Below are positions 1 through 64,000 of a stretch of DNA of 64,000 bases, piece by piece; within the stretch, counting starts at the first letter, position 1; the number at the start of each line of letters is the position of its first letter. The stretch spans positions 2,285-66,284 of the forward strand of contig JAHIZV010000218.1 in the NCBI GenBank assembly GCA_018814445.1. The letters run 5' to 3'. The position numbers and the translations under genes were made by a program. The stretch comes from Verrucomicrobiota bacterium (lineage in GTDB: Bacteria > Verrucomicrobiota > Kiritimatiellia > JAHIZV01). The notes below the pieces were generated by a model. It was not told the origin of the DNA and did not search any database. It saw nothing but the letters and a program-made list of their open reading frames with translations.

Positions 1-126
1 GTTCGCCTGCTTATTACAGAGTACTTCGTCGATCATGCCCCCCAGTCCGTCTCCCAACTCGCGGATATCGTCGATGTTGGACAGCTCGCAAGAGCGTTTG
101 CGGCCTCTTCCCAGCGGCAGATCACA

Positions 127-1629
127 ATGCAGGCGGATCTTGACCGCCTCAAACGAGGCTTCATCCAGGAACTGGGACTTACCGATCAACAGGTCGAAGC
201 GGCCATGATCGGGGAATTGGATCGAACATTAAGCAATCCCGAACGCCTTCGATTGCCGGCGGGAACGGTTCTTCTTCGCGAAGGACAGATTGTCGATGGC
301 GTCTGGATCGTTCTATCAGGAAATGTGCAGTTGCTCCGCGAAGCCGCGGGCCGCGCACTCATCTCCCACGAACAGACCGTCGGCCCCATCGTCGGCCTCA
401 TGGCGCTCTTCAGCGGGCATAGCGCTTTCTTCACCTGCAAAGCAGTCAGCGAAATCGAAGTGATGCGCCTCTCCATCCAGGAACTGGACGAAGCCCTGCA
501 GAAAAGCCCGAACCTCTCACAGCTTTTCGTCACGGTCCTGCTGCGTTCACTTGTGCGCCGAAACAGGCGGGCCGTGGAACTCCAGACCGAAGTGGACAAG
601 CTGAACCGCACGATGGCGATCGAGCGCGATCAACTGGCGATGGCCGTGCGGGAACTGAAGCAGGCTCAAGCGCGCCTCGTGGAATCCGAGAAGATGGCCA
701 CCCTGGGCCAGCTCTCCGCGGGCGTCGCGCACGAACTGAACAATCCTGTCGCGGCAATCCGGCGGGCCGCCGACTTCCTTCTGCAGGACATTGACAAGCT
801 TGCAGACCAACACCCGGACCGCGAGATGCTCCGGTCAAGAATGCAGGGCGCACTCAATGCCAAACCGGTTTCGACCCGCAAACAACGGGCACAAAGTGCT
901 GCTCTCGCGGAGCACCTCAAGGACGACCGGCTCGCCAAACGCCTCGTAAAGATGGGCATCGCCGATCCCGGCGAATTCGAACTGCTCCTCGGATCGGCCC
1001 CGGAAAAGACACAGGCAGAGATCCTGGACAGCATCGAGTGTTACTATCAGCTGGGAAGTTCGCTCAAGAACATCCGCGCATGCGCGGAACGGATCGCAGC
1101 TCTCGTGAACAGCCTTCGGTCATATGCCCGGGGGGACCGGGAAATGGATTCCGAAGTGGATCTTCATCAGGGCATCGAGGACACTCTCCTGCTGTTCGGC
1201 AAATCTCTGCAGGAAGTCGAAATCCTCCGGGAGTATGGTGACATACCGATGATCGAGTGCAGGAGTGGTGAAATCAACCAGATCTGGACCAACCTGATAT
1301 CCAATGCCGTGCAGGCAATGGACGGCAAAGGCAGAATCGAGATATACACTGATCAGCCGGACGCGGAACATGTCCGGGTGAGAATCATCGACAGCGGGCC
1401 GGGAATTGCGAAGGACCATCTTGAGCGCGTCTTCGACATTAAGTTTACCACAAAAGAAGGCCGTATAGAATTCGGCCTGGGCCTCGGGCTGGCAATCTGC
1501 AGGCAGATCGCAAACAGGCACGGAGGATCTATTCTGGCTGACTCCGAACCTGGACGCACATGCTTTACTCTCGAATTACCTGTCTCACAAGAAAACCAAT
1601 CAGACCAAAAAGGTGGAGCTGAATCATGA
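127..1629 (+). CDS. Soluble sensor histidine kinase with an N-terminal cyclic-nucleotide-binding (CAP-like) domain. The reading frame is open back to nt 1, so the gene may start upstream of the window.
   Basis: cNMP-binding beta-roll signature 'GQIVDGVWIVLSGNVQLLRE'. HisKA H-box 'ATLGQLSAGVAHELNNPVAAI'. HATPase N/G boxes 'NLISNAVQAM ... GLGLGLAICRQIANRHGG'. No TM segments. No in-frame stop between nt 1 and 126. Confidence 0.85.
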   Translation: MQADLDRLKRGFIQELGLTDQQVEAAMIGELDRTLSNPERLRLPAGTVLLREGQIVDGVWIVLSGNVQLLREAAGRALISHEQTVGPIVGLMALFSGHSAFFTCKAVSEIEVMRLSIQELDEALQKSPNLSQLFVTVLLRSLVRRNRRAVELQTEVDKLNRTMAIERDQLAMAVRELKQAQARLVESEKMATLGQLSAGVAHELNNPVAAIRRAADFLLQDIDKLADQHPDREMLRSRMQGALNAKPVSTRKQRAQSAALAEHLKDDRLAKRLVKMGIADPGEFELLLGSAPEKTQAEILDSIECYYQLGSSLKNIRACAERIAALVNSLRSYARGDREMDSEVDLHQGIEDTLLLFGKSLQEVEILREYGDIPMIECRSGEINQIWTNLISNAVQAMDGKGRIEIYTDQPDAEHVRVRIIDSGPGIAKDHLERVFDIKFTTKEGRIEFGLGLGLAICRQIANRHGGSILADSEPGRTCFTLELPVSQENQSDQKGGAES

Positions 1630-2117
1630 ATCGTGTAGTTATTCTGTGCGTCGAAGACGAATCGGAGGTCAGGGAGGCCATAGTCCGCGATCTGGACACC
1701 TTTGCCGAGGTGTTCCGCATCGAAGAAGCGGAGGATGCGGCGGACGCGAAACAGGTCATGGCTGATTGCGTGAAAGACGGTGATGCCGTCGGACTCGTGC
1801 TATGCGATCACCTGCTGCCGGGCGAGAAAGGCGTCGACTTCCTCGTGGAGTTGAACGAACAGCCTGAAACGCATTCCATACGTAAAGTGCTTGTCACCGG
1901 ACAGGCCGGCCTGGAAGACACGATAAAGGCCGTTAATGACGCAGGCCTGGATCACTACATTGCAAAGCCATGGAAGATCGATGAACTGCACGAAGTGGTC
2001 AAAGAACAGCTCACCGATTTCGTTCTCAAAACATCCGCGAATCTCCTGCCGTACGTGCCCGTGCTCGACGGAACCCGCCTGATGGAGGCCATCGCGCACG
2101 GCGGACGAACGGAGTAG
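1626..2117 (+). CDS. Single-domain response regulator (CheY-like receiver with a short C-terminal extension)
   Basis: ATGA start/stop overlap with the upstream kinase. Receiver motifs: acidic pocket 'VEDESE', phospho-Asp context 'LCDHLLPGEKG', 'KVLVTGQA', 'KPW'. Confidence 0.85.
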   Translation: MNRVVILCVEDESEVREAIVRDLDTFAEVFRIEEAEDAADAKQVMADCVKDGDAVGLVLCDHLLPGEKGVDFLVELNEQPETHSIRKVLVTGQAGLEDTIKAVNDAGLDHYIAKPWKIDELHEVVKEQLTDFVLKTSANLLPYVPVLDGTRLMEAIAHGGRTE

Positions 2118-2141
2118 CGAATGTCTATGGGGGTGCGGGAG

Positions 2142-2858
2142 CTACAGATACGCCAGGCACTCACCTGTCAGGTCTGCAAGAGTGGCGGGAAGTTCTCCTC
2201 GAGTTGCGAAGATCTGTGGTTCCCTCTGGCATATCTCCGAAAAGTGTCGCGACATCGCGTCTCTGACTTCTTCAAGTGACGGGCCATCGTCACCCAGTAT
2301 GCTTTCGAGTGATGCAACCGGTTCCCCGACCAACCCACAGGGAACGATGTTGGCGAAACCGGCAAGGTCGATATTCACGTTGAAACTCATTCCGTGCATG
2401 GTTATCCACCGCTTCAGATGAAACCCTATCGCGGCGATCTTCCCGTGCTCAGCCCAGGCGCCATTCATGCCCTCTCGCCTGACCGCAGAAACCCCAAAGT
2501 CTCCAGCCGTCCTTATGGCAATTTCTTCGAGGTTCCAGAGGTACCCGTGCGCGTCGGCTTCCTGAGTTCCCAGTTTCATGATCGGGTACATCACAATCTG
2601 CCCGGGCGCGTGATAGGTAACGTCACCACCTCGTGAAGACTGGTGAAGCTCGATACCCTCCTCCTTCAGATACTCAGGTGTCACGTTCAGGAAGTTGTCT
2701 CTGCCCCGACGCCCCAGTGTGACCACGGGCTCATGCTCGAGAAACAGAACCGTGTCGGGTATCGCCCCTGATGTGCGCGCGGAGACAAGGCGCTCCTGCA
2801 GCGAAACGCCTTGTGCGTAGGACAGGGGTTTACTGAAATGAATGCACCATGTGCTCAT
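2142..2858 (-). CDS. lipB: Lipoyl(octanoyl) transferase LipB
   Basis: Conserved 'RGGDVTYHAPGQIVMYP' (RGG..TYHGPGQ motif) and 'HGKIAAIGFHL' typical of octanoyltransferase. Lies immediately downstream of gcvH on the same strand. Confidence 0.85.
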   Translation of the reverse strand: MSTWCIHFSKPLSYAQGVSLQERLVSARTSGAIPDTVLFLEHEPVVTLGRRGRDNFLNVTPEYLKEEGIELHQSSRGGDVTYHAPGQIVMYPIMKLGTQEADAHGYLWNLEEIAIRTAGDFGVSAVRREGMNGAWAEHGKIAAIGFHLKRWITMHGMSFNVNIDLAGFANIVPCGLVGEPVASLESILGDDGPSLEEVRDAMSRHFSEICQREPQIFATRGELPATLADLTGECLAYL

Positions 2859-2905
2859 TGCATCACCGCTTCGCGTTGAGCGAAGCTCCCGGAGAAGTGA
2901 ATCGC

Positions 2906-3289
2906 CTATTCAGATGGAAGCTGCGATTCGTATTGCGAGGCATCGAGAAGGTCTTCCACGTCCGACTCATCGATCGGCTTCATGCGGAAAAGCCACCCCT
3001 CCTCATAAGGATCCGAGTTGATGATCTCCGGCTCATCGGCCAGACGATCATTGATTTCCGTCACGGTTCCTCCGATCGGGGCATAGATATCAGAAGCGGC
3101 TTTCACCGACTCAACCACGGCGACTTCATCCTGGGCTGACAGGGTATCGCCAACGCTGGGCAGTTCAACATACGTGATGTCCGAAAGTTGATTCTGGGCG
3201 AAATCTGATATGCCAACGACCACTTCGTCCCCCTCGACGCGAACCCATTCGTGTGTGCTTGTGTAACGGCAGCTCTTATCTATCTGCAT
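2906..3289 (-). CDS. gcvH: Glycine cleavage system H protein
   Basis: 127 aa. Lipoyl-lysine region 'VESVKAASDIYAPIGGTV'. N-terminus 'YTSTHEWVRVEGDEVVVGISDFAQ' is classic GcvH. Confidence 0.9.
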   Translation of the reverse strand: MQIDKSCRYTSTHEWVRVEGDEVVVGISDFAQNQLSDITYVELPSVGDTLSAQDEVAVVESVKAASDIYAPIGGTVTEINDRLADEPEIINSDPYEEGWLFRMKPIDESDVEDLLDASQYESQLPSE

Positions 3290-3660
3290 TGTCGCCTCGC
3301 TTTCAGTGAGTAGAAGTCAGCCCTGTGAAACATACCCGCGTGCTCGTTATGATGGGAGGTTTTTATATCAACCGATTCATGACCGACAAGTTCCTTTTTT
3401 TGCTAAATGTGGAGGCCTCTTCCGGGGCTCTTCCCGGGCTGTGAAACAGGTGGGAGGAAACAGGGACCTAAAGGACGTAAGGGATCTGAGTATGCCTGCC
3501 GGAAGCGACCTGACTCACAAGTATGTAGACGTAGTGGAATGCCGGCATGCCAAGCCGTAGTCTCGCAGCGTTGTCCTGTCCGTCCGCCTTCGCGATTTCG
3601 CTTCGCGTAACCGACTCCGGCGGGACAGCCTCCGCTCTCCGCTACGCTGCGAGCGAAGGC

Positions 3661-3735
<75 letters not shown>

Positions 3736-3913
3736 CGCAAGCAGGCTCAGAATGAGACGAAGAACATAACAGACCGTTTTCTCTATTCCACAAAAAAAGC
3801 CCGAAAAAAGCACAGCGCTCGTCGTTCTGATTGTCGGTGACATCCCGTGTTTTCATTGCGCAATTCGACATTTGAGCCTACAATAGAATCAGCAAGAGGA
3901 GGGTCAACAGGCG

Positions 3914-4570
3914 ATGATGCAGCGGACCATAGCTTGGGCCGCGGGGTGTGTCCTGGTATTGTCGGCGTTCGTACCAATCGGCTGCGGCACGGACAAGACA
4001 TTCTCCGACCGTCAGCCCTACCGTCAGCGAAGCGCTCACCCGCTTTTCCTCCTGAGTACGCCCAACGATCTGGCGGAAGAATTCCTCTATCCGGATCCGC
4101 CCTGCGTTCAGTCGTTCATATGGGGACCGATGGGCGCGGAATGGAGGGTCCGCTTGAATCACCTCGGTTACGCCCATTCCGGCTTCGGGCTGAGACGCCC
4201 AAAGGAGTCGCCCGGTCGGCGGGAAGAATATGCTTTGGCTTTCAGACTGACGCCTTCCAGCGCAGCGGACAGCCTGTCTCTGGGCCTGGCCTACGGTGAA
4301 AGAACGAATTCGTATATCGTGACGAGCAGAGCTATTTCCGATTACAAGTGGCGCGACTCACAGCCTCCCTGGACTGCCTACGCCATTCCGATCAAAGCGT
4401 TCACAAATGCTCCCGACATGGACGTATTTCCCGACGGCAGATTCCCTGAGAAATCGTCCCACTGGGACATCATTGAAGTGTACCTCTTCAAACTCGGTGA
4501 TGAACCCGTCCACGAGAGACTCGGCATTCAGAACCTGCGCGTCCTCTCCACTCTCGGCATCGAGCCGTAG
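3914..4570 (+). CDS. Hypothetical lipoprotein, paralog 1 of a tandem pair
   Basis: Strong RBS AGGAGGG upstream. Signal peptide with a Cys 'AFVPIGCGTD'. Conserved 'FIWGPMGAEWRVRLNHLGYAHSGFGL' shared with the next gene. Confidence 0.6.
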   Translation: MMQRTIAWAAGCVLVLSAFVPIGCGTDKTFSDRQPYRQRSAHPLFLLSTPNDLAEEFLYPDPPCVQSFIWGPMGAEWRVRLNHLGYAHSGFGLRRPKESPGRREEYALAFRLTPSSAADSLSLGLAYGERTNSYIVTSRAISDYKWRDSQPPWTAYAIPIKAFTNAPDMDVFPDGRFPEKSSHWDIIEVYLFKLGDEPVHERLGIQNLRVLSTLGIEP

Positions 4571-4746
4571 CGGTTCGCCAGTTCTCATTCATATTCTCAC
4601 CAATGAGAGAAACCGCGCCCATCTTGCTCAAGAAGATTCCCCATTCCACCGCCGGCAAGAACGTAAACTATTTATAAACAATATGTTACGACCTCACTCC
4701 ATATCGGGTCGGATATGTGGCCCAGTACTTGCTTCTACAAAAGGCG

Positions 4747-5487
4747 ATGAAAAGTCACCTCACAGGGAAGAAAGTCACGATGGCGGCAGCGACCTGTCTG
4801 TGTTTCGCCCTGGTGATTTCGACAAGTTCGTGCGTTTCGCAGACGGCAGCTTCTCACGACAAAGCCACGACTTTTCAGAACCGCTGTCCCGTTCGCATGG
4901 CGGCCGAAGATCTGACAGCCCCGGAAAGGAGACCAACCCGAGTAGGCGCCCGCCCCGTTCGGGTTCTGCAGAAGCCAAGGGATCTCGGCGACGAATTCTC
5001 TCATCCTTCGTCGGCTATCCGCCAGACCTTCGCCTGGGGTTACTTCGGCACGGAATGGCGAGTGCAGATGGACAGCTTCGGTTACGCACACGCCGGATTC
5101 TCTTTCAGCCGCCCCCAGGATTTTTCCGGCAGTCACGCTCACTGCGCTCTGACCTTCAAAATGAAACCGGGTGACATCGCAGATCATCTGGCCCTGGCAG
5201 TAGCCAGCGTGGACAATAAAGAGGTCCTGGTCCTCACGAAGAAACCTCTGTCGGCTTACGTCACGAAGAAGGAACAGCCGTGGACTTACTTCTCCGTGAA
5301 TCTCGATGAGTTCCTAAGTAACTCAGTAACCCTCAATACTGATGGTTCCCCCGCGCCGGCGTCGGCAGCGGACTTCACACAAATCTCTGAACTCAGACTC
5401 ATTAAACTGACAGGAGACGCGCCACAGGAAAGAATCATAATCAGAAATCTGGAAATAAGGCAGGACCTTTGGGCTATGCAACAGTAG
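4747..5487 (+). CDS. Hypothetical secreted/lipoprotein, paralog 2 of the tandem pair. The start is uncertain; alternatives are 4717 and 4780.
   Basis: Signal-like 'MKSHLTGKKVTMAAATCLCFALVISTSSC'. Shares 'FAWGYFGTEWRVQMDSFGYAHAGFSF' and the C-terminal 'ELRLIKLTGDAPQERIIIRNLEI' with 3914..4570 ('IIEVYLFKLGDEPVHERLGIQNLRV'). Confidence 0.55.
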   Translation: MKSHLTGKKVTMAAATCLCFALVISTSSCVSQTAASHDKATTFQNRCPVRMAAEDLTAPERRPTRVGARPVRVLQKPRDLGDEFSHPSSAIRQTFAWGYFGTEWRVQMDSFGYAHAGFSFSRPQDFSGSHAHCALTFKMKPGDIADHLALAVASVDNKEVLVLTKKPLSAYVTKKEQPWTYFSVNLDEFLSNSVTLNTDGSPAPASAADFTQISELRLIKLTGDAPQERIIIRNLEIRQDLWAMQQ

Positions 5488-5639
5488 TGCCCCACACTTC
5501 ATCACAGCCCCCACAGCGACAGCCAAAGCCGCTGCAAGATGCAAGCCCGGAGGTTCTGCCTTTTCCTTCTCTTCCGGCACCTGCAATCCCTTGACAACTC
5601 TCCCTTTCCACTTCAAGCCCGACACTGTATATTCATCCT

Positions 5640-7997
5640 ATGCGACTCCTGAAATCGGGGGGCGTTCGTCACAGTATCAAGCCGAACGAAGACGTGCAGG
5701 AACCGAAAAACGAAACTCGAGCGGATTCAGCGGATGCGTCAGAAGCACGTCATCCGCTTGAGTTGCTGGAAAGAGCTCTCAGAGATACTCAGGACGCCGT
5801 GCTCATCACGGAGTATCACCCGATCGACCCTCCCGGCCCCCGCATCGTCTACGCGAATGACGGCTTCCGGCGGATGACCGGATATGAGCCCGAATCCGTT
5901 CTCGGCCGTAATCCCCATTTCCTCCAGGGCGAGAAGACCGATCGCACAGCACTCAAACGCATTAAGGGAAGACTGCGCGCGGGTGAATCGGTGACGCAGG
6001 AACTTCTCAACTATCGGAAGGACGGGTCTGAATTCTGGGTCGAACTGAACATTGTTCCCTTGAAAGCCGGACGACGCGGCGAACCGACACATTGGATGTC
6101 TATCCAGAGAGACGTCACTGAGCGCCGAAACGCGGAAGAACGCATCCAGATTCAGGCCGCCGCTCTGCGCGCCGCCCATAACGCGATCGTGATCACCGAC
6201 ACCAATGGCATCATTCAATGGGTAAACCCCGCCTTCACTACCATGACCGGTTACACGCTGGAGGAATCCGTGGGCAAATCGACGGGCCTGCTCAGTTCCG
6301 GCAAACACGACCGCTCCTTCTACAAGGATTTGTGGGACACCATTTCCGCAGGAAACGTCTGGCAAGGCGAAGTGATCAACCGGCGTAAGAACGGAGAGCT
6401 CTACTACGAAGAGCAGGCCGTCACTCCCGTTCTGAACGAACATGGCGGAATCGAGCGCTATGTCGCTATCAAGCAGGACGTGACCGAACGGAAGAAGGCG
6501 GAGTTGGAGCGTGAACGCTTGGCAAGCGCTGTGGCACATACCGTCGAGCCGATCGTGATCACGGACACTAAGGGCATTATTGTCTATGTGAATCCCGCAT
6601 TCGAGCGCACGACCGGATTCTCATACGAAGAGGCCCGCGGACAGAAGCCCAGTATTCTCCGCAGCGGACACCACTCGGAGGCGTTCTATCGGGAACTGTG
6701 GGAAACGATCACGCGCGGTCACATCTGGCGGGGTCGTTTCACGAATATGGCTAAAGACGGTACCATGTTCGAAGTCGAGTCTACCATCTCCCCTATTCTC
6801 AATCCTGAAAGCAAAGAGATCATCTACTTCGTCGCTGTCTCCCGGGACGTCTCGCGAGAGAAGCAGTTGCGGGAGGAAATCCGCCAGGTACAGAAGCTCG
6901 AAGCTGTCGGGAGGCTCGCGGGCGGTATCGCGCACGATTTTAATAATGTCCTGACCTCCATTCTCGGCTACGCGCAGATCGTGCTCGCTGAGATGGAACA
7001 CAATGACCCACGGCGAAAAGACGTGATGGAGATTATGCATGCTGGCGAACGGGCCAGTGAATTGACCAAACAGCTTCTGACGTTCGGACGCAAACAATCC
7101 GTCCAGCTGCGACCTCTCGACCTGAACCGGAATCTTGCGGATATGGATCAACTGCTTCGTCGCACGCTTGGCGAGCACATTGAAGTCATTTCCCTCAGGG
7201 GCGATAACCTGGGAACAGTCAACGCCGACGCCGGGGCGGTCGAACAGGTGCTGCTGAATCTTGCCGTTAACGCGCGGGACGCCATGCCCAGGGGAGGCTC
7301 TCTTGCCATCGAGACGAAGGCCGTGACCCTGCCCGACCCGATAAATGATGGAGAAGAGTCCGACTTCGTGATGCTGCGCGTGAAAGATACGGGCATCGGC
7401 ATGACCAAAGAAGTACGCAACAAGGTCTTCGAGCCGTTCTTTACCACCAAGCCGAAAGGAGAAGGGTCCGGCCTGGGACTTTCAACCGTTTTCGGAATTG
7501 TTGAGCAATGCGGCGGATTCATCGAATTGGACAGCCGCCCCGGAGCAGGCTCCGAGTTCAGAATATTCTTTCCGAGGCAGACGGATGAAGGTGAAGTCAT
7601 TCTCGAAGCAGCCGATATCAACATGCCCCGGGGAGAGGAAACCATTCTCATCGTAGAGGACGAAGACGGCGTCAGGAAGTTGACCGGCCGCATGCTCAGA
7701 AACCTCGGCTACACAATCCTCGAGGCACGGGATGGGATGGATGCTCTTGAGATTCTCCGCAGCAGCAAGGTCCCGATTCAACTGATCCTGACAGACGTTG
7801 TGATGCCGCGAATGAGTGGCACGGCGCTGATCGAAAAAGCGAACATGCTCCGGGGCGACTTCAAAGTCCTCTACGTTTCCGGCTTCACGGGAGACCACGA
7901 GCCGAAGGGCGTCGATGGAATCAGGACAAAATACCTCCAGAAGCCCTACTCAAGAACGACTCTCGCCGTAACGGTAAGAGAACTTCTGGACACCTGA
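5640..7997 (+). CDS. Hybrid sensor histidine kinase: three PAS/PAC domains, HisKA, HATPase and a C-terminal receiver
   Basis: Three PAS repeats ('ITEYHPIDPPGPRIVYANDGFRRMTGYEPESVLGRN', 'ITDTNGIIQWVNPAFTTMTGYTLEE', 'ITDTKGIIVYVNPAFERTTGFSYEE'). H-box 'LAGGIAHDFNNVL'. N/G boxes 'LLNLAVNARDAM ... GSGLGLSTVFGIV'. Receiver 'ILIVEDEDGVR ... LILTDVVMP'. Confidence 0.9.
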   Translation: MRLLKSGGVRHSIKPNEDVQEPKNETRADSADASEARHPLELLERALRDTQDAVLITEYHPIDPPGPRIVYANDGFRRMTGYEPESVLGRNPHFLQGEKTDRTALKRIKGRLRAGESVTQELLNYRKDGSEFWVELNIVPLKAGRRGEPTHWMSIQRDVTERRNAEERIQIQAAALRAAHNAIVITDTNGIIQWVNPAFTTMTGYTLEESVGKSTGLLSSGKHDRSFYKDLWDTISAGNVWQGEVINRRKNGELYYEEQAVTPVLNEHGGIERYVAIKQDVTERKKAELERERLASAVAHTVEPIVITDTKGIIVYVNPAFERTTGFSYEEARGQKPSILRSGHHSEAFYRELWETITRGHIWRGRFTNMAKDGTMFEVESTISPILNPESKEIIYFVAVSRDVSREKQLREEIRQVQKLEAVGRLAGGIAHDFNNVLTSILGYAQIVLAEMEHNDPRRKDVMEIMHAGERASELTKQLLTFGRKQSVQLRPLDLNRNLADMDQLLRRTLGEHIEVISLRGDNLGTVNADAGAVEQVLLNLAVNARDAMPRGGSLAIETKAVTLPDPINDGEESDFVMLRVKDTGIGMTKEVRNKVFEPFFTTKPKGEGSGLGLSTVFGIVEQCGGFIELDSRPGAGSEFRIFFPRQTDEGEVILEAADINMPRGEETILIVEDEDGVRKLTGRMLRNLGYTILEARDGMDALEILRSSKVPIQLILTDVVMPRMSGTALIEKANMLRGDFKVLYVSGFTGDHEPKGVDGIRTKYLQKPYSRTTLAVTVRELLDT

Positions 7998-8004
7998 TAC
8001 CCCG

Positions 8005-8850
8005 TCAATCACCGAGGACTATGTTGTCAATCAGGCGCGTCTTCCCGATCCTGATTGCCGCGGCCACAATGTCGCCGCAGCTCGCATTCTCGCAGGGCGA
8101 CCAGTCTGATGGATCGATGACGGCCGCGTAGTCGGTTCGTGCGCCGGGGACTTGCTCGATGACCGCTTTCATGGCCTCGTTGATGACCGTCGCGTCACGT
8201 TCGCCGCCGGCGAACAGGCGCTCCGCTTCAAGCAGGGATCTCCTGAGACACAGCGCTTCCTCTCGCTCGTCTTCAGACAGGTACCGGTTACGCGAACTCA
8301 TTGCAAGACCGTCAGGCTCTCTGACGGTGTCTCCCGCCACGATTTCGACCGGAATATTCAGGTCAGCAACCATTTTCGCAATCAACGCCAACTGCTGGAC
8401 ATCTTTCTTCCCGAAAACGGCCGAGTCCGGCTGGATGATGTTCAGCAGTTTAGCAACGACAGTGAGAACGCCCATGAAATGACCCGGCCGGCATTCGCCC
8501 TCAAGTCTTCTTGAAATCACCTCTTCCTCCACGAAAACCGTCCGGCCCGGCGGAAACATCTCTTTGACGGATGGATAGAAAACAGCATCGACACCTTCGC
8601 TCCCGCAAAGTTCCCGGTCCCGTTCAAGATCACGGGGATATGCGTCCAGATCCTCAGTCGGCCCGAACTGAAGGGGATTGACGAAGATGCTCACGACAAC
8701 AAAATCGGCATACTGCTTCGCAAGCCGAATAAGGGAAAGATGTCCTTCATGGAGATATCCCATGGTCGGCACAAGAGAGATGGTCCTTCCCCTCCTCTTC
8801 AGGTCGACCACGACTTCCCTCATGCCGGATATAGAAGTGATTAGATTCAA
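8005..8850 (-). CDS. panC: Pantoate--beta-alanine ligase (pantothenate synthetase)
   Basis: 'LVPTMGYLHEGHLSLI' HIGH-type motif of PanC; ~280 aa. Confidence 0.9.
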   Translation of the reverse strand: MNLITSISGMREVVVDLKRRGRTISLVPTMGYLHEGHLSLIRLAKQYADFVVVSIFVNPLQFGPTEDLDAYPRDLERDRELCGSEGVDAVFYPSVKEMFPPGRTVFVEEEVISRRLEGECRPGHFMGVLTVVAKLLNIIQPDSAVFGKKDVQQLALIAKMVADLNIPVEIVAGDTVREPDGLAMSSRNRYLSEDEREEALCLRRSLLEAERLFAGGERDATVINEAMKAVIEQVPGARTDYAAVIDPSDWSPCENASCGDIVAAAIRIGKTRLIDNIVLGD

Positions 8851-8913
8851 TGGAAACCGCCCTTCATCTACGAAGTACAGGCGTATCAGAGCATTTGCGT
8901 CCGTCAGCCCATT

Positions 8914-9717
8914 CTAGTAGCAGTTTTCAGGACCGGGGAAATCACCTTTCTCAACTTCGCCCCTGTAGGCTTCAAGCGCCTTTGTGATCTCCGTGCCCAA
9001 CTCCGCGTATCTCTTCACGAACTTCGGCCTCATGTCGTCGTAGAGCCCCAGCAGATCGTGAATCACCAGAATCTGTCCGTCACAGCCGGGACCCGCGCCT
9101 ATTCCGATGGTGGGCACCTGCACCGCTTCTGTGATGGCGGCGCCGACATCAGACGGCATGCCCTCCAGGACAATTGTAAACACGCCGGCTTCGTCCAGCG
9201 CAACGGCGGACGCCTTCAACTCCTCCGCCGCTTTCTCACCTCTTCCCTGGACTTTGTATCCACCCATCGCGCGCACACTTTGCGGAGTCAGACCGATGTG
9301 ACCCATCACCGGAATGCCGTTCTCAACAAGAGCGCGAATCACCGGCACGCGGAATGAACCACCTTCAATCTTCACCGCATCGGCGCCGGCCTCCTTGAGA
9401 AGCCGCCCCGCATTGTCCACGGCCTGTTCGACCGAAACCTGAAAACTTAGGAAGGGCATGTCGGCGACTACTAATGCGTGTTCAACACCCCGGACAACTG
9501 CCGCCGTGTGATGAATTACCTGTTCGAGCGTCACGGGAAGAGTTGAATCGTAGCCCAGCATGGTCATCCCGAGAGAATCGCCTACGAGAATGATCTGGAG
9601 TCCGGCCCTGTCGACAAGTCGCGCCATCGTATAATCATAGGCAGTAAGCGAGGTAATCCTGCCTTTACCCTTCAGAGCGCGAATCTTCGTCGTCGTCCAT
9701 TTTCCGGATGAGCTCAT
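8914..9717 (-). CDS. panB: 3-methyl-2-oxobutanoate hydroxymethyltransferase
   Basis: 'LTAYDYTMARLVDRAGLQIILVGDSLGMTMLGYDSTLPVTLEQVIHHT' is diagnostic of PanB. Lies immediately downstream of panC. Confidence 0.9.
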   Translation of the reverse strand: MSSSGKWTTTKIRALKGKGRITSLTAYDYTMARLVDRAGLQIILVGDSLGMTMLGYDSTLPVTLEQVIHHTAAVVRGVEHALVVADMPFLSFQVSVEQAVDNAGRLLKEAGADAVKIEGGSFRVPVIRALVENGIPVMGHIGLTPQSVRAMGGYKVQGRGEKAAEELKASAVALDEAGVFTIVLEGMPSDVGAAITEAVQVPTIGIGAGPGCDGQILVIHDLLGLYDDMRPKFVKRYAELGTEITKALEAYRGEVEKGDFPGPENCY

Positions 9718-9758
9718 GACATAAGGATGCTACTCCACCCCATGCGGGATGACAACTT

Positions 9759-10262
9759 CTACCAATTGACGGCGAGCGCCTGAACGCCGCTTCGATCGTT
9801 CAGTGAGGCCAGAATCTCCCGGGCAGACCTGCTGGACCCCGGAATGATGAGGTCGGGGCGTATTTCGGCCAGGGGCTCAACAACAAACCTTCTCTCCGCC
9901 CACCTGGGATGAGGAACCGTGAGTCCACCGCTGTCGATGCACTCATTCCCCGCGTAGAGAATATCAATGTCGATCGGTCGCGGCGCGTATCTGTCTTCAC
10001 CGCGTTCACGACCCAGATCCGCTTCGATTCCGGAAAGCAAATAAAGCAGCGGACCCGCCGCTGTCTCACTTTCAATAATGACCACGGCGTTCAGGAAAGA
10101 CATGTGCATGTACTCTTCCTTCACACCGACTGGAGCCGTTTCGTAAAGTGACGACTGCGCGACGAGGCGGACACCTTCGAGCGACGCAATCGCATCCCTG
10201 GCGGTCGACATATTCGCCGCCCGGTCGCCGATGTTTGAACCGAGGCTGAGACCGATCTCCAT
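9759..10262 (-). CDS. folK: 2-amino-4-hydroxy-6-hydroxymethyldihydropteridine pyrophosphokinase (HPPK). The ORF-track N-terminal extension was rejected.
   Basis: HPPK motifs 'LGSNIGDRAANM', 'APRPIDIDILY', 'TVPHPRWAERRFVVEPL'. The start codon overlaps the dapB stop as TAATG at 10260-10264. The 43 residues upstream in the track ORF are an Arg-rich, non-conserved extension. Confidence 0.85.
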   Translation of the reverse strand: MEIGLSLGSNIGDRAANMSTARDAIASLEGVRLVAQSSLYETAPVGVKEEYMHMSFLNAVVIIESETAAGPLLYLLSGIEADLGRERGEDRYAPRPIDIDILYAGNECIDSGGLTVPHPRWAERRFVVEPLAEIRPDLIIPGSSRSAREILASLNDRSGVQALAVNW

Positions 10263-11080
10263 TAGTCCAGCCCGAGGACGTCGAGCATGGAATACAGCCC
10301 GGCTTCGCGGCCCGCGATCCATGCCGCGGCCTGTAGTGCGCCGACGGCAAATGCGTCTCTGCTCGTTGCCCTGTGCGAGAGTTCCACACACTCGCCGTCC
10401 GCCGCGAATATAACAGTGTGATCGCCGACGATGTCTCCGCCGCGAACCGCGTGGAACCCGATCTGCTCAAGCGGCCGATCATCCGGGCTGAGACCCGCGC
10501 GTCCGTGCTGAGCCACCTGCTTCAAATCCCAGTTCAGGCCTTCAGCTACTGCTTCCCCCAAACCAAGGGCCGTCCCGCTCGGCGCGTCTTTCTTGCGACG
10601 GTGGTGACGCTCGACGATCTCCACGTCATACCCCTTCCCCTTCAAGGCCGAGGCCGCGCGCTTAGCTAACGAAAGAAGCAGGTTCACTCCCAGGCTCATA
10701 TTCGGAGCCATCACTACGGGAATTCGCTTCGAGGCCTCCTGAATCATCGCCTTCTCATCGTCGGAGAATCCTGTCGTCCCGACAACCACCGCCTTTCCCC
10801 ACTCGGCGGCCCGGCGCGCGTTTTCCGCACATCCCGTGTGAAAACTGAAATCAATCAAGACATCAGCGTCTTCAGCAACCGCGGCAAGATCGCTTGTTAT
10901 GGCAACTCCCATTTCGCCGACCCCACTCGCGACGCCAACGTCCTTGCTCAGACCGGGCGCGTCCCACACGTCGATCGCGCCCGCGAGTTCAATCCCTTCG
11001 ACCGCACCATTGTGAATGCACCGCGCCAGCGCGCCGCCCATGCGGCCGGAGGCGCCAACTATTACGACTTTCGTACTCAT
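10262..11080 (-). CDS. dapB: 4-hydroxy-tetrahydrodipicolinate reductase
   Basis: N-terminal Rossmann 'KVVIVGASGRMGGAL'. 'EIVERHHRRKKDAPSGTAL' (E-H-H-x-x-K-x-D-A-P-S-G-T-A) DapB signature. Confidence 0.9.
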   Translation of the reverse strand: MSTKVVIVGASGRMGGALARCIHNGAVEGIELAGAIDVWDAPGLSKDVGVASGVGEMGVAITSDLAAVAEDADVLIDFSFHTGCAENARRAAEWGKAVVVGTTGFSDDEKAMIQEASKRIPVVMAPNMSLGVNLLLSLAKRAASALKGKGYDVEIVERHHRRKKDAPSGTALGLGEAVAEGLNWDLKQVAQHGRAGLSPDDRPLEQIGFHAVRGGDIVGDHTVIFAADGECVELSHRATSRDAFAVGALQAAAWIAGREAGLYSMLDVLGLD

Positions 11081-11183
11081 AGGATCGGTCCTCGCTTGTA
11101 ATGCTCCTAAAGTGGTTTAACGGAATGGGCGATTGGGTGAATGGGAGATCTCCCACTCGCCCTTTCTCTCTTTCCCTCACTCC

Positions 11184-12050
11184 TCAGAGAATGCCGAGTT
11201 CGACGAGGCATTCTCTGAGTCTCTGCTTCTTCCCTTCCGTCATTTCGCAAAGCGGAAGACGATAATTCTCCTCAATCCGCCCCATCATCGCCAGCGCAGC
11301 CTTTACGGGGATCGGGTTCGTATCGAGAAAGAGAACGCTGAACAACCGATGCAGGCGGGCATGTGATGCGCGCGCATCATCCCATCTGCCGCCCAGAGCG
11401 GCATGAACCATGTCCGACACGGCCCGCGGCGCGACGTTTGTCGCCACGCTGATCACGCCGACACCGCCGACACACATCATCGGCAGCGTGAGCGAGTCAT
11501 CGCCGGAAAGCACTTCGATATCACAGCATCTCCTGTGGTGACTCACACGATCCACATCGCCGGCAGCTTCTTTCACCGCGACAATGCTTGGGTGCTTTGC
11601 CAGTTCAACGATCGTCTCAAGCGCGATCTCCCGTCCCGTGCGCCCCGGAATATTGTAGAGCACTACCGGCAGACCGATGTCCGCTACCGCTGTGAAATGG
11701 CGAATCAGCCCTTCCTGACTCGGCTTGTTGTAATACGGCGTAACCTGGAGCGAGCCGTCCGCGCCGACTTCCTTGGCATGCTCAGTCAACTGAATAGCCT
11801 CCCCGGTGGAGTTGCCGCCCGTGCCCGCTATGACCTTCACGCGGCCCGCAACAGCCTCGACAGTCACCTCAATCACCTTGTTGTGCTCCTCGTAATCGAG
11901 TGTCGGTGATTCGCCCGTCGTACCGACGGGAACGATGCCGTCCACCCCGTTCGCGATCTGAAACTCGATCAGATCGCGAAAACGGTCGTAGTCTACCCCC
12001 CCGCCCGAGTTGAACGGCGTGACTATCGCTGTATGTGCACCTTCAAACAT
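11184..12050 (-). CDS. dapA: 4-hydroxy-tetrahydrodipicolinate synthase
   Basis: 'TAIVTPFNSGGGVDYDRFRDLIEFQIANGVDGIVPVGTTGESPTL' DapA family. Start chosen at the second ATG (MFEGAHTAIVTPF), which is preceded by GGGAG 7 nt upstream. Confidence 0.9.
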   Translation of the reverse strand: MFEGAHTAIVTPFNSGGGVDYDRFRDLIEFQIANGVDGIVPVGTTGESPTLDYEEHNKVIEVTVEAVAGRVKVIAGTGGNSTGEAIQLTEHAKEVGADGSLQVTPYYNKPSQEGLIRHFTAVADIGLPVVLYNIPGRTGREIALETIVELAKHPSIVAVKEAAGDVDRVSHHRRCCDIEVLSGDDSLTLPMMCVGGVGVISVATNVAPRAVSDMVHAALGGRWDDARASHARLHRLFSVLFLDTNPIPVKAALAMMGRIEENYRLPLCEMTEGKKQRLRECLVELGIL

Positions 12051-12149
12051 CTGTCTACTCCCAAACATCTAGGCTGAGGCTTCGGGCCAAACACGTTAAA
12101 GAGTGAATGCAAACCCGCCGCGTTGTCCACGATAGCCTCCAGCCATTTA

Positions 12150-12830
12150 TTAGCGAATCCGTCTTCTTCGCAGTGCCAGCATCCCGCAACCGACAATCAA
12201 CAAACCCAACACCGACGGTTCCGGGATGATTGTCAGCCTCAGGTCCACACCGTCCGCAGGATTGTCCGGGTTTGTCGGACCAAAGATCTGTTCCTCACGA
12301 GGCGTGATCAGATCGAGGGTGGATACGGTGCCACCGATGGCAAACTGGCCACCTAGTCCTGCATTGATATTCTGAATCGCCTGGGCGTTTAGGGTAATGC
12401 TCAGCATGGTCCCGTTATCGGCGGAGGACACACTGATATCGCCGTATGCGTTTCCCGACTGCATGTCCGTAAAACCCGCGACCCCGGCGCTTCCGTCCCG
12501 GATGGCAGGGATGCTTCCCGTGATGTCATATACCGTGAACGTCTCTGAGGGATCGGCGCTAAGGTACCAATTGCTTTCAATCCAAAACTCCGCGCTTATG
12601 ACCTGCGCACTCAGACCAGAGAGATCAAAGACGAAGAAGTTGTTGGAAATGAAATCGTGGCCAGACGATGAGCCTCCAATAATGTAATTATGATAGTTTG
12701 GATCATGGTTTCCGGTTGCCGAATAAGTACCCCGGTCAATCGGGTTGAGGATGATATCTGCGTGACAGACCCCCACGAGCATCAACAGGCCGACAATGAA
12801 CCGACTAGTTCTTTGAGATAATGAGTACAC
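12150..12830 (-). CDS. PEP-CTERM sorting-domain secreted protein
   Basis: N-terminal signal peptide. C-terminus 'IIPEPSVLGLLIVGCGMLALRRRRIR', i.e. PEP motif, TM helix and Arg-rich tail (exosortase substrate signature). Confidence 0.7.
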   Translation of the reverse strand: MYSLSQRTSRFIVGLLMLVGVCHADIILNPIDRGTYSATGNHDPNYHNYIIGGSSSGHDFISNNFFVFDLSGLSAQVISAEFWIESNWYLSADPSETFTVYDITGSIPAIRDGSAGVAGFTDMQSGNAYGDISVSSADNGTMLSITLNAQAIQNINAGLGGQFAIGGTVSTLDLITPREEQIFGPTNPDNPADGVDLRLTIIPEPSVLGLLIVGCGMLALRRRRIR

Positions 12831-15474
12831 TGTATTCTCCCAGTTTGAAGGTTCCGGTGTAAGGAAGGCCGTCTTTGGTTTGCAGGACGGGCGTAACGGT
12901 GTCGTTCAAGTCGCCGGGATTGGTCCCTGACGGCGGGTCGCTCACAAAACGGATCGTCCAGGTTCCGCCCGAGGGCATGCCGATGTCGTACGCTGTCCAG
13001 CTATTCCCGCTGAAGTTCGCCAGCACAATCACATCATCGTCGGCCCCTCCCGCATCATAACGATGGAACGCAATCACATTTCCAGACGCAGCATCGTTGA
13101 CATGATGCACGTCGATATGCTCGCCCATCAGGCCCTGTGTGGTCCCGTACTCATTCCGGCGCAGCATCACCATCGCGCTGGTGTCGTCCACCACCTTGGA
13201 TAGCGTATTGGTCTTGCTCCACTCCAGCGCCCGGCTTTCTGTCCAGCCGCCGGAACCGCTGCCTGGTACGCCATCGTCCGCGAATTCATCGCCCATATAC
13301 AACAGAGGAATGCCCGGTGCGGTCAGCACCATTGCGTTGCCCAAAATGCAACGCAGTTGTGTTTCCGTGGACGTGGTGCTGATGTTGTTATTACTGGCAA
13401 TCTGCGTGGCGATGCGCAGCTTACTGTTCAGTTCATTGATCTCGTCATGGGACGTGATGTAGTTCACTCTATTGAAGGCATCATCGCCGATCACCCGTTC
13501 CAGATCCTCCTGCACTTTGGCTATCCACGGGTCGGTATCAATCACCACCGCGTTCTTGATTTCCTCCAGATTGTCCCACTGCGAATCGAAGCCAGCCCCG
13601 CCTAGAGCATTATGGCTGGTGTTATTGATGTCCTCCGTTATTGCGGTCATATCATTGGTATGAGCGCTGTTATTGGGGTCGGCCAAATCCTCCGCCATGC
13701 TCAGAGAGTTGGGATGCAGGGCATGCAGGCTTTCGTTAATGTCCTGCATCATCATCCACCCCTCCGGAATGTCATATTGTGAACGTAGCAGGCCTAAGTC
13801 CCAGTCCTTGTTTCTAATCACCTTGGTGGCATCCCAGCGCAGCCCATCGCCGTGGTAGTCCCGTACCCACATCTGAGCGTTTTGCACGATGAAGTTCCGC
13901 ACACCGTTGGTGGAATAGTCAGGTCGCGGCCCCCATAGGGTCCAGTACCGTCGCTGGTCTGCATTCTCATAGTAGTACAATCCTCCGGGGTCTCCGGTAA
14001 CGCCGGTGCTGTCCCAGCCCCACACGCCGCCGGGAGTCTGATTGAAAGTGCCGGGCGTGCTTGATCCGTCGTGCCAATGATTGATTACGAAGTCAAAGTA
14101 GACCGCCAGCCCCAGTGAGTGGGCGATGTCCACAAAGGACTTGAGGGCATCCACATCCCCGTACTGCTCCTCAATCCGGTAAGGATGTTCCAGATTATAG
14201 CCCCACGACCATGTGCCCTGATAATCATTGACCGGCAACAACTCTACCGCCGTGAAACCCAGGTCCGCGATGTAGGACAGCTTGGCTTCTGCCTGCGCAA
14301 AGGTGCCCGGCGTGCTGTTGCTGACACTCAGCCCGCCGATATGCAGTTGATAGATGATCGTCTCGTTCTTTGCCGGAGGGACGAAGTCATCATCCGTCCA
14401 CTCATAGGCATATGGATTCACATAGACCGAATCGCTGCCTCCTGAATCCAGCTTGCGGGAGGTGGGATCGGCAATCCACGTTGATCCATCGATGTAGAAC
14501 TTGTACTCCGCGCCGTTTGTCACGGTCTGCGACACCTGCACCGACCAGTAGCCGTTGGTGCCTTCGGAAGTCATGGCTGTCTCAGCCCAGCTGTTGAAGG
14601 TTCCGCGAACGGACACGCTGCTCGCATGCGGCGCCCACAGGCGGAAGTTGCCATTGTGCCCGTTGACGTGTACCGCGTAGTTTGCGGGCGTTTCGTTCAG
14701 CAGTTCCTGGTCGTCCGTAGTACCGTCACCATCAGTGTCGGCTTTGAGCGGGTCCGTACCGACGCATCGTTCCAGCCAATCGGGCACACCTTCGTCGTCA
14801 CTGTCGAGTGCTCCCGCGATATTGGCCCGGCAATGCCGGAAACTCTCCAGCGTTATGCTGTTCGTGACAATCTCGCCGGTCCCGGTGGTCGCGCCAGCCA
14901 CCGTCCAGCTGGGAAGCCCCAGACCCATCGCCGTTTGCAACTCGTAATCTCGCAGGGCTTCGGTGGAGTAGGAAACAAGAGCATTCGTGACTTGAAGCTT
15001 GAAATCGACAATGGAGAAGAAGTCGTTTTCATCGTCCGGGTCTGTACCCGCGAGCACTTCATCCTGATTGCTTACTCCGTCCCCGTCGTCATCTGTTGTC
15101 GCGGCGTTGGTGCTGTTGCCGCAATGGGTCGCCCAGATTTGATAAAGCTGCAAAGCGGTCAGGCCACTACTCAAGGGCGCAGAGGGCGGGGAACCGCCTT
15201 GACCCGAAGGCGAAGGCGCGACGGAAGCCGCGGCAGCGGTCGATGTCGCGGCGACCGGTCCGGTGGACTGTTCGGCGGTGAGCCATTCCTCATAGGAGGG
15301 AATCTCTATCTCGGGCATATCCGCTTCGCGCTGAATTTCGTTGAAGTGCTCGATGGATGCTATGTGCGCTTTGTACTCCGCAGTCCGGTCTTGTGCATGC
15401 ACAACAGTCACGCTCGTGAATACCGTAACGGCCAGAACCAACCTTGCGACACTGGCAATCATCTTTGTCTGCAT
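12805..15474 (-). CDS. Secreted GH13-family alpha-glucan-active enzyme (branching/debranching-like) with N-terminal TSP3-like Ca-binding repeats and a CBM48/E-set-like domain
   Basis: Signal peptide 'MQTKMIASVARLVLAVTVFTSVTVVHAQ' after an RBS GGGAG. 'DDDGDGVSNQDEVLAGTDPDDEND' and 'DTDGDGTTDDQEL' repeats. 'FRLWAPHASSVSVRGTFNSW' (E-set). Catalytic-region motifs 'GFTAVELLPV', 'GLRWDATKVI', 'YITSHDE'. Confidence 0.8.
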   Translation of the reverse strand: MQTKMIASVARLVLAVTVFTSVTVVHAQDRTAEYKAHIASIEHFNEIQREADMPEIEIPSYEEWLTAEQSTGPVAATSTAAAASVAPSPSGQGGSPPSAPLSSGLTALQLYQIWATHCGNSTNAATTDDDGDGVSNQDEVLAGTDPDDENDFFSIVDFKLQVTNALVSYSTEALRDYELQTAMGLGLPSWTVAGATTGTGEIVTNSITLESFRHCRANIAGALDSDDEGVPDWLERCVGTDPLKADTDGDGTTDDQELLNETPANYAVHVNGHNGNFRLWAPHASSVSVRGTFNSWAETAMTSEGTNGYWSVQVSQTVTNGAEYKFYIDGSTWIADPTSRKLDSGGSDSVYVNPYAYEWTDDDFVPPAKNETIIYQLHIGGLSVSNSTPGTFAQAEAKLSYIADLGFTAVELLPVNDYQGTWSWGYNLEHPYRIEEQYGDVDALKSFVDIAHSLGLAVYFDFVINHWHDGSSTPGTFNQTPGGVWGWDSTGVTGDPGGLYYYENADQRRYWTLWGPRPDYSTNGVRNFIVQNAQMWVRDYHGDGLRWDATKVIRNKDWDLGLLRSQYDIPEGWMMMQDINESLHALHPNSLSMAEDLADPNNSAHTNDMTAITEDINNTSHNALGGAGFDSQWDNLEEIKNAVVIDTDPWIAKVQEDLERVIGDDAFNRVNYITSHDEINELNSKLRIATQIASNNNISTTSTETQLRCILGNAMVLTAPGIPLLYMGDEFADDGVPGSGSGGWTESRALEWSKTNTLSKVVDDTSAMVMLRRNEYGTTQGLMGEHIDVHHVNDAASGNVIAFHRYDAGGADDDVIVLANFSGNSWTAYDIGMPSGGTWTIRFVSDPPSGTNPGDLNDTVTPVLQTKDGLPYTGTFKLGEYSVLIISKN

Positions 15475-15653
15475 TGCCATCTCCCTTTGCGCTAACGATA
15501 CACCCATGACCGCTACAAGTGCATTCACTTCTTCTCTTCCTCTAATATTTATTTCCAAGCATTGGAAGTCTGTTGAACACGCAACGCTCAACGAGCAATC
15601 TTCAATTGTGCGTTGATTGTTGACGATTGCATGTTCTGAGTTTTCTCCCCGAT

Positions 15654-16904
15654 CTACCACTCGGGAATGTTCTCGCCTCTCACGAGGTCGTCACGTGATT
15701 CGCGCTCCCGGACTGCCTGATGCCGATCGCCCGACACCATCACTTCCGCCGCGCGCGGACGGCTGTTGTAGTTTGACGACATTGCAAATGCATACGCGCC
15801 GGCACTGCATACGGCCAGAAGGTCGCCCTCCGACGCAGTCGGCAGGTCTCGATCACGCGCCATGAAATCGCCCGACTCGCAAATCGGCCCGACCACGTCT
15901 CCAAAAAAGGTCTCCGACGTCTCCGTCACCGGAAGGATCTCATGATAGGCCTCGTACAATGGCGGACGAAGCAGATCGTTCATAGCGGCGTCCACAATCA
16001 GGAAGCGCTTGAACGCGTTGTCCTTCACATACTGTACGCGCGTCACCAGGATGCCCGAGTTCCCGGCAATGAAGCGTCCGGGTTCCATCACCACTTGAAG
16101 CCCCATCTCCTTCAGGTGCGGAAGAACCGCATCGGCAAACTGAGCCGGGGTGAAGGGCTCGTCGCTCTCGCGGTACTTGATGCCCAATCCGCCGCCGATA
16201 TCGATGTATCGGAACGTGGCATGCTTCGCCTTCATCTCAAGGCAGAAGTCCTTCACCTTTTCCAGGGCCTCGACATAAGGCGACACGTCCATGAGCGGCG
16301 AACCGAGATGCATATGAATACCGACCATGTCGACAGCAGGCAATGCGGCCGCCCTCTCACATGCGGCTCGCGCCCGCGACAGATCGACACCGAACTTGTT
16401 CTCCTTTTTTCCGGTGCTCGTATACTTGTGCGTCTTCGGATCCACATCTGGATTCACTCGAACCGCAATCCGCCCTTTCAGACCAAGCTCCACCGCGCAC
16501 TCGTTGATGCGCTCCACTTCCGGCTCGGACTCCACCGTGAAGAACAGAATATCCTCTTCAAGCGCGTACCTGATTTCATCCCTCGTCTTCCCGACTCCCG
16601 CGAATGCGATTTTCGACGCCGGAATCCCCGCTCGCAAAGCCCGGAACAGTTCACCGCCCGACACCACATCCGCTCCAGAACCGAGCCCGGCGAGTGTGTT
16701 GATTACCGCTGCGCATGTATTGGACTTCACGGAGAAGCATACGACCGGCTCGACGTCCGCCATGGCCGCGACCAGCGTGTTATACTGCTCTATCAGATGA
16801 GTCCGGCTGTAAACGTACAGAGGCGTTCCGTATTCCTCCGCCAGATCAGCGACAGAAACATCTTCGGCGAACAACTGCCCGTTACGATATTGAAAAGAAT
16901 CCAT
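15654..16904 (-). CDS. lysA: Diaminopimelate decarboxylase
   Basis: PLP fold-III decarboxylase motifs 'CFSVKSN', 'YIDIGGGLGIKY', 'EPGRFIAG', 'CESGD'; ~416 aa. Confidence 0.9.
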   Translation of the reverse strand: MDSFQYRNGQLFAEDVSVADLAEEYGTPLYVYSRTHLIEQYNTLVAAMADVEPVVCFSVKSNTCAAVINTLAGLGSGADVVSGGELFRALRAGIPASKIAFAGVGKTRDEIRYALEEDILFFTVESEPEVERINECAVELGLKGRIAVRVNPDVDPKTHKYTSTGKKENKFGVDLSRARAACERAAALPAVDMVGIHMHLGSPLMDVSPYVEALEKVKDFCLEMKAKHATFRYIDIGGGLGIKYRESDEPFTPAQFADAVLPHLKEMGLQVVMEPGRFIAGNSGILVTRVQYVKDNAFKRFLIVDAAMNDLLRPPLYEAYHEILPVTETSETFFGDVVGPICESGDFMARDRDLPTASEGDLLAVCSAGAYAFAMSSNYNSRPRAAEVMVSGDRHQAVRERESRDDLVRGENIPEW

Positions 16905-16994
16905 ATTGACCCGCTAATGAACGCTAATGTCAGAGCTTGAACACGTCAACGCGCCTCGTCCAGAACTAACCTTTCCCATTCCAGTTTCGGCGGT

Positions 16995-18185
16995 TCATTT
17001 CTTCTGCGCTCGCGCCCGGACGCGCAAACGCAACGCGTTCAGCTTGATGAACCCCGTCGCGTCCGCCTGGTTGTAAACTTGCTCCGTTTCGAAAGTCGCC
17101 AACTCCGGATCATAGAGCGACTGAGGCGACTTTCTGCCCACGAGAATGCAGTTGCCCTTATACAGTTTGACGCGCGCCGTGCCCGTGACGCAGGACGCGG
17201 CCTCGTCCATGGCGGCCTGCAGCATCTCCCGCTCCGGCGCATACCAGTAGCCGTTGTAGACGAGGTCGGCGTACTTCGACACGAGACTGTCCCGCAGATG
17301 AAGCGTTTCCCGGTCCATCGCAATCTGTTCAACACCTTCCCGCGCCCGATGCAGAATCGTTCCGCCCGGCGTCTCGTAGACACCACGGCTCTTCATGCCG
17401 ACATAACGGTTCTCCAACACATCGATCCTGCCTACGCCGTGCTTTCCGCCCAGCTTGTTAAGCACCTGCATCACGCCCAGCGGCGATAACTTCTTGCCAT
17501 TGACGGCTACAGCATCGCCCGCTTTGAAATCAATCTCCACATACTCCGGTTCGTCAGGAGCGTTGCCCGGACTGACCGACAGCCGGAAGATATCCTCGGG
17601 CGGCTCAGCCCACGGATCCTCCAGTATCCCGCCCTCGTAGCTGATATGCAGGAGGTTCCGGTCCATGCTGTACGGCTTCTCAACCGTCACCGGCACCGGA
17701 ATGTCATACTTCTTCGCGTAGTTGATGCAATCCGTCCGGGACTTGAGATCCCACTCCCGCCAGGGCGCGATAATCTTGATATCGGGCTCAAGCGCGTACG
17801 CGGTCACTTCAAAGCGGACTTGGTCATTCCCCTTGCCGGTTGCTCCGTGACTTATGGCGTCCGCGCCGTTTTCACGCGCGATCTCAATCATACGCTTCGC
17901 GATCAGCGGGCGCGCGATCGACGTACCCAGCAGGTAACCCGACTCGTACACCGCCCCGGCCCGAATCATCGGAAAGACAAAGTCCGTCGCAAACTCTTCC
18001 CGCAAATCGTCGATGTAAACCTTGGAAGCGCCCGTGCTCTTAGCCTTCGCCTCAAGCCCGTCGAGCTCCTCTTCCTGCCCTATGTCCGCAGCAAACGCTA
18101 TGACTTCAGCATCATACTTCTCAATGAGCCACCGCATGATCACCGAGGTGTCCAAACCGCCCGAATATGCCAGTACTACCTTCAT
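16995..18185 (-). CDS. argG: Argininosuccinate synthase
   Basis: '[15 protein letters not shown]' PP-loop and ~400 aa ArgG family. ATG start preceded by AGGAGG. The GTG two codons upstream is an alternative start. Confidence 0.9.
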
Positions 18186-18197
18186 CCGCACCTATCC

Positions 18198-18300
18198 TCC
18201 TAATCGTAATCCTAATCGTGATCCTAATCGTGATCCTAATCGTAATCCTGATCCTGCATCTGGAATCCAGCATCCGCTATCCCGAATCAGGCATCCGGTA
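18198..18300. repeat. Intergenic tandem repeat: 12-mer 'ATCCTAATCGT(A/G)' x4 followed by a run of degenerate 7-nt units built on ATCC/ATC (ATCCTG, ATCCTG, CATCTGGA, ATCCAGC, ATCCGCT, ATCCCGA, ATCAGGC, ATCCGGT, ATC)
   Basis: Read directly from the sequence between argD and argG. Related to the repeats at ~20395-20470 and ~21680-21746. Coordinates +/-2 nt. Confidence 0.8.
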
Positions 18301-19492
18301 TCTTTCGATATTCCTCACATGCCTCTTCAATAATCTTCAAGGCCTTCTTAACTTCAGATTTTTTCACATTCAAAGGGGGCAGCATTCGTATGACATTGCC
18401 CGCCGTCGCAAGTGTAATGAGCCGCTTACTCATCAGCAACTTCTCAAAGTCTTTCGCCGGTTGATTAAGAACAAGCCCGATCATCAGGCCGATGCCCCGT
18501 ACCCGCTCCAGAAACTCATACTTCTCAACCAGCTTTCCGAGCTTTTTCATCATCAGCCGGCTCATCGCACATGCGTGTTCGAGGAGGTCTTCCTCATCGA
18601 TGGTATTCAGAACGGCAAGCGCCGCTGAACAGGCCAGCGGTGTTCCACCGAATGTCGTTGCATGATGACCCGGCTGAAACACTTCTGCCAGCTTCGGCGC
18701 GGTAACCACCGCGCCTATCGGGAACCCGCCGCCAAGCCCCTTCGCCAATGAAATCGCGTCCGGCGTGATCTCAAAGTTCTGATATCCAAACCATTTTCCC
18801 GTCCGTCCGACTCCGCACTGGACTTCGTCGCAGAGCAGCAGAATGCCTTTTTCATCACACAATGCCCTCAGGCCCCGGATGTATTCCGGATCTGCGGGAA
18901 CCACGCCGCCTTCGCCTTGAACAACCTCGACAAGCACGGCCGCGGTCTTCTCATCAATCGCGTTCCTGCACGCTTCAAGGTCGTTGTAGGGTACGCATTT
19001 GAATCCCTCCGGCAGAGGCTCAAAGCCTTTCTGCACTTTGTCCTGCCCCGTCGCCGTCAACGTCGCGAGCGTCCTGCCGTGAAAAGAATTCTTCATCGTG
19101 ATGACTTCGTACCGGCCCTGCGATTTACCCCAGAGCCTGGCCAGTTTGATCAGCGCCTCATTGGCTTCCGCCCCCGAGTTGCAGAAGAAACACTTTCCGC
19201 CGAGTGATATCTGCGACAGCTTCTCGGCAAGAGCCGGTTGTTTCTCGTTGAAGTAGAGATTCGACACATGCATGAGTTTCTTCGCCTGCCTGGCGATGGC
19301 CTTGGACAGATTCGGATGGCAATGCCCGATATTCACCACGGCGAGACCGGCGAGAAAATCGAGGTACTCGTTGTCTTCGGCATCCCAAACCCGCGTTCCC
19401 CTGCCCTTAACCAGCGCCAGTCCCGGCGCGTAAGTCGGCATTACGTATTTCTGGTGCTTCTCTTTTATTTCTTCCGTGTTCATTTCTCTCAC
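18287..19492 (-). CDS. argD: Acetylornithine aminotransferase (class III PLP aminotransferase)
   Basis: 'YLDFLAGLAVVNIGHCHPNL', 'ALCDEKGILLLCDEVQCGVGRTGKWF' and a PLP-Lys region. Sits inside the arg cluster. Confidence 0.9.
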   Translation of the reverse strand: MREMNTEEIKEKHQKYVMPTYAPGLALVKGRGTRVWDAEDNEYLDFLAGLAVVNIGHCHPNLSKAIARQAKKLMHVSNLYFNEKQPALAEKLSQISLGGKCFFCNSGAEANEALIKLARLWGKSQGRYEVITMKNSFHGRTLATLTATGQDKVQKGFEPLPEGFKCVPYNDLEACRNAIDEKTAAVLVEVVQGEGGVVPADPEYIRGLRALCDEKGILLLCDEVQCGVGRTGKWFGYQNFEITPDAISLAKGLGGGFPIGAVVTAPKLAEVFQPGHHATTFGGTPLACSAALAVLNTIDEEDLLEHACAMSRLMMKKLGKLVEKYEFLERVRGIGLMIGLVLNQPAKDFEKLLMSKRLITLATAGNVIRMLPPLNVKKSEVKKALKIIEEACEEYRKIPDA

Positions 19493-19509
19493 CGCTCTCT
19501 GTTCCGCAT

Positions 19510-20382
19510 TCAGTTTATAATCTGCGTCCCGACCCCCTCATCCGTGAACAACTCCAACAACAGCGAGTGCGGCATGCCGGCGTCAATGATGTGAGTCTTC
19601 TTCACCCCGGCCTTCAGCGCGGTCACGCCGCCGCCAATTTTGGGAAGCATTCCGCCTGAAATGACGCCCTTCTTTATGTAGTCGTCCACCTCGCTCACTT
19701 TGACCGTCGAAATCCGCGATGACGGATCATTCATATCTTCAAGCAGCCCCGGCACGTCGGAGAGGAACACCAGCTTCCTGGCCCGAAGCTTTTCCGCGAT
19801 GGCCGCGGCAGCTTCGTCGGCGTTCACATTGTAGACTTTCTTGTCCTCTCCCCGGCCCAGCGGCGTGACAACGGGAGTCATGCTGTTCCCGAGAAAAGCC
19901 GTCAAGGGCGCCACATCGACATCCACCACGTCACCCACGTACCCCCAGTCCAGGACTTCGCCTGTCTCCGGGTCCGTTCCAGTCTTCTTTCTCACTTTGA
20001 TCAGATCGTCACCATGCACCCCCCATGCCGTGCAGTCGTGCGATTCAAGTACTGCAACCAGCTCGGCATTGATTTCCTGGTTCAGAACCTGTTCCACGAC
20101 CTGAACCGATGCCTCGTCAGTCACCCGCAGACCGTTGACGAACTTCGCTTCGATGCCTTTCGCCGCCATCATTCTCGAGATGGCCTTCCCCCCGCCGTGG
20201 ACGATCACCGGACGCATTCCGACCGCGGCCATAAAGGCGACATCTTTCAGGATGTCGCTGATAGCCTGCTTGTCCTCCATGATGCTGCCGCCGAATTTGA
20301 CTACGACAGTCTCGCCCCGAAACCGCTGGATGTACGGCATCGCATCAATCAGAACCCGCGCTTTTTCGATAATTCTTTCCAT
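19510..20382 (-). CDS. argB: Acetylglutamate kinase. The ORF-track N-terminal extension through the repeat region was rejected.
   Basis: 'VVVKFGGSIMEDK', 'RPVIVHGGGKAISRMM' amino-acid kinase family. Start at 'MERIIEK', preceded by GGAG 8 nt upstream. The upstream 25 residues of the track ORF are a translation of heptamer repeats. Confidence 0.9.
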   Translation of the reverse strand: MERIIEKARVLIDAMPYIQRFRGETVVVKFGGSIMEDKQAISDILKDVAFMAAVGMRPVIVHGGGKAISRMMAAKGIEAKFVNGLRVTDEASVQVVEQVLNQEINAELVAVLESHDCTAWGVHGDDLIKVRKKTGTDPETGEVLDWGYVGDVVDVDVAPLTAFLGNSMTPVVTPLGRGEDKKVYNVNADEAAAAIAEKLRARKLVFLSDVPGLLEDMNDPSSRISTVKVSEVDDYIKKGVISGGMLPKIGGGVTALKAGVKKTHIIDAGMPHSLLLELFTDEGVGTQIIN

Positions 20383-20394
20383 CCTGATTCTCCA

Positions 20395-20470
20395 ACCGAA
20401 ACCTGAAACCTGAGACCTGAAACCTGAGCAAGGAATCGGGAATCCGGCATCTGGCATCCGGAATCAGATA
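20395..20470. repeat. Heptamer-periodic intergenic repeat: GA(A/G)ACCT x4, then GGAATCG, GGAATCC, GGCATCT, GGCATCC, GGAATCA, GATATCA
   Basis: Seen directly between the argJ stop and the argB start. The strict 7-nt period and the 'GGNATCN' core are shared with the 18.2 kb and 21.7 kb repeats. Confidence 0.8.
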
Positions 20471-21649
20471 TCACATATTAATCCTCACATACTCCTCGGT
20501 GCACTCGCACGTATAGACAACGGCATGGCCATCGCCCAGGTTCAGATTGATGTTAATAGAAAACTCACTCTTAGCGACGATTTTCGAGAGTACATTGTCA
20601 GGCGTGCCCGCCGCGACGCCGCACCTGACCGCAGGCACATCGTCATAGCTGATATCTACCTTGTCCTCTTTGACCTTCGCTCTGGAATATCCGATCGCGT
20701 CCATGACCCGGCCCCAATTGGCCTCCTTTCCAACCCACGAAGTCTTCACGAGGAAGGAATTCGCGACAGCTCTCGCCGCGGCGTCCGCGTCGTCATCTCC
20801 TGCCGCACCACTCACGTTAATGGTTACGAACTTCTCCGCGCCCTCGCCATCCTTAACGATTTGAAAGGCCAATTCCCTTGTGACTTCCTTCACGGCCTCA
20901 ACAAACGAGCCCCACTGCGGGTGGTCTACAGAGAGAGGCGTATGATCCGCCTGCCCGTTTGCCAGAAGAAAAACCGTGTCATTCGTGCTCCGGTCACCGT
21001 CCACCGATATCCTGTTGAAACTGTCGTTCACGGCCGAAGTCAGAACGCCCTGCAGTGCAACACTGTCGATTACGGCATCCGTAAGGAGGAACGAAAGCAT
21101 CGTGGCCATATTCGGCTCGATCATCCCCGCCCCCTTGGCCATTCCGAATACAGTGACGCTCTGTTCGTCGATCATCATCTGCACCGACCAGTACTTGGGA
21201 ACGGTGTCCGTCGTCATGATCGCGTGTACGGCATCTTCGCCGCCGTCATACGAGAGAGCCGCGGCCAGAAGTTCGATGCCTTTCTCAATCTTGTCCATCG
21301 GCAGTGAGTCACCAATATGCCCCGTCGAACACACGAGAACATCTTCCGAAGGGCATCCGATCTGTTCCGCTGTCAGCTCTGTCATGCTTTTCGCATCGCG
21401 CATGCCGGCGTCGCCTGTGCATGCGTTCGCATTTCCGCTGTTCATGACGATCGCCTGCGCGACCCCCGAGTTGATATGCTGCCGGGAGACTTTCACAGGA
21501 GCCGCCGCCACCTGGTTCGTCGTAAAGACTGCCGCGGCGGCGCAGGGCACATCCGACACGATCATCGCCATATCCCTGGAGCCGCCCTTCTTTATCCCTG
21601 CATGCACTCCTGCCGCCTGAAAACCTGCAGGCATAACAATAGTCTTCAT
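20471..21649 (-). CDS. argJ: Bifunctional glutamate N-acetyltransferase / amino-acid acetyltransferase
   Basis: 'MKTIVMPAGFQAAGVHAGIKKGG' N-terminus. Autoproteolytic Thr region 'ATMLSFLLTDA' (ATML-T motif). ATG start preceded by AAAGGAA. The track ORF begins at an upstream GTG. Confidence 0.9.
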   Translation of the reverse strand: MKTIVMPAGFQAAGVHAGIKKGGSRDMAMIVSDVPCAAAAVFTTNQVAAAPVKVSRQHINSGVAQAIVMNSGNANACTGDAGMRDAKSMTELTAEQIGCPSEDVLVCSTGHIGDSLPMDKIEKGIELLAAALSYDGGEDAVHAIMTTDTVPKYWSVQMMIDEQSVTVFGMAKGAGMIEPNMATMLSFLLTDAVIDSVALQGVLTSAVNDSFNRISVDGDRSTNDTVFLLANGQADHTPLSVDHPQWGSFVEAVKEVTRELAFQIVKDGEGAEKFVTINVSGAAGDDDADAAARAVANSFLVKTSWVGKEANWGRVMDAIGYSRAKVKEDKVDISYDDVPAVRCGVAAGTPDNVLSKIVAKSEFSININLNLGDGHAVVYTCECTEEYVRINM

Positions 21650-21679
21650 AGTCCAAGTTCCTTTCTTACTCCCCACCCG

Positions 21680-21746
21680 ATATCAGATTCCCGATGCCGG
21701 ATGCCAGATAATGAGCGCGCCGATCCGACATCTGGTATCCGGCGAC
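21680..21746. repeat. Heptamer-periodic repeat (reverse-complement orientation of the 'GGNATCN' family) upstream of argJ
   Basis: 'GATATCA GATTCCC GATGCCG GATGCCA GATAATG ... GATCCGA CATCTGG TATCCGG CGACCGG CATCTGA'. Lies between the rpsI terminator and the argJ start. Confidence 0.75.
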
Positions 21747-21754
21747 CGGCATCT

Positions 21755-21791
21755 GAATAAAAAACAACCCCGAATGCCGGTGACATTCGGG
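21755..21791 (-). terminator. Rho-independent terminator of the rplM-rpsI operon
   Basis: Perfect 9-bp stem CCCCGAATG / CATTCGGGG with a 7-nt loop, followed on the minus strand by a U-run (plus strand 'AATAAAAAACAA'). Lies about 28 nt downstream of the rpsI stop. Confidence 0.65.
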
Positions 21792-21818
21792 GCTGCTGAA
21801 ACTGCATCTTTGCTCTGT

Positions 21819-22217
21819 TTAACGTTTCGAGAACTGGAAGCGTTTGCGGGCCCCGGGCTGTCCGGGTTTCTTACGCTCTTTCATACGCGGATCACGGGTC
21901 AGACAACCCGTCTTCTTCAACGCGTCTTTAACGCCTTCATCAGCCGTGACCAGTGCCCTGGCAATACCGTGCCTGAGCGCACCGGCTTGTCCGACTTTTC
22001 CGCCGCCTTTAACGGAGGCGATCACATCGTACCGCTTCAGCGTGTCGGTGAATGAAAAGGGCTGCTCCACATAGGCCTGAATGGCCGCGGACGGAAAGTA
22101 CTGATCAAACTCCTGTCCGTTGACTGTCATCTTGCCGACGCCGAGCGCGAGCCGCACTCTTGCTACGGAAGTTTTTCTCCGACCTGTCGCCGCGAACTCT
22201 ACCACCTTCTGTGCCAC
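21819..22217 (-). CDS. rpsI: 30S ribosomal protein S9
   Basis: C-terminal 'GGGKVGQAGALRHGIARAL ... KKPGQPGARKRFQFSKR' universal S9 signature. Confidence 0.95.
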   Translation of the reverse strand: MAQKVVEFAATGRRKTSVARVRLALGVGKMTVNGQEFDQYFPSAAIQAYVEQPFSFTDTLKRYDVIASVKGGGKVGQAGALRHGIARALVTADEGVKDALKKTGCLTRDPRMKERKKPGQPGARKRFQFSKR

Positions 22218-22249
22218 TTTCTTCTCCCTCGTTCCGCTTCAGCGAATTG

Positions 22250-22684
22250 TTAAAACGTCAGTTCCAGGACCTCTGGCTGTTGTGCAGCATGCGGATGCTC
22301 CGGCCCTGCGTAAACTTTGAGCCTCGTGATAATCTGCCTGCTCAACCGGTTCTTCGGAAGCATACCTTTCACAGCCTGCGTAATGATCCGTTCCGGATGT
22401 TTCTCCCGGATGGCAGCCGCCTTTGTTTCTTTTAATCCACTTGGATAGCCTGTGAAGTCCTGATAGATCTTCTGCTCGTTTTTTGCGCCGCTCAGCTTGA
22501 TCTTCTCAGCGTTGACGACGATGACAAAGTCGCCGGTGTCTATGTGAGGAGCGAACGTCGGCTTGTTCTTGCCCCGCAGGACATTAGCAATCTCGACGGC
22601 AAGCCGGCCGGTAGGCTTGTCGGCTGCATCGACAACATGCCATTTCCGGTTTACGTCTTCCTGTTTGACCAAAGTTGTTTTCAT
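22250..22684 (-). CDS. rplM: 50S ribosomal protein L13. The ORF-track upstream extension was rejected.
   Basis: '[29 protein letters not shown] ... [19 protein letters not shown]' L13 family. The 64 upstream residues in the track are not L13-like. Confidence 0.95.
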
Positions 22685-22882
22685 TCCACTTATTACCCTT
22701 TTACTCGCAAAAACAGGGGGCAGAACATAGCCAAGGGCGTAAACAGTGTCAACAACCATTCCGGCGAAAAAGACGCAGGAGTGGGAGAAAGGGAGAATGG
22801 AAGAGCGGGGGCATGGGAGTTTCCTGCTTTGCTCGCACGTGTCGGTACGCCATGATTCGCAGTCGAAAGGGTTCAAAAGGGC

Positions 22883-23800
22883 ATGAATACGCAGAAAACA
22901 CTCCGAACCTCGGCTTTGGTCCTTTCGGTCCTTCTGGTCCTTTTCCTCACCACCGACTTCATCTACTCCCGATTAATTACTTCCCGTCTGGCCATACAGG
23001 AAGCCCGTATCGAACGCGACTCGAACGGCGTGCGGGCAGGCTGCGAGGCGTTTTCAACGGGCGAGAGTTCCGTCGGCCTCCTCATGATCCACGGATTCGC
23101 TGACTCCCCCTTCCTTTTCAGAGAAATGGCCCCGCTTCTCGCCGAGTCCGGCTTCCGGGTGCGGGCTCTCAGGCTTCCGGGTTTCGCGGAATCACCGGAA
23201 AGGTACGGGGAGTCGGATCTGAATCTCTGGCGCAATCGCATTCGTGAAGAATTCGACTCCCTTAGTAAAGAATGCAAAGAAGTCTGGCTGGTCGGCCACT
23301 CGCTGGGCGGAGCGCTCGCTATCGACTTCAGCCTGAGGGAACAGGAAAGAGCCGACGGACTTGTCCTTATTGCGCCCCTGCTTGAGGTATCATCGCGAAG
23401 AATCCCCATACTCTCGCCCCGGACATGGTTTCGCATCAGCCGCGCGCTGACTTTTTTCACGGACACGGTTCAGAGCGTGTTCCCTGTTGACGCACATGAC
23501 CCGGAAGTCAGGGCAACGTATCCGCGCGATACCTTCATACCGCTGAGAATCTACAGCGAGATGTTTCAACTGCTCGATGAACTGGAGAGGACCGGAAGAC
23601 AGGTCAAGCAACCTATGCTGATGATACTGGCCAAAGACGATCAGGTCATAGACCCGAAGGCGGCCGAGATATGGTTCCAGCAGAATCCTTCAGAGCGTAA
23701 GAAACTCGTTTTTCAACCGGACGCGGGCCATGTCATTCCCCGGGACTACGGCTGGACGAATGTGGTGAAGGAAATCCGGAGTTTCATCACTCCGCGCTAA
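22883..23800 (+). CDS. Membrane-anchored alpha/beta-fold hydrolase (lysophospholipase/monoacylglycerol-lipase-like)
   Basis: N-terminal TM segment. 'HGFADSP' oxyanion region. Nucleophile elbow 'GHSLGGALA'. ~305 aa. Confidence 0.75.
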
Positions 23801-23994
23801 CGTTTCATCAGAAACGCGAAATACACGACATAACTGAGCGCGAATGTGACGAACATAAGGACAAGCAGGCCGGCGCCGATCGACGCAAGGTTCTCAGAGG
23901 ATCCTGAAATATTCCTGCCCACGACGAGCAGGAGCAATCCCAACAGTCCGGAGACGTATCCAGTAATGCGCAGGATGAAGTGAGCCTTTTTCAT
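23797..23994 (-). CDS. Small two-TM membrane protein (hypothetical)
   Basis: 65 aa with two hydrophobic helices. 4-nt overlap with the upstream gene. Confidence 0.4.
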   Translation of the reverse strand: MKKAHFILRITGYVSGLLGLLLLVVGRNISGSSENLASIGAGLLVLMFVTFALSYVVYFAFLMKR

Positions 23995-24446
23995 TGTTCC
24001 AGGATGAACAGGTAACCGATCACGCTTCCCACGTATCCGCTGAAGCCGATCATCAGAAGGAGCCCGGCGATATAGTACTTCATCGTCCGCGAATTTCGTC
24101 GACGGATCAGGGCGACAAGCGAATCATCAATACTGCCCGTCCGGTAGCGCGTTCCCCAGCGAAGCTGCAGCGGCCCCATCAACAGAATGAGCGCGGAGAA
24201 AAGCACGAAAATGAGACCATAGCCAAGCGTAAGGCGTGAAAACGAACTGGACTGAGCTATTTTCGGGCCTGAGAATCCTGTAATCGTCAGGCAGATGATG
24301 ATGAGACTTAAAAGCATCTGCGCACGGTTCTGCAACACGCTGAAACACTCGAACATAAGCGAGAAGAGTTTTGAGTTGTCGTCTCCGTGGATCCTCTTCA
24401 GGTACTCCAGTTCCTCTTCCGGCGTCAGCTTTTCCAACTTTCTCAT
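23991..24446 (-). CDS. Hypothetical polytopic membrane protein. The track start at 24527 is a GTG inside a 44-bp palindrome and was not used.
   Basis: Multiple hydrophobic segments. An ATG at ~24446 gives 'MRKLEKLTPEEELEYLK...'. Confidence 0.45.
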   Translation of the reverse strand: MRKLEKLTPEEELEYLKRIHGDDNSKLFSLMFECFSVLQNRAQMLLSLIIICLTITGFSGPKIAQSSSFSRLTLGYGLIFVLFSALILLMGPLQLRWGTRYRTGSIDDSLVALIRRRNSRTMKYYIAGLLLMIGFSGYVGSVIGYLFILEQ

Positions 24447-24519
24447 ACTTGTACTTAAACCCGTAAGGCCCGCCGGGTCAATCCGCGCGACGCCCCGGAA
24501 GCTAATCACCGCCCACCAT

Positions 24520-24563
24520 TCTGTCACATTCAGGTGTGCGATCGCACACCTGAATGTGACAGA
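24520..24563. repeat. 44-bp perfect palindrome centred on GCGATCGC
   Basis: TTCTGTCACATTCAGGTGTGCGATCGCACACCTGAATGTGACAGAA: the left half equals the reverse complement of the right half. Intergenic, with no flanking T-run. Confidence 0.85.
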
Positions 24564-24741
24564 TTGAACGGGTTAAATCGTGTCGATGGAGCGGGCTTTC
24601 CCGGGACTGGCGGCAGAATGAACAGGCGTGGACTATTCCGGAACCCACGCCTTGACAGTACTCTGCACTCGTTTTTTCCGCATCACGGGCTATATTATGT
24701 CACTCTTGACTAAGCATGTAGCTATTTGAGGGAGACCAAGT

Positions 24742-25869
24742 ATGAAACAGACATGCCGTTTGACACTTCCGCTCATGGTGCTCTGTCTTGCAGCATCAGC
24801 GTCCTTCGCCTCCGACGGCCGGACAGAAATATCCCAGGACATGATCCCCTACCAGATCGATAATGCCGGCAGTTATGTGGTGACAGAGAATCTGTCTGCG
24901 GGTGCCTCGCAGAACGGAATCACAGTCAACGCGGATAACGTTACTATCGACCTCAATGGGTTCTCGATCTATGGCATCACTAACTCATTCAACGGAATTG
25001 TATCCACCTCGTCGCGCATTAACGTAACTGTCATCAATGGTTCTGTCAGGGATTGCGGCGATGACGGCATCGACCTGAGCACCGCGGTCAACTGCTTAGT
25101 CAAGAATGTCCGGGCCTCCAACAACGGGGCGGCAGGCATCCAGCTAGGCGACGCGAGCACGGTTATCGAATGCACTGCCATCGGCAACGGATCTTCAACA
25201 AACCACAATGGAATCACAACGGCCGGAGGCTCAGTGGTGTCGGCTTGCGTCACGCGCGACAATACCGGCGATGGAATAGAAGTCGGCAACGCAAGCACAA
25301 TCAGTTCTTGTGTCGCGCGTGAGAATCATGGACACGGCATCGAAGCCGGTGACGCGGCAATGGTTACCGGATGCAACGCGCGAGACAATGACAGCCACGG
25401 CATCGTCGTCGGTTCCGGATGTCATGTTACCGACTCCGTCGGCTACAGCAATGACGACGGGTTTCACGTCAGGGGCGTCGGCAGTAATATCAGCCGCTGC
25501 ACGGCATTCGGCAACCTGCTGTATGGCATTCGGGCAGGGAGCGGGAATTCGGTCATCCATTCGACAGCCTATGACAATCAGGTTGGTAATATTCACGTCG
25601 GCAGCGAATGTTATGTCTTCTACAACAACTGTGTGTCGACCAATAGCTCATCGGGCGGAATCGTTGTGGACGGAACAGACAGCCGCCTTGAGAACAACCA
25701 CCTTCTGCGAGGCGCGTTTGGATTCGATGTCAACGGTACCGACAACTTCATCGTTAAGAATACAGCCGCCGAATGCACGACAGAATATGACATTGTCGGG
25801 GGCAACCAAACCGGCCTTGTCGTCAACACGCCGGCGGGGGCCGGAGCATGGGATAACTTCAACTTCTAA
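24742..25869 (+). CDS. Secreted right-handed parallel beta-helix repeat protein (paralog A)
   Basis: RBS GAGGGAGA. Signal peptide. ~22-aa PbH1-type repeats ('DCGDDGIDLS', 'NNGAAGIQLG', 'NTGDGIEVGNAS', 'NHGHGIEAGDAA', 'NDSHGIVVGSG'). C-terminal 'GAWDNFNF'. Confidence 0.7.
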   Translation: MKQTCRLTLPLMVLCLAASASFASDGRTEISQDMIPYQIDNAGSYVVTENLSAGASQNGITVNADNVTIDLNGFSIYGITNSFNGIVSTSSRINVTVINGSVRDCGDDGIDLSTAVNCLVKNVRASNNGAAGIQLGDASTVIECTAIGNGSSTNHNGITTAGGSVVSACVTRDNTGDGIEVGNASTISSCVARENHGHGIEAGDAAMVTGCNARDNDSHGIVVGSGCHVTDSVGYSNDDGFHVRGVGSNISRCTAFGNLLYGIRAGSGNSVIHSTAYDNQVGNIHVGSECYVFYNNCVSTNSSSGGIVVDGTDSRLENNHLLRGAFGFDVNGTDNFIVKNTAAECTTEYDIVGGNQTGLVVNTPAGAGAWDNFNF

Positions 25870-27092
25870 TGAACTTCCGTTTTCATAGGATAGCTTTTGT
25901 GGGAGTCCTTGCCGCTGCGTTTCTGACGGCGGGATTCAAGGCCCGCGCGGAAAACGGCCGGTTCGAGATCATCCGCGAGATGTTTCCTCTCACGATCACC
26001 AATTCCGGCAGCTACCTGCTGACGGAAGACATAGATTTCTCCAATTCTCCCTTCGCGTATGATGGAATCACGATTTCTGCTTCAGATGTTCACTTGGATC
26101 TAAACGGTCACTATCTGATGGGCTCAATAGGAAACACTGACGACGGCATCGCGATCGATCCGGTCAGGAATGTTACGGTTGAAAATGGTTTCATTCATGG
26201 GTGGGGCGGCGACGGCATCGACGCGGGTTATGATACAGCGACTGCGACCGGATGCGTCTTCCGCAAAATTCAGACATCGTACAACTACCGGGACGGTCTC
26301 CGCGCGGGACGTTCCGCTTATGTCGAAAACTGCTTTGCCCTGCGCAACGGTCTGGAGCTGGAAGATCTCGGTCACGAAACGGGCACGGGTATTCTTATCG
26401 GACAGTCCTCACTTGCCCGACGGTGCGTCAGCGTGGAGAACTGGGGCCACGGCATCGCCTCCCGCTCCAGCGGTGAGATCTCGGATTGTATCGTCTACCG
26501 AAATCAGCATGACGGATATCACACTGGACAAGGTATGCTGATCAGAGGATCTGTGGCCTACGGACAGCGTCTGAATGGTGATGGTCTGGAAGTCGACGGA
26601 GGAAGCGTCGTGGTCGATTGTGTGGCTGTCTCAAATAACGATGACGGCATGAAGACTCGGACTTACGGTCGCTCTGTGTTTGTAAATTGTTCCTCGATTT
26701 CAAACTCATCGGACGGCATCAACGCGAGAGTGAACGGAGTACTAGTGGCCGAATGCACTGCGACCCGAAACAAAGACGATGGGCTTGCCATAGATTCCCG
26801 CTCGCTGATCGTGAACAATCTCTGTGTCGGCAACGGCTTCATTTCGGGCGATGGAGGCGGCATCAATATCAAGGAGAATGCGGGAGACCGCTGCCGCATC
26901 GATAGCAATCATCTTGCAGGAAATCGCGAAGGCCTCAGGATTGTCGGCGCAGGCGCAAGTCAGAATATTGTGATGCGAAACTCTGCCGTCGGCAATTCTG
27001 TCAACGACTACAACTACTCCGTTAACAACGACGTCGCCCCCATCAGGAGCAGCGTTTCCACGGCGGACCCCTGGGACAACTTCTCTTTCTGA
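25869..27092 (+). CDS. Secreted right-handed parallel beta-helix repeat protein (paralog B)
   Basis: Start overlaps the paralog A stop. The same N-terminal 'IxNSGSYLLTED' block and PbH1 repeats. C-terminal 'DPWDNFSF'. Confidence 0.7.
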   Translation: MNFRFHRIAFVGVLAAAFLTAGFKARAENGRFEIIREMFPLTITNSGSYLLTEDIDFSNSPFAYDGITISASDVHLDLNGHYLMGSIGNTDDGIAIDPVRNVTVENGFIHGWGGDGIDAGYDTATATGCVFRKIQTSYNYRDGLRAGRSAYVENCFALRNGLELEDLGHETGTGILIGQSSLARRCVSVENWGHGIASRSSGEISDCIVYRNQHDGYHTGQGMLIRGSVAYGQRLNGDGLEVDGGSVVVDCVAVSNNDDGMKTRTYGRSVFVNCSSISNSSDGINARVNGVLVAECTATRNKDDGLAIDSRSLIVNNLCVGNGFISGDGGGINIKENAGDRCRIDSNHLAGNREGLRIVGAGASQNIVMRNSAVGNSVNDYNYSVNNDVAPIRSSVSTADPWDNFSF

Positions 27093-27228
27093 TCACGCCT
27101 CACTCCCTGTTTCACTTAGCGTCACGATCGTGAGCCTAAATGAAACACTTCAATGGAACAGGAAAAGATGATTTGGCAGCTTCTTCTGGCCTGATTTCTG
27201 CTTATAATGCTCTAAGAAACCGTGGTTT

Positions 27229-30200
27229 ATGATGAGTTGGCTCGCCAAAATCAGCCTGGTGACGGTCGTTGTGGTGTGTCTGGGCGGAGTTGTGTCGCAT
27301 GCCGTTGATCTGCGGATCAACGAGTTCATGGCTGTGAATGACACGATTCTGCAGGACGCGGACGGCGACTACTCGGACTGGATCGAGATTTACAACGCGG
27401 AAACGACGTCCGTAGATCTCGCCGGCTGGCATCTCACAGACAGTGCCGGCAATCTCAGTCAGTGGACCTTCCCCTCCACCAACATCGCGGCAGGAGCCTA
27501 TCTCGTCGTGTTCGCCTCCGGCAAGAACCGGGCAGTCTCCGGCGAAGAGCTTCATACCGACTTCGCTCTGAAAGCCCTTGGCGAGTACCTGGCTCTCGTC
27601 GAGCCCGACGGTTCCACAGTCGTCTTCGAATACTCCCCCGCTTATCCACAGCAGTACCCGGACATTTCATTCGGCGTCGGAGCGGAAGGAACGGAAGTCA
27701 CTCTTGTCGAAACCGCGGCGGCGTGCCGGGTGCAGGTTCCTGTCGACGGCTCTCAGGATTCGAACTGGTTTGAGCGCGTCGGCTTCGACGACAGCGGCTG
27801 GAGCAACGGCTTCACCGGCGTCGGATACGAGCGCGGACTCGGTTACGAGCAACTGATCAATACGGACGTGCATGATCAGATGTGGAGCAACAACGGCACC
27901 TGCTATATGCGCATACCTTTTGTGCTGTCCGCGCCATCACTCTACGATTCGCTCAATCTACTCGTGAAATACGACGACGGGTTTGTCGCCTACTTGAACG
28001 GACGGGAAATAGCCAGCGCCAACGCGCCTGCCGATGCGCTCTGGAACTTTGTCTCCACAGCCGGACACGCCGATTCACTCGCCCTGATCTACGAGACCAA
28101 CCGGATCCCCAATGCCGCCGACGTGCTGCAGATCGGGACCAACATTCTCGCGGTTCATCTGCTCAACGAAACACTCACAAGTTCGGACGCGCTGCTGATG
28201 CCGAAACTCGTGGGCTTCACCACTCCGGCTTCGGACCCGGGCCTCCGCCGCTTCTTTGTCACGCCGACGCCCGGTGCACGGAACGGAACCGGGCTCGATG
28301 ACCTCGGCCCCGCAATTCTCAACGTCGCACAATCGCCCGAGCTTCCGACGACTGACGATGACATCTTCGTCTCGGCCCGGATCTTCGCCACGGGATCCGG
28401 CCTTTCCACGGCAACGCTCCACTATCTCGTCATGTTTGAAACGAACGAGACAGCTGTAACCATGGTCGACGACGGTGCGCACGGCGACGGACCGGCAGGC
28501 GATGAAGTATTCGGGGCGCCTATTCCAGCAGGGATCACAAACGCCGGCATGATGATCCGCTACTACATCACAGCAACCGACACAAACGGGGATCTGTCCC
28601 GCTGGCCGCTCGAGGGCGACCCCGGCCCCCACCTCGGAACGGTGCTGGCGGATCCCGCCGTCACAAGCGCTCTGCGAACACTTCACTGGTTTGTGGAGGA
28701 TCCCGACTGGCACAAGAACGACGGCGGCGGCAACAATTACAACTGGTCCCCGGCTTACGTCTGGTTCGACGGACGTTTCTATGACGGCGCGCAGGTGCGG
28801 GTTCGCGGCCAGAGTTCTAAGAACTGGCGCAAACCGAACTTCAAATTTGAGTTCGGGCAGGGACACTACTTCACATACCTGACGAACGAAACCGCCGTTG
28901 AAGAATTCAATCTGCAGAGCACCTACAGCGACAAGTCCTACATGCGCCGCTTTCTGACCTGGGAGACATACAAAGATGCCGGGGCGGCCTATGGAATTTC
29001 GGAAGTATGGCGGGTTCAGCAGAATGGCGAGTTCTACAGTGTGGCCGTATTCCTTGAGCAACCGGACGAGACGCTGCTTGAACGCAATGACTGGGATCCC
29101 GACGGCGCGCTTTACAAGATGTTCAATCAGTGCACGAGTTCGTCGAGTGGAGTTGAGAAGAAGACGCGAATAGATGAGAACAACGCAGATCTCGCGGAAC
29201 TCGTTGCCGGAGTTAATCCTTCACACAGCCAGACCGCGCGTGCGGCGTATATCTTCGACAACGTGGATATACCGAAGACGATCAACTACATCGCGGCCAC
29301 GGCCATCATTCACGACAACGATCACGTGGCCAAGAACTACTATGTCTACCGCGACACCGAAGGCGACGGGGAATGGACCTTCTATCCATGGGACAAGGAC
29401 CTGACGGTCGGCCGCAACTATGGCCCCGGCGGGGGCGTGCTTAGCGACGGCATATGGGCTGATGTGGACGAGATACCGGGACGCACCAATGTTGCGCCGA
29501 GTCACCCCCTCTTCGGCGACTCTGAACATCAGAAGTACGACTACCTCTGGAACCGGTTCATTGACGCCGCACTCGACACGCCGGCTATACGCGAGATGTA
29601 TCTGCGCAGACTGCGCACACTGATGGACGAGTTGCTCATGCCGTCGAATACGGCGCCCGCGGCCCAGTACTTCGAGAGCCGCATCATGACGCTGTATACC
29701 AATATCCTCCCCGATGTACTCGAAGACCGCATCGAGTGGGGCAATCCTTACGGCAGTAATCAGACTCTTGAAGTGGCGTTGAGCCTCCTCACGAATGAGT
29801 ACCTGGCCGTCCGCCGCAGGCATCTCTTCGACACACATACTTCCACAAACGGTGTCGGCATTCCCCCCGCTCAAACGAACAGTCCCACGATCACTTTCGG
29901 AAACATCGAATTCAAACCGGCAACAGGAAACCAGGAAGAGGAATTCATTGAACTGATCAACACCAACGACATCGCGGTGGAGATTTCCGGCTGGTCCGTC
30001 TCCAACTCCGTCGATTTCACATTTGAACCCGCGACGGTTATTCCCGCCCGTTCAAACCTTTTTGTTTCTCCGGACCTGCCCTCCTTCCGCGCCAGGTCAA
30101 CCAGTCCGAAGGGCGGCGAAAATCGGTTTGTTGTCGGCCCATACAACGGCCATCTCTCCGCGCGCGGAGAAACGATCTCGCTGTACGACGCTGAAGGCAC

Positions 30201-32103
30201 TCCCGTCAGTTCCCTCTCCTACACCGGCGATCCCAGCGCGCTGCAGGAGAACCTGCGGATTACGGAGATCATGTACCACCCGAATGATCCGCCGGAGGGG
30301 AGTCTCTTCACGGACGACGATTTTGAATTCGTCGAAGTGAAGAACATCAGTACGAACATGCTGGAGCTGACCGACGCATATTTTATTGAGGGCATCCGGC
30401 ACACCTTCACGAATGTCGTGCTGCAGCCCGGAGGCATTGCCGTGCTCGTGAAGAACTTCACCGCCTTCACGAACCGCTATGACACCAACGGGATGACCAT
30501 TGCGGGCGTGTATGACGGCGCCTTTGACAATGACGGGGATCATGTGAAACTCGAGGATCCCCTGAGCGAAACGATCCTCGAATTCTCGTTTGATGACGAC
30601 TGGGTGCGGACGACGGACGGCGGCGGCTACTCGCTCACGATCAAGGAAGAGACCAATAGCTTCGATACATGGGGGCTTTCAAACAGTTGGAAGGCCAGCA
30701 GCGTTTTCGGCGGAACCCCCGGATTCGATGAGCCCGCTCTCCCTGTCGGATCCGTGGTAATCAACGAGGCCCTGACGCACACCGACTCTACACAGGACTG
30801 GATAGAGGTTCGCAATACGACGACGGGAGCCGTCGACATCAGCGGGTGGCTTCTCAGCGACGAAGCCACACAGCTTGCCAAGTACGTCATCCCGAACGGC
30901 ACGCTGATTTCCGCGACTTCGACGCTCGTTTTCAGCGAGAGCGATTTCAACAATACGAGCAATCCCGCCTCGCTCCTGCCGTTTGCCCTCAGCGAACTCG
31001 GTGACAGCATTTTCCTGTCCTCGGCCTCAAACGGCATCCCGACCGAATACCGTGAAGCCGTCGAGTTCGGCCCGTCAGACAGAGAGGTTACGTTCGGCCG
31101 CTACGTCCGCAGCGACGGAGGGGCCGACTTCCCCACGATGCTCGCGCCGACGCGGGACAACACCAACACGCCGCCGAAAGTCGGTCCGCTGGTCATCAGT
31201 GAAGTCATGTACAACCCCGCAGGCGCAGGACTGGAATTCATCGAAATCCGCAACATCGCGTCGAGCAACATTGTTCTGTACGACCCGGCGCATCCGACCA
31301 ACACATGGAAACTGACGGGCGGCGTTGATTTCACGTTCCCCGCCGGACAGATCATGACCAAGGGCCGGCACACGCTGGTCGTGGGCACCGACCCCGTTCA
31401 ATTCCGCAACATATACGAGGTGCCCTTCGACATCGCCATCTTCGGTCCATATACCGGAGTGCTCGACAACGCGGGCGAGAGCATCAAACTTCGTCGGCCC
31501 GGAGACTCGGAAACGAATCTCGTGCCCTATGTGGTTGTTGATCAGGTGGACTACGACGACGTGATGCCGTGGCCCGTGGAACCGGACGGGACGGGTCCGT
31601 CTCTCGAGCGTATCGATGACTGGTCGTACGGAAATGATCCGATCAACTGGCGCGCGTCCGAAACAACCCCCTCCCCCGGCACCTCGCCACAGCGCGACGG
31701 GGATGGCGACGGCATGCCCGACAACTGGGAGGAGCGAACCTTCTTCTCCACCAACGCGATAGCTGGAGGAAGCTACGACGATTTCGACAAAGACGGACTT
31801 CTCAATATATGGGAGTACATCTACGGCAGCGGCGCGACCGACTCCAACGACGAATTCATGCTGGTGATTGCGGCCACCAACGGACAGCGGATTACTACTT
31901 TCCAATCACGTGAAGCAACAGGTCCCGGATACTGGGGCATGAATCGCTACTACACGCTCCAGGAATCGAGCAACATGATGACCGGCCCCTGGTTCGCGAT
32001 CCCGGGCCTGACCAATCTGACGGGCGACGGATCGATTATTGTCTACACGAATCCACCCTCGGAGCTACTCTGGTTCAATCGGCTCACGGTCTGGCTCGAG
32101 TAG
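27229..32103 (+). CDS. Giant secreted CotH kinase-family protein with about five lamin-tail (LTD) domains and a dockerin/TSP3-like C-terminal module
   Basis: Signal peptide. LTD signatures such as 'DWIEIYNAETTSVDLAGWHLTD', 'EEFIELINTNDIAVEISGWSVSNS', 'FEFVEVKNISTNMLELTDAYF', 'DWIEVRNTTTGAVDISGWLLSDEA', 'EFIEIRNIASSNIVLYD'. CotH core 'VRVRGQSSKNWRKPNFKFEF ... NLQSTYSDKSYMRRFLTWETYKDAG'. C-terminal 'DGDGDGMPDNWEE ... DFDKDGLLNIWEYIYGSG'. Confidence 0.8.
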   Translation: MMSWLAKISLVTVVVVCLGGVVSHAVDLRINEFMAVNDTILQDADGDYSDWIEIYNAETTSVDLAGWHLTDSAGNLSQWTFPSTNIAAGAYLVVFASGKNRAVSGEELHTDFALKALGEYLALVEPDGSTVVFEYSPAYPQQYPDISFGVGAEGTEVTLVETAAACRVQVPVDGSQDSNWFERVGFDDSGWSNGFTGVGYERGLGYEQLINTDVHDQMWSNNGTCYMRIPFVLSAPSLYDSLNLLVKYDDGFVAYLNGREIASANAPADALWNFVSTAGHADSLALIYETNRIPNAADVLQIGTNILAVHLLNETLTSSDALLMPKLVGFTTPASDPGLRRFFVTPTPGARNGTGLDDLGPAILNVAQSPELPTTDDDIFVSARIFATGSGLSTATLHYLVMFETNETAVTMVDDGAHGDGPAGDEVFGAPIPAGITNAGMMIRYYITATDTNGDLSRWPLEGDPGPHLGTVLADPAVTSALRTLHWFVEDPDWHKNDGGGNNYNWSPAYVWFDGRFYDGAQVRVRGQSSKNWRKPNFKFEFGQGHYFTYLTNETAVEEFNLQSTYSDKSYMRRFLTWETYKDAGAAYGISEVWRVQQNGEFYSVAVFLEQPDETLLERNDWDPDGALYKMFNQCTSSSSGVEKKTRIDENNADLAELVAGVNPSHSQTARAAYIFDNVDIPKTINYIAATAIIHDNDHVAKNYYVYRDTEGDGEWTFYPWDKDLTVGRNYGPGGGVLSDGIWADVDEIPGRTNVAPSHPLFGDSEHQKYDYLWNRFIDAALDTPAIREMYLRRLRTLMDELLMPSNTAPAAQYFESRIMTLYTNILPDVLEDRIEWGNPYGSNQTLEVALSLLTNEYLAVRRRHLFDTHTSTNGVGIPPAQTNSPTITFGNIEFKPATGNQEEEFIELINTNDIAVEISGWSVSNSVDFTFEPATVIPARSNLFVSPDLPSFRARSTSPKGGENRFVVGPYNGHLSARGETISLYDAEGTPVSSLSYTGDPSALQENLRITEIMYHPNDPPEGSLFTDDDFEFVEVKNISTNMLELTDAYFIEGIRHTFTNVVLQPGGIAVLVKNFTAFTNRYDTNGMTIAGVYDGAFDNDGDHVKLEDPLSETILEFSFDDDWVRTTDGGGYSLTIKEETNSFDTWGLSNSWKASSVFGGTPGFDEPALPVGSVVINEALTHTDSTQDWIEVRNTTTGAVDISGWLLSDEATQLAKYVIPNGTLISATSTLVFSESDFNNTSNPASLLPFALSELGDSIFLSSASNGIPTEYREAVEFGPSDREVTFGRYVRSDGGADFPTMLAPTRDNTNTPPKVGPLVISEVMYNPAGAGLEFIEIRNIASSNIVLYDPAHPTNTWKLTGGVDFTFPAGQIMTKGRHTLVVGTDPVQFRNIYEVPFDIAIFGPYTGVLDNAGESIKLRRPGDSETNLVPYVVVDQVDYDDVMPWPVEPDGTGPSLERIDDWSYGNDPINWRASETTPSPGTSPQRDGDGDGMPDNWEERTFFSTNAIAGGSYDDFDKDGLLNIWEYIYGSGATDSNDEFMLVIAATNGQRITTFQSREATGPGYWGMNRYYTLQESSNMMTGPWFAIPGLTNLTGDGSIIVYTNPPSELLWFNRLTVWLE

Positions 32104-32143
32104 ACAGAAAATCCCCACGGAAAAGAACACGCGCGCGAAGTGA

Positions 32144-33499
32144 TCAATTCTGTTCCAGTCTTTCGATTCCTTGTCTGGCTCGGACGCAGGACCCTCGATT
32201 CAACAGACTGGAGATGTCGTCTAACCTCGCCGGTTCTATGTCGCCGCGTTTCCGCAGGGCATAGAGGCGTGCAGGCAAACGCAGATCATCGGATGTAAAG
32301 GGGAAATCACCACCCCGTTCTTTGCGCCTGGCCTCCTGTATGATCTCCAGGAAGGTATAGCCGAACTCATGCGTCGGCTCGATCATCGTCCCTTCACCAT
32401 AGTCATTCCAGGTGACCAACTGGATCATTTTCCAGTCGCGCTCCATGCCTACCTGAAGCGACTCGCGCATCGTTTCGCCCTGTCGGTGAGCCAGGACCTT
32501 GCCGCCTCGGCCGTATACATCTTTGAATCCCGGATAAGCGGACACGATGGCCTCCTCGGGATTCTTCGTGAAATAGCTGAACGCTTCACCGATACGGACA
32601 AGAATCGTCTTCTTGTCGTCCGGGTCCTCCCACGGGGCATGGTGTATCCATGTGAAGCCGCCATCCGCGGCGACTTTCCTCCATAGATGGTGTAGCGCGT
32701 AGAAAGTCGGGCGATCCCGCACGGACTCAAAGGCGGCCTTCCAGACCCCGGGGTCACGAATATACATGGGACCGAAATTCATGAGGAGCGGGCCGCCCTG
32801 ATACCGCAGGTACTGAGGCTTCGAAAACCACTCTTCCTGCATCCACTGGAGTGTCTCCGTCAGATGTGTGGTGAGGTCTTGCGACTGGAGTTTGTTCCTC
32901 TTGACGAGAAGCTCGGCAGCCCGGTCTTCGTAGCAGACCGCAAACTTCATTCCGTAGCCGCTCGCGGCATCGAACAAAGCCAGCGTGGCATCGTGGATGA
33001 GAGGATAATCATCGGTCTTGCCGATTCCGTACCAATCAGCAATGACACCATTGATGCCGGCCAGCTTCATTTGAAGAAGCTGACATTCCAATGCGTCGGG
33101 ATCAGCCGAATCGTACGGGCCGATCAACGGATGATAGTGCGACCAGATATCCGGAAGCCCATCTGCGCCTATGTGCTCCGGATTATGCTCCCGCTTGTGT
33201 CCCGTCCAATGCCTGCCCCACTTTCCCCGAAACGCCTTCGTTTCGTACCAGGGCATATAGTGAACCATCAGCATTTTCCCGCCCCAGTCGAATACCGGGC
33301 CCGGCTTGTAGACCCGTCTTGCCTCAACGGGCGCGTCAGCCTTTTCAACGGGAGCTTCGACCTTCTCCGTTACGTCAGGAACAGCTTCGGGCACTTCTTC
33401 ACGTGCCGGTTCGGACAGCTCCGGGACTGTGCAGGCCGGGAGGCACAGACAGGCAAGCGCTGTGAGCAACAGACAGGGCAGCCTGGAAACGATCGCCAT
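32144..33499 (-). CDS. Lipoprotein, GH99/GH71-clan glycoside hydrolase-like (endo-alpha-mannosidase-like)
   Basis: Lipobox 'LCLPACT'. 'MVHYMPWYETKAFRGKWGRHWTGH ... HYHPLIGPYDSADPDALECQLLQMKLAGINGVIADWYG' resembles the GH99 N-terminal signature (YY.WYG ... W.HWnH ... YP.lG.YsS.D ... SWWG). Confidence 0.55.
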   Translation of the reverse strand: MAIVSRLPCLLLTALACLCLPACTVPELSEPAREEVPEAVPDVTEKVEAPVEKADAPVEARRVYKPGPVFDWGGKMLMVHYMPWYETKAFRGKWGRHWTGHKREHNPEHIGADGLPDIWSHYHPLIGPYDSADPDALECQLLQMKLAGINGVIADWYGIGKTDDYPLIHDATLALFDAASGYGMKFAVCYEDRAAELLVKRNKLQSQDLTTHLTETLQWMQEEWFSKPQYLRYQGGPLLMNFGPMYIRDPGVWKAAFESVRDRPTFYALHHLWRKVAADGGFTWIHHAPWEDPDDKKTILVRIGEAFSYFTKNPEEAIVSAYPGFKDVYGRGGKVLAHRQGETMRESLQVGMERDWKMIQLVTWNDYGEGTMIEPTHEFGYTFLEIIQEARRKERGGDFPFTSDDLRLPARLYALRKRGDIEPARLDDISSLLNRGSCVRARQGIERLEQN

Positions 33500-33555
33500 C
33501 CTTGGTATCGGCGTTAGGTGCTCCAGCGTTCAGATACCCCGAAACCGGAGTGTCA

Positions 33556-34224
33556 TTACTGCATTCTGGCAAGATGCCCGTCGACGAGGCCCTGGAGATC
33601 GGGCTTCAGCGCGACTGCTTCTGCGTAGGCATTTCTCGCCGCTGCATTCTGCTTCAGGCTGTACTGATGAGTCGTGCCTTTGTTGAGATAGGCCGTTGCC
33701 TTCATTCCGACGCTGACGTTAGGCATCTCGATCAGTTCCCCGTAGACGCGTACGGCTTCGTCAAACTGCGCTGAGAACCTGCACGCTTCACCCAGAGCCA
33801 TGTGAATCTCCGGCTGCGCCCAGTCGACACCTTCCAGAGCGGCGGCTTTCTTCAATGTTGTTGCCGCTGAAGCGTAGTCTTCACCTACCTTCATTTGACA
33901 CTCGGCCAATGCCTGGAGGGCTGACACATGCCCGATCGGCTGCACATCCGTGATCGCCAGTGCTTTCTCGGCCTGCTCTTTAGCAGCGGCGTAGTTCTTC
34001 TCTTTGAAGGCAAGAACGTAGGCCTTCTTGCTGTACGCGAGCGCGGTTTCCGTATCGGTCGCGGCCTGTCCGACCGCCGCCGTATACTCGGCCAAAGCGC
34101 CTGCGTAGTTCTGCTGACCCATCATCTCGTCGCCGGCCTTCAGTGAAGCCTGATATGTGTCTGCCGCAAGTGCTGAGCCAACGCTTATAGAAATTACCAG
34201 TGTTATCGCAAGTATGCTTCTCAT
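33556..34224 (-). CDS. Secreted tetratricopeptide-repeat protein
   Basis: Signal peptide 'MRSILAITLVISISVGSALA'. Repeated 'A...AL..Y..A...' TPR heptads throughout. Confidence 0.7.
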   Translation of the reverse strand: MRSILAITLVISISVGSALAADTYQASLKAGDEMMGQQNYAGALAEYTAAVGQAATDTETALAYSKKAYVLAFKEKNYAAAKEQAEKALAITDVQPIGHVSALQALAECQMKVGEDYASAATTLKKAAALEGVDWAQPEIHMALGEACRFSAQFDEAVRVYGELIEMPNVSVGMKATAYLNKGTTHQYSLKQNAAARNAYAEAVALKPDLQGLVDGHLARMQ

Positions 34225-34296
34225 TGGATACTCCTTCCTTTTGTATCTGATACAAAATCTGCATCTTGATCGCGCGATTGTGCATTCTATTCGAGA

Positions 34297-34306
34297 TTTA
34301 CGTAAA
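34297..34306. promoter_or_regulatory. Palindromic box TTTACGTAAA(G), site 1, about 70 bp upstream of the TPR/GH99-like operon. A half-site TTTACG follows about 11 nt downstream.
   Basis: Perfect 10-bp palindrome, identical to the sites at ~35418, ~42328 and ~55787. Confidence 0.45.
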
Positions 34307-34317
34307 GTCGGGCGTAT

Positions 34318-35373
34318 TTACGCGCTCTGCGGGAGCGTGCTCTTCCCTTCCCGCCAGGTCCCTTCAATCTCCATTCTCACAGGCTGGGCAGGAATCCCCT
34401 TCTGGCCGCGCTGAATCGAGGCGACGAGCATATCGACCGCTGCCGCGCCGACGAGATGCGAGTTCTGGTCAATGCCGCTGACGTCCGGAAACAGCTTGCT
34501 GTCTCCATCAATATCCAGTGAAGCGTAGCCGACCTCTCCGGGGATATCGGAACCTCTGTTCTGAAGCAATTCCAAGCCGAAATGTGCAACGCCAATGACA
34601 ACGTCCGGTGCGTAGCGGTCAAACCAAGTGTTAAACTTGATCTGGTCTGCATTGCTCATCAGCAGAGGCGGGGGCATCTTCTTACCGCGCCTGTGACGAT
34701 ACTGAAGAAAGGCGGCCGTCCATTTTCCATTCACGCGCAGGTCAAGCGCATCTTCCATTACAAGACCGATCGCCCGGTAGTTGAGTCCGGAAAGCTCATC
34801 GAGCAGCTTGAGCATGGAAGTATACTGGTCATGGATCGAACGATCCAAATCCGGCGACTCGACAGTTTCGCTGATCTCAACAACAGAGAAAGGACTGAAA
34901 TCGAGGTGGATTGAACGGGGTTCTTTCTTAGAGAGTTTCCCCTGCAGAGGGGCGACGATCACGCCTTCGATGCCCCGATTCCAGATGATGTTGCCCAGGC
35001 GCGACGGGCTCATGCCGGGTTCGTTCAGCCAGAATACTTCGATGCGGTAGCCGTATTCCTTCGCGCGCTGCATGGCGCCTTCCACATACTTCCGCTCCGT
35101 GGCGAACCTCTTCCAGTCTTCTGCCGTTTTGCCCGAGGTAAGAAGGGCAAGACAGGCTCTTGTATCGTCCGGCAACTTGCTCCGAATGTGTGACATAAGT
35201 TTTGCAACTTCCGGATCGGGTTCGTATCCCAGTTGCTCGGCCGCCCTCATCACTTTTCGCCGCGTCTCTTTGGAAACCCCGGGCTTGCCCCGGAGCGCCA
35301 GTGACACAGCCATGCGCGTAACGCCCGTTTTCGCAGCTATCTCGCGCAGCGTGATTTTGTTTCCAGAACCCAT
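34318..35373 (-). CDS. LacI-family transcriptional regulator
   Basis: N-terminal HTH 'ITLREIAAKTGVTRMAVSLALRGKPGVSKETRRKVMRAAEQLGYEPD'. C-terminal periplasmic-binding-fold sugar-binding domain. Confidence 0.9.
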   Translation of the reverse strand: MGSGNKITLREIAAKTGVTRMAVSLALRGKPGVSKETRRKVMRAAEQLGYEPDPEVAKLMSHIRSKLPDDTRACLALLTSGKTAEDWKRFATERKYVEGAMQRAKEYGYRIEVFWLNEPGMSPSRLGNIIWNRGIEGVIVAPLQGKLSKKEPRSIHLDFSPFSVVEISETVESPDLDRSIHDQYTSMLKLLDELSGLNYRAIGLVMEDALDLRVNGKWTAAFLQYRHRRGKKMPPPLLMSNADQIKFNTWFDRYAPDVVIGVAHFGLELLQNRGSDIPGEVGYASLDIDGDSKLFPDVSGIDQNSHLVGAAAVDMLVASIQRGQKGIPAQPVRMEIEGTWREGKSTLPQSA

Positions 35374-35417
35374 GGCAAGCCCTTCCTAGGATGGAATCAT
35401 TCTAGAATCCTCATGCG

Positions 35418-35427
35418 TTTACGTAAA
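35418..35427. promoter_or_regulatory. Palindromic box TTTACGTAAA(G), site 2, in the divergent promoter between the LacI-family gene and the PL1-like gene
   Basis: 'GCGTTTACGTAAAGCTC'. About 45 bp upstream of the regulator start and about 95 bp upstream of the 35522 gene. Confidence 0.5.
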
Positions 35428-35521
35428 GCTCAGACCCGCTATATGTTGTGTCCGAATGCCGCTACTGTTCTATTACCAAAATTTTCAGAATCGCTTCCTC
35501 CAGTAGCCAGTATGGATCGCT

Positions 35522-38155
35522 ATGCGCATATCGTTCAATAAAGAGATACTGCAGCGCATTACTCTGATTACATGTGTTTCTGTCGCCGCGACTGTCTCCA
35601 CTGCAAGTCAGACACTCCTCGTAGACTTCGGTAACAACTTATCGTTTCGAGGAACGAATGTGGTGAGTCCAGACTCAAACGGACATTACTGGAACAGCGT
35701 CCATTCCGCTGTGTACCACGCGGACATGGTCGATATCTCGAATAACACGACCACGGTGGATCTGGGATTCGATGCCGCGCCGGGAACGGACTTCTTCAAC
35801 GGTCCCTCCGGCACGAACGAGAATCCGGCGCTCTCCGAGTATGATGCGACTGCGCTCGGCGACCTTGGTGTGGATGAGGCGGTTTACGACTACTACGTCT
35901 CGTCGCGTTTTCAGGTCCAGGGCCTCGACACGGGGCGGACCTACAGCCTTACGTTCTTCGGTTCACACAAGTTCAGCGCGGATGATGCGACCGTCTACTC
36001 GGTCTACAGCAACACGAACTACACACAGGTCGTCGCTTCCGTCAGCCTGAACGTTCAGACGCCGGGATCGGCGTGGCTGCACAACAGCAACACGGTCGCC
36101 GTCATCAGCAACCTGGTGCCGCAGACCGGCAACATCCTGTATGTCGGCTTTGAAGGAAGCACCGGCGACAGCGGATACCTCAATGCGATGAAGATTGAAA
36201 GCGCTCCGCAGTCCGGCCCGCCCAGTCTCGAAGCTTATGTGAATCCCATGAACGGCAACGTTCCGGTTCCGAGGGAAACAAGGGTGGACGCCGACGAGAC
36301 GCGGAAGCTCGCGTTTCCCAGCGCGCGGGGATTCGGAAGGTTTGCCGACCCGGATATCGGGCCCGGACAGGACTTTGACGCGATCAAGGTGACTAACCTG
36401 CTTGATAGCGGGCCCGGTTCGTACCGCGACGCCATCATGTCCACGAACGGCCCGCGTGTAGTGATTTTCACTGTCAGCGGCACCATTGATCTCACCGAAA
36501 CCGTCCTGATGAGGGAGCCGCAGGACAACGTCTACGTTGCGGGCCAGACCAGTCCGGGAGGCATCCAGCTCAAATGCAGCGGCAACAATGAAAAAGCGCC
36601 GCTGCGCGCCGTCCGCACGCGGGACATCATTGCCCGTTTTCTGAAACTGCGGCCCGGGCTGGATCATGCGTTGAGTTCGGACGTCGACTCGCTCGCCATG
36701 AATGATGTTGAGAACAGCATCTTCGATCATCTCAGCCTGCAGTGGTCCACCGACGAGGCGGCACACATTACGTCGAAGGGCGACGGCGTCACGCTGCAAT
36801 GGTCGCTTCAATCCGAGCCGCTGCGCTGCGGCCCCTGCCGGAGCGATAATCATTCCCAGCACGATTACGGGGTCTTCTCCGACGTGAACAAGAACCTCAC
36901 GCTGTACAAGAACTTCTTCATGGGCGGGCGCTGGCGCAACCCGAATGTTCAGGCCACGAACGCGCTCGAGATGATCAACAACGTCGGCTACAACTACGGC
37001 GAGTACGCGGCGCAATTCTATGTGAATGCCACGCGCGGAAACCTTATCGCCAACATCATCGGCAACTGGTACTCAAAGGGCCCGCGTACCGCGGGCGACC
37101 CGCATATGCTCTTCGCGTCCTACGAGGGTTCGTCCAGCCACGGCTTCGAATTCTATGTGGATGGAAACATCGGCATGAGGGACACCTCGGGCGTGTGCAA
37201 CATCAACTTCCTCGCGCCTCATTTGACGAGTCCCGTCATGGAACAGAACGGAACACTGCTGACCCCGGACGGTCAGACCGGCATAGTTTTTGCGGTGGCC
37301 AGGGCGGACGGGTTGTCCATTCCCGCTGAAGATATCGTGTCCGCCGATCAGGCCATGAAAGATGTCATCGTTGGCGCGGGCGCCATGCAGGACATGTTCA
37401 GTACGCCGAGACGGGATCTCGTGGACGCGCGTTCCATGGGTCAGTTCCAGAACTGCGATGATACGGGCTACACGCCTCAGCCCGATCCGCTCGATGCGAT
37501 TCCGGCGCCCGGCTATCCGGATCTGACAACGAATACCACCTGGTCGTGGACGACCAATGACGTCGACGATGACGGCATGCTCGACGCCTGGGAGACGCTT
37601 TATGCTGATCTGAGCCTTGTCCCGAACGGTGATCCTGACGGGGACGGCTGGTCTAACATGGAAGAGTTCCTCAACTATATGGCGGGCGAGCACATTCAGT
37701 GGACCGGGACGGGTGATCCCGTCCTGGTCCCGCCCGTGTACTGCGGCTACCCGGTGGGGGTGCAGCCGACCGCCGACATGGACAGCGACGGCCTGCCGGA
37801 TGGATGGGAGTGGTTCCATTTCGGTCAAACGGACCATCCGAACGGGGAGCCCCACATCGATTGGGACGGCGACGGACACTCGAACCTTCAGGAGCTGTAC
37901 GCGGGAACGAACCCGACGAACGCATCATCGATCTTCATGATCAAAGAGGTGTCCCCGTCCGGAGACACGTACGAGGTCACCTGGCTGAGCGCGTCCGGCA
38001 AAACCTATGCCATCTACCGCACCGATGATCTCGTTTCCGGCTGGACCAATGCGGCATCGACCAACCACATTTCCGCCAGCCCCTCGGGCACAAACACCTG
38101 GTTCGATACACAGGCGCCAACCCACGGGGCGAGCTACCGCGTCAGGGTGGAGTAG
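35522..38155 (+). CDS. Secreted multidomain polysaccharide lyase (PL1 pectate-lyase-like) with an N-terminal 'DFG-YWNS' domain and the shared dockerin/TSP3-like plus beta-tail C-terminal module
   Basis: Signal peptide. N-terminal 'LLVDFGNNLSFRGTNVVSPDSNGHYWNSV ... QGLDTGRTYSLTFFGSHKF ... YLNAMKIE'. PL1-like 'IKVTNLLDSGPGSYRDAI ... VVIFTVSGTIDL', 'IFDHLSLQWSTDEAAHI', 'FMGGRWRNPNVQATNALEMINNVGYNYGEY'. C-terminal 'DPDGDGWSNMEEF', 'WDGDGHSNLQELYAGTNP', tail '...YAIYRTDDLVSGWTN...ASYRVRVE'. Confidence 0.7.
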   Translation: MRISFNKEILQRITLITCVSVAATVSTASQTLLVDFGNNLSFRGTNVVSPDSNGHYWNSVHSAVYHADMVDISNNTTTVDLGFDAAPGTDFFNGPSGTNENPALSEYDATALGDLGVDEAVYDYYVSSRFQVQGLDTGRTYSLTFFGSHKFSADDATVYSVYSNTNYTQVVASVSLNVQTPGSAWLHNSNTVAVISNLVPQTGNILYVGFEGSTGDSGYLNAMKIESAPQSGPPSLEAYVNPMNGNVPVPRETRVDADETRKLAFPSARGFGRFADPDIGPGQDFDAIKVTNLLDSGPGSYRDAIMSTNGPRVVIFTVSGTIDLTETVLMREPQDNVYVAGQTSPGGIQLKCSGNNEKAPLRAVRTRDIIARFLKLRPGLDHALSSDVDSLAMNDVENSIFDHLSLQWSTDEAAHITSKGDGVTLQWSLQSEPLRCGPCRSDNHSQHDYGVFSDVNKNLTLYKNFFMGGRWRNPNVQATNALEMINNVGYNYGEYAAQFYVNATRGNLIANIIGNWYSKGPRTAGDPHMLFASYEGSSSHGFEFYVDGNIGMRDTSGVCNINFLAPHLTSPVMEQNGTLLTPDGQTGIVFAVARADGLSIPAEDIVSADQAMKDVIVGAGAMQDMFSTPRRDLVDARSMGQFQNCDDTGYTPQPDPLDAIPAPGYPDLTTNTTWSWTTNDVDDDGMLDAWETLYADLSLVPNGDPDGDGWSNMEEFLNYMAGEHIQWTGTGDPVLVPPVYCGYPVGVQPTADMDSDGLPDGWEWFHFGQTDHPNGEPHIDWDGDGHSNLQELYAGTNPTNASSIFMIKEVSPSGDTYEVTWLSASGKTYAIYRTDDLVSGWTNAASTNHISASPSGTNTWFDTQAPTHGASYRVRVE

Positions 38156-38248
38156 CCACGGTCCCTATAGCATGCTCGCTGACGTTTACCCCGCCAGAGG
38201 CGGGGGTCGCATCGACTTCATCGTCGGCCGGATTGAATGCATCGTGGA

Positions 38249-41200
38249 CTACTGAGCCTGAACGCCAAGGCGGATATAGATCTTCCGCTCGGTCAGCGGA
38301 ACCAGATTGCTGACCGCATCGAAGTTGGGATCGGCTGCGCTCGTGGCTGAGAGTTCTGTGTAGCCGGCGTTGGTCCAGCTTCCTGCCAGCAGGTTCGTGC
38401 GCGACTGAAGGAAGTATGTGATGCCGCTGTCGATGCGGCGCGCGTATGTGTAGTGCACGACACTGGATCCGCCGGAGTCGGCGATCTCGATAGCGGGCAG
38501 GTAGCCGGTATCGAGTCCATTGGTCGGAACGCCTCCGAATCCAAATTCTCCAAGATTGAGAAGACCGTCACCGTCGTCGTCCGCATATCGCCCGCCGAGG
38601 CCGGGATAATCCAGCGCCCATTTCTCATAGGCAAAGGGAATGTCTCGGGCTTCGATCAGCATGGCATTCAGATAGCCTTCATTGCCGGCGGATCCTTTGA
38701 ATCCGACGTAGATCTTGTTGTCGTCATGCACGAGCAGGTTCGTGATAACGGCCACCGTGTTGCTGTTGTGCAGTTCAGATGAACCGGGCGTCTGAACGTT
38801 GAGCGTCGCGGAAGTGATCACGGTCGAGTAATTCGTGCCGGAGTAGATCGTGTAAACCGTCGCGTCGTCGGTGCTGAACTTGTGTGAGCCGAATAGGGTC
38901 AGATCATAGGTCCGGCCCGGATCCAGTCCCTGGATTTGAAACTTCGATGACACGTAGTAGTCGTTCACAGCGGCGTAAGAGCCGCCGATCAGTCCGAGCG
39001 CATTGGTATCGACGGCGTTCGTCGGCCCATTGAAACTGTCGCTGCCCGGCGCGTCGTCAAATCCAAGATTTATGCCGGTCGCAGTATTTGTTCTGTCGAT
39101 CAGGTTGGCATTGAACGCGCCGGACCAGACGCTGTTCCAGTAACTGCCTTTGCCATCGGGGTTGGAAACGGAAGTCCCGCGAAACGAGCTGTCCGCTCCA
39201 AAGTCGATCAGAATAGGACCGTGCTTTGGGGTTGTGGTTCTGACGGCGGCGCGTCCGTGCCAGAGGTGGCTGTTGGTGCCGCTTGAGCCCAGTGACACGG
39301 TCAGCACATTACTCTGCACGTTGGTCCAGGCCGCTGGCTGCCCTTCCAGCTGCACCGCGACAGGTCCGTCAAAGCCTGCCGGGAGTACCATCGTTGCGTT
39401 CGTGTCACCGACGGAATAGATCCAGAATTCGACACCCGCGCTGTTCGTCTGAACGACATAGGCGAGGCTATCAGACTTGCCGGGCGGAATGATGCAGGCG
39501 GCCAGCATGTCCGGCGACTCGGCGATGTAGCCGTACGGGGCGAGCGTCCAACCGTTCGTGCTCATCGGATTCGGACCCAGGTTGGCGGTTACTTCAACCG
39601 TACCGTATTTCGCCGCGATGAAGCCGTTGTCGGTATCGACCGCATTCGTTCCCCAATGATGCTCGAAGGAATAGACGGGTTCTCCGATGTAGCGCGCACA
39701 GACTGTTTTCTGCAGCCGGTCGATCCAGTACAACCATTGGCGGATCGGCGTACTCTCAACTTCTTCATCCCTGACGACATACGTCATGCCGTAACCGAGT
39801 CCCAAGGTCCATGCTGCGACTTCATGGTTGTGGACCGCGCCGCTGAGGTTGTTGTAGACCATCGACAGCTTGTCGTGGGCTATATGCTGTGCCAGGGGGA
39901 ATATAGTCCACGCCTTTGTCGAGTAGCGTTCACGCAGATACCTGCGCCAGAAGGGAGCGTTGGTGGTGGGCGCAAGTCCCCAGGCCAGTCCGCAGAACTG
40001 GGCTTCGTGGTTCACCAGCCGGTCGAAACCGTTTTCGGTCGATACCGGCATATACTCGCTGTCTTCGGCCGCGATGGCTGCGAGACCGGAGATGTAGGCA
40101 TGTGGCGCCGGGGAGTTGGTGTTCATGTCGTACTGTCCGGTACGCGCACCGATCTGATCATGGAAGATTATGTCCACGGGGTAATTCGTGATGAACAGTC
40201 CGCGCGTGTGTCGATTTGCAACCTGCACATCAGGATGCCACGGTGTGACGGTGTACCCGCCCTCTCCGAAGTACTCTTCAAATGAGAGTGATCCGTCCGG
40301 ATCGCGCAGAAGAGGATCTTCGCCCTTCGCAGTAAATGTTGGTCCGCGAGGATCCTCTCCCCAGAAAGTAGGATTGGTATACGGCATGACCATCTGGTCA
40401 TTGTCTTTCGCCTGTGCGAGCAGATTCGTGAACTCGGCCGATGTCCCGAACGTCGCGTTTGGAGGCAAGTGATCCGGGTATTGCTTGTCGAATCCTCCGT
40501 AGAGGTACTGTGCCAGATGAATGATTGAGGGTGAGGGCAGCTGGGAAAGCCGCTCAGTGAGACCGGTGGCTGTACCCAGACTGTTGATCAGCACCGAGTG
40601 TTTGAATGTGTTCAGTGTCGATGCCGACATCTTGTTCGTCAGCGTGCGGACAAAACCGTTCGCGCTGCTGTATGCAGCTAGTGAGTTCTCAACGGTCTCA
40701 CCAAGCACAAGCCTCACGACAGGCGACTGCCACGTTGTGTTTGTCTCCACATACGGGGTGAAAGCACGCTGGAAATATCCTCCTGTTGCATCGGCTCCCC
40801 ATTCAAGTCTTCCCGGAATGAACAGCGTCGCGGGATTCGTTGAGCCTGACCACGGATCGGCAGGAACGGGCTGAACGCCGTACAGCGAAGAGTTGCCGTT
40901 AGTCGTTTCGAGCTGGAAAAAGTCGGCGAATGCCGGCGGATAAAGTATGTTGTTCGTGTAATAGAGATTCGGCTGCAGAGCCTGATAGAAAGCATAACCG
41001 GCGACTTCGAACCAGTGACCGCCCGACTGAATATAGTTCCCAACCTCCGCAACCGTGGCAGACACGCCGCCTCCGAGGGACGCGGGCACGAGCTCGCCAT
41101 ATGGATTAAGGATCGCCAGGACATTCGTATTGGCCAACGCGTTGGTCATTTCGTCGACGTTGGTCAGTTCGAGAATATCTATTCCATTCGCGACAAGACT

Positions 41201-42280
41201 GGTCGAGGCATGTAGACGACCGAGCCACTGGTCGATTCGGACCTCTGACGGCCACGATTCACCGATCACCGGTCCGCGTTCCATGCTGAGTACGGCCAAA
41301 TTGGTTCGCCCGCCGGATGTCTGTGCGAGGTGCTCGATTGCGGCCACTACGACGTCCAGTGAGAATTCGACGCGCGTGGCGTCCACGAGGCCGCCGATAC
41401 GCATCAGCCAGCCGGCGCCGGCTCCGCCGCCGAGGTGACTGCCCGAGAAGAAGGCTCCGTGGGGCGAATCGAGTAGAATCACATCCGCCTGCCCACTTGC
41501 CGGAGGACGGTGAACAGTCGCGCTAGCAGAGGCCCATTTGTTGGACAAGTCGCTCCCCAACCACGCGACGCCGTCGGTCGTGAAGTTGAGCGCGACCACA
41601 TCGTAATTCGTGATAACAGCGGAACTGCCGTACAAGCTGACGTATCCTGCAGGACCAACCGATGTCTGCTTCCAGCTAGCCGGATCGTCTTCGGTCTGAA
41701 TTAGAAAGTAGTTCGTGTTGTACGCCATCCCAACGCCGTCGCTGGAATGGTTCGGCGCGATGAAACGCTTCATGACGGAAGGTTCAAAGCGGAGGAGTGC
41801 CGGCAGAACCAATTGGGTCACCGCGTTCGAGGCTGTATCGACCGCTGCTGACATGTCTATGCCGTCATCACGATTTGAGATCGTAATGCTGATAGCGTAC
41901 TCAACGTTACTGTACGTCAGGTAAAGGCTGTTGCTCGGAGCAGGGAGAGACCAGGAGAACGTGTCGGTGGGTGATGTCGAAGAGAAGATCGCGGCGTTGA
42001 CAGTTCCGCGGATGCCGAGCGCAGTGTTCGTATATGACAGGGACCAGAGCCCCTCTGCACCGCTTCGGGCAATGTCGCCATTGCCGGCCGTGATGGATTT
42101 GATCGATCCGTTCGTGTCATTGATAAGAACGCTATGACTGGTGCCCGTGAAAAGGAAACCTTCGGCAGTATGTTGAATGCCCGCAACGACCGTGTTCGCC
42201 GCAAGCCCGAGGCACACGGCCACCATCGCTGCAGTGGCACCTGTTCGCGGCACGCTGCGACGCATGAATACAAATTGCAT
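38249..42280 (-). CDS. Giant secreted protein with an unassigned glycoside-hydrolase-like central region, a C-terminal 'DFG-YWNS' domain and the shared dockerin-like/beta-tail module. The track start at 42319 is an alternative.
   Basis: Signal 'MQFVFMRRSVPRTGATAAMVAVCLGLAANTVVAG'. Central 'MVMPYTNPTFW ... VDIIFHDQIGAR ... YISGLAAIAAEDSEYMPVSTENGFD'. Then 'ILIDFGADSSFRGTSVSNPDGKGSYWNSVW ... QGLDPGRTYDLTLFGSHKF ... YLNAMLIE'. Ends 'DDDGDGLLNLGEFGFGGVP ... YFLQSRTNLLAGSWTN ... KIYIRLGVQAQ'. Confidence 0.7.
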   Translation of the reverse strand: MQFVFMRRSVPRTGATAAMVAVCLGLAANTVVAGIQHTAEGFLFTGTSHSVLINDTNGSIKSITAGNGDIARSGAEGLWSLSYTNTALGIRGTVNAAIFSSTSPTDTFSWSLPAPSNSLYLTYSNVEYAISITISNRDDGIDMSAAVDTASNAVTQLVLPALLRFEPSVMKRFIAPNHSSDGVGMAYNTNYFLIQTEDDPASWKQTSVGPAGYVSLYGSSAVITNYDVVALNFTTDGVAWLGSDLSNKWASASATVHRPPASGQADVILLDSPHGAFFSGSHLGGGAGAGWLMRIGGLVDATRVEFSLDVVVAAIEHLAQTSGGRTNLAVLSMERGPVIGESWPSEVRIDQWLGRLHASTSLVANGIDILELTNVDEMTNALANTNVLAILNPYGELVPASLGGGVSATVAEVGNYIQSGGHWFEVAGYAFYQALQPNLYYTNNILYPPAFADFFQLETTNGNSSLYGVQPVPADPWSGSTNPATLFIPGRLEWGADATGGYFQRAFTPYVETNTTWQSPVVRLVLGETVENSLAAYSSANGFVRTLTNKMSASTLNTFKHSVLINSLGTATGLTERLSQLPSPSIIHLAQYLYGGFDKQYPDHLPPNATFGTSAEFTNLLAQAKDNDQMVMPYTNPTFWGEDPRGPTFTAKGEDPLLRDPDGSLSFEEYFGEGGYTVTPWHPDVQVANRHTRGLFITNYPVDIIFHDQIGARTGQYDMNTNSPAPHAYISGLAAIAAEDSEYMPVSTENGFDRLVNHEAQFCGLAWGLAPTTNAPFWRRYLRERYSTKAWTIFPLAQHIAHDKLSMVYNNLSGAVHNHEVAAWTLGLGYGMTYVVRDEEVESTPIRQWLYWIDRLQKTVCARYIGEPVYSFEHHWGTNAVDTDNGFIAAKYGTVEVTANLGPNPMSTNGWTLAPYGYIAESPDMLAACIIPPGKSDSLAYVVQTNSAGVEFWIYSVGDTNATMVLPAGFDGPVAVQLEGQPAAWTNVQSNVLTVSLGSSGTNSHLWHGRAAVRTTTPKHGPILIDFGADSSFRGTSVSNPDGKGSYWNSVWSGAFNANLIDRTNTATGINLGFDDAPGSDSFNGPTNAVDTNALGLIGGSYAAVNDYYVSSKFQIQGLDPGRTYDLTLFGSHKFSTDDATVYTIYSGTNYSTVITSATLNVQTPGSSELHNSNTVAVITNLLVHDDNKIYVGFKGSAGNEGYLNAMLIEARDIPFAYEKWALDYPGLGGRYADDDGDGLLNLGEFGFGGVPTNGLDTGYLPAIEIADSGGSSVVHYTYARRIDSGITYFLQSRTNLLAGSWTNAGYTELSATSAADPNFDAVSNLVPLTERKIYIRLGVQAQ

Positions 42281-42327
42281 CGTCACATCATTCACTATCG
42301 TCTCCCGGGCGTTAAACATGGGGATGC

Positions 42328-42337
42328 TTTACGTAAA
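42328..42337. promoter_or_regulatory. Palindromic box TTTACGTAAA, site 3, in the divergent promoter between the two giant genes
   Basis: 'TGCTTTACGTAAACTTA' between the minus-strand gene ending at ~42280/42319 and the plus-strand SGNH gene. Confidence 0.5.
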
Positions 42338-42397
42338 CTTATGCAGTTTGCCGAACTGTTGAAGAGCCGGGACCATGCGAGTTATATTTGTCTCTAT

Positions 42398-45300
42398 ATG
42401 AACAACGCTCTCAGGATGCTTAGTCAACAAGGGGGACCCCGACCCAGAAATGTCGCCGCCGTTCTCTGGGGCGTACTCCTCACTTTGACGCTGACTGCAG
42501 CACCTTGCGGACAAGCAGCGCCTTCCAACGGTGTAATTGGTGTTCTGGGTTCCTCAGTGGCCAAGGGATACAACGGCGGCGGGGGATACACCAACGGATC
42601 GTACGTCGGTGGCTATATAGGCCAGCTGACGCCAGTCCTCGAACAACGGGGATGGGGCGTTACCAATGTATCCACACCGGGAGACAATACCTCGAAGGCG
42701 TACACCAACATCTTCAACAAACTGATTCCCGCAAATCCGGACTACGCCGTTGTGGCCCTCTCCCTCGCGAACCAGGGCCTGGTCTTTTCCTCGGATCGCG
42801 AAGCCACTCTGGAATCGTTCCGCTCCGGTCTGACCAACATCCTGCACACGATCACAACAAACGGAATCCAGCCCGTTGCCGTCACCCTCGTTTATCCGTC
42901 TCAGGCGTATACGCTGGACATGTACGACTACGTGAAACGAATGAACCTCATCATTAATTCATGGGACATTCCCAGTATCAACCTGATGGGCTCACAGAAC
43001 GACGAGCAGGGCCGGTGGGTTTACGAATATATTAACGACCCGTACCACCCTACGGCCGATGGACACGCCGAGTTTTTCTACACCGTCGTCCCCACCCTCT
43101 TCGATGCCATCCGAGTGGGAAAGACCAACCGGCCGTCGCTGCCGCCCACCGGCCGGTTCATGCGTGTTACACAGGAGAGCGACCAGCCTGCACCGTTGGT
43201 TTACGAGCCGGAATACACGATGCACTCCTTTACAGCGAACTTCCAGGTCCGGACCACCGGAACCGGAACCGTTGCCGCCATCCGTTCGAGCTATACCGAG
43301 CCCCTCGTGCTGATTGACTTCGGGCCAACCAACGATGCCCTCGGGCGCGCCACTGCCAGTCCGGATGCCTATGGGAATCATTGGAACAGCTGGCGTCCGG
43401 ATTCCCTGTCTGCGGGAACTGCGTCGAACAACTTAATCGATGTCGCCGGCGCACCTACCGCTATCGACATCGCAATTACCTCTGCCTTCAGCAGTGCAAG
43501 CGGACGCTCCAGCGGGTTCGGCCTTTTTCAGCCCGAGGGTCCCGACCCCGAACTGCTGGGTTCCCTGGCCGTCGAAACTGCTACCGAGGACTACTTCCGT
43601 CTGACCAGCAGCGCTGGACTGACGCTCAGTGGACTCGACACCGGCACGGTATATACACTGCGCATTTTCGCCTGCCGCGAATCCTCTGTCATGAAGCGTA
43701 CGACGGATTTCCAGGTGACCGACCGTAATGGGTCCACCACCTATTCGATGCTGACCTCGGGTGCCAACACGGGGCGGGACGGAGCCTATGACGGCAATAA
43801 CCATCGCGCGATCGGATTCCAGGATCTATATCCGAAGACCAACGGAACACTGCTTGTCTCGCTCAGCACCACGAACGAAGGGTTCATCAGCCTCATGGAG
43901 ATCGGGCGCTCCACGCCCGTGCCGACCAACATCTATGGTACTGTGGAAGTCCGTGACAGCTCTCTGGCGTATGTATCTCCCGGCGGCGTCGAGATCACCG
44001 CGCCCGTCGACGTCAATGACGGCGCCTTCCAAGACATAAGCCTCAGCCACAACTTCGCACTGCAGCGCACGTATCTGTTTGTGAACGGCCTGCTGTACGG
44101 AACGGTTGGAGAGCGCCTTGTTCCCGATCGTTTTGTCCTCGGCGGATCGGACCAGGCCGACGCTTCCGCTGCGCCGACACAGGCAGACTACCAGGCCTGG
44201 TGTCTCTATCGTTCGTCCTGGACTCCCGGCGAAGCAATGGCGCAGCACCTGGGCGCGCTTCAACAGGCCAGCCTTGAGGTGGCGGCCCCACTGGACGACG
44301 GCGCCTTCGCGCTCGACGATCCTGTAACCAACGTTGCGCAGAGTATGGCGAGTGCATATGTTCGCGGCACCAACGTGGAGGTCGGCATCGGCCCGACACC
44401 GCCCAGTTCGTTGACCGCGCGCTCGTACGATACCGACTCGATCGAGCTTTCGTGGAACAACAACGCCGGCGGCGGCCTGGGCACGGAACTGCATCGGCGA
44501 ACAGCCGGGACGCAGTGGAACCTTGCGGCGGATCTGGGCGCCGGGGTGGCTGCTTTCACCGACACCGGTCTGGACGCCGGTGAAGAATACATCTATCGGG
44601 TCGCAGCAAAGGACGGGGCCTTGTTGAGCGGATTCTCCACCTCGATAACCGCTTCTGTCGGAGCGGACGGATCAAGCTACGAGGAATGGATGTCGGACTA
44701 TATCCCGGGCGACTTGCGAACCTGGCTGATAGACTTCAACTCAACGGTGAGTACGAACTACGGGGGCGCGGTGTGGAACACCCTCTCGAGCTGGACCGAT
44801 GCCACACCTCGCGCGTTGGTCGATACCGGCGGCGTGACAGCCGCGCGCGCATCCATAGCTCTAATAGACCCTTTCGATACGTCCCGCTCCGGCAATGGAA
44901 GCCCTCTCAGCACCAACGACTACGCGGCCGATGCGCAGAGCACGCTGTTTGTATCCACCGAGTATCTCGACGACCAACTCGATGCGGGAAAGGCCAGTAT
45001 TCGATTGAGCGGCCTGAGGCGAAGCCTCAAGTACAACGTCACCATCTTCGCCCGCCGCGGCACGGTAGTATCGGGTTTCGACTATCGGAGCCGTTATGAG
45101 GTGGAGAGTCTCAACGGTAACTCGGCCGCCGAAGTCGACACAGCCACCAACGAAAATACCGTGATGTTCGCGGATCTCTCACCGGACGCAGACGGCAATA
45201 TCACCCTCAGCATCGGTCCCGCCGACAAACCGAACGGCGCGATCTTCGCCGGGATCAGCCTGATGAAGGTCAGCGAAGTTCCGCGGGTGACCAACGACTT

Positions 45301-46222
45301 TTATCTTGTTGATTTCGCCGCTGCCGACGGCACGACTTATGATGATCCCGGCTATGTCTGGAATTCCATTCCTACCAATATGCCTGAGAGCATGGCAACA
45401 AACCTGACCAATGAGCTCGGTGACGACTCCGACGGGTACACCCTTATATTCGATAAGAAGTTCAACCAGTATCGCAGCGGCAGCGGCTCTGTGGCGGGGG
45501 GGTATGACGATGTTGCCGAGGACACCTGTTTCGCGCTGGGAAGCGTTACCACGTATGCGGCCAAGATGACCTTTGGTGGACTCAACACAAATAGTCTGTA
45601 CGACTTTCTCTTTCTCGCGCGACGGCCCAATTTCTCCTCCTTCAGCAACCTCGGATCCTACAGCTTCGAAGGCAGCGGGGAACCCGTCACCGTAGTCGTG
45701 GACGGCCGCGAGAATGAGGGTTACACCTTTGTGGGTCCTATTACCCCTGACGCAGGCGGCGAAATCTCGCTATCCGTTTCAAACATGCCCACGGCGCTGA
45801 TTCCCTTTGCCGTACTCAACGTCCTGCGCATGAGTGAGCGCACCGGTGCCGCAGGCGGAGAAGCTACACGCGGAGTTTCCGGCGATGCGGACGCAGACGG
45901 GAACTCCAATCTGAAAGAGTATATCTACAACATGAACCCCCTCGTCACGGATGCGGTGCTGTCCGGATTCGAGCCAATCCTGACCCAGTCCGGTCCGTCC
46001 CAGGTTTCGCTTTGGTATGATCGCTATCTCCCGGCGTCCGACGTTGCGTATGAGGTACAAAGTCGAACCAATCTACTGGCAGGCGTCTGGGAAACCGCAA
46101 CGGGCTTAACCGAAACAGTGGTCAACGACAACCGAACCGTCCGTTCGCTGCGGCTTGACCACGCCATCGCTGACGAAAAAGACGAGCTGTACCTCCGCTT
46201 GAGAATGGACTACGCCCCGTAG
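42398..46222 (+). CDS. Giant secreted SGNH/GDSL-hydrolase multidomain protein (paralog 1). Architecture: SGNH, 'DFG-YWNS' domain, LamG-like, FN3, 'DFG' domain x2, dockerin-like plus beta-tail. The start is uncertain (alternatives 42341 and 42416). The track ORF from 42134 overlaps the divergent gene and was rejected.
   Basis: Signal '...MLSQQGGPRPRNVAAVLWGVLLTLTLTAAPCGQA'. SGNH blocks 'GVLGSSVAKGY' (Ser), 'VTNVSTPGDNTSKA' (Gly), 'VALSLANQGL' (Asn), 'DPYHPTADGHAEF' (Asp-x-x-His). 'LVLIDFGPTNDALGRATASPDAYGNHWNSWRP ... LSGLDTGTVYTLRIFACRES ... FISLMEI'. LamG-like 'YGTVEVRDSSLAYVSPGG ... LFVNGLLYGTV'. FN3 'PSSLTARSYDTDSIELSWNN ... YIYRVAAKDG'. C-terminal 'DADADGNSNLKEYIYNMNP ... YEVQSRTNLLAGVWET ... 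ELYLRLRMDYAP'. Confidence 0.75.
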   Translation: MNNALRMLSQQGGPRPRNVAAVLWGVLLTLTLTAAPCGQAAPSNGVIGVLGSSVAKGYNGGGGYTNGSYVGGYIGQLTPVLEQRGWGVTNVSTPGDNTSKAYTNIFNKLIPANPDYAVVALSLANQGLVFSSDREATLESFRSGLTNILHTITTNGIQPVAVTLVYPSQAYTLDMYDYVKRMNLIINSWDIPSINLMGSQNDEQGRWVYEYINDPYHPTADGHAEFFYTVVPTLFDAIRVGKTNRPSLPPTGRFMRVTQESDQPAPLVYEPEYTMHSFTANFQVRTTGTGTVAAIRSSYTEPLVLIDFGPTNDALGRATASPDAYGNHWNSWRPDSLSAGTASNNLIDVAGAPTAIDIAITSAFSSASGRSSGFGLFQPEGPDPELLGSLAVETATEDYFRLTSSAGLTLSGLDTGTVYTLRIFACRESSVMKRTTDFQVTDRNGSTTYSMLTSGANTGRDGAYDGNNHRAIGFQDLYPKTNGTLLVSLSTTNEGFISLMEIGRSTPVPTNIYGTVEVRDSSLAYVSPGGVEITAPVDVNDGAFQDISLSHNFALQRTYLFVNGLLYGTVGERLVPDRFVLGGSDQADASAAPTQADYQAWCLYRSSWTPGEAMAQHLGALQQASLEVAAPLDDGAFALDDPVTNVAQSMASAYVRGTNVEVGIGPTPPSSLTARSYDTDSIELSWNNNAGGGLGTELHRRTAGTQWNLAADLGAGVAAFTDTGLDAGEEYIYRVAAKDGALLSGFSTSITASVGADGSSYEEWMSDYIPGDLRTWLIDFNSTVSTNYGGAVWNTLSSWTDATPRALVDTGGVTAARASIALIDPFDTSRSGNGSPLSTNDYAADAQSTLFVSTEYLDDQLDAGKASIRLSGLRRSLKYNVTIFARRGTVVSGFDYRSRYEVESLNGNSAAEVDTATNENTVMFADLSPDADGNITLSIGPADKPNGAIFAGISLMKVSEVPRVTNDFYLVDFAAADGTTYDDPGYVWNSIPTNMPESMATNLTNELGDDSDGYTLIFDKKFNQYRSGSGSVAGGYDDVAEDTCFALGSVTTYAAKMTFGGLNTNSLYDFLFLARRPNFSSFSNLGSYSFEGSGEPVTVVVDGRENEGYTFVGPITPDAGGEISLSVSNMPTALIPFAVLNVLRMSERTGAAGGEATRGVSGDADADGNSNLKEYIYNMNPLVTDAVLSGFEPILTQSGPSQVSLWYDRYLPASDVAYEVQSRTNLLAGVWETATGLTETVVNDNRTVRSLRLDHAIADEKDELYLRLRMDYAP

Positions 46223-46854
46223 TCCATGAGACGTCGAAGCAGGCCCAGAACCAGCCCCCCTGCGAGCAGGAGAAGGAACGATGTCGGCTCTGGAATCAGC
46301 TGCAGGTTATTGAAGAAGATGTCGTAGGGAACGCCGCTCCCGTGCGGGTCCACCTGCAGGTGCAACCAGCTCAGATCCGACAGATCAAGGCCGGGCGTTG
46401 TTCCTGGATTTCCAATGAAGCTGTCGTCAATCCCTACGGTCTGAGGTACGGGACTAATCGGGAAGGTCAGGAGATGGTGCCCGGCGGCCAGCACTTCCCA
46501 GCGGTAGTTATATTGCGTGCCGTCACCGTCCTCGAGCAGCGCAATAACGTTGGGGAAATCACCGGCATTCACATCTATGTCGAGTTCTACATCCGTCTGG
46601 CCGGACGCATCGATATTCGGATTGATGTTGTACGCGCCACCTCCGAAATTCACGGCCTGCACATTGTAGTCGTTCGGATTCGAGACAAGCGTTGCATTCG
46701 TCCAGGATGAATAAGTGAAGTCGAGATTGAAGCTGTTGAAGTCCTCAATGAGAACCGGTGCAGCCTTTGCCGGCAGAACGGAAGCCCAAACGAGGCTTGC
46801 TGCTGCAACAAGGCAAACGGTGAGTCTAAGGGACAACGTCCGATCTCGCTTCAT
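46210..46854 (-). CDS. PEP-CTERM sorting-domain secreted protein
   Basis: Strong RBS GGAAGGAGAAAG before 'MKRDRTLSLRLTVCLVAAASLVWA'. C-terminus 'LIPEPTSFLLLLAGGLVLGLLRRL'. Confidence 0.75.
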   Translation of the reverse strand: MKRDRTLSLRLTVCLVAAASLVWASVLPAKAAPVLIEDFNSFNLDFTYSSWTNATLVSNPNDYNVQAVNFGGGAYNINPNIDASGQTDVELDIDVNAGDFPNVIALLEDGDGTQYNYRWEVLAAGHHLLTFPISPVPQTVGIDDSFIGNPGTTPGLDLSDLSWLHLQVDPHGSGVPYDIFFNNLQLIPEPTSFLLLLAGGLVLGLLRRLMDYGA

Positions 46855-46909
46855 CACACTTTCTCCTTCCTCATCATCTTGACGCACGGGTACATCCTTG
46901 CGCACGCTA

Positions 46910-47527
46910 TTAGAAGATGTGTCCACTCTTGTAGAACCGGTTGGTTTCGGCACCTTCCAGCCCAAGGTCTTCGGTGGCGACCCACTCCGCATGCCCATCC
47001 AGAAATGCTATGTTGATGCCTGTTTTGTGAGGGGTGTCGTCTCCCTGGTAAGGAAAATCGTAGGCATATGCAGCTTCGGCCGGATAGAGGATGCCGCCTG
47101 ATTTCCGAATGATAGCGTCGTGGGAGCAGAGGAATCCATTCATCTCATATTGAGTGTAGAAGGCACCGTAGTTGCCTTCAGGGTCCGCTGGCACCGCACA
47201 GTTCCAATGGTCCTCAGTCCCATCGTTCGAAGGACAATTGAAGACATTCACATTGTCGTCGAGATACGGCAGAAGCTGGGCCGTCGCAGCCCCCCAGTCT
47301 ATTCCCGAATTTCCGGTGTTCCCTCGATAAGGCAATTCGGGATCTGAATCATCAAAAAGCTTAGCCGCCGCCGTCGCGATCATACGCACGTTGTTCAAAC
47401 AGTAGGTCCGCCGCCCCCTCTCCAGAATACTCGTGACGACCGGCGTGAGAAGGGCTGCGAGCAGAAGGATAATGCCCATCACGACAAGCAATTCCATCAA
47501 CGTGAATCCATGGCTGCGTTTCTTCAT
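46910..47527 (-). CDS. Prepilin-type N-terminal cleavage/methylation protein with a DUF1559 (H-X9-DG) domain (type II secretion/type IV pilus pseudopilin-like)
   Basis: 'KRSHGFTLMELLVVMGIILLLAALL' class-III signal (G|FTLxE). C-terminal 'NIAFLDGHAEWV'. The track start at 47554 adds 9 residues. Confidence 0.8.
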   Translation of the reverse strand: MKKRSHGFTLMELLVVMGIILLLAALLTPVVTSILERGRRTYCLNNVRMIATAAAKLFDDSDPELPYRGNTGNSGIDWGAATAQLLPYLDDNVNVFNCPSNDGTEDHWNCAVPADPEGNYGAFYTQYEMNGFLCSHDAIIRKSGGILYPAEAAYAYDFPYQGDDTPHKTGINIAFLDGHAEWVATEDLGLEGAETNRFYKSGHIF

Positions 47528-47579
47528 GATCTGCTGGCATGAAATCATTGCCATGTCGCTTCATCTATATCTGCGCAAC

Positions 47580-47589
47580 TTTACGTATA
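47580..47589. promoter_or_regulatory. Imperfect copy of the palindromic box (TTTACGTATA) in the divergent promoter between the pseudopilin gene and the 47646 gene
   Basis: 'CAACTTTACGTATAGCCG': 9/10 match to TTTACGTAAA. Confidence 0.3.
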
Positions 47590-47645
47590 GCCGCGGCGCC
47601 TTATGCGGGACGCCGCTCGTCTGGTTGAATCATCAGGAATCAGCT

Positions 47646-48215
47646 ATGCGACACCGAATCATCATTACGGGTTTTGCTCTTGTCTTGAGTCTTCAGACTG
47701 CGCTTCCCGCCCATGGCAAATCCGGATCCGGCACAAAGTATCCGATATTCGGCCGGGTGTGGACGGAGGAAGAACTGCGCGAGGCCTACGAAAAGGTCTG
47801 GCGACTTTACGTCGTTGATCAGAGCAGCCGCATGATCCTTTACCATTGGGAGCGGGGAGCCTTTCTCCTTTCCGGGTCGATCAAGGACCGCGCTCCAGAC
47901 AGGAGGCTGATTATTGAGAGCGGCGGAAAGCTGGCGGCGGTCCAGTGTGAGGAGCTTATTACCTGGCGGTCCGGTGACACGATTGAACTGATGGTGCGCG
48001 AGGCGGGCACTCCGCAGTTCTCCTACAAGACGGAGGCCGGGACGCGTGAAAGCCTGCCCCAGTACGCTGACCTGACGCTTTCCTTCCGCGACTTCGTACG
48101 CTCCCTGCGTCGGGGACAGCACTATCCGGAACTCCCTGAATTGGGAACGAAGGCGAATAGAAAAGGGCTCTTCCGCACGGAGCGCGTAAAGACTAACTCC
48201 ATTGTCGACCGCTAA
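47646..48215 (+). CDS. Hypothetical secreted protein
   Basis: RBS AGGAA. Signal 'MRHRIIITGFALVLSLQTALPAHG'. No recognisable family. The track ORF from 47433 has a non-signal N-terminal extension. Confidence 0.45.
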   Translation: MRHRIIITGFALVLSLQTALPAHGKSGSGTKYPIFGRVWTEEELREAYEKVWRLYVVDQSSRMILYHWERGAFLLSGSIKDRAPDRRLIIESGGKLAAVQCEELITWRSGDTIELMVREAGTPQFSYKTEAGTRESLPQYADLTLSFRDFVRSLRRGQHYPELPELGTKANRKGLFRTERVKTNSIVDR

Positions 48216-50125
48216 CCTGCTTCCGGCGGACAGAGCAGCAGCGAGAAGGTGCAGGTTACGGGACCGTTCTCTATCCTGAGGAGAATCGTATTGAATCCCT
48301 GATCGAAATGGACCCGGCGGAAGCCTTCATCAATGCGCCACGGGCTGAAGCCGCGGTCCTGCCAGATGACGGTGTCGTTGATCCACACTTTTGCCGCGTC
48401 GTCTGAGGCGACGGCAACAATCATCTCGGTGGGTTCCTCGAAATACACCTCCGTATACCCGTAGTACGTCGAGCCCTCCATTTCCCGGGGCGGCTTGATG
48501 CGGATATTGTCGCTCTGATGAAATTGCCAGCGGATAACCTGATCGTTCTTGCCGACATATTCGGCGTCCAGGTCGACCAGCGTTTCCGGTGGAAGCGGAT
48601 CGTCGAAACCTGTCCGCCAGCCGTTCTCCCAAGGTCCTATCACATACCACGTGTCGATGTATAACCAGCCCGTTCGCGGGCTGTTGCGGTTGAACTTGCG
48701 TCCGGGGAGCGCCTGCTTCAGAACTTCCTCCTCGGAAAGCCGCGATGGACCGCGCGCCTGCCGCACCTCATCGCTCTGACCGGCGAAACCGGTCCGGATG
48801 CTTTTATGCGTGATATCCTGTCCGCCGCCGACCGCTCCGAAAGAAGCGTTGTCGCCGGTGTGGTTCTGCATGAACGGGCTCACGTCCACGTAGCGTCCCA
48901 GGTTTCCGCGAGCGGCATTCGCCAGCACAGCGGCCCGGCCTGCCGCGCCCTGCGTGCCCTCACCCTTTCCCTGCGCGCCCTCTCCGCCTTTCATACCGGC
49001 GATCTTCCTGCCGGTCTGTCCCATATTCTGTGCCTGCTGCCACATGTCGTGTACGTCACGCTCGGCCCGGTCCAGACCGGCTCGATACGCGTTCAGTTCC
49101 GCGATGGTCCGGGGCGGATCAGGCAGTGTGCCGGGCGAGAACTGCCGGGTTGGAGGCGGCACGCTGACGGCCTGCCAGGCGTCAGCCAGCGGCTTGTTCT
49201 CGTTCATCGCAATGTCCGCGGCCTTGACGGCTGTGAACAGCGCCTCGATATCCTCCTGCAATCCCGCGGCGGCCTCGTGCAGTTCGGGAACAGACATTCC
49301 CTCCAGCGATTGCTCCCAGTCCGGTTCGAGCGGACCCGGCGGTTCGTAACGTTCCGGGAGGTCATTCATTTCTTCCAACTCAAACGCTTCCACCTCGCGC
49401 AGAAGCCCGCTGATCTGATCGCGCGTGTAATTGACAAGGTACGCGACATGGTTGTCGTGGCGGACACGCTCTTCGTCCTGCACATACGCTTTCTGCGCTT
49501 CATCCAATTGCCGTATATACTCGTCCTGTCGGGAGCAGGTGATGCCGTGCGAGTCGCGAACGCGCTGCAGTACGCTGGGCAGGATGAGTCTTTCCGGCGC
49601 CGCCGTTACTCGCGTTTCGAAATCGGTCGATGCTGTGTGTACGAGCGGCGCAGCGGAAAGATCGGATTCACGATCCTGATTCTCCGCCCGCTCCACAAGC
49701 TGCGTGGTCAGCGGGTAGAGTTGATAGTAGAAGAACATACTTACGTCCTCAAATGAACGTACCTTGACTTCATCGAGTTGCAGCCGCTCCGCTTCCTGGA
49801 GTTCATCGCGGACTCGCTTCATGTCCTTGAGACGCTCTATCATCTTCTTCGCGCGTTTCTCTTCCTCGCCCCGCTTCAACTTCGTTGCGTCGTCCTCGCG
49901 CAGTTCCGTCCGATCGCGCTCCCGCCGCTTCCTTTCCTCCAGCCTCTTCAGGCGCTGCTGCGCCTGTTCATCGAGCTCCCGCACGTCAGCGGCCGTTTGT
50001 TCGAGCCGGCTCACCCGCAACGCGTCGATCGACACAAAGAGCAGGACAAGCGCAGCCTGAAGCGCAGCCGAGACGGCGAGAATGACCGGAAGGCGAACCC
50101 GTTTATCTGGTGTTGTAGAATTCAT
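48212..50125 (-). CDS. TolA/TonB-like membrane-anchored coiled-coil protein with a C-terminal jelly-roll (galactose-binding-domain-like) domain. It is the last gene of the exbB-exbD-exbD operon.
   Basis: N-terminal TM 'RLPVILAVSAALQAALVLLFV'. A long K/R/E-rich coiled coil follows ('EQAQQRLKRLEERKRRERDRTELRE ... EEEKRAKKMIERLKD'). C-terminal 'AKVWINDTVIWQDRGFSPWRIDEGFRRVHFDQGFNTILLRIENG' resembles the GH2-N/GBD sugar-binding beta-sandwich. Overlaps exbD by ~23 nt. Confidence 0.55.
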   Translation of the reverse strand: MNSTTPDKRVRLPVILAVSAALQAALVLLFVSIDALRVSRLEQTAADVRELDEQAQQRLKRLEERKRRERDRTELREDDATKLKRGEEEKRAKKMIERLKDMKRVRDELQEAERLQLDEVKVRSFEDVSMFFYYQLYPLTTQLVERAENQDRESDLSAAPLVHTASTDFETRVTAAPERLILPSVLQRVRDSHGITCSRQDEYIRQLDEAQKAYVQDEERVRHDNHVAYLVNYTRDQISGLLREVEAFELEEMNDLPERYEPPGPLEPDWEQSLEGMSVPELHEAAAGLQEDIEALFTAVKAADIAMNENKPLADAWQAVSVPPPTRQFSPGTLPDPPRTIAELNAYRAGLDRAERDVHDMWQQAQNMGQTGRKIAGMKGGEGAQGKGEGTQGAAGRAAVLANAARGNLGRYVDVSPFMQNHTGDNASFGAVGGGQDITHKSIRTGFAGQSDEVRQARGPSRLSEEEVLKQALPGRKFNRNSPRTGWLYIDTWYVIGPWENGWRTGFDDPLPPETLVDLDAEYVGKNDQVIRWQFHQSDNIRIKPPREMEGSTYYGYTEVYFEEPTEMIVAVASDDAAKVWINDTVIWQDRGFSPWRIDEGFRRVHFDQGFNTILLRIENGPVTCTFSLLLCPPEAG

Positions 50126-50528
50126 CGTAGGTGCGAATGCCCACATTGACCAGGCCGTTGAACCTGCAGAGATCGAGTACTTCGATCACGCGGTGAGTCG
50201 GCGTATCCCGGTCGACATCGAGCCGGATCTGCACGTCAGGCTCCTTGACCCCGACCTCTCTGATTTCTGTGTGAAGCGATTGAATCGTCGTCTCTTCTCC
50301 TTCGAAAAAGACGTCCCCGTCCTCATTGATACCGATGACGTAGTTGTCATCGGACGGCATCATCCTTTCCGCGGAGGTGGATTCGGGCAGTTCAATGTCG
50401 ATGTCGCGGTTGATCTTCCTGATCATCGTTGAGACGAGAAAGAAGATCAGCAGGAGAAAGACTGCATCGATCAAAGGCGAAAGCGGAATGCCTTCGTCTT
50501 CGTCATTGTCCTGTCGGCCTGTCAGCAT
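50103..50528 (-). CDS. exbD: Biopolymer transport protein ExbD/TolR (copy 2)
   Basis: 'IPLSPLIDAVFLLLIFFLVSTMI' single-TM ExbD/TolR signature. 141 aa. Confidence 0.85.
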   Translation of the reverse strand: MLTGRQDNDEDEGIPLSPLIDAVFLLLIFFLVSTMIRKINRDIDIELPESTSAERMMPSDDNYVIGINEDGDVFFEGEETTIQSLHTEIREVGVKEPDVQIRLDVDRDTPTHRVIEVLDLCRFNGLVNVGIRTYDEFYNTR

Positions 50529-50532
50529 GTGG

Positions 50533-51000
50533 TTACTCTTCGAACGGCTGGCGGATCTTGACGCTCACGTTCATGAAGCCGCGTAGTTTGCAGATGTCGA
50601 GAGCGTCGATCGTCCTTTGAAACGGCGTCTCGCGGGCGATGTCGAAACGTATGGGGCGAAGGAGCACTTCCGGACCTATGTCCCGCGCAAGCCGGTCGAG
50701 GTACTGGTCGAGTGTAGTGCCTCCCTGATATGAAAGGGCTCCGAAGCGGTCGCGTCCTGCGGGTTCGAGAAACGCACCGTCCCCGGACAGGCCGATGATC
50801 AGGGTGTCGTCGCGGGCTTCCGCGGACAGCGCCGAAGACGAGTCGGGCATGGTAATCGGAATCATCGTCTCCTTGCGCTTCAGCATCGTTGTCACTAGGA
50901 AGAAGATCAGCAGAAGGAACACGCAGTCGATCAGCGGGGACAGCGGAACATCCGCTTCATCTTCCACGCCGGGAACCCTTCTGTTGCGGCGGTAGAGCAT
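50533..51000 (-). CDS. exbD: Biopolymer transport protein ExbD/TolR (copy 1)
   Basis: 'VPLSPLIDCVFLLLIFFLVTTML'. 155 aa. 4-nt spacers on both sides. Confidence 0.85.
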   Translation of the reverse strand: MLYRRNRRVPGVEDEADVPLSPLIDCVFLLLIFFLVTTMLKRKETMIPITMPDSSSALSAEARDDTLIIGLSGDGAFLEPAGRDRFGALSYQGGTTLDQYLDRLARDIGPEVLLRPIRFDIARETPFQRTIDALDICKLRGFMNVSVKIRQPFEE

Positions 51001-51004
51001 GGGT

Positions 51005-51718
51005 TCAGGCGCCGGGCTTCTTCAGCAGCCAGGCGTTGATGAGGCGGTCCATCTCCTCGTCCAGCAGACGACCGAGGGACTGGATTTTGAATTTAAACAG
51101 GTGGTACAGGCCCAGAGAGGGAATGGCTATGATCAGTCCGAGCGCAGTGGTAATCAAAGCCTTGGAGATGCTGCCCGCGAGAATCGTCGCCCCACCCTCG
51201 TCGCCATAGATCTCTACGAGTTTGAAAGATTCGATCATACCGATAATGGTGCCGAGGAGTCCGAGCAGCGGAGCAAGTCCGGCAATCACCGCCAGCCCGT
51301 ACGCCTTCTTCTGTTCGTTAAGCAGTTCTCGATTGCCGATATCCGACGCGCCCTGAATGAGCAGTTCAGGGGGAGCTTCACGATGCTCGGCCAGGAAGGC
51401 TGCCATCCGGCTGATGGTCGAGGGGTGTTTCTCGCAGTACTCGTGCAGCTGCTGAAAACGCCCTGCGTGCCAGAGCGGAAGAACACTTTGCGTGAACTCT
51501 GCGGACACGATCCTTGCCGCCCGTAGATTGATCACCCTTTCGACTGCGATCGTTACCATCACAAACGTGAGAATGAACAGCGCGATGCCTGTGTTTCCCC
51601 CTTTTGTCAGTTCGTGAAGCCAGTCAATTTCGGCCGAAATCGTCTCCCCTCCCGAAACCTGCGCGAATGTGGTGAGAGGAGTTGTCAGGAAGATAAGAGT
51701 AGCCCATCGATACAACAT
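51005..51718 (-). CDS. exbB: MotA/TolQ/ExbB proton-channel protein
   Basis: Three TM helices. C-terminal 'LGLLGTIIGMIESF ... ALITTALGLIIAIP' MotA/TolQ/ExbB signature. The start codon abuts the stop of the upstream beta-helix gene. Confidence 0.85.
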   Translation of the reverse strand: MLYRWATLIFLTTPLTTFAQVSGGETISAEIDWLHELTKGGNTGIALFILTFVMVTIAVERVINLRAARIVSAEFTQSVLPLWHAGRFQQLHEYCEKHPSTISRMAAFLAEHREAPPELLIQGASDIGNRELLNEQKKAYGLAVIAGLAPLLGLLGTIIGMIESFKLVEIYGDEGGATILAGSISKALITTALGLIIAIPSLGLYHLFKFKIQSLGRLLDEEMDRLINAWLLKKPGA

Positions 51719-53470
51719 CTACATGTCCCTCCGCGTCGTGATATCCTGCTTGACCGTGAAGCCGGAGCCGCTCTCGTTGTTGATTAAACCGGAGGCCTCG
51801 CCTTCTGTGTCGAGGCCGATGATAACGAGCGAGCCCTGTGCGTTCGGCAGAATGTGAATACCTTCTGCTTTAAGCTTCTTGAGGCGGACATTACGAATCT
51901 CAGCATCGGCGACACGTTTCGGGCCCTGAACGCTGATTGCCGCGCCGTAGGGATCTTCGATATCCACGCCGGCGATCCGCACAGGTATCTCGATGTCCCG
52001 CTCCGGGGCGTGAAGCCATAGTCCACCGACGGACGAGCCGAAATAGCTCTCGCTTCCGGTTTGAATGAGCCGGTTGGACTGGATAACAATCGTGCCCCCA
52101 AAGGGCTCGGCCCCGTGTCCGGTGCTGAGGGTGATACCGGCTCCCGCATACACGTTCCCTATGACGGTATTGCCGATCACCCGATGATTACTTCCCCCGT
52201 AAATCGCGATGCCGTTTGCGAGCCAGGGGATCTCAACACGGTTATGCAGGAAGACGTTGCTGCTGCAGGGAACGCCCGAGGCCCATGAGGCTGTCGGCGA
52301 CCATGTAGCCAGACCGTCATCGCCGGTATTGCGGATATGCGAGCGCTCAACCCTGCACCTGCTTGATCCATCGCAGAAGTTGATACCATCCGCCATGGTA
52401 TTGCGAATACGGCAGTCGATAATCCGCAGATCACGAGTGCCGGGCGTGGACCATACACCGCATTTCACATGTTCGATCCACAAACGTTCCAGCAGGCTCC
52501 CCTCGCCCAGGTTGCCGTTGAAAGCATTATCAGCGGTCGCGTCGAACCTCTGATCGATATTTCCGAAAATCGCCAGATCACTCATCCGGAAGGTCTCCCC
52601 GTTGCCGCGGAATAGAACCGCGGAACCGGTCAGTCTGCTATGCCACATTCCGGAGCCCTGAATGGCAACTCCGCCCAGTGTGATGGGTGAGCCGTCGAGT
52701 CGGTAAGTTCCCGGCGGAATCCAAACGGTACGCCCCTCGTCTTTGGCCTGCTGGATTGCAGCAAGAAACGCGGGAGCGTCGTTGATGCCATCGTCCGCCT
52801 TCGCGCCATGATTGGTGATGGAAAGACTGTCTGCGGGTGCGGCGATTGGCGGCGGGACCTGTTCCAGTTCGATGAGATCGACGAGGTAGTAGGCGGCGGA
52901 ATCACCTTCGTCTATTTGCAGCCGCAATGTATCCCCGGGCTTTACCGCGTCAATCTGCGCATGGCTTTCGTCGAAGAACCGGTGCGGTTTCCCGTGGTCA
53001 GGGTGATTGAACCAGGGGAATCGACCGTAGACCCAGGCATAGCGGGACGACAGTTCCATTTTCTGCAGAAACTCGTCGTTCCGATACAGGCTCAGGGTTG
53101 CGTCGGTGCCGCGGCCCTCCGGCGCATCGGGAATCGAGGCCCGGACAACGATCGTGTTGGCGGGCTCGGTTACCTCGACTTCCACGAAGTCACCCATGTT
53201 CTCGAGGCGGACATAGCTTTTGCCCGAGGCTTCCGCTTCGGGGGTCAGATACTTACGGGAAGGGCCGTGCAAAGCGCCCTGGAACTGCCCGCTTTCGGCT
53301 TCATACGAAACCCAGGGAAACGGATCGGCGAGGCCCATCCCTTCCGGCGGCGCGGATGGCGGAGTAACGCATCCTCCCGCAGCCAGGAGAAAGCCGCCGC
53401 AAAGGCAAAGCCGCAAAGCAGCGAGGGCTGGTTGAATGCTTCTATGGTTCTTCTGGTGTCGATCCATCAT
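51719..53470 (-). CDS. Lipoprotein with an N-terminal CBM6/CBM35-like domain and a right-handed beta-helix (pectin-lyase-fold) catalytic-like domain. It is co-transcribed with exbB-exbD-exbD.
   Basis: Lipobox 'LAAGGCV'. 'VSYEAESGQFQGALHG ... ASGKSYVRLENMGDFVEVEV' (CBM6/35-type 'YEAE ... ASG'). Beta-helix repeats 'NTMADGINFCDGSSRCRV', 'NTGDDGLATWS', 'NGIAIYGGSNHRVIGNTV'. Confidence 0.7.
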   Translation of the reverse strand: MMDRHQKNHRSIQPALAALRLCLCGGFLLAAGGCVTPPSAPPEGMGLADPFPWVSYEAESGQFQGALHGPSRKYLTPEAEASGKSYVRLENMGDFVEVEVTEPANTIVVRASIPDAPEGRGTDATLSLYRNDEFLQKMELSSRYAWVYGRFPWFNHPDHGKPHRFFDESHAQIDAVKPGDTLRLQIDEGDSAAYYLVDLIELEQVPPPIAAPADSLSITNHGAKADDGINDAPAFLAAIQQAKDEGRTVWIPPGTYRLDGSPITLGGVAIQGSGMWHSRLTGSAVLFRGNGETFRMSDLAIFGNIDQRFDATADNAFNGNLGEGSLLERLWIEHVKCGVWSTPGTRDLRIIDCRIRNTMADGINFCDGSSRCRVERSHIRNTGDDGLATWSPTASWASGVPCSSNVFLHNRVEIPWLANGIAIYGGSNHRVIGNTVIGNVYAGAGITLSTGHGAEPFGGTIVIQSNRLIQTGSESYFGSSVGGLWLHAPERDIEIPVRIAGVDIEDPYGAAISVQGPKRVADAEIRNVRLKKLKAEGIHILPNAQGSLVIIGLDTEGEASGLINNESGSGFTVKQDITTRRDM

Positions 53471-53981
53471 CTTCCTCCACCGGTATGAGGATAAACTTCA
53501 TGCTCAGCCAGGCCTGGCTGAGCGGATCATACTGCACCTTGTCGGTTCCGGAATTCTCAAGGCTGATATAGGCTGTCTTCTGCCACAGGTTGTGAATCCG
53601 GCAGAAGGAGCCCTCAAGCACCAGGTTCCAACGGAAGCTGAGGAAAGTGGGCTCCATCGAAGAGACCTCAACAAAGCCTTCACGCCCTTCGATATTCAGC
53701 GCGTCTCCGGTCACCCGGTTACGAATCCAGTATCCCGGCGCGTCGGGGATGACCTCGAGATACCAATGGCCTCGCTGATCGTCCGCCTTCAATCCGGCGT
53801 CGTACAGAAGAAAGCGGCTGCCCTCCTGCTGGTACAGGCAGGCATCTCCGTAAAGGCCCTTCACCCGCACGAAGAGCGGCGAGTCCTCGCCTACGAATTC
53901 CTCAACGGTTAGGGCTAGTGATAACGGCGCAGCGATGGCGAGGATCGCCAAGGCAAAGAGGAAGTAGCGAAATCTAAGCAT
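53442..53981 (-). CDS. Hypothetical secreted protein, first gene of the operon
   Basis: Signal 'MLRFRYFLFALAILAIAAPLSLA'. Its 3' end overlaps the next gene by ~29 nt. Confidence 0.45.
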   Translation of the reverse strand: MLRFRYFLFALAILAIAAPLSLALTVEEFVGEDSPLFVRVKGLYGDACLYQQEGSRFLLYDAGLKADDQRGHWYLEVIPDAPGYWIRNRVTGDALNIEGREGFVEVSSMEPTFLSFRWNLVLEGSFCRIHNLWQKTAYISLENSGTDKVQYDPLSQAWLSMKFILIPVEEDDGSTPEEP

Positions 53982-54071
53982 ACGTGTCTCTCCTTAACTG
54001 TTGCAGATACTAGTTTCCAAAAAGGTCGCGTGCAACGTGATAGTGGCCGGTGTAGAAGCATGGGTTCGTTA

Positions 54072-54287
54072 TCAATCAAAATGCCGCATAACCGGTTTCG
54101 GCGAACGGTCCTCATAGCACAATCCCCAGTGCTTCCTGAGTATCGCCAGATCCTCTTTGATCTGTTCGCAAGAAGGGTAGATGTTCTCTCGAGGATTCTG
54201 TCCCGCACGATACCCGGAACAGCAGATGGCGTTGCAGAAATAGGCTCCCGTCAATTCGGTCAATTTGTCTGCCGGAGTCTTGTTCAT
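54072..54287 (-). CDS. Possible small Cys-containing protein (71 aa) immediately downstream of the GH1 gene
   Basis: RBS GAGGTG 7 nt before the ATG. 5 Cys, including 'CNAICC'. No homology recognised. An overlapping alternative ORF exists on the same strand. Confidence 0.3.
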   Translation of the reverse strand: MNKTPADKLTELTGAYFCNAICCSGYRAGQNPRENIYPSCEQIKEDLAILRKHWGLCYEDRSPKPVMRHFD

Positions 54288-54293
54288 CTTTGA

Positions 54294-55676
54294 TCACCTC
54301 GCGCAAGAAGCGTCATTACTGAGCAGTGCGCCATTGCTCTCTATCAGGTCGCGATACCAGTAGCCGGAATCTTTGATGACCCGCTTCTGAGTGTTGTAGT
54401 TCACATGTATGAGTCCAAAGCGCTGATAGAAGCCTTCCGCCCATTCGAAGTTGTCCATGATGGACCAGTGGAAGTAGCCACGGACATCGACGCCTTCGTC
54501 GATGCTCTCCTTCAGCCCGCGGAGATAGCGCGTTGTGAAGTCGATGCGTTTGGGATCATGCACCTTTCCGTCCACGCAGACCCAGTCATTCAGCGAGAGC
54601 CCGTTCTCGGTGATAATGATCGGTTTATGGTATTCGTCGTAAAGGAACTTCGTAGCCCATCGCAGCGACTGCTCGGTAATCGGCCAGTTGAACTGGGTAT
54701 GCGGATGGTGATTAGGATAGGGCACGACTTCGGGTTTTCCGTCTTCACCGGCTTTGACGGTGCCCGAGGCATAGATGTTCAGCCCCAGGAAATCCAGTTC
54801 CTGTCCGATCAACTCCATGTCGCCGTCCCTGATGGGCGGTCCATCGTCACCCCATGCCGCAAGGCCGTCTTGGGGATAACCGCCGCGGAAGCAGGGATGG
54901 AGGTTCCAGGTCGTGCAGAACACGTCACGTTTCTTGATGTCGAAAAACATGTGACGGGCGGCTTCAATATCCTCGGACGAAGTATTGGCCGGTATATATG
55001 TGTGAAAGCACGGGGCGAAGCCGACCTGCGGGTCCGGCAGCCTGGAATGCGCCCGGATGACTCGAACCGCGCGGCCGTGCGCGAGCATGGTGTTGTGCCA
55101 GACTCTTGTAAGTTCAATGTCGTTCAGTTTGAGGCCGGGGGCATGATGTCCATGCTGATGACCGTTGCCGATGAAGCATGCCGGTTCGTTGAGTGTGAAC
55201 CAGTGGCTGACACGGTCGGAGAGCCGGTCGACAATGAGACGGGTGTATTCTTCGAACCAGAGCGGCGAATCATCGTGCAGCCATCCACCCTTTTCAAACA
55301 GCGCAACGGGGTAGTCCCAATGGAAAAGAGTGACCCATGGCGTGACGCCTGCGCCGAGCAGTTCGTCCACGAGTTGATCGTAGAAGGCGACGCCTGTCTC
55401 ATTTACTTTGCCCGTGCCTTCGGGAAGAACGCGCGGCCACATGATCGAGAGGCGGTAGGCCTGCAGACCTATCTCTTTCATGAGGGCCACGTCTTCCCTG
55501 TAGCGGTTGTAATGATCGCAGGCGACAAAGCCGGTATCGCCCCCGCGGACGAATCCCTCCTTCTTGCAGCACATGTCCCAGACGGACTCGCCGCAACCAT
55601 CAACGCCCTGTGTCGAGCCCTCTATCTGGTAGCTGGCGGCGGCGGCACCCCAGACGAAATCTTTTGGAAAACACAT
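54294..55676 (-). CDS. GH1 beta-glucosidase
   Basis: 'FPKDFVWGAAAASYQIEGS' N-terminal signature. Acid/base 'TLNEP'. Nucleophile 'ITENG'. 460 aa. Confidence 0.9.
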   Translation of the reverse strand: MCFPKDFVWGAAAASYQIEGSTQGVDGCGESVWDMCCKKEGFVRGGDTGFVACDHYNRYREDVALMKEIGLQAYRLSIMWPRVLPEGTGKVNETGVAFYDQLVDELLGAGVTPWVTLFHWDYPVALFEKGGWLHDDSPLWFEEYTRLIVDRLSDRVSHWFTLNEPACFIGNGHQHGHHAPGLKLNDIELTRVWHNTMLAHGRAVRVIRAHSRLPDPQVGFAPCFHTYIPANTSSEDIEAARHMFFDIKKRDVFCTTWNLHPCFRGGYPQDGLAAWGDDGPPIRDGDMELIGQELDFLGLNIYASGTVKAGEDGKPEVVPYPNHHPHTQFNWPITEQSLRWATKFLYDEYHKPIIITENGLSLNDWVCVDGKVHDPKRIDFTTRYLRGLKESIDEGVDVRGYFHWSIMDNFEWAEGFYQRFGLIHVNYNTQKRVIKDSGYWYRDLIESNGALLSNDASCAR

Positions 55677-55786
55677 ATTCTCTTCCTCGCCTCGCTACCG
55701 GTCGAAACGCCGGCGTTCTCCCGATCAGACATGTTGCAGGATGACATATTAACTTGCTGACGGATCGTCGAGAGCTGCGGGTTATA

Positions 55787-55796
55787 TTTACGTAAA
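55787..55796. promoter_or_regulatory. Palindromic box TTTACGTAAA(G), site 5, in the divergent promoter between GH1 and the esterase-GH65-SGNH operon
   Basis: 'TATATTTACGTAAAGTCT'. About 110 bp upstream of the GH1 start and about 80 bp upstream of the esterase start. Confidence 0.5.
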
Positions 55797-55875
55797 GTCT
55801 AGGCCCGTTTGTTGCTTTGCAGGCCTTCTGCTTGAATCAAGCCCATGGAATTCACGGAAAGAGAGACTCTACACC

Positions 55876-56745
55876 ATGACATGCACACCTCGTTACATAT
55901 CCGCCGGTGTCCTTGGCCTGCTGGCGGGCCTCATGATTCCCGCCATTTCGGAATCCATCATGACTGACGTGCAGAGCTACAGGAAGGTTGAGAACATCGC
56001 GTACCGCGAGGGACCGGAGCTGGAGGACTATGCGCGGGAACGGTGTCGTCTGGACATCTACTTCCCCGAAGGCGCCGCAGACTTTGCCACCGTCGTGTGG
56101 TTCCACGGGGGCGGTATGACGGCAGGAGAGAAGTATGTGCCGGGTGAGCTAATGAACCAGGGAATCGCGGTCGTCGCGGCTGAATACCGATTAAGTCCGC
56201 ATGTGAACGCGCCTGCGTACATCGAGGATGCTGCGGCCGCTGTCGCCTGGGTCTTCAAGAACATCGAGCAGTATGGCGGTTCAACTCAACGGGTATTTGT
56301 CGCCGGCGCTTCTGCAGGGGGTTACCTCGCGACCATGGTCGGCCTCGACAACCAATATCTCGCGGCCCACGGCATGGACGCGAACCGGATCGCCGGACTG
56401 ATTTCGCTGAGCGGCCAGGCCATCACACATTTCACGGTTCGCGCAGAGCGCGGCATCAGCGGCACACAACCGATGGTCGACGAACTGGCTCCGCTGTTTC
56501 ACGTCCGTGGTGACGCGCCTCCTTTGCTGCTGGTCACCGGCGACCGCGATCTCGAACTCTTCGGCCGCTACGAAGAGAACGCGTATTTCCAGCGCATGAT
56601 GAAAGTAGTTGGCCATGCGGATAACGAACTGCACGAGCTTAAAGGCAGGGACCACGGCGGTGTGGAGGCGCCCGCGCACAGCCTTCTTCTCGAGTTTCTG
56701 AAAAGGATCAACAAAACCATATCAACTGCCGGAGAAACGAAATGA
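55876..56745 (+). CDS. Secreted alpha/beta-hydrolase esterase (Abhydrolase_3-type; candidate carbohydrate esterase)
   Basis: Signal peptide. 'VVWFHGGGMTAGEK' HGGG oxyanion motif. 'FVAGASAGGYLA' nucleophile elbow. ATGA overlap with the downstream GH65 gene. Confidence 0.8.
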   Translation: MTCTPRYISAGVLGLLAGLMIPAISESIMTDVQSYRKVENIAYREGPELEDYARERCRLDIYFPEGAADFATVVWFHGGGMTAGEKYVPGELMNQGIAVVAAEYRLSPHVNAPAYIEDAAAAVAWVFKNIEQYGGSTQRVFVAGASAGGYLATMVGLDNQYLAAHGMDANRIAGLISLSGQAITHFTVRAERGISGTQPMVDELAPLFHVRGDAPPLLLVTGDRDLELFGRYEENAYFQRMMKVVGHADNELHELKGRDHGGVEAPAHSLLLEFLKRINKTISTAGETK

Positions 56746-59063
56746 CTTCCAATAACCCGTGGTATGCAGAAGGTGATCCGTGGGTGCTGACCCAGACTGA
56801 GTGGACCCCGGACAAGAACATTTACTTTGAAACTGTTTTTACGCAATCCAATGGCTACATGGGCATTCGGGGCTACACGGAGGAAGTGAACGAGGGGCCG
56901 GACTCCTACCGCGAGGGATATCTCGCGGGTGTTTTCGGGCACACAGACGAAGCGGCGCTGGAGCAGACCCGGGTTACGTATGACTGGCCTATGCTGGCCA
57001 TGATTACACTGCCCGAGCTTTTCGCCTGTGAAATCGAATTGGACGGGGAGGCCTTCAAGCTTTCTGAAGGAACCGTTTCCTCATTCACCCGCTCTCTCAA
57101 CATGCGCAACGGCGTTCTCAGCCGGCACGTCGCGTGGGTCAGCCCAAAAGGCCACTGGACACACCTCGTCTTCGAGCGGTTCCTCTCGTCTGCCGTCCCG
57201 CATCTCGGCATGCAGCAGATTACCGTGACTCCCGAAAACTGGTCCGGTCCGGTCACTCTGACTTTTGGACTTGATGGCGCCATTCCGACCTACTTCCGTT
57301 GCGGCGACCGCGCGATGGCTCACGTGCCTCAGGATCTTCTACAGGATCCGCGAATCGCCGTGAGCGATGAAGGTTCAGCGACATTGACATTCAAGACAAG
57401 GGGAACCGAACACACCGTCAGCATAGCGTCCAGTGTTGCGGGCGGACCGTGCAAAACGGTCGAGTCGAGCCCGGCCGTCCTGCAGCAGAAAGCCCGCCTT
57501 TCTATCAAGGAGGGCGAATCAGCAACAGTGCTCCATTCAGTGGCCGTCGTCAGTTCGAGGGATGATGTGGATCCGTCGGATGTCCCGGAACTGGCCGCGG
57601 ACATAGCCGGTGATGCGGCGAAAGCGGGGTATGGAGAATCGTTGGCCGAGTCGGAAGCCGTCTGGGAACATCGCTGGGCGATGTCTGATGTCGTGGTCGA
57701 CGGTCCGGCAAAAGACCAGGCCTATGCCCGGTTCAGCTCTTTCAGCATGCTGCAAATGGCTCCGTTCCATACGGACAACATGAGCGTGCCTGCGCGCGCC
57801 TACGCTTTCAACCGGTATCACGGCCTCTATTACTGGGACAGCGAAACGTTCCTGATGCCTCTGTATCTCCATACGCATCCCGAGGTGGCGGAGAATCTGC
57901 TGAGCTTCCGCTACCGCACGCTCGAGGGAGCGCGGAAAACCGCGCGCCAGTTGAAAGCCCCGGGTATCTGCTTTCCGTGGATGACCGATTCTGAAGACGG
58001 CACTGAACAGGGTCCATGGAATATCGGCGACTACCTCTGGCATCAGAACGCGGACATCGCTTACGCCATCGATCAGTACGTGAAGGCCACGGGAAACACG
58101 GTGTTCATGCGCGACAAAGGCCTGGAGATGATCGTCGAGAGTGCGCGCTTCTGGATGTCCCGGCTTGAGAAAGACGAAGATGGCGTTATGCACCTGCACG
58201 ACACCGTAGGACCGGACGAACTGGACAACCACGGCAAAGACAATGGCTTCACCAGTCTGATGGCCCGCCGACATCTTCGCCTTGCCGCGCACTGGGCAAG
58301 TGAAATCCGCTCCTCCTACCCCGCCGAGGCGCAGAGACTGAGCGAAAGACTGGAGATCAGCGCGGCAGAAATCACGGGTTGGAGCCATGCCGCGGACGCG
58401 ATAGCCGCGCCCATGATTCCGGATCTGAACATCCCGCTGCAGGACGAGTTTCTGTTGGCGAAGAAGCCGCTCAGTTTCGAGGGTTTGACCGCGGACGAGG
58501 CTTTCGCGATGAGGCACACACACCGCGTCGTCAAGCAGTCAGACATCGTACTCGTCATGTACCTCCTGCAGGATGAGTTCACGGTGGAGCAGATGAGAAC
58601 TGCTTACGACTTTTACGAGCCGATGACACTTCACTACTCCTCGCTTAGCTACAACACTCATTCCATACTGGCGACCAAGATCGGCCGGGATCAACAGGCT
58701 TATGACTACTTCCTGAAGGCGGCCGGCCTGGACCTGGACAACCTGCGCGACGCAACGAGCGACGGCCTTCATGCGGCCGCTCTGGGAGGAACCTGGCAGA
58801 CGATCATGTACGGCTTTCTCGGCATGCGCTACGGGAAGGATGCCATCGTGTTTGAGCCGCGTCTTCCTGAAACCTGGAAATCCGTGTCTCTGCGGATCGT
58901 ATTCCGCGGATACGTATTGAGCCTGAACCTGACGCACGACGTTCAGCGAATTGATGTGGAGGGCTCCGAAGGACGGGGCCGACCGCGAGTGATCCTTAAC
59001 GGCGAACCCCATGTTCTAAGCGATGGTCTGAGCATCACTTCGTCAGCGAAAGTGTTGAGTTGA
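56742..59063 (+). CDS. GH65-family glycoside hydrolase/phosphorylase (kojibiose/maltose/trehalose-phosphorylase-like)
   Basis: N-terminal 'WVLTQTEW ... ETVFTQSNGYMGIRGYTEEV ... GYLAGVFG' (GH65 N-domain). A central (alpha/alpha)6-type region follows. 773 aa, no signal peptide. Confidence 0.7.
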   Translation: MTSNNPWYAEGDPWVLTQTEWTPDKNIYFETVFTQSNGYMGIRGYTEEVNEGPDSYREGYLAGVFGHTDEAALEQTRVTYDWPMLAMITLPELFACEIELDGEAFKLSEGTVSSFTRSLNMRNGVLSRHVAWVSPKGHWTHLVFERFLSSAVPHLGMQQITVTPENWSGPVTLTFGLDGAIPTYFRCGDRAMAHVPQDLLQDPRIAVSDEGSATLTFKTRGTEHTVSIASSVAGGPCKTVESSPAVLQQKARLSIKEGESATVLHSVAVVSSRDDVDPSDVPELAADIAGDAAKAGYGESLAESEAVWEHRWAMSDVVVDGPAKDQAYARFSSFSMLQMAPFHTDNMSVPARAYAFNRYHGLYYWDSETFLMPLYLHTHPEVAENLLSFRYRTLEGARKTARQLKAPGICFPWMTDSEDGTEQGPWNIGDYLWHQNADIAYAIDQYVKATGNTVFMRDKGLEMIVESARFWMSRLEKDEDGVMHLHDTVGPDELDNHGKDNGFTSLMARRHLRLAAHWASEIRSSYPAEAQRLSERLEISAAEITGWSHAADAIAAPMIPDLNIPLQDEFLLAKKPLSFEGLTADEAFAMRHTHRVVKQSDIVLVMYLLQDEFTVEQMRTAYDFYEPMTLHYSSLSYNTHSILATKIGRDQQAYDYFLKAAGLDLDNLRDATSDGLHAAALGGTWQTIMYGFLGMRYGKDAIVFEPRLPETWKSVSLRIVFRGYVLSLNLTHDVQRIDVEGSEGRGRPRVILNGEPHVLSDGLSITSSAKVLS

Positions 59064-59151
59064 TTTGAGTCAGTACCGGTCGATTTGGATCTGATCAGTT
59101 CTGACGGCGACGTCACGGTGTGGACGGAAAGCAAAAAACAAAAGGCAGACC

Positions 59152-62100
59152 ATGAAAGAAACCAAAACGCACGCACTTCTGCACCTCTTCTTTGTGGCCG
59201 TATTTTCTCTCACGGCTGTTTCGCACGCGGCCCCCACCAATCTCATGGTCTATGGCTCGTCGGTGGCCCGGGGCTACTCGGCCAGGGATGACTTCGGGGC
59301 ATATACCACCAACAACGGCTCCCTCGGGCTGGCTTATGCCGGCCGGCTGACCACATTGCTGGGCCGGGACGGGTGGTACGTTACCAATTCTTCTACACCG
59401 GGCGACAACACGGCCCTGGCTATCGCCGACTTCAACAGCAAAGTGGTTTCGCAGTCGCCGGATTTCGTGCTGATCGGGTTGTCTTTGGGCAATGAAGGCC
59501 TGCACTCCACGCCAAGACCGGATTCGGCCGTCAACATCTTCAGCAACGGCATGCAGGAGCTGATCGGGTTATGCAGGACGAATGATTTCTATCCAATCGT
59601 CACGCTCGTATATCCCAACAACAACTTCTACGAGCGGCACTACGACCGGGTCAAGGCGATGAATCTTGTGATGAATACGTGGGACGTCCCCAGTTTCAAT
59701 TTACTGGGCGCTCTTGATGACGGCACGGGAAAGTGGGTCGACGGATACTGGAAAGATCCATTACATCCCAATGCTGACGGACACCTTGAGTTCTTCTGCA
59801 CGTTTGTTCCCAGCCTCTTCGACGCAATCAATGCAGGAAAGACCAACAGCCCCGACATCAGCAGCGCGGTCAACTTCGCGCGCGCAACGCGGGATTTGAC
59901 CGAACCCGCTCAGATCGAGTTCGTTCCCTCCAACACCATGCACTCCTTCACGACCCGGTTCCGAGTTCGTACGACGGATACGGGCAGCGTCGCTGCCGTG
60001 CGGCTCGCACCTCCAAAGATACTTGTCGATTTCGGGCCGAACAACGATGACGACGGGCGGCGTGCTTCGGATCCTGATGAAAACGGAAACTACTGGAACA
60101 GTTGGCGGCCGATCGACGGCTATACCAATCTGAATTACATCGTCTCGGGAACCTCAACATCCGGATTGATAACTTCGGACAATCAGTCCACAGAAGTCGG
60201 CCTCGAGATCACGGAGAACTTCACGGGCGCCAACGGAATCCAGAATGGCGGGCTTGATGACCCGGATGGTCCTCAGTTCTCTCTCCTCGGCGACTTCGCC
60301 GTGGAGACAGCCACGGAAGACTATTTCTACGACGGCAATACCGCAGCCTTCAAGATCACGGGCCTCAATACCGGCAGCCTCTACACGCTGCGGTTCTTCG
60401 GGACGCGAGCCTGGTCGTCGGAGACGCGTGAGACCCGCTATGTTGCCGCGGGCGGCAATGGGCCTTTGACCAATGATCTCGTTACGTCCGGCAACAACGT
60501 CGGCAGCGACGGCGTATATGATGGCAACGATGACACGATCGTGAGCATCACGGGACTGGCCGCGACCGCGAGCGGTGTAATCACGGTCAGACTGTCCACG
60601 GTGCAGGGATCGTACAGCTACCTCGGCATTATGGAAATCGCACAGGAAACACCCGTTGTCACCAACGGTTACGGGACCATTGAAGTCCGAGACACGGAGA
60701 TCGCGTACGCATCTCCGAGCGGGTCGGAGATTACTGCTTCGGTCGATGCGAACGACGGAAGTTGGTACGACATCGCCCTTTCCCACCGATACGCGAAGCA
60801 GGAGACGCTCCTGTATGTGGACGGAGCAGAAGCCGGAACACTCTCCGAAAGCATCGTCCCTCAAGCTTTCGTGCTGGGCGGACCGGATGCGGCGGACGGC
60901 GCACCGCCATCACCTTCGACCGCCGATTACCAGGACTGGTGCGTCTACCGCGCGGCCTGGACAGAGGCAGAAGCATTGGCCCAGCATGAGGGTCATCTGC
61001 AGCAGGCCAGCCTCGAAATCTGCGCGCCGCTGAGCGACAGCACTTTTCCGCAAGGAGGCAGGGCAACGAACGAAGCACAGAGCCTCTCCGTCGTGACCAT
61101 CAACATCGACGACCTCAGCGCGACGGCTGCCGTCACGGCGCCAGGCAATCTCCAGGCCGCGTCCTACGCCCTGGACGAAGTGGAGTTGTCGTGGACGGAC
61201 AACAGCACCACCGAAAGCGGCTACGTCGTCGAACGCAGAATCAGTGAGTCAGGCGCAATGTGGACCAACATCGCAGCACTCTCTGCCGGCTCGACCTCCT
61301 ACAAGGACAGCGATGTGTCCGCAGGCATCACTTATGATTACCGGGTGTCGACCGACGAGGGAACCGTGCAAAGTGAATACTCGAATGTGGTCACCATCGA
61401 ACCGGGTGAAGACGGACAAACCTACCAGACCTGGCGCAACCGGTTCTTTCTGGCGAATGCCGGCCGCTACCTTGTAGATTTCAACACGCTCGCAAGCCCC
61501 GACTACGGCGGCGTAATCTGGAACACTGCGACCAGCCTCACCGCAATGATCTCCTACGACCTGACGGCGACCAATGGCGATGCTTCGGCCGGGTACGTAC
61601 TGACGATTACGGATGCTTTCGACCAGTTCAGGTCCGGCAACGGAAGCCCTCTGAGCGGGTTCGACAATGACGCTCAGAGCACGATCTTCGTCACAACCAA
61701 TGACACGCCGAAGATGGGTCAGGTCACGCTTTCAGGTTTGAACGACCGCTTTATCTATGACGTCACGGTTTTCGGCAGGCGCGGCTCACTCTTCGCCGGA
61801 TACGACTACCGCGCCCGGTACAACGTCAGCGGAAGAGACGGGGACATCAGTTTTGAAGTGAATACAGCCACGAACGAAATCGCCTCCCATGTATTCGGTT
61901 TGAGGCCACGGGACGGACGCATCGCCATAGACGTGGCAGCACCGGACGCGCCGACAGGCAAAGTCTTTGCCGGCGTCAGCCTGCTGGCCTTCGAGGACAT
62001 GAGTCCGGGCAACACCTTCCTTATTGATTTCAATGACCGTGCCGGCGTTACGTATCCGGACGGGCAGTCCTGGAACGTGGTCACGGGCCCTACCGCCGCC

Positions 62101-62928
62101 GCAACCTACAATCTGGTCGACGTATCCGGCAGCGCCGCAGAAGGCTTCTCGTTGACGATGAATGATGCGTTCAGTGACTCGCGTGACAAGAACGGCGGGG
62201 CAATTGGAGGATTCACGGAAGAGGCGGAGAGCGTCCTGTTCAACCTGAACGGCTTCGGAGATACCGCTCAAATGACGTTCTCCGGACTTGACGTGAGCCT
62301 GACCTACGACTTCACGTTCCTCGCGAGCAGGAGAAATCCATTCGCGTCGTCGTATGATTACAATGCGAGGTTCGTGTTCACCGGCGGCGGAGACCCGGTC
62401 ACCAGCGTCGTTGACTCCGCCGATAACGATTACTACACGCTTATCGAAGGTATTCAGCCGGACGGCGGAGGTGACATCGTTCTCACGGTCGATTCACCGC
62501 AGGATGTCGGCGGCAAAACGGAGTTCCCGGTCCTCAACCTGATTCGCATGACCGAGGAAAGCATGAGCAATACCGTGCAGTCGGCATCTTCCGATGATCC
62601 TGACGGCGACGGCATTGCCAACTTTGTTGAGTACGCACACAACTTCGACCCGACGAATACTGGTGTGAACACGTTCTCAGTGGATCAGGTCGGTGTGGAA
62701 GGCGGTGGAACAACCTTCGTCGGCTATTATGACAGGTACAAGCCGGCCCGGGAAATCACCTACGGCGTCGAAAGCACCACCAACCTTCTCGCGCCCGACT
62801 GGCAGCCCGATGCGGGTATCAGCTTGAGCGTGGTCAGCGATGCCGGCACAGCACAGACCATCAAACTGCAAAGGGCCGTGACGGAGACGACCCTCTTCAT
62901 CCGGGTCGCTACTGAATACACGCCCTGA
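59152..62928 (+). CDS. Giant secreted SGNH/GDSL-hydrolase multidomain protein (paralog 2), with the same architecture as 42398..46222
   Basis: Signal 'MKETKTHALLHLFFVAVFSLTAVSHA'. SGNH blocks 'LMVYGSSVARGY', 'VTNSSTPGDNTA', 'IGLSLGNEGL', 'DPLHPNADGHLEF'. 'KILVDFGPNNDDDGRRASDPDENGNYWNSWRP ... ITGLNTGSLYTLRFFGTRA ... YLGIMEI'. LamG-like 'YGTIEVRDTEIAYASPSG ... LYVDGAEAGTL'. FN3 'NLQAASYALDEVELSWTDN ... YDYRVSTDEG'. Two further 'LVDFN.../FLIDFN...' domains. C-terminal 'DPDGDGIANFVEYAHNFDP ... YGVESTTNLLAPDWQP ... LFIRVATEYTP'. Confidence 0.8.
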   Translation: MKETKTHALLHLFFVAVFSLTAVSHAAPTNLMVYGSSVARGYSARDDFGAYTTNNGSLGLAYAGRLTTLLGRDGWYVTNSSTPGDNTALAIADFNSKVVSQSPDFVLIGLSLGNEGLHSTPRPDSAVNIFSNGMQELIGLCRTNDFYPIVTLVYPNNNFYERHYDRVKAMNLVMNTWDVPSFNLLGALDDGTGKWVDGYWKDPLHPNADGHLEFFCTFVPSLFDAINAGKTNSPDISSAVNFARATRDLTEPAQIEFVPSNTMHSFTTRFRVRTTDTGSVAAVRLAPPKILVDFGPNNDDDGRRASDPDENGNYWNSWRPIDGYTNLNYIVSGTSTSGLITSDNQSTEVGLEITENFTGANGIQNGGLDDPDGPQFSLLGDFAVETATEDYFYDGNTAAFKITGLNTGSLYTLRFFGTRAWSSETRETRYVAAGGNGPLTNDLVTSGNNVGSDGVYDGNDDTIVSITGLAATASGVITVRLSTVQGSYSYLGIMEIAQETPVVTNGYGTIEVRDTEIAYASPSGSEITASVDANDGSWYDIALSHRYAKQETLLYVDGAEAGTLSESIVPQAFVLGGPDAADGAPPSPSTADYQDWCVYRAAWTEAEALAQHEGHLQQASLEICAPLSDSTFPQGGRATNEAQSLSVVTINIDDLSATAAVTAPGNLQAASYALDEVELSWTDNSTTESGYVVERRISESGAMWTNIAALSAGSTSYKDSDVSAGITYDYRVSTDEGTVQSEYSNVVTIEPGEDGQTYQTWRNRFFLANAGRYLVDFNTLASPDYGGVIWNTATSLTAMISYDLTATNGDASAGYVLTITDAFDQFRSGNGSPLSGFDNDAQSTIFVTTNDTPKMGQVTLSGLNDRFIYDVTVFGRRGSLFAGYDYRARYNVSGRDGDISFEVNTATNEIASHVFGLRPRDGRIAIDVAAPDAPTGKVFAGVSLLAFEDMSPGNTFLIDFNDRAGVTYPDGQSWNVVTGPTAAATYNLVDVSGSAAEGFSLTMNDAFSDSRDKNGGAIGGFTEEAESVLFNLNGFGDTAQMTFSGLDVSLTYDFTFLASRRNPFASSYDYNARFVFTGGGDPVTSVVDSADNDYYTLIEGIQPDGGGDIVLTVDSPQDVGGKTEFPVLNLIRMTEESMSNTVQSASSDDPDGDGIANFVEYAHNFDPTNTGVNTFSVDQVGVEGGGTTFVGYYDRYKPAREITYGVESTTNLLAPDWQPDAGISLSVVSDAGTAQTIKLQRAVTETTLFIRVATEYTP

Positions 62929-63012
62929 TGCCGGCGGACTTGCCCAAAAACACTTTTTTCCGATCTTTTCCGGTGTATACTTCATTCTCTGAAGTATCGA
63001 CCGGAGGCTTGC

Positions 63013-64000
63013 ATGTCCAAAGAGCGTGTCCTGTATGGCAGGAAGATTGTTCCGCACCATATGATGAATTACGCGGAGCAGGTTTACGACATCCTGATTG
63101 GCGAAATCGAGGCTGGTCGCTGGAAGGTCGACGACCGCTTGCCCGGGGTCATCAACCTCGCGAAGGAACTCGGTTTCGGGACCAAGACAATCCAGACAGC
63201 CTATGACCGGCTTAAGGAGGATGGATATCTACGAACCCTCGGTTATCGAGGCACCTATCTACAGTCCCGACATCCACGCGCCGAAGCAGCAGCGGGCAAG
63301 ATCGGGGTGTTGGTTTCGGAAGAGCAAACGGGACAGCCTCTCATTCTCTGGTATGAGCATGTTATCCTGCAGACGGCGCGCCGCAAGAACCTCGTCACCG
63401 AAGTGAAGGTCCTGCCGGATTTAATGGATTTCGGCAAAGCTAATCAGAAGGGCGCGTTGTTTGGAGAAGGCGTCGGCGGAATCATTTCTCTTGCGCCTTT
63501 CGGAATGCCCGTCCGCTTTGGCGACTTAGACGGAAGCTTGCCCGTGGTATTTCTCTGCCCTCCTTTTGAAACATGTGCGCCTAAAGTGTGTGCCGACGTT
63601 CGGGACGCCTACTACGAACTGACTTCAAGAGTGATTCGCCATGGTCACACTCAGGTGGTGTTCTCGGAAGACAGCTTCGAGCCTGATCCGCGGCAAACGG
63701 TGATGCATCGCGAGGGTTACCTGGAAGCTATGAAGGAATACGGGCTTTCGGTTGATCAGTTCGTCATGGATGCGTCCCGACGGGTAACAAACGCTGATTC
63801 ATCAAGCGTGCTGGGTCATCTGACCGCCATGCTCGAAATGGATGCGGCAGAGCGGCCCACGGCCATTATAGCCGGTTCCCTGGGCCGGAGCATGGCATTG
63901 AGCCGTGTTGCCCCAATGCGCCAGATCGACATCCCGCAGGATGTCAGTGTGGTCTCGATCGGCTCCGACTACATTGATGGGGACAACGGACCTCAGATCA
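63013..64000 (+). CDS. AraR-like regulator: GntR-family winged-HTH N-terminus fused to a LacI/PBP-type sugar-binding domain. 5'-complete; it runs off the 3' end of the window. Not in the ORF track.
   Basis: ATG at ~63013. Translation is open to the window end (~329 codons). 'YAEQVYDILIGEIEAGRWKVDDRLPGVINLAKELGFGTKTIQTAYDRLKEDGYL' is a GntR HTH. The following 'KIGVLVSEEQTGQP ... VVFLCPPFE ... AIIAGSLGRSMAL' is PBP-like. Confidence 0.8.
   Translation, partial: MSKERVLYGRKIVPHHMMNYAEQVYDILIGEIEAGRWKVDDRLPGVINLAKELGFGTKTIQTAYDRLKEDGYLRTLGYRGTYLQSRHPRAEAAAGKIGVLVSEEQTGQPLILWYEHVILQTARRKNLVTEVKVLPDLMDFGKANQKGALFGEGVGGIISLAPFGMPVRFGDLDGSLPVVFLCPPFETCAPKVCADVRDAYYELTSRVIRHGHTQVVFSEDSFEPDPRQTVMHREGYLEAMKEYGLSVDQFVMDASRRVTNADSSSVLGHLTAMLEMDAAERPTAIIAGSLGRSMALSRVAPMRQIDIPQDVSVVSIGSDYIDGDNGPQI

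Follow-up and report, generated by a model that had tools for sequence, protein, structure and literature searches.

The window, meaning the whole 64-kb stretch of DNA that was analyzed, carries an arginine biosynthesis operon on its minus strand, in the gene order rplM, rpsI, terminator, argJ (21649-20471), argB (20382-19510), argD (19483-18287), argG (18185-16995), and lysA. Short tandem repeats occupy three of the spacers: the one that separates the rpsI terminator from argJ, where they form an inverted pair, the argJ-argB spacer, and the argD-argG spacer. A first-pass annotation had put them at the same three places. No array lies in the argG-lysA gap or in the argB-argD gap, where stop and start codon are 26 nt apart. 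The intrinsic terminator of rplM-rpsI (21755-21797, minus strand; 16-bp stem and T-run) lies just 5' of the leader arrays and belongs to their context, not to the repeats. Over 9,180 bp that include the arrays, an independent Logan assembly (L001) shows no difference from the window.

On the coding (minus) strand, the arrays present a GAT every 7 nt, which reads (N)GGNATC on the other strand. The left arm of the argJ leader (21719-21753, minus strand) starts where the T-run of the rpsI terminator ends and comprises the units GATGCCG, GTCGCCG, GATACCA, GATGTCG, and GATCGGC. The right arm (21679-21713), read on the plus strand, is GAT-phased (GATATCA, GATTCCC, GATGCCG, GATGCCA, and GATAATG); it is ATC-phased on the mRNA strand and ends 29 nt 5' of the argJ ATG. 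Between argJ and argB, six GATNCCN units (GATATCT, GATTCCG, GATGCCA, GATGCCG, GATTCCC, and GATTCCT; 20431-20472, minus strand; TRF period 7, 4.9 copies) begin within the upstream gene, the first GA and the preceding T making up the argJ stop codon TGA (20473-20471). This array abuts a second one of unrelated sequence, four copies of AGGTTTC (20398-20425, minus strand; GAAACCT or AACCTGA on the plus strand; TRF period 7, 5.0 copies, 89%), which stops 4 nt short of the argB Shine-Dalgarno sequence GGAG (20393-20390; argB ATG at 20382). Between argD and argG lie seven GATNNNN units (GATACCG, GATGCCT, GATTCGG, GATAGCG, GATGCTG, GATTCCA, and GATGCAG; 18254-18302, minus strand), of which units 1 and 2 encode the last ArgD residues and units 2 and 3 supply the argD stop codon TGA (18289-18287). 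The GAT phase then continues every 6 nt (GATCAG, GATTAC, GATTAG, GATCAC, and so on) as a 12-mer repeat (18194-18253, minus strand; TRF period 12, 4.7 copies, 93%; family D2) that runs into the argG Shine-Dalgarno sequence AGGAGG (18201-18196; argG ATG at 18185). The compound repeats thus fill each spacer almost wholly, from array-supplied stop codon to ribosome-binding site, and the canonical Shine-Dalgarno sequence and own start codon of argB and argG are retained 3' of them. The longest-ORF calls of argB and argJ, and only these, enter the arrays; the peptide "ILIVILIV," previously taken for an N-terminal extension, belongs to a spurious plus-strand ORF (18167-18628) that runs antisense to the arg genes.

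The heptad phasing is far above expectation. The pattern (GATN4)x3-GAT has 10 matches in the 64-kb window, all in the three arg spacers, against 0.03 expected from shuffles; five GAT-heptad units with at most one mismatch occur 8 times (0.01 expected), and three units occur 14 times (0.86 expected), again exclusively in these spacers (14/14). Period 7 stands out among the tandem periods of the window and is the sole strong one there (TRF calls at 20394-20427, 20432-20465, and 21684-21709), and the argD-argG array has an extra 21-nt super-period at 18263-18302. GAT is kept in 21 to 22 of the 23 units, in contrast to heptad positions 4 and 7, which vary freely (chi-square p=5e-4); in the NGGNATC reading, ATC and GG are conserved and GGG appears about once or twice per array. 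The arrays are related to each other: the leader right arm matches the opposite strand of the argJ-argB array at 27 of 31 positions, and all four mismatches fall on heptad position 7, in four successive units. The degenerate 7-nt units with an ATC core described in the first-pass annotation are therefore real, as are the abutting tandem units that it reported, GAAACCT (four copies, 20398-20425) and the 12-mer (18198-18253; 4.7 copies at 93%).

The unit is nearly the same as that of the GGGNATC-type repeats of Xanthomonas and Nostoc (Rehm et al. 2015, PMC4692102); GGGAATC, which reads GATTCCC on the other strand, is found verbatim in the window. Those repeats have heterogeneous units with some conserved positions, in runs of 2 to 26, and are 89 to 93% intergenic; they form inverted convergent pairs, overlap stop codons, and are rare between divergent genes (PMC4692102). 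Their neighbors are genes of all functions, no regulatory role was found for them, about 186 copies are dispersed over the genome in Xanthomonas, and the arrays differ between related genomes (PMC4692102). The window arrays are likewise intergenic, abut or overlap ORF ends and stop codons, and form an inverted pair upstream of argJ. They differ in that the G tract is usually GG rather than GGG, giving weak G-quadruplex potential, in that the free positions of the unit depart in part from the Xanthomonas (GGGANTN)n variant, in their Verrucomicrobiota/Kiritimatiellia-like MAG host, and in being fused to other units, so that whole spacers between the cistrons of a single operon are filled.

More broadly, the arrays consist of head-to-tail 7-nt units beyond chance, as do heptanucleotide simple sequence repeats (SSRs). 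The repeats known as LSSR5-11 are most abundant as heptanucleotides, mostly noncoding, and found in free-living bacteria with larger genomes, and it has been proposed that they reflect a propensity of such units to grow when the polymerase slips and not a specific function (Mrazek, Guo and Shah 2007, summarized in PMC4679880 and PMC4692102). The window arrays share the short tandem units and the prominent period of 7; however, LSSR5-11 is a statistical class that covers neither this unit nor this locus, and pure slippage predicts no position-specific conservation. Other heptamers include the TAACTGA direct repeats of marine Beggiatoaceae, cyanobacteria, and Bacteroidetes (MacGregor 2015, PMC4679880), the cyanobacterial STRR, and the heptanucleotide elements of Geobacter metallireducens (PMC2700814). 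As in the window, these are intergenic and lie just before starts or after stops; they adjoin genes of all functions, including ribosomal and biosynthetic operons. Regulation via an RNA- or DNA-binding protein has been proposed for them. Their units differ from that of the window, and the Beggiatoa repeats run in forward orientation and replace the ribosome-binding site, whereas a canonical Shine-Dalgarno sequence follows the window arrays.

Array presence and unit vary among related genomes, as in the heptanucleotide SSR class. In the relatives compared (L002-L004 and L205-L208), which are distant, with ArgJ at most 63% identical, those sharing the rplM-rpsI-argJ-argB synteny either have no such array at the corresponding positions or carry arrays of a different unit. 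Their argJ-argB spacers are 7 to 31 nt long without an array or contain other units; the unit is GATGCCN here, GGGTGTC in one clade, and ATCGNN in L206, in which a hexamer ATC/GAT hairpin lies within the same argJ-argB spacer, and there is none in others. Absence from close relatives had been put forward earlier as an argument against a dedicated regulatory role: the arrays are indeed absent or different, albeit in distant genomes only (ArgJ at most 63%).

A scan for (GATN4)x5-GAT across 185,579 genomes, which by design selects for GAT, returned at least 120 stretches in many phyla, with about 17 expected by chance in the whole collection by our own calculation. Among the matches listed, the arrays adjoin unrelated genes, with many at contig ends; arrays of different heptamer units abut as in the window, inverted pairs are common, and the asymmetry toward the 5' neighbor is reproduced (median 26 versus 120 nt; 49/66, p=1e-4). 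In an unbiased sample of 950 kb from 80 unrelated ArgJ-anchored loci, chosen without regard to repeats, period 7 is again the commonest (11 of 28 arrays), in agreement with Mrazek 2007 as cited in PMC4679880 and PMC4692102; GAT or ATC occurs in 3 of the 15 heptamer units and 3 of the 15 heptamer arrays adjoin argJ, both at chance level and the latter without enrichment.

We therefore favor, as the likely explanation, that the arrays are compound long SSRs with units of 5 to 11 nt, in which GGGNATC-type heptamers (NGGNATC/GATNCCN) are joined to AGGTTTC and 12-mer arrays. The "lineage-specific small repeat element" listed third among the options of the first-pass annotation was essentially right. 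Both unit and anatomy match the published GGGNATC repeats. The arrays would have arisen by slipped-strand expansion of 7-nt and 6/12-nt units and by local copying of blocks between neighboring spacers. Expansion may have stopped at sequence under selection, where the upstream genes end and where the ribosome-binding sites begin; the arrays now constitute the whole spacer and supply the argJ and argD stop codons. Presumably transcribed within the operon mRNA, they may act on the arg genes by lengthening the spacers, loosening translational coupling, and adding a modest hairpin to the argJ leader. Since the downstream genes keep their own Shine-Dalgarno sequences and start codons, any such effect is likely generic.

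Several observations fit the SSR reading less well. The arrays are confined to the arg operon in a 64-kb window with about 30 sizeable intergenic gaps. Periodic arrays recur in arg-operon spacers of related genomes, and in 155 kb of these genomes all strong heptamer arrays detected are in spacers of the arg operon, in a sample that is argJ-anchored and contains only 3 to 4 independent events. Moreover, uniform neutral decay does not predict the invariance of GAT with free positions 4 and 7, or differences at position 7 only.

These last features would suit a protein that binds in heptad register, either as a dimer per 7-bp unit polymerizing like omega or as a single-strand or RNA binder of about 7 nt, acting as a general factor that modulates or insulates the operon; we consider such a factor unlikely. 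Conservation covers GAT and CC but not positions 4 and 7, the argJ-flanking copies differ solely at position 7, and 5 to 7 contiguous units are present in direct and inverted orientation, reminiscent of the contiguous 7-bp heptads in mixed orientations, at least four for full function, that are bound by the ribbon-helix-helix (RHH) protein omega at parS of pSM19035 (PMC9499535). Among the matches listed from other phyla, many arrays keep GAT(T) while other positions drift (e.g., L050, L008, and L045), and co-directional spacers hold 19 sense and 21 antisense arrays, a lack of strand bias relative to transcription that fits recognition at the DNA level. However, heptamer arrays generally come in every unit: GAT is not enriched in the unbiased set, and the cross-genome set was selected for it. 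Because arrays of unrelated units abut each other, no single binding specificity explains them. The likeness to omega/parS is a functional analogy only, that system being a Firmicutes plasmid system with an adjacent cognate omega gene, of which none was seen in the window. An omega-type RHH operator was rejected: period and mixed orientation fit, but the omega heptad consensus, WATCACW, matches the window unit only in its ATC core, and neither an RHH domain (window ORFs scanned with Pfam) nor another candidate binder was recognized in the window. The more specific proposal that the arrays provide a 7-nt register for a putative novel GAT(N)CC-binding protein, which would polymerize along them around argJ and before argB and argG, is quite improbable.

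Slightly less credible than heptad binding in general is a structure-forming element, i.e., REP-like hairpins that would stabilize or process the mRNA or insulate units, or a G-quadruplex or i-motif affecting transcription. The leader arrays do pair: inverted repeat I4 (27 nt, 81% complementary, arms 20 nt apart) is part of the minimum free energy (MFE) leader hairpin, but this hairpin is not above shuffles (z -1.3). The two intercistronic arrays have no pairing partner, and their spacers show no fold beyond that of shuffles (z +0.44 and -0.19); the RNA structure prediction proposed in the first-pass annotation thus gave no stable intercistronic fold. Periodic arrays at the same places in relatives, on the other hand, fold strongly (L003, z -4.7; L207, z -2.9; L206, z -7.1), inverted pairs are common in other phyla (among the matches listed) and in Xanthomonas, and the position directly after stop codons or terminators would suit a 3'-end stabilizer. 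As for G-quadruplexes, oligonucleotides of the Xanthomonas repeat consensus form them in vitro (PMC4692102). In the window, however, G tracts are mostly GG, with one GGG, and have loops of 4 to 5 nt, short of the four G3 tracts of the published motif; the G-rich strand (GGNATCN) is the template strand and the mRNA is the C-rich strand, on which an i-motif would form. Neither G-quadruplex nor hairpin explains the invariance of GAT.

Arginine-specific control, by operators for an oligomeric regulator, a TRAP/HutP-like RNA target with GAU every 7 nt, or a leader-peptide attenuator, is very unlikely. The confinement of the arrays to three arg-operon spacers and their recurrence in related arg spacers speak for it; still, the units differ wholly between relatives, a change that a conserved regulator would not tolerate, and heptamer arrays are not enriched beside argJ in the 80 unrelated loci. 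The 21-nt super-period equals the spacing of ARG-box pairs, but ARG boxes, 18-bp imperfect palindromes (TNTGAATWWWWATTCANW) usually paired 2 to 3 bp apart near the promoter, have no match with up to three mismatches in the whole window, and no ArgR homologue was recognized among its ORFs. The operator array suggested earlier finds no support in these results, although the accompanying remark that the direct 7-bp repeats are unlike ARG-box palindromes was correct. GAU triplets with 4-nt spacers match the spacing of HutP sites. TRAP and HutP arrays, however, are runs of evenly spaced (G/U)AG or UAG triplets within a 5' leader, with an overlapping antiterminator/terminator and a cognate ring protein; here GAU takes the place of NAG, the arrays lie on both strands and mostly between cistrons, and no terminator follows them, so that an array of this type was rejected. 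The same holds for a leader-peptide attenuator: a 29-codon leader ORF does place two Arg codons (CGG-CGC) in the hairpin loop, but it lacks a Shine-Dalgarno sequence, no terminator follows the hairpin, and the ORF is not conserved in L003, L207, and L208. Rfam gave no match in 18100-21900 even at E<=1, and its one match at the gathering threshold is a tRNA in another part of the window; together with the weak folds, this leaves the structured leader or attenuator of the first-pass annotation without support. Within what the analysis covered, one 64-kb window of this genome, a dedicated arginine role is not supported, and the arrays are probably not an arginine-specific switch.

If a heptad-binding protein did exist, it would represent a new omega-like control or insulation of the arginine operon in Kiritimatiellia-like bacteria, in which no ArgR site was seen, and the near-invariance of GAT, the position-7-only differences, and the arg-spacer arrays in relatives would be its footprints. 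On the compound SSR reading that we favor, the arrays belong to a known class of intergenic bacterial heptamer repeats and, in this genome, fill three spacers of an arginine operon.

The arginine genes of the window, which comes from a Kiritimatiellia-like MAG of the Verrucomicrobiota, lie on the minus strand in a long co-directional run (10262-22876) from rplM-rpsI through dapA and dapB. Their order is rplM, rpsI, a strong intrinsic terminator, argJ, argB, argD, argG, lysA, a GH13 gene, an unknown gene, dapA, and dapB. Genes for lysine and for arginine synthesis share this one run, with a glycoside hydrolase gene between them; this GH13-type enzyme (951 aa) overlaps lysA by 7 nt and is followed by the unknown ORF of 226 aa. 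Three spacers of the run contain tandem 7-nt units with GAT every 7 nt on the coding strand (GATNCCN). Between argJ and argB, the heptads GATATCT, GATTCCG, GATGCCA, GATGCCG, GATTCCC, and GATTCCT (20472-20431, minus) are followed by TTGCTC and four copies of AGGTTTC (20425-20398, minus), after which come the Shine-Dalgarno (SD) sequence GGAG and the argB ATG at 20382 (minus). Between argD and argG, seven GAT units (18302-18254, minus) abut a 12-mer repeat with GAT every 6 nt (18253-18194, minus), which merges into the SD sequence AGGAGG ahead of the argG ATG at 18185. Upstream of argJ, directly after the rpsI terminator, the units form an inverted pair with arms at 21753-21719 (minus) and 21679-21713 (plus) and a loop of a few bases; the best-complementary 27-nt cores (21683-21709 and 21730-21756) are 20 nt apart, and the pair ends 29 nt 5' of the argJ ATG. 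The TGA stop codons of argJ (20473-20471) and argD (18289-18287) are made by the arrays that follow these genes, and the first two argD-argG heptads encode the final ArgD residues. Therefore, each spacer consists of repeats from the stop codon to the ribosome-binding site.

The heptamer arrays that the first-pass annotation described in three arg-operon intergenic regions are indeed present, and they exceed chance. In the 64-kb window, the pattern (GATN4)x3-GAT matches 10 times against 0.03 expected, the five-unit pattern 8 times against 0.01, and the three-unit pattern 14 times against 0.86. All matches are confined to the three arg spacers, among about 30 sizeable intergenic gaps, and neither TRF nor an autocorrelation scan found further period-7 arrays elsewhere in the window. 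An independent Logan assembly (a contig of about 9 kb) is identical to the window over the arg region, arrays included.

The window arrays belong to an already described repeat class. Heptanucleotides have been reported as the most abundant longer simple sequence repeats (SSRs) of bacteria, an abundance proposed to reflect proneness to expansion by polymerase slippage (Mrazek et al. 2007, as cited in PMC4679880 and PMC4692102). The repeats of Rehm et al. (PMC4692102) number about 186 per genome and have heterogeneous units with some conserved positions; 89-93% are intergenic, and 70-75 per genome stand in convergent inverted pairs. They lie closer to the 5' ORF (28 nt versus 160 nt), extend over stop codons, and seldom occur between divergent genes. 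Their neighbor genes have all kinds of functions, they are mostly transcribed and differ among close species, and no regulatory role was found for them (PMC4692102). The window units CGGCATC, TGGCATC, GGGAATC, and CGGAATC belong to the GGGNATC type of that study, although the window mostly has GG rather than GGG. Further analogues are the TAACTGA repeats of Beggiatoaceae (PMC4679880) and the heptanucleotide elements of Geobacter metallireducens (PMC2700814).

We consider it probable that the window arrays are compound heptanucleotide, hexanucleotide, and 12-mer SSRs of the GGGNATC kind, which slippage and local block copying would have generated and which have filled permissive noncoding space of the arg operon.

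A scan for (GATN4)x5-GAT in a 596-Gb collection with one genome per species returned at least 120 stretches, against about 17 chance matches expected in the entire collection by our own calculation. Among the matches listed are Planctomycetota, Bacteroidota, Acidobacteriota, Verrucomicrobiota, Chloroflexota, Desulfobacterota, Cyanobacteria, Gemmatimonadota, and others. By crude ORF calling, some three quarters of the listed arrays are intergenic; their neighbor genes are of all kinds, and many of the arrays lie at the ends of contigs. Among these listed matches, more spacers are convergent (19) than divergent (8), and orientation relative to co-directional genes is balanced (19 versus 21). Their median distance is 26 nt to the 5' neighbor and 120 nt to the 3' neighbor (49 of 66; p=1e-4), a bias that stems largely from the many arrays that open an inverted pair of the form (GATN4)n - spacer - (N4ATC)n. 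The listed arrays come from loci L005-L124 (for example L006, L010, L013, L039, L042, L105, and L113; also L007, L012, L025, L038, L080, L098, L099, and L108), and many of them form convergent inverted pairs around a spacer of 8-70 nt. In L050 and some others, GATT is kept and the other three positions drift. Unlike heptamer units often adjoin among the listed matches (GATGTCC with CACGACC and CTCTGCC; GATGCAG with CTCTTGC), and the GATNCCN and AGGTTTC units of the window abut in the same way.

In a control sample of 950 kb from unrelated bacteria, anchored on ArgJ and not selected for repeats, the commonest tandem period was 7 (11 of 28 arrays). GAT or ATC is present in only 3 of its 15 heptamer units, as chance would give, so we reject GAT as a universal core of heptamer arrays; its conservation in the at least 120 scanned loci is an ascertainment artefact of the search pattern. 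Likewise, 3 of these 15 heptamer arrays adjoin argJ, also at chance level, and a general enrichment beside argJ is rejected for diverse bacteria. Two loci of an unrelated lineage, in which argJ follows secA, carry arrays between the secA stop and argJ: AACGTAG x9.6 in L149 (9919-9985), reaching the argJ ribosome-binding site, and AAGTTGC x4.7 in L190 (9865-9897). G/C-rich palindromes, CCCTCTCCCCTGGGGGGAGAGGG ... GGTGAGGGGG, occur in arg-operon spacers of two unrelated loci, L190 (9925-9975) and L208 (8113-8259), and look like a widespread interspersed repeat.

One property of the window arrays is not predicted by pure slippage, namely their position-specific conservation. Of 23 units, 21-22 retain GAT and 17-19 retain CC (positions 5-6), and heptad positions 4 and 7 are unconstrained (chi-square p=5e-4). 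Moreover, argJ is flanked by inverted copies of one 31-nt block, GATATCN GATTCCN GATGCCN GATGCCN GAT (20442-20472, minus; 21679-21709, plus), which are identical at 27 of 31 positions. The four mismatches are all at heptad position 7, a pattern with a chance of about 3e-5 under random placement by our own estimate. These differences point to constraint or a mutational hot spot: they could reflect a hot spot of methylation or deamination, as G at position 7 creates CCGG and two of the four mismatches are G/A, or selection on the remaining six positions. A protein that reads the arrays in heptad register might impose such selection; no ArgR or ribbon-helix-helix protein was recognized among the window ORFs, and we regard this explanation as unlikely.

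The nearest ArgJ proteins are only 58-63% identical, in loci that retain the rplM-rpsI-argJ-argB synteny. The first-pass annotation had proposed to look at the same positions in close relatives: GATNCCN arrays were found at none of the equivalent positions in the relatives compared, but these relatives are distant (ArgJ at most 63% identical), not close. Their argJ-argB spacer measures 7-31 nt in L004, L205, L003, and L207. In the clade of L003, L207, and L208, an inverted GGGTGTC ... GACACCC pair lies between the rpsI terminator and argJ (arrays at L003:1028-1103 and L207:9901-9975), with copy numbers of 3+5, 6+2.5, and 2+2, respectively; in L208, the GGGTGTC unit also stands directly 3' of the argB stop (L208 arrays at 6806-6850 and 9131-9160). 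The argJ-argB spacer of L206 (7561-7648) holds an inverted pair of hexamer-phased ATCGNN and GATNGC units, and that of its nearest relatives, L004 and L205, is 7 nt long. L004 also carries GGATGGN x8 about 400 nt 5' of rplM. With different units or no array in the relatives, periodic arrays are thus gained and lost in these spacers, without conservation of their sequence.

In L004, L205, and L206, the region 5' of argJ instead holds between two and four palindromes resembling TTTCCAAGGCTTGGAAA. Palindromes like ATTTTCCAAGGCTTGGAAAA, about 35 nt apart, occur at L205:9900-10000 and 12085-12150, L206:6260-6350 and 8520-8590, and L004:1640-1780; in L205 and L206, the argJ-type palindromes recur 5' of biotin-carboxyl-carrier/accC genes. 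They are candidate operators or REP-like elements of this clade. The window has one weak match to ATTTTCCAAGGCTTGGAAAA, within a coding region (15552-15568).

A structural role of the arrays themselves, REP-like or as G4, appears quite unlikely. The inverted pairs of relatives do fold: the L206 hairpin is very stable (-44 kcal/mol, z -7.1), and the GGGTGTC/GACACCC hairpins reach z -4.7, -2.9, and -1.3 in L003, L207, and L208. In the window, the argJ-leader hairpin is unremarkable against shuffles (z -1.3), and neither strand of the argJ-argB and argD-argG spacers folds more stably than dinucleotide shuffles. The same results speak against the structured leader or attenuator initially suggested.

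In the Kiritimatiellia-like loci compared (155 kb), strong heptamer arrays lie without exception in arg-operon spacers, and related sequence with a non-arg anchor gene (72 kb) yielded just a short GATTGAT array and an octamer array; this enrichment (3-4 independent events) is no more than suggestive because most of the sample is argJ-anchored. Dedicated arginine control by the arrays is nevertheless very improbable: the proposal of sites for an arginine regulator found no ARG-box-like sequence anywhere in the 64-kb window and no recognizable ArgR gene within it, and no Rfam family matched the arg-array region at the gathering threshold or E<=1. Neither a sigma-70 promoter nor an extra terminator was found in the spacers, the only strong terminator being that after rpsI. 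A 29-codon ORF (MPVAGYQMSDRRAHYLASGIGNLISGGE and stop; 21666-21752, minus) crosses the leader arrays and ends 13 nt 5' of the argJ ATG, with adjacent Arg codons, CGG-CGC, in the hairpin loop. We reject leader-peptide attenuation, as this ORF has no SD sequence, no terminator after it, and no counterpart in L003, L207, or L208. For the 12-mer array, CsrA-type GGA sites and standby sites resembling SD sequences were also considered and set aside, as nothing separates them from a by-product of the GAT-TAG-GAT repeat.

Elsewhere in the window, two paralogous giant proteins (KJ626_14365 and KJ626_14435; 42134-46222 and 59152-62928, plus) of 1,362 and 1,258 aa are 41% identical over their full length. 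In both, an fn3 domain accompanies a GDSL/SGNH hydrolase domain at the N-terminus, and the family seems expanded in Kiritimatiellia-like and Bacteroidota genomes. The preceding 4 kb or so (38155-42134) has unusually large ORF gaps (515, 236, 428, and 1,009 nt); its small ORFs gave no Pfam match, and neither a tandem array nor an Rfam match was found there.

The presence of the arrays in one window is no ground for calling them pathway-specific regulators, and such arrays carry a lesson for annotation, as they yield spurious ORF extensions and break assemblies. The locus is a clean, compact case from a little-studied phylum, in which entire intercistronic spacers in an essential biosynthetic operon consist of repeats, two stop codons included. 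Should a protein that binds them or a structural function come to light here, this would be relevant to the hundreds of comparable arrays of Xanthomonas, cyanobacteria, Planctomycetota, Bacteroidota, and others.

Follow-up and report, generated by a model that had tools for sequence, protein, structure and literature searches.

Among the described systems that come closest to the module considered here, the T9SS CTD of Bacteroidota (Por_Secre_tail, PF18962 / TIGR04183) is a folded Ig-like beta-sandwich of about 80-100 residues; restricted to one lineage and present in many copies per genome, it forms the extreme C-terminal end of many unrelated enzymes and adhesins exported by Sec. Type I dockerins (PF00404), candidates for protein-protein docking with a Ca2+ loop-helix, are placed C-terminally on carbohydrate-active enzymes; with ~70 residues, they consist of two duplicated F-hand segments and lack a beta-sandwich. 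The PEP-CTERM / exosortase signal (TIGR02595), common in the PVC superphylum, is a C-terminal tag on secreted proteins, including those with PATR repeats. To our knowledge, no T9SS is known in Kiritimatiellia. Some members of this group, Pontiella for example, play a major part in the anaerobic degradation of sulfated algal polysaccharides; Pontiella-type Kiritimatiellia have hundreds of genes for exported sulfatases and glycoside hydrolases. In a 64-kb window (the whole stretch of 64,000 nucleotides analyzed here), several large enzymes end in a two-part tail, which has a probability of about one half of being a new C-terminal address or anchor module specific to the Kiritimatiellia lineage.

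The original prediction held that five unrelated enzymes of the window, here called proteins A to E, terminate in the same module. All ORFs, coordinates and motifs that it quoted are present, and in each of the five proteins a D-x-D-x-D-G-x-x-N-x-x-E loop precedes the final 84-99 residues. The complete tail of protein C, a DUF6259 protein encoded on the minus strand (ORF 38249-42319; NCBI MBU0679281.1), spans residues 1220-1356 (38252..38662) and comprises a Trp-helix (FAYEKWALDYPGLGG), a Ca loop of the EF-hand/TSP3-type pattern (DDDGDGLLNLGE; 38546-38581) and an Ig-like beta part (38252-38542) with KIYIRLGVQAQ as its terminus. The remaining four proteins are encoded on the plus strand. Protein D, the first of two SGNH esterase paralogs (ORF 42134-46222; the real start codon is probably at 42398 or 42416), has its tail at 45884..46219, with the Ca loop DADADGNSNLKE at 45884-45919 and a beta part at 45923-46219 that ends in LYLRLRMDYAP. 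In protein E, the second paralog (ORF 59152-62928) and identical to the database representative P0001, the tail covers 62596..62925, with the Ca loop DPDGDGIANFVE at 62596-62631 and a beta part at 62635-62925 terminating in LFIRVATEYTP. The tail of the pectate-lyase-like protein B (ORF 35522-38155) lies at 37859..38152 and is made up of the last TSP3 loop of this protein (DWDGDGHSNLQE; 37859-37894) and a divergent beta tail (37901-38152; terminus ASYRVRVE). Protein A, with five LTD domains and a CotH domain (ORF 27229-32103), possesses a tail region at 31696..32100 with TSP3-type loops at 31696-31731 and 31780-31815 and a tail-like beta region at 31825-32100 (terminus NRLTVWLE). The number of loops differs among the proteins: C, D and E have a single one per tail, A has two of the TSP3 type and B has four TSP3 loops. 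Signal-peptide-like N-termini are present on all carriers of the window. To speak of five unrelated enzymes overstates the case since D and E are paralogous (41% identity over 1268 aa) and a second module of ~200 aa is common to B, C, D and E.

An internal, N-proximal copy of the module had also been claimed for a GH13 enzyme (minus strand, ORF 12805-15660), and a corresponding segment is indeed found there at 14806..15093, behind the signal peptide. The order is signal peptide, Trp-helix (LYQIWATHCG), loop (DDDGDGVSNQDE; 15058-15093), a beta region containing DYELQTAMGLGLPSWTV (residues 203-285; 14806-15054), a further TSP3 loop and CBM48/GH13. The first part of the module has the same D-x-D-x-D-G-x-x-N-x-x-E loop as TSP3_bac (PF18884), a 22-residue loop only, which comes without the sandwich of ~95 residues and without a positional rule. 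The gathering threshold of PF18884 (25 bits) is passed by protein B (28.6 bits) and by the GH13 copy (25.3 bits); the loops of C, D, E and A give no Pfam TSP3_bac match at this threshold, despite their pattern.

The resemblance might be compositional or confined to the D-x-D-x-D-G loop, with no common tail domain behind it. We tested homology on loop-free sequences. The tails of C, D and E are mutually significant in pairwise comparisons (E 1e-6 to 2e-14; D-E 2e-14, C-D 1e-6). They match a reference profile of 100 sequences, none of which stems from the window, with E-values of 1e-31 for C, 4e-14 for E and 1.5e-11 for D. Judged by these alignments, the three tails are clearly homologous. The tail of protein B alone reaches 18.5 bits, a score attained by none of 2000 shuffles (HMMER); it is aligned with the family by hhalign at a probability of 95% over 54 columns, matches the tail of the carrier P0073 with a BLAST E-value of 1e-6 and is, by these scores, a divergent family member. 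Protein A preserves the motif order of the family; its loop-free tail attains 8.0 bits, a score that 6 of 2000 shuffles also reach (HMMER), and falls short of significance in the search with the family profile (E 0.92). Its HSP with B (E 2e-6) runs mostly through two TSP3 loops and the first strand, and none of the loop-free pairs A-B, A-C, A-E and B-E is significant. For the GH13 copy, HMMER gives 10.1 bits (one of 2000 shuffles as high) and hhalign a P-value of 1.9e-4 and a probability of 48%. On sequence grounds, protein A and the GH13 copy are hence only marginal members of the family; the latter would be a distant relative and is no C-terminal tag. The claim of a common ending consequently holds for C, D and E and, in divergent form, for B. 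The values for protein A and for the four pairs speak for a purely compositional resemblance. The loop-free scores reject it for C, D, E and B, and, given in addition a loop-free profile that matches 187 database clusters and a confident fold from a deep alignment, we consider it extremely improbable.

The module is ~125-135 residues long and consists of a Trp-containing helix, a Ca2+ loop/helix and a beta-sandwich. Its loop part, one canonical 12-residue EF-hand/TSP3-type loop followed by a helix (D.DGDG..NL.EYA.GGNPTN), is the best-conserved portion and is predicted to bind Ca2+; the top-conserved columns are the Ca-ligand D, D, D, G, N and E together with W, P-T-N, Y, L, W, F..V.N and R. 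The beta part of ~95 residues is acidic (mean net charge -6) and Ig/fn3-like, and its final strand, F-I-R-L-x-I, lies 0-7 residues ahead of the stop codon. An AlphaFold2 model of the protein C tail on a deep alignment (pLDDT 93.6, pTM 0.82) contains the Trp-helix, the loop and an Ig/fn3-like sandwich. Together with the motifs found, it bears out the anticipated two-part architecture of a Ca loop and a beta-rich domain with an h-h-R-h end strand. The protein A tail, modeled on a five-sequence alignment, attained a pLDDT of only 52. As a fold, the sandwich is of a generic Ig/fn3 type (Foldseek TM <=0.40), and its similarity to fn3/Ig-like domains such as the cytokine-receptor fn3 domain 6nmy_D (8% identity) is at the fold level only; in contrast to these, the tail is strictly terminal and has a Ca-loop unit attached. 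Pfam fn3 (PF00041) is not matched by the tails alone, and the fn3 matches in protein D (aa 756-839) and protein E (aa 663-749) are located outside of them. The conserved GGNPTN was also considered as a sortase-B-like 'NPxTN' motif, and we rejected this reading because the spacing is wrong and a downstream transmembrane helix and basic tail are absent. There is no sequence match in Pfam, NCBIfam or the PDB that covers the whole tail module, and searches with the isolated tails at E<=10 in both Pfam and NCBIfam brought up no sorting or anchoring model, in line with the original prediction. The tails belong to a real domain family that lacks a Pfam or NCBIfam model, and its description therefore fills an annotation gap.

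We searched 1.84 billion representatives with a profile built from the three loop-free tails of C, D and E and obtained 187 protein clusters at E<=1e-3. The domain ends within five residues of the C-terminus in 135 of the 150 matches listed, and within seven residues in 134 of the 135 matches of at least 40 bits; in every one of 22 metagenome loci, and in locus L081 as well, the tail runs into the stop codon. The passengers across 64 carriers include GH10, GH16, GH88, sulfatase, SGNH, SASA, polysaccharide lyase, S9 and M6 peptidases, CBM96 and LamG; one carrier has PATR repeats, and proteins with such repeats usually have an autotransporter barrel or a PEP-CTERM signal at their end. An N-terminal hydrophobic run was detected by a crude test in 58 of 72 apparently complete carriers, and from this test and inspection by eye the carriers appear to have Sec-type N-termini. 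The few carriers of nameable source are labeled Kiritimatiellia/Verrucomicrobiota. The cultured Pontiella desulfatans F1 has three carriers within 25.8 kb (the domain is found in WP_136077709.1), two carriers are adjacent in locus L085, and the 64-kb window holds three to five; 1.19 Mb of argG-flanking loci, drawn from 80 genomes, contained no carrier. Many unrelated enzymes of Kiritimatiellia (Pontiellaceae and relatives) have the module fused to their extreme C-terminus. A terminal placement so close to absolute, on many different secreted enzymes, supports the view of a sorting or anchoring tag, of which it is the expected signature.

Alternatively, the tail might be a structural or glycan-binding accessory domain without a sorting role, either an Ig-like domain serving as a spacer or a CBM-like module with affinity for the substrate or the cell's own exopolymer, its terminal placement merely reflecting modular enzyme assembly in this lineage. 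The carriers are mostly polysaccharide-degrading or otherwise carbohydrate-active enzymes, and a generic Ig/fn3 sandwich suits a spacer or glycan-binding role as well. One bona fide internal copy (P0067, with a MAM domain after it) and related internal copies in P0016, P0025 and the GH13 enzyme show that the terminal position is not structurally obligatory. A possible ligand is provided by the sulfated exopolymers that Pontiella is reported to make (PMC7356697), and neither the window nor 15 carrier loci yielded a partner gene. Binding to the cell's own exopolymer would merge this alternative with surface retention. On the other hand, the same tail occurs on xylanases, GH16 enzymes, sulfatases, esterases, peptidases, the PATR protein and the DUF6259 protein, with a marginal relative also on the CotH kinase-like protein, whereas substrate-targeting CBMs follow the specificity of the catalytic domain. 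Moreover, we know of neither spacer Ig domains nor CBMs with a terminal rule as strict as 134 of 135, and Trp-helix, Ca loop and sandwich travel as one unit (pTM 0.82). An accessory role is, in our judgment, quite possible, if somewhat unlikely.

The original prediction had suggested looking for a co-conserved partner gene, and none emerged: no cohesin-like, sortase-like or secretion-component partner is conserved in the window or in the 15 carrier loci, and clustering of neighboring genes over these loci revealed no universal partner or recurrent neighbor. This result also bears on a dockerin-like mode of action, in which the Ca2+ loop-helix and the sandwich would bind a cohesin-like scaffold and thereby assemble lyase, esterases and hydrolases into a multi-enzyme complex at the cell surface. 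The canonical EF-hand/F-hand-type loop followed by a helix, the strong conservation of precisely these elements, and the C-terminal placement on many carbohydrate-active enzymes clustered in the genome are in keeping with this idea. However, Pfam detects neither Dockerin_1 nor cohesin in any window protein scanned, and no candidate scaffold protein with repeated modules is encoded in the window or the 15 loci. Identity with dockerins was rejected on the single loop in C, D and E, the sandwich downstream of it and the missing PF00404 match. We judge a scaffold-bound complex of this kind to be improbable.

The preferred reading, that of an address or anchor module, draws on terminal placement on many unrelated enzymes, which makes the tail look like a surface-retention or sorting tag. 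A carrier enzyme would first be exported by Sec; its folded tail, presumably stabilized by Ca2+, would then attach to an outer-membrane, exopolymer or scaffold component and in this way keep the enzyme on the cell surface, or might instead be recognized for translocation across the outer membrane. Literature searches revealed no relevant C-terminal, dockerin or TSP3 sorting domain from Kiritimatiellia, Pontiella or Verrucomicrobia, and two Pontiella genome papers (PMC7356697, PMC10880615) neither mention such a domain nor address by which route enzymes cross the outer membrane or how they are kept on it. If the tail is a true lineage-specific tag, it would offer a handle for finding the outer-membrane route, its profile would predict the set of surface-exposed or secreted enzymes from genomes and MAGs, and it might be used as a display tag. 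Its presence in the cultured P. desulfatans F1 makes the targeting hypothesis directly testable.

In comparison with the known systems, the tail is a folded acidic domain that lacks a PEP motif, a transmembrane helix and a basic C-terminal stretch. Identity with PEP-CTERM, which the original prediction had correctly denied, is rejected by the acidic beta part, the lack of any hydrophobic run of at least six residues within the last 45 aa and the absence of an NCBIfam match. With the T9SS CTD, it has in common the sandwich, the terminal position and signal-peptide-like N-termini on its carriers, features that are insufficient for T9SS membership; the Trp-helix and the Ca2+ loop are additional in the Kiritimatiellia tail. 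Identity with the T9SS CTD was rejected since there is neither sequence nor profile similarity (no PF18962/TIGR04183 match at E<=10; hhalign probability of 0.2% to the CTD of P0010). The 64-kb window contains none of the T9SS core genes PorK/L/M/N, SprA and PorU/V. It is a doubtful but consequential proposition that the tail might be the signal recognized by a so far undescribed pathway of Kiritimatiellia for outer-membrane export or attachment, which would have a receptor of its own and perhaps an enzyme for processing or attachment. Such a pathway would parallel the T9SS CTD system in function and, if true, would explain how specialists for sulfated polysaccharides display many enzymes at their surface. 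The role that we propose for the tail is analogous to, and not homologous with, that of T9SS CTDs or dockerins.

All five open reading frames that the original prediction had endowed with a common C-terminal module are present as it described them, and each motif string that it quoted could be located in the window proteins. According to Pfam and NCBIfam matches, protein A (27229-32103, plus strand, 1624 aa) carries five LTD domains and CotH, protein B (35522-38155, plus strand, 877 aa) a weak PelZ-like pectate lyase match and four TSP3 loops, and protein C (38249-42319, minus strand, 1356 aa) DUF6259; the paralogs D (42134-46222, plus strand, 1362 aa) and E (59152-62928, plus strand, 1258 aa) both combine SGNH with fn3. 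Residues 410-430 of A (28456-28518) additionally give a sub-threshold match (19.3 bits, cut-off 25) to the NCBIfam model 'choice-of-anchor X', a name that in Haft's convention denotes a class of domain found in proteins with alternative C-terminal anchors. Protein C corresponds to MBU0679281.1 (1343 aa in the NCBI annotation, labeled 'Verrucomicrobia bacterium', on a contig of 66.9 kb). The window stems from a Kiritimatiellia MAG, and its ArgG protein is 78-79% identical to ArgG of Kiritimatiellia MAGs. Signal-peptide-like N-termini are found in all five proteins, in D only with a start at 42398 or 42416 (Met89 or Met95) and not at 42134. In the stretch 42134-42416, the mechanically called reading frame of D, with its start at 42134, overlaps the 5' end of gene C; since the signal-peptide-like N-terminus of D begins only at Met89 or Met95, C and D would be divergently transcribed from a short intergenic region that they have in common.

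The C-terminal module, here called the tail, comprises about 130 residues with a calcium loop (D-x-D-x-D-G-x-x-N-x-x-E) and an Ig-like beta part. With the D-x-D-x-D-G loop excised and the last 84-99 residues compared alone, the tails of C, D and E recognize each other both in pairwise comparisons (E-values of 1e-6 to 2e-14) and with leave-one-out profiles (1e-8 to 1e-12); judged by these sequence comparisons, they are homologous. An independent profile of 100 tail sequences from which those of the window were absent recovers C (1e-31), E (4e-14) and D (1.5e-11), reaches an E-value of only 0.0024 for B, and is not significant for A (0.92). The assignment of B as a divergent family member is supported by an hhalign probability of 95%, by a score of 18.5 bits that none of 2000 shuffles attained, and by a direct BLAST match (E-value 1e-6) to the tail of the database protein P0073. 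For A, whose tail scores 8.0 bits (reached by 6 of 2000 shuffles) and whose similarity to B (E-value 2e-6) arises mostly from a double TSP3 loop, membership is marginal. The same grade applies to the weaker internal copy that had been proposed for the GH13 enzyme (residues 203-285; 10.1 bits, 1 of 2000 shuffles, hhalign P-value 1.9e-4). Hence, the claim of one module on five proteins stands firmly for C, D and E, is supported for B, and is only marginal for A. The loop-free tails of C, D, E and B still match significantly or beat shuffled sequences, which refutes a resemblance in composition only for these four and extends their conservation beyond the loop.

An AlphaFold2 model of the last 137 residues of C, built on a 45-sequence alignment (pLDDT 93.6, pTM 0.82), places a helix (11-16), the calcium loop and a second helix (36-42) ahead of strands at 57-63, 66-76, 81-88, 114-122 and 129-136 with additional short bridges. 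It thereby predicts the suspected beta-sandwich in the form of an Ig-like fold. Foldseek searches of the PDB with this model returned generic Ig-like domains only (TM-scores of at most 0.40, E-values of at least 1.5e-3), and a sequence search of the PDB with the tail gave no match. The ligand spacing of the loop is that of a canonical EF-hand, with D at positions 1, 3 and 5, N at 9 and E at 12. With a mean net charge of -6, the beta part is acidic, and it is free of hydrophobic stretches. Neither Pfam-A (2025) nor NCBIfam (June 2026) covers the tail, even at E-values up to 10, and no described sorting or anchoring family was matched there; the sole hit on the loop is TSP3_bac, in B and the GH13 enzyme only. 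As had been anticipated, the tail is no PEP-CTERM signal, since it has no PEP motif, transmembrane helix or basic tail. Identity with a T9SS CTD was rejected by sequence (hhalign probability 0.2%), and identity with a dockerin was likewise rejected, because the tail has a single loop where dockerins have two and contains a sandwich in addition. That the tail is nevertheless dockerin-like, with its EF-hand-type loop, and builds a multi-enzyme complex therefore strikes us as improbable.

Searching 1.84 billion cluster representatives with a loop-free profile of three tails yielded 187 proteins at E-values up to 1e-3. Among the matches listed, the domain ends within 5 residues of the protein C-terminus in 135 of 150 representatives, and the remainder are mostly spurious multi-repeat matches. 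With an expanded profile, no more than 7 residues separate the end of the match from the C-terminus in 134 of the 135 matches of at least 40 bits; the sole clear exception is P0067, in which a MAM domain follows the tail. At 22 metagenome loci and at a locus of Pontiellaceae bacterium B12227, each tail runs directly into the stop codon. Conserved upstream in nearly all is the unit Y..W....GL.G followed by D.DGD(G)..NL.EYA.GGNPTN. The handful of carriers with organism names, P0013 from Pontiellaceae bacterium B12227, P0017 from 'Verrucomicrobia bacterium' DRP64, and a 1938-aa 'choline-sulfatase' from the cultured Pontiella desulfatans F1 (WP_136077709.1; A0A6C2TWL6), are all Kiritimatiellia or Verrucomicrobiota-labeled. 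Six syntenic metagenome loci (L095-L097, L100, L101, L103), seemingly from closely related organisms, encode paralogues of about 930-970 aa. At their C-termini, the match to the tail profile is confined to its first two-thirds (E-values of 1e-5 to 1e-8), and they may form a divergent subfamily. On a 4.0-Mb metagenome contig, the FG-GAP/ASH-rich giant protein P0025 (2533 aa; L104, 10001-17602) carries partial tail-like copies at two sites, in its interior (aa ~2105-2174) and at its terminus (aa ~2483-2552); its locus also codes for cytochrome oxidases.

The passengers of 64 carriers comprise GH10, GH16, GH88, sulfatase/SGSH_C, SGNH, SASA and polysaccharide lyase domains, together with S9 and M6 peptidases, CBM96, LamG and FGE-sulfatase. 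PATR proteins (autotransporter-associated beta-strand repeats) otherwise terminate in the barrel of an autotransporter or in a PEP-CTERM signal; the PATR-repeat protein P0091 (768 aa, JGI) has neither at its C-terminus and ends in a tail-like domain (...QQFFRVQAIIAP). This range bears on the view that the tail is an accessory domain whose role is only structural or glycan-binding, with which its generic fold would be compatible: a substrate-binding CBM would be unexpected across xylanases, sulfatases, peptidases, esterases and a PATR protein, and we regard this alternative as rather unlikely.

A second module, which spans about 200 aa and is probably a beta domain resembling a CBM, is shared by B (35594-36208; aa 25-229), C (38648-39214, minus strand; aa 1036-1224), D (43307-43903; aa 392-590) and E (59998-60639; aa 283-496). 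It has no Pfam model, is marked by LLVDFGN...FRG...GYLNAM.IE, and is 59% identical between B and C (1e-64 to 1e-71). P0073 contains three copies and P0013 at least two; in C, it lies directly upstream of the tail.

Three tail carriers reside within 25.8 kb of the P. desulfatans chromosome and two stand side by side at another locus (L085), whereas 1.19 Mb of argG-flanking DNA from 80 genomes (about a dozen of them Kiritimatiellia/Verrucomicrobiota) contained none; the carriers are thus concentrated in regions of polysaccharide utilisation. Within the window, a gene set for alpha-glucan-type utilisation (51719-59063 and 12805-15660) comprises GH87-like alpha-1,3-glucanase, GH1, BD-FAE esterase, GH65 and secreted GH13, and the same families, a GH87-like enzyme, two GH65 and a BD-FAE esterase, flank P0013 in Pontiellaceae bacterium B12227 (L081, 1-9769). 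Between carriers D and E, a minus-strand gene run (46210-51718) encodes a prepilin-type N-methylation/DUF1559 protein (46910-47554), a membrane protein of 644 aa that matches nothing in Pfam (48212-50146), two small open reading frames (50103-51000) for which size and position alone suggest ExbD, and MotA/ExbB (51005-51718). A minus-strand block of housekeeping biosynthesis genes (8005-21676) begins with panC, panB, dapB and dapA, followed by the secreted GH13 gene and then by a PLP-dependent Orn/DAP/Arg-type decarboxylase (lysA-like), argG, a class-III aminotransferase (argD-like), an amino-acid kinase (argB-like) and argJ. This otherwise anabolic run is interrupted by the GH13 gene, whose product has the TSP3 loops.

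Collectively, the tail is a conserved, modular and acidic domain with a calcium loop and a predicted Ig-like fold. With hardly any exceptions, it forms the very C-terminal end of many unrelated proteins that begin with signal-peptide-like sequences and whose genes are clustered. It might act as an address module common to these proteins, which would either retain or dock them at the surface or signal their translocation across the outer membrane. We put the probability of such a sorting or retention role at roughly one in two; against it speak the generic fold, a few internal copies, and our failure to find a partner gene near the carriers. The sorting or anchoring interpretation of the original prediction is a plausible hypothesis that has withstood the tests named for its refutation. 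Two Pontiella genome papers mention signal peptides and no C-terminal domain (PMC7356697, PMC10880615), and our other literature searches on such a domain retrieved nothing relevant. Much of the interest of the tail rests on P. desulfatans F1, as its presence in a cultured organism makes the targeting hypothesis directly testable. Folded C-terminal tags on secreted enzymes are of a kind already known, and we would place the tail among them. The address-module reading is proposed by analogy: to our knowledge, the same combination of features otherwise occurs only in the T9SS CTD, in dockerins and in PEP-CTERM signals.

Follow-up and report, generated by a model that had tools for sequence, protein, structure and literature searches.

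Two described systems come closest to the locus analysed here. A Lachnoclostridium phytofermentans cluster combines a GH87 enzyme with the GH65 nigerose phosphorylase Cphy_1874, the GH31_u1 enzyme Cphy_1877, a LacI regulator and an ABC transporter (PMC9061262). In Prevotella melaninogenica, a putative PUL with an inferred alpha-glucan target contains GH87, GH97 and a GH71/99-like DYGE lipoprotein (PMC13421300). The 64-kb stretch of Verrucomicrobiota DNA that we analysed (the window) resembles the first in having GH87, GH65 and a LacI-family regulator in one locus, which suggests the same order of an extracellular endo-alpha-1,3-glucanase and then cytoplasmic phosphorolysis, and by analogy this cluster may serve as a precedent for an alpha-1,3-glucan reading. 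The comparator loci widen the match by a GH31 and a HAD gene, the latter, which stands beside the comparator GH65, being beta-phosphoglucomutase-like by inference. However, L. phytofermentans is Gram-positive, uses ABC uptake and has no giant SGNH, BD-FAE or DUF6259-type enzyme, module X (see below), PEP-CTERM or pseudopilin genes, while the window has no GH31, transporter or beta-phosphoglucomutase-like HAD gene, which counts against the alpha-1,3-glucan reading.

With P. melaninogenica the window shares a GH87 lipoprotein paired with a GH71/99-like lipoprotein of a single domain, which carries the GH71 motif DYGE but scores nearer to GH99. The Prevotella locus is Sus-type (SusC/SusD, SusR-like regulator) and lacks esterases, GH65 and DUF6259, whereas neither a SusC/SusD pair nor any TonB-dependent receptor was found in the 64-kb window, so the preliminary description was right in seeing no Sus-type system. 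Like Bacteroidota Sus-type loci, the window brings together degradative enzymes, surface binding proteins and a regulator for a single glycan, and these are apparently controlled jointly. Unlike in those loci, binding apparently proceeds via module X and PEP-CTERM-anchored module X proteins, and a LacI regulator stands in place of an HTCS or ECF sigma factor, although one comparator (L091) does have an HTCS-like sensor.

We suggest, with a probability of roughly 55%, that the island at 32144-62928 is controlled by LacI as one regulon and attacks an alpha-1,3-linked glucan of the mutan, pseudonigeran or nigeran type, such as occurs in fungal walls or biofilms, possibly esterified or lying in an esterified matrix. 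This reading draws on a GH87 protein with its catalytic triad, a DYGE enzyme, the alpha-glycosidase fold of a DUF6259 protein, the phosphorylases nearest to the GH65 protein, and synteny.

The contiguous CAZyme island of about 31 kb is real: Pfam and PDB searches recovered the genes listed earlier in their places. CAZyme-type catalytic genes make up 9 of the 21 genes here vs one (GH13) of about 24 in the housekeeping region at 1-24.5 kb, and this clustering exceeds chance. One could still suppose a CAZyme-rich PVC neighbourhood assembled by chance or rearrangement, with GH1 for beta-glycosides, PL1 for uronides and GH87 for alpha-glucan having no common target. The gene families are indeed heterogeneous and form no fewer than seven transcription units, distributed over both strands; the PL1-like, GH1, ExbBD and GntR genes are not conserved with the remaining ones; and the genes around more distant SGNH homologues (Luteolibacter, Akkermansiaceae) are not conserved, which counts against a regulon unit. 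Against this, one operator conserved across genomes occurs in five promoter regions, the four largest proteins have modules in common, gene fusions exist, and the gene set was found again in 10 loci. We therefore consider a chance neighbourhood very improbable and retain the earlier view of one functional unit.

The regulator is a LacI-family protein (351 aa, 34318-35373, minus strand; Pfam LacI HTH and Peripla_BP_3) with orthologues of 41-61% identity in L002, L003, L005, L007, L089 and L090. The palindrome TTTACGTAAA is present in five island promoter regions and nowhere else in the window. The 64 kb hold four exact sites and one with a single mismatch, vs 0.57 expected, and none of 100 shuffles reached five; all five are intergenic, although intergenic DNA makes up 5.3% of the window. 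O1 (TTTACGTAAA, 34297-34306) lies upstream of the TPR/GH99-like unit, O2 (35418-35427) in the divergent lacI/PL1-like promoter region, O3 (42328-42337) between the divergent DUF6259 and SGNH-1 genes, O4 (TTTACGTATA, the one-mismatch site, 47580-47589) upstream of the pseudopilin gene and O5 (55787-55796) between GH1 and the divergent BD-FAE-GH65-SGNH-2 unit. Nine related Verrucomicrobiota loci, cultured Oceanipulchritudo coccoides among them, carry 23 further exact sites, all upstream of island-type genes (21 across L002, L003, L005, L007, L009, L086, L087 and L088/L089, and two in L090), and each of the nine encodes a LacI orthologue or ends before its position. L090 also has a one-mismatch site at the same relative position as O1, and one of its exact sites precedes its pseudopilin gene, as O4 does in the window. 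No site occurs in 76 unrelated loci totalling 1.34 Mb, nor in L091, where the HTCS-like sensor replaces LacI. These data support a LacI regulon tied together by a conserved operator, the palindrome RRTTTACGTAAAYY in five promoter regions, to which the repressor is predicted to bind. The GH87 operon of the window itself lacks such a site, which counts against an alpha-1,3-glucan regulon.

Of the two regulators proposed earlier, only LacI is thus linked to the island. The other, a GntR-HTH protein with a periplasmic-binding domain (plus strand; Pfam GntR 2e-11, Peripla_BP_3 1e-10), had been placed within the island; it starts at about 63013, past position 62928, and runs off the window end at 64000, and we found neither a homologue in the comparator flanks nor a linked motif.

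One pointer to the substrate comes from a tightly packed operon (179-aa protein-GH87-ExbB-ExbD-ExbD-644-aa protein, 48212-53981, minus strand) missed by the preliminary description, in which the 583-aa lipoprotein at 51719-53470 had been called a CBM6/35 beta-helix protein. It belongs instead to the GH87 alpha-1,3-glucanase family (Pfam CatAgl_D1 135 bits, D2 79 bits), matching the solved alpha-1,3-glucanases 7c7d (1e-66), 5zru (3e-64) and 6k0m (4e-38). Its segment ADGIN...GDDG aligns with D1067, D1090 and D1091, the catalytic residues of Agl-KA (PMC6814745), so that the Asp triad is kept. The GH87 stop codon directly precedes the start of exbB, the first of three proton-motive-force transducer genes (50103-51718; Pfam MotA_ExbB and two ExbD). 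Upstream, a secreted 179-aa protein (53442-53981) is homologous to the N-terminal segment of GH87 proteins elsewhere, being fused to those of L005 and to both GH87s of O. coccoides CK1056; it is possibly beta-trefoil-like (RicinB_lectin_2 at E 0.19 only). The last gene encodes a membrane-anchored 644-aa protein (48212-50146) that matches no family and is window-specific.

The second surface enzyme is the GH71/GH99-like lipoprotein (451 aa, lipobox LPAC, 32144-33499, minus strand), present as described earlier, which exceeds the Pfam cut-off for GH99 (43 bits vs 33), stays below that for GH71 (25 bits) and matches GH99 in the PDB at E 5e-7. Its translation reads NDYGEG, which contains the GH71-type DYGE motif; DYGE vs EWHE separates GH71 from GH99 types (PMC13421300). 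Orthologues of 55% and 37% identity adjoin DUF6259-SGNH fusions in L090 and L091, and the order LacI-TPR-GH99-like is kept in L090, where the counterpart of the secreted TPR protein (222 aa, 33556-34224, minus strand; Pfam TPR) is 40% identical. The GH65 protein (56742-59063, plus strand; Pfam GH65 N/m/C) lacks a signal peptide and is cytoplasmic. It matches kojibiose and maltose phosphorylases at 1e-86 vs a GH65 hydrolase at 1e-30, so it is probably an alpha-glucobiose phosphorylase, with nigerose, kojibiose, maltose and trehalose as candidate substrates; orthologues of 46% identity adjoin the HAD gene in CK1056 and L087. The likewise cytoplasmic GH1 beta-glycosidase (54294-55676, minus strand; Pfam E 1e-138, no signal peptide) has no counterpart in the comparator loci.

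The 1356-aa protein formerly described as hydrolase-like (38249-42319, minus strand; NCBI start 42280) is a secreted member of Pfam DUF6259, whose fold can now be specified. It comprises a GH-D-like core, a module X (nt 38624-39250) and a C-terminal module (nt 38255-38623). The PDB holds no sequence-level relative, and the AF2 model of the core (pLDDT 84) is closest by Foldseek to GH129 (5opq, 2e-20), followed by GH101, GH36 and GH31. It shares with these families an N-terminal beta-sandwich, a (beta/alpha)8 barrel and a C-terminal beta-sandwich (E 2e-20 to 1e-10), but only about 10% identity, and the family is listed solely as a DUF. The modelled core folds like retaining alpha-glycosidases, and an alpha-glycosidase is predicted. 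Its nearest structural relatives act on alpha-galactoside- or alpha-GalNAc-type sugars, not glucose, which counts against an alpha-glucan.

Across the comparators, the recurrent partners of giant SGNH proteins are BD-FAE, DUF6259, GH87, GH71/99-like, GH65 (with HAD), GH31, GH49 and GH13. In O. coccoides CK1056 the order is GH13-HAD-GH65-GH65-module X protein-SGNH-GH71-287 aa-GH87-GH87-MFS-LacI-three module X proteins-module X PEP-CTERM-TonB-dependent receptor-GH31. L087 reads HAD-GH65-GH87-DUF6259-SGNH-prepilin, L090 LacI-TPR-GH99-like-GH49 ... DUF6259/SGNH fusion-BD-FAE-prepilin, and L091 GH87-GH99/71-like-DUF6259/SGNH fusion; L005 has two GH87 genes, L002 and L003 have GH31 with DUF5010, and in the Bacteroidetes locus L051 one SGNH protein lies amid four GH87 genes.

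The first giant SGNH esterase (about 42398-46222, start inferred from the signal peptide, plus strand; Pfam Lipase_GDSL_2, fn3) carries the blocks GSSV/GDN/N-x-G/DPYHP and consists of the SGNH domain, one strong (nt 43250-43930) and two weak copies of module X, a LamG-like stretch, fn3 and the C-terminal module (nt 45848-46216). The second (1258 aa, 59152-62928, plus strand; Pfam) has the same architecture (module X nt 59968-60666 and two weak copies; C-terminal module nt 62554-62922) and is 41% identical to it; in 16 homologues, the residues of the S/G/N/H blocks are fully or almost fully conserved (90% or more). A BD-FAE/Abhydrolase_3 esterase with a signal/anchor (55876-56745, plus strand; Pfam) has orthologues of 55-60% identity adjoining SGNH giants in six comparator loci, and three fusion proteins (P0124, P0125 and L009) join DUF6259 to SGNH. 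Module X, a CBM-like domain of roughly 210 aa, occurs in eight copies over four big island proteins, and in CK1056 it forms part of a GH87 protein. The shared C-terminal module noted earlier holds up: hmmsearch places it at the ends of five proteins, namely the two giant SGNH esterases, the 1356-aa DUF6259 protein, the PL1-like protein and an upstream LTD/CotH protein.

A literature search found no alpha-1,3-glucan with natural acylation, which leaves the alpha-1,3-glucan reading without an explanation for why two types of esterase are always there. Perhaps the island serves a different esterified alpha-linked substrate, such as an acylated alpha-glucoside or glycolipid or an acyl-decorated mixed alpha-glucan exopolysaccharide (alternan-, dextran- or pullulan-like), with GH87-type enzymes of non-canonical specificity. 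Within the conserved set the esterases recur most constantly, some comparators carry GH49, GH13/PUD, GH31 and GH16, the GH65 has several candidate specificities, and the GH87 homology to characterised enzymes is clear but not close in phmmer alignments. However, characterised GH87 members are all mutanases or mycodextranases (PMC13421300) and the triad is kept, GH71 and the DYGE-type GH71/99-like enzyme co-occur, and large secreted enzymes with several CBMs would suit an insoluble polymer better than a small glycolipid. We regard this alternative as possible but rather unlikely.

The preliminary description favoured an acetylated, uronic substrate such as pectin, rhamnogalacturonan or acetyl-xylan. 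Its acylated part is still plausible given the esterases; its uronic part goes back to one non-conserved domain and is unsupported, the recurrent glycosidases being of alpha-glucan type. That domain lies in a secreted 877-aa protein (35522-38155, plus strand) composed of module X (nt 35576-36226), a PL1-like beta-helix, a TSP3 motif and the C-terminal module (nt 37832-38146). If this domain depolymerised the substrate while the SGNH and BD-FAE enzymes deacetylated it, the candidates would be pectin/rhamnogalacturonan, a Vi-antigen-like alpha-1,4-GalNAcA polymer or an acidic algal or bacterial exopolysaccharide. The domain does match a solved pectate lyase (9buj, 1e-14) and VexL (2e-3) with the RNP-type motif aligned, the operator adjoins its gene, the island has three esterases, and alpha-GalNAc-ases are among the DUF6259 fold relatives. 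The protein also carries the C-terminal module common to the other giants, and its module X and that of the DUF6259 protein are 59% identical, so the substrate may also have a polyuronide component. Yet the catalytic domain is missing from all 10 comparator loci, the window lacks GH28, GH88, GH105, CE8, CE12 and uronate-catabolism genes, every recurrent glycosidase family is alpha-glucan-active, and the match to NCBIfam PelZ (4e-16) reaches 59 bits, far under the cut-off of 840. A uronic target is therefore doubtful.

Under the alpha-1,3-glucan reading, the secreted or surface-bound GH87, GH71/99-like DYGE and DUF6259 enzymes would cut the polymer, bound for them by the CBM-like jelly-roll of module X, while the C-terminal module (TSP3 plus beta-sandwich) and PEP-CTERM anchoring would keep proteins on the cell surface, and the two SGNH giants and BD-FAE would remove acyl groups. 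Oligosaccharides would enter through a transporter encoded outside the window; ExbB-ExbD in the GH87 operon suggests a TonB-dependent receptor elsewhere, and the O. coccoides cluster has one plus an MFS gene. Cytoplasmic GH65 would phosphorolyse an alpha-glucobiose to glucose and beta-glucose-1-phosphate, and the disaccharide or a related sugar may lift LacI repression. We suppose that the PL1-like lyase, GH1 and the TPR protein were recruited locally to the regulon, sharing its operator.

Several island protein families are uncharacterised by anyone so far. The secreted 190-aa ORF at 47643-48215 (plus strand) matches no family and has no homologue among the comparator loci. The prepilin-type N-methyl/DUF1559 pseudopilin-like protein (46910-47554, minus strand; Pfam N_methyl, NCBIfam), like GH1, BD-FAE, GH65 and the SGNH giants, lies where it was first reported, and further N_methyl genes are found in L003, L087 and L090. 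Of two PEP-CTERM proteins assigned to the island, one lies outside it (12150-12830); the other, a surface protein of about 214 aa (46210-46854, minus strand; TIGR02595 19 bits, cut-off 16), has a conserved N-terminal domain, module Y, which L003, L005 and L007 carry fused to BD-FAE esterases and which is found again in L091.

The island at 32144-62928 can be read as a LacI-controlled system for a substrate of the alpha-1,3-glucan type, because its conserved core shares the logic of the L. phytofermentans cluster, which comprises GH87, a GH65 nigerose phosphorylase, GH31 and LacI (PMC9061262). On this reading, the system belongs with the regulator-linked CAZyme clusters for alpha-glucan. The source of the window is a 66.9-kb contig (locus tags KJ626_14360 to 14435) of a “Verrucomicrobia bacterium” assembled from a metagenome. 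The first 24 kb of the window are of housekeeping type, with genes for sensor kinases, for lipoate/glycine-cleavage and for the biosynthesis of pantothenate and arginine, and one GH13. The island itself comprises 21 genes on both strands in at least seven transcription units, carbohydrate-active catalytic domains being present in 9 of the 21. Since sigma-70 promoter and terminator scans of the window performed no better than on shuffles, operon boundaries are based on gene spacing only.

The enzyme genes named in the preliminary description were all recovered in their places: the GH99/71-like lipoprotein (32144-33499, minus strand), the PL1-like protein (35522-38155, plus strand, 877 aa), the 1356-aa DUF6259 protein (38249-42319, minus strand), two SGNH giants with fn3 (SGNH-1, 42398-46222, and SGNH-2, 59152-62928, both plus strand), GH1, the BD-FAE/Abhydrolase_3 esterase (55876-56745, plus strand) and GH65 (56742-59063, plus strand). 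The same is true of the LacI gene (34318-35373, minus strand) and the prepilin/DUF1559 gene. One of the two PEP-CTERM proteins placed in this range is indeed there (46210-46854), while the other (12150-12830) lies outside it. No Plug, TonB_dep_Rec or SusD Pfam match occurs among the window proteins; the SusC/SusD pair is missing, as was claimed, and this is not a Sus-type PUL. The view of the island as one functional unit is backed by a conserved operator, shared modules and recurrent partners in related loci.

Inspection of the intergenic regions of the window revealed a perfect palindrome, TTTACGTAAA, which is present in four exact copies and one copy with a single mismatch (0.57 expected; five sites reached in 0/100 shuffles). 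All five are intergenic, and intergenic sequence makes up 5.3% of the window. They are located upstream of the TPR/GH99-like genes, between lacI and the PL1-like gene, between the DUF6259 and SGNH-1 genes, upstream of the pseudopilin gene, and between GH1 and the BD-FAE-GH65-SGNH-2 genes; two of them flank lacI. In nine related loci the exact palindrome recurs, with 23 non-redundant sites that are all intergenic and stand upstream of GH65/HAD, GH87, GH71, GH31, GH13, SGNH, DUF6259, module X, TonB-dependent receptor, MFS, lacI and pseudopilin genes; 76 other loci (1.34 Mb in total) have no exact site. With its flanks the motif reads RRTTTACGTAAAYY. As in LacI regulons, the regulator has a LacI HTH and a sugar-binding domain (Pfam), and palindromes with a central CG stand in the putative target promoters, including that of lacI. 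These conserved palindromes provide phylogenetic-footprint evidence for a LacI regulon, supporting co-regulation in silico from predicted operators.

The AraR-like GntR-HTH/PBP regulator previously assigned to the island starts at about 63013, past the island end, and is cut by the window edge. It is a less likely binder of the palindrome, since the motif tracks the LacI orthologue across genomes with no GntR homologue nearby. A second palindrome, TTTTGTATCTGATACAAAA (34239-34257, with 8-bp arms), lies between the TPR start and lacI, 40 bp from the predicted operator O1. In one related locus (L091, 1-3241), an HTCS-like Y_Y_Y sensor kinase stands in place of LacI and no operator site is present.

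The comparison set comprised full-length homologues of the SGNH giants and the DUF6259 protein from 10 independent loci. Their recurrent partners are BD-FAE (55-60% identity), the LacI orthologue (41-61% identity), module X proteins (those with a ~210-aa CBM-like domain), PEP-CTERM proteins and pseudopilin-like genes. The recurrent glycosidases are of alpha-glucan families only: GH87, GH71, GH71/99-like, GH49, GH31 (with DUF5010), GH65 with a HAD gene, and GH13. Among them, the cultured type strain Oceanipulchritudo coccoides CK1056 (PMC10288369) has the fullest gene set; its cluster lies on JAAGNX010000002.1 at 0.999-1.037 Mb, in the order GH13, HAD, two GH65, a module X protein, SGNH, GH71, a 287-aa protein, two GH87, MFS, LacI, three module X proteins, a module X PEP-CTERM protein, a TonB-dependent receptor and GH31. 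The window order LacI-TPR-GH99-like is kept in the related locus L090 (61%, 40% and 55% identity), and in a Bacteroidetes locus one SGNH homologue is surrounded by four GH87 genes. A census of neighbour families in 12 more distant SGNH loci (83 ORFs) gave no recurrent family; conservation of the context stops at the closer clade. The related loci lack counterparts of the PL1-like catalytic domain, GH1, the ExbBD-644-aa genes and the GntR regulator.

The lipoprotein at 51719-53470 was described earlier as a CBM6/35 beta-helix protein. Its sequence places it in the GH87 alpha-1,3-glucanase/mycodextranase family, with activity predicted. Both parts of the catalytic unit were matched in Pfam (D1 beta-sandwich, CatAgl_D1, 135 bits; D2 beta-helix, CatAgl_D2, 79 bits, cut-off 27), and the closest PDB entries are 7c7d (E 1e-66), 5zru (3e-64) and 6k0m (4e-38). 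The essential aspartates of Agl-KA, D1067, D1090 and D1091, are catalytic or substrate-binding (PMC6814745), and all three are kept in the window protein (ADGINFCDG...NTGDDGLATWS vs ADGINMTNG...GTGDDSFALFS) with the same 23-residue spacing.

This gene belongs to a tightly packed minus-strand operon overlooked by the preliminary description: 179-aa protein, GH87, ExbB, ExbD, ExbD and 644-aa protein. The operon carries no operator site of its own. It may be reached by read-through from the operator-controlled GH1 transcript, as no terminator-like site separates it from GH1 in a scan that did no better than on shuffles. GH1 and the 179-aa gene are 312 bp apart, and the gap contains a 71-codon ORF (54070-54285, minus strand), which may be a gene remnant. 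The 179-aa ORF and GH87 were considered as one frameshifted gene, which was rejected given that each has a separate signal sequence; in CK1056, the 179-aa domain is N-terminal in both GH87s. A beta-trefoil fold for this protein is a guess, its RicinB match in Pfam having an E-value of only 0.19. The 644-aa protein closing the operon (48212-50146, minus strand) combines a membrane anchor at the N-terminus with a long, charged, coiled stretch and a C-terminal domain rich in Trp. It matched neither TonB_C nor any other family, and could be an atypical TonB-like partner.

The GH71/99-like protein reaches 43 bits for GH99 (cut-off 33) with only half of the profile covered, and 25 bits for GH71 (cut-off 34). 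Its translation contains TWNDYGEGT, that is, the GH71-type DYGE and not the GH99-type EWHE. DYGE is also found in PmGH99, a GH71/99-like lipoprotein of a putative Prevotella PUL that contains GH87 (PMC13421300). GH65 has N, m and C domains all above cut-off, forming the three-domain architecture (Pfam), and is nearer to phosphorylases than to GH65 hydrolases (PDB, 1e-86 vs 1e-30). It has no predicted signal peptide, and its orthologues in CK1056 and the related locus L087 adjoin a HAD gene, which appears beta-phosphoglucomutase-like.

The acetylated/uronic substrate proposed earlier is probably wrong. The PL1-like protein may act as an accessory enzyme on a uronic or pectin polymer, a reading that gains nothing from any other gene or from conservation in the comparators. 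Its alignments with pectate lyase 9buj (1e-14) and VexL (2e-3) include the AGQTSPGG, DH-S-WS-DE and R-N-P motifs; it has no Pfam PL1 match, and its NCBIfam PelZ match (E 4e-16, 59 bits) is far under the cut-off of 840. Within the alpha-1,3-glucan reading, the two esterase types are constant partners, and the natural substrate is therefore probably esterified or embedded in an esterified matrix. A literature search found no known acylated alpha-1,3-glucan.

Of these esterases, the SGNH giants are 41% identical paralogues, each with fn3, that score 33.3 and 41.4 bits for Lipase_GDSL_2 (cut-off 32.9). Blocks I, II, III and V are present: G84, N114 and H205 never vary among 16 homologues, conservation of S36 and D202 is at least 90%, and both window proteins have GSSV, GDN, N-x-G and DPxHP. 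In the region 42134-42560, the public annotation of SGNH-1 (1221 aa) begins downstream of a predicted signal peptide; moving the start to around 42398-42416 brings back a signal sequence that matches the one in SGNH-2.

The 1356-aa protein is best described, from its structural model, as a member of an uncharacterised alpha-glycosidase-like family. Its core is conserved in 34 homologues (35-58% identical) and was modelled with confidence (AlphaFold pLDDT 84); the best Foldseek matches are the retaining alpha-glycosidases GH129, GH101, GH36 and GH31, at ~10% identity. Sequence searches against solved structures gave nothing, the family profile matched only LRR tails among PDB sequences, and no literature on DUF6259 (PF19773) was found. 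The DUF6259 core and SGNH are fused in three proteins: P0124, P0125 and a 3136-aa ORF in the related locus L009. In the last (2721-12128), a complete SGNH giant is joined to a DUF6259-type core and copies of module X; an operator separates this ORF from a divergently transcribed GH65 gene.

Two modules confined to large secreted proteins were identified when the window was searched with BLASTP and HMMs. Pfam and NCBIfam gave no family for either of them, nor for the 644-aa protein, a 190-aa ORF and the 71-codon ORF. The PL1-like and DUF6259 proteins each carry a single copy of module X (the two copies 59% identical), and each SGNH giant has three; in CK1056 the module is also fused to one GH87, so that it is appended to SGNH, DUF6259, PL1-like and GH87 enzymes. 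Its AlphaFold model is a beta-jelly-roll (pLDDT 90) with weak CBM matches only (Foldseek: 8xmz, 3e-4; CBM61, CBM4 and CBM32; TM 0.3-0.5). About 1,200 cluster representatives make up the family, a single protein having as many as five copies; the closest relatives stand free, as PEP-CTERM proteins of 240-270 aa in Verrucomicrobiota and Phycisphaerales. An exosortase EpsH gene within the L090 cluster (6089-6562) fits PEP-CTERM anchoring of module X proteins. The other module, a TSP3-like calcium motif followed by a ~90-aa beta-sandwich, ends both SGNH giants, the DUF6259 and PL1-like proteins and an upstream LTD/CotH protein (HMM search), as the claim of a shared C-terminal module had it. Since Bacteroidota SGNH homologues have a T9SS sorting domain at this position, we infer by analogy a role in secretion or anchoring.

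Taken further, module X would target surface and secreted enzymes to the substrate, and the product would be phosphorolysed by cytoplasmic GH65. One can suggest, with a probability of roughly one in three, that Opitutia-type Verrucomicrobiota possess an undescribed non-Sus system for esterified alpha-1,3-glucan. Its parts would be DUF6259 as a new GH family, with a fold like that of GH129, GH101 and GH31; module X as a new CBM family, also free and PEP-CTERM-anchored in a SusD/SusE role; giant SGNH esterases; and a co-regulated pseudopilin-like protein, all under one LacI via RRTTTACGTAAAYY. If so, a so far unrecognised natural acylated alpha-glucan exists; esterases truly acting on the glucan would mean that alpha-glucans are naturally modified in a way not yet known.

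Among the major polymers of fungal walls and dental-plaque-type biofilms is alpha-1,3-glucan. A text search of the literature found no paper tying Verrucomicrobia to GH87-based degradation, and no GH87-containing utilisation locus has been experimentally characterised (PMC13421300). With a regulator, an operator, enzymes and binding modules, the island and its conserved relatives offer a regulon model that is ready for use. They illustrate a way for PVC bacteria to arrange glycan use with no SusC/D, and nominate three uncharacterised families: the DUF6259 hydrolase, module X and the giant SGNH esterases. The cultured CK1056, which holds the same gene set, is a relative suited for testing.

Several features outside the island deserve mention. 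A GH13 protein (CBM48, alpha-amylase and an internal TSP3-like stretch) followed by the outlying PEP-CTERM protein (12150-15660, minus strand) is alpha-glucan-related, lies 17 kb away and has no TTTACGTAAA site. In the upstream LTD/CotH protein (27229-32103, plus strand, 1624 aa), five lamin-tail domains and a CotH kinase-like domain precede the TSP3 and C-terminal module that the island giants also have; this protein has no operator, and among the related loci a homologue only in L023. Two paralogous right-handed beta-helix proteins (24742-27092, plus strand) are 30% identical, and ahead of their genes a perfect 20-bp palindrome, AGGTGTGCGATCGCACACCT (24532-24551), may represent a separate regulatory site.
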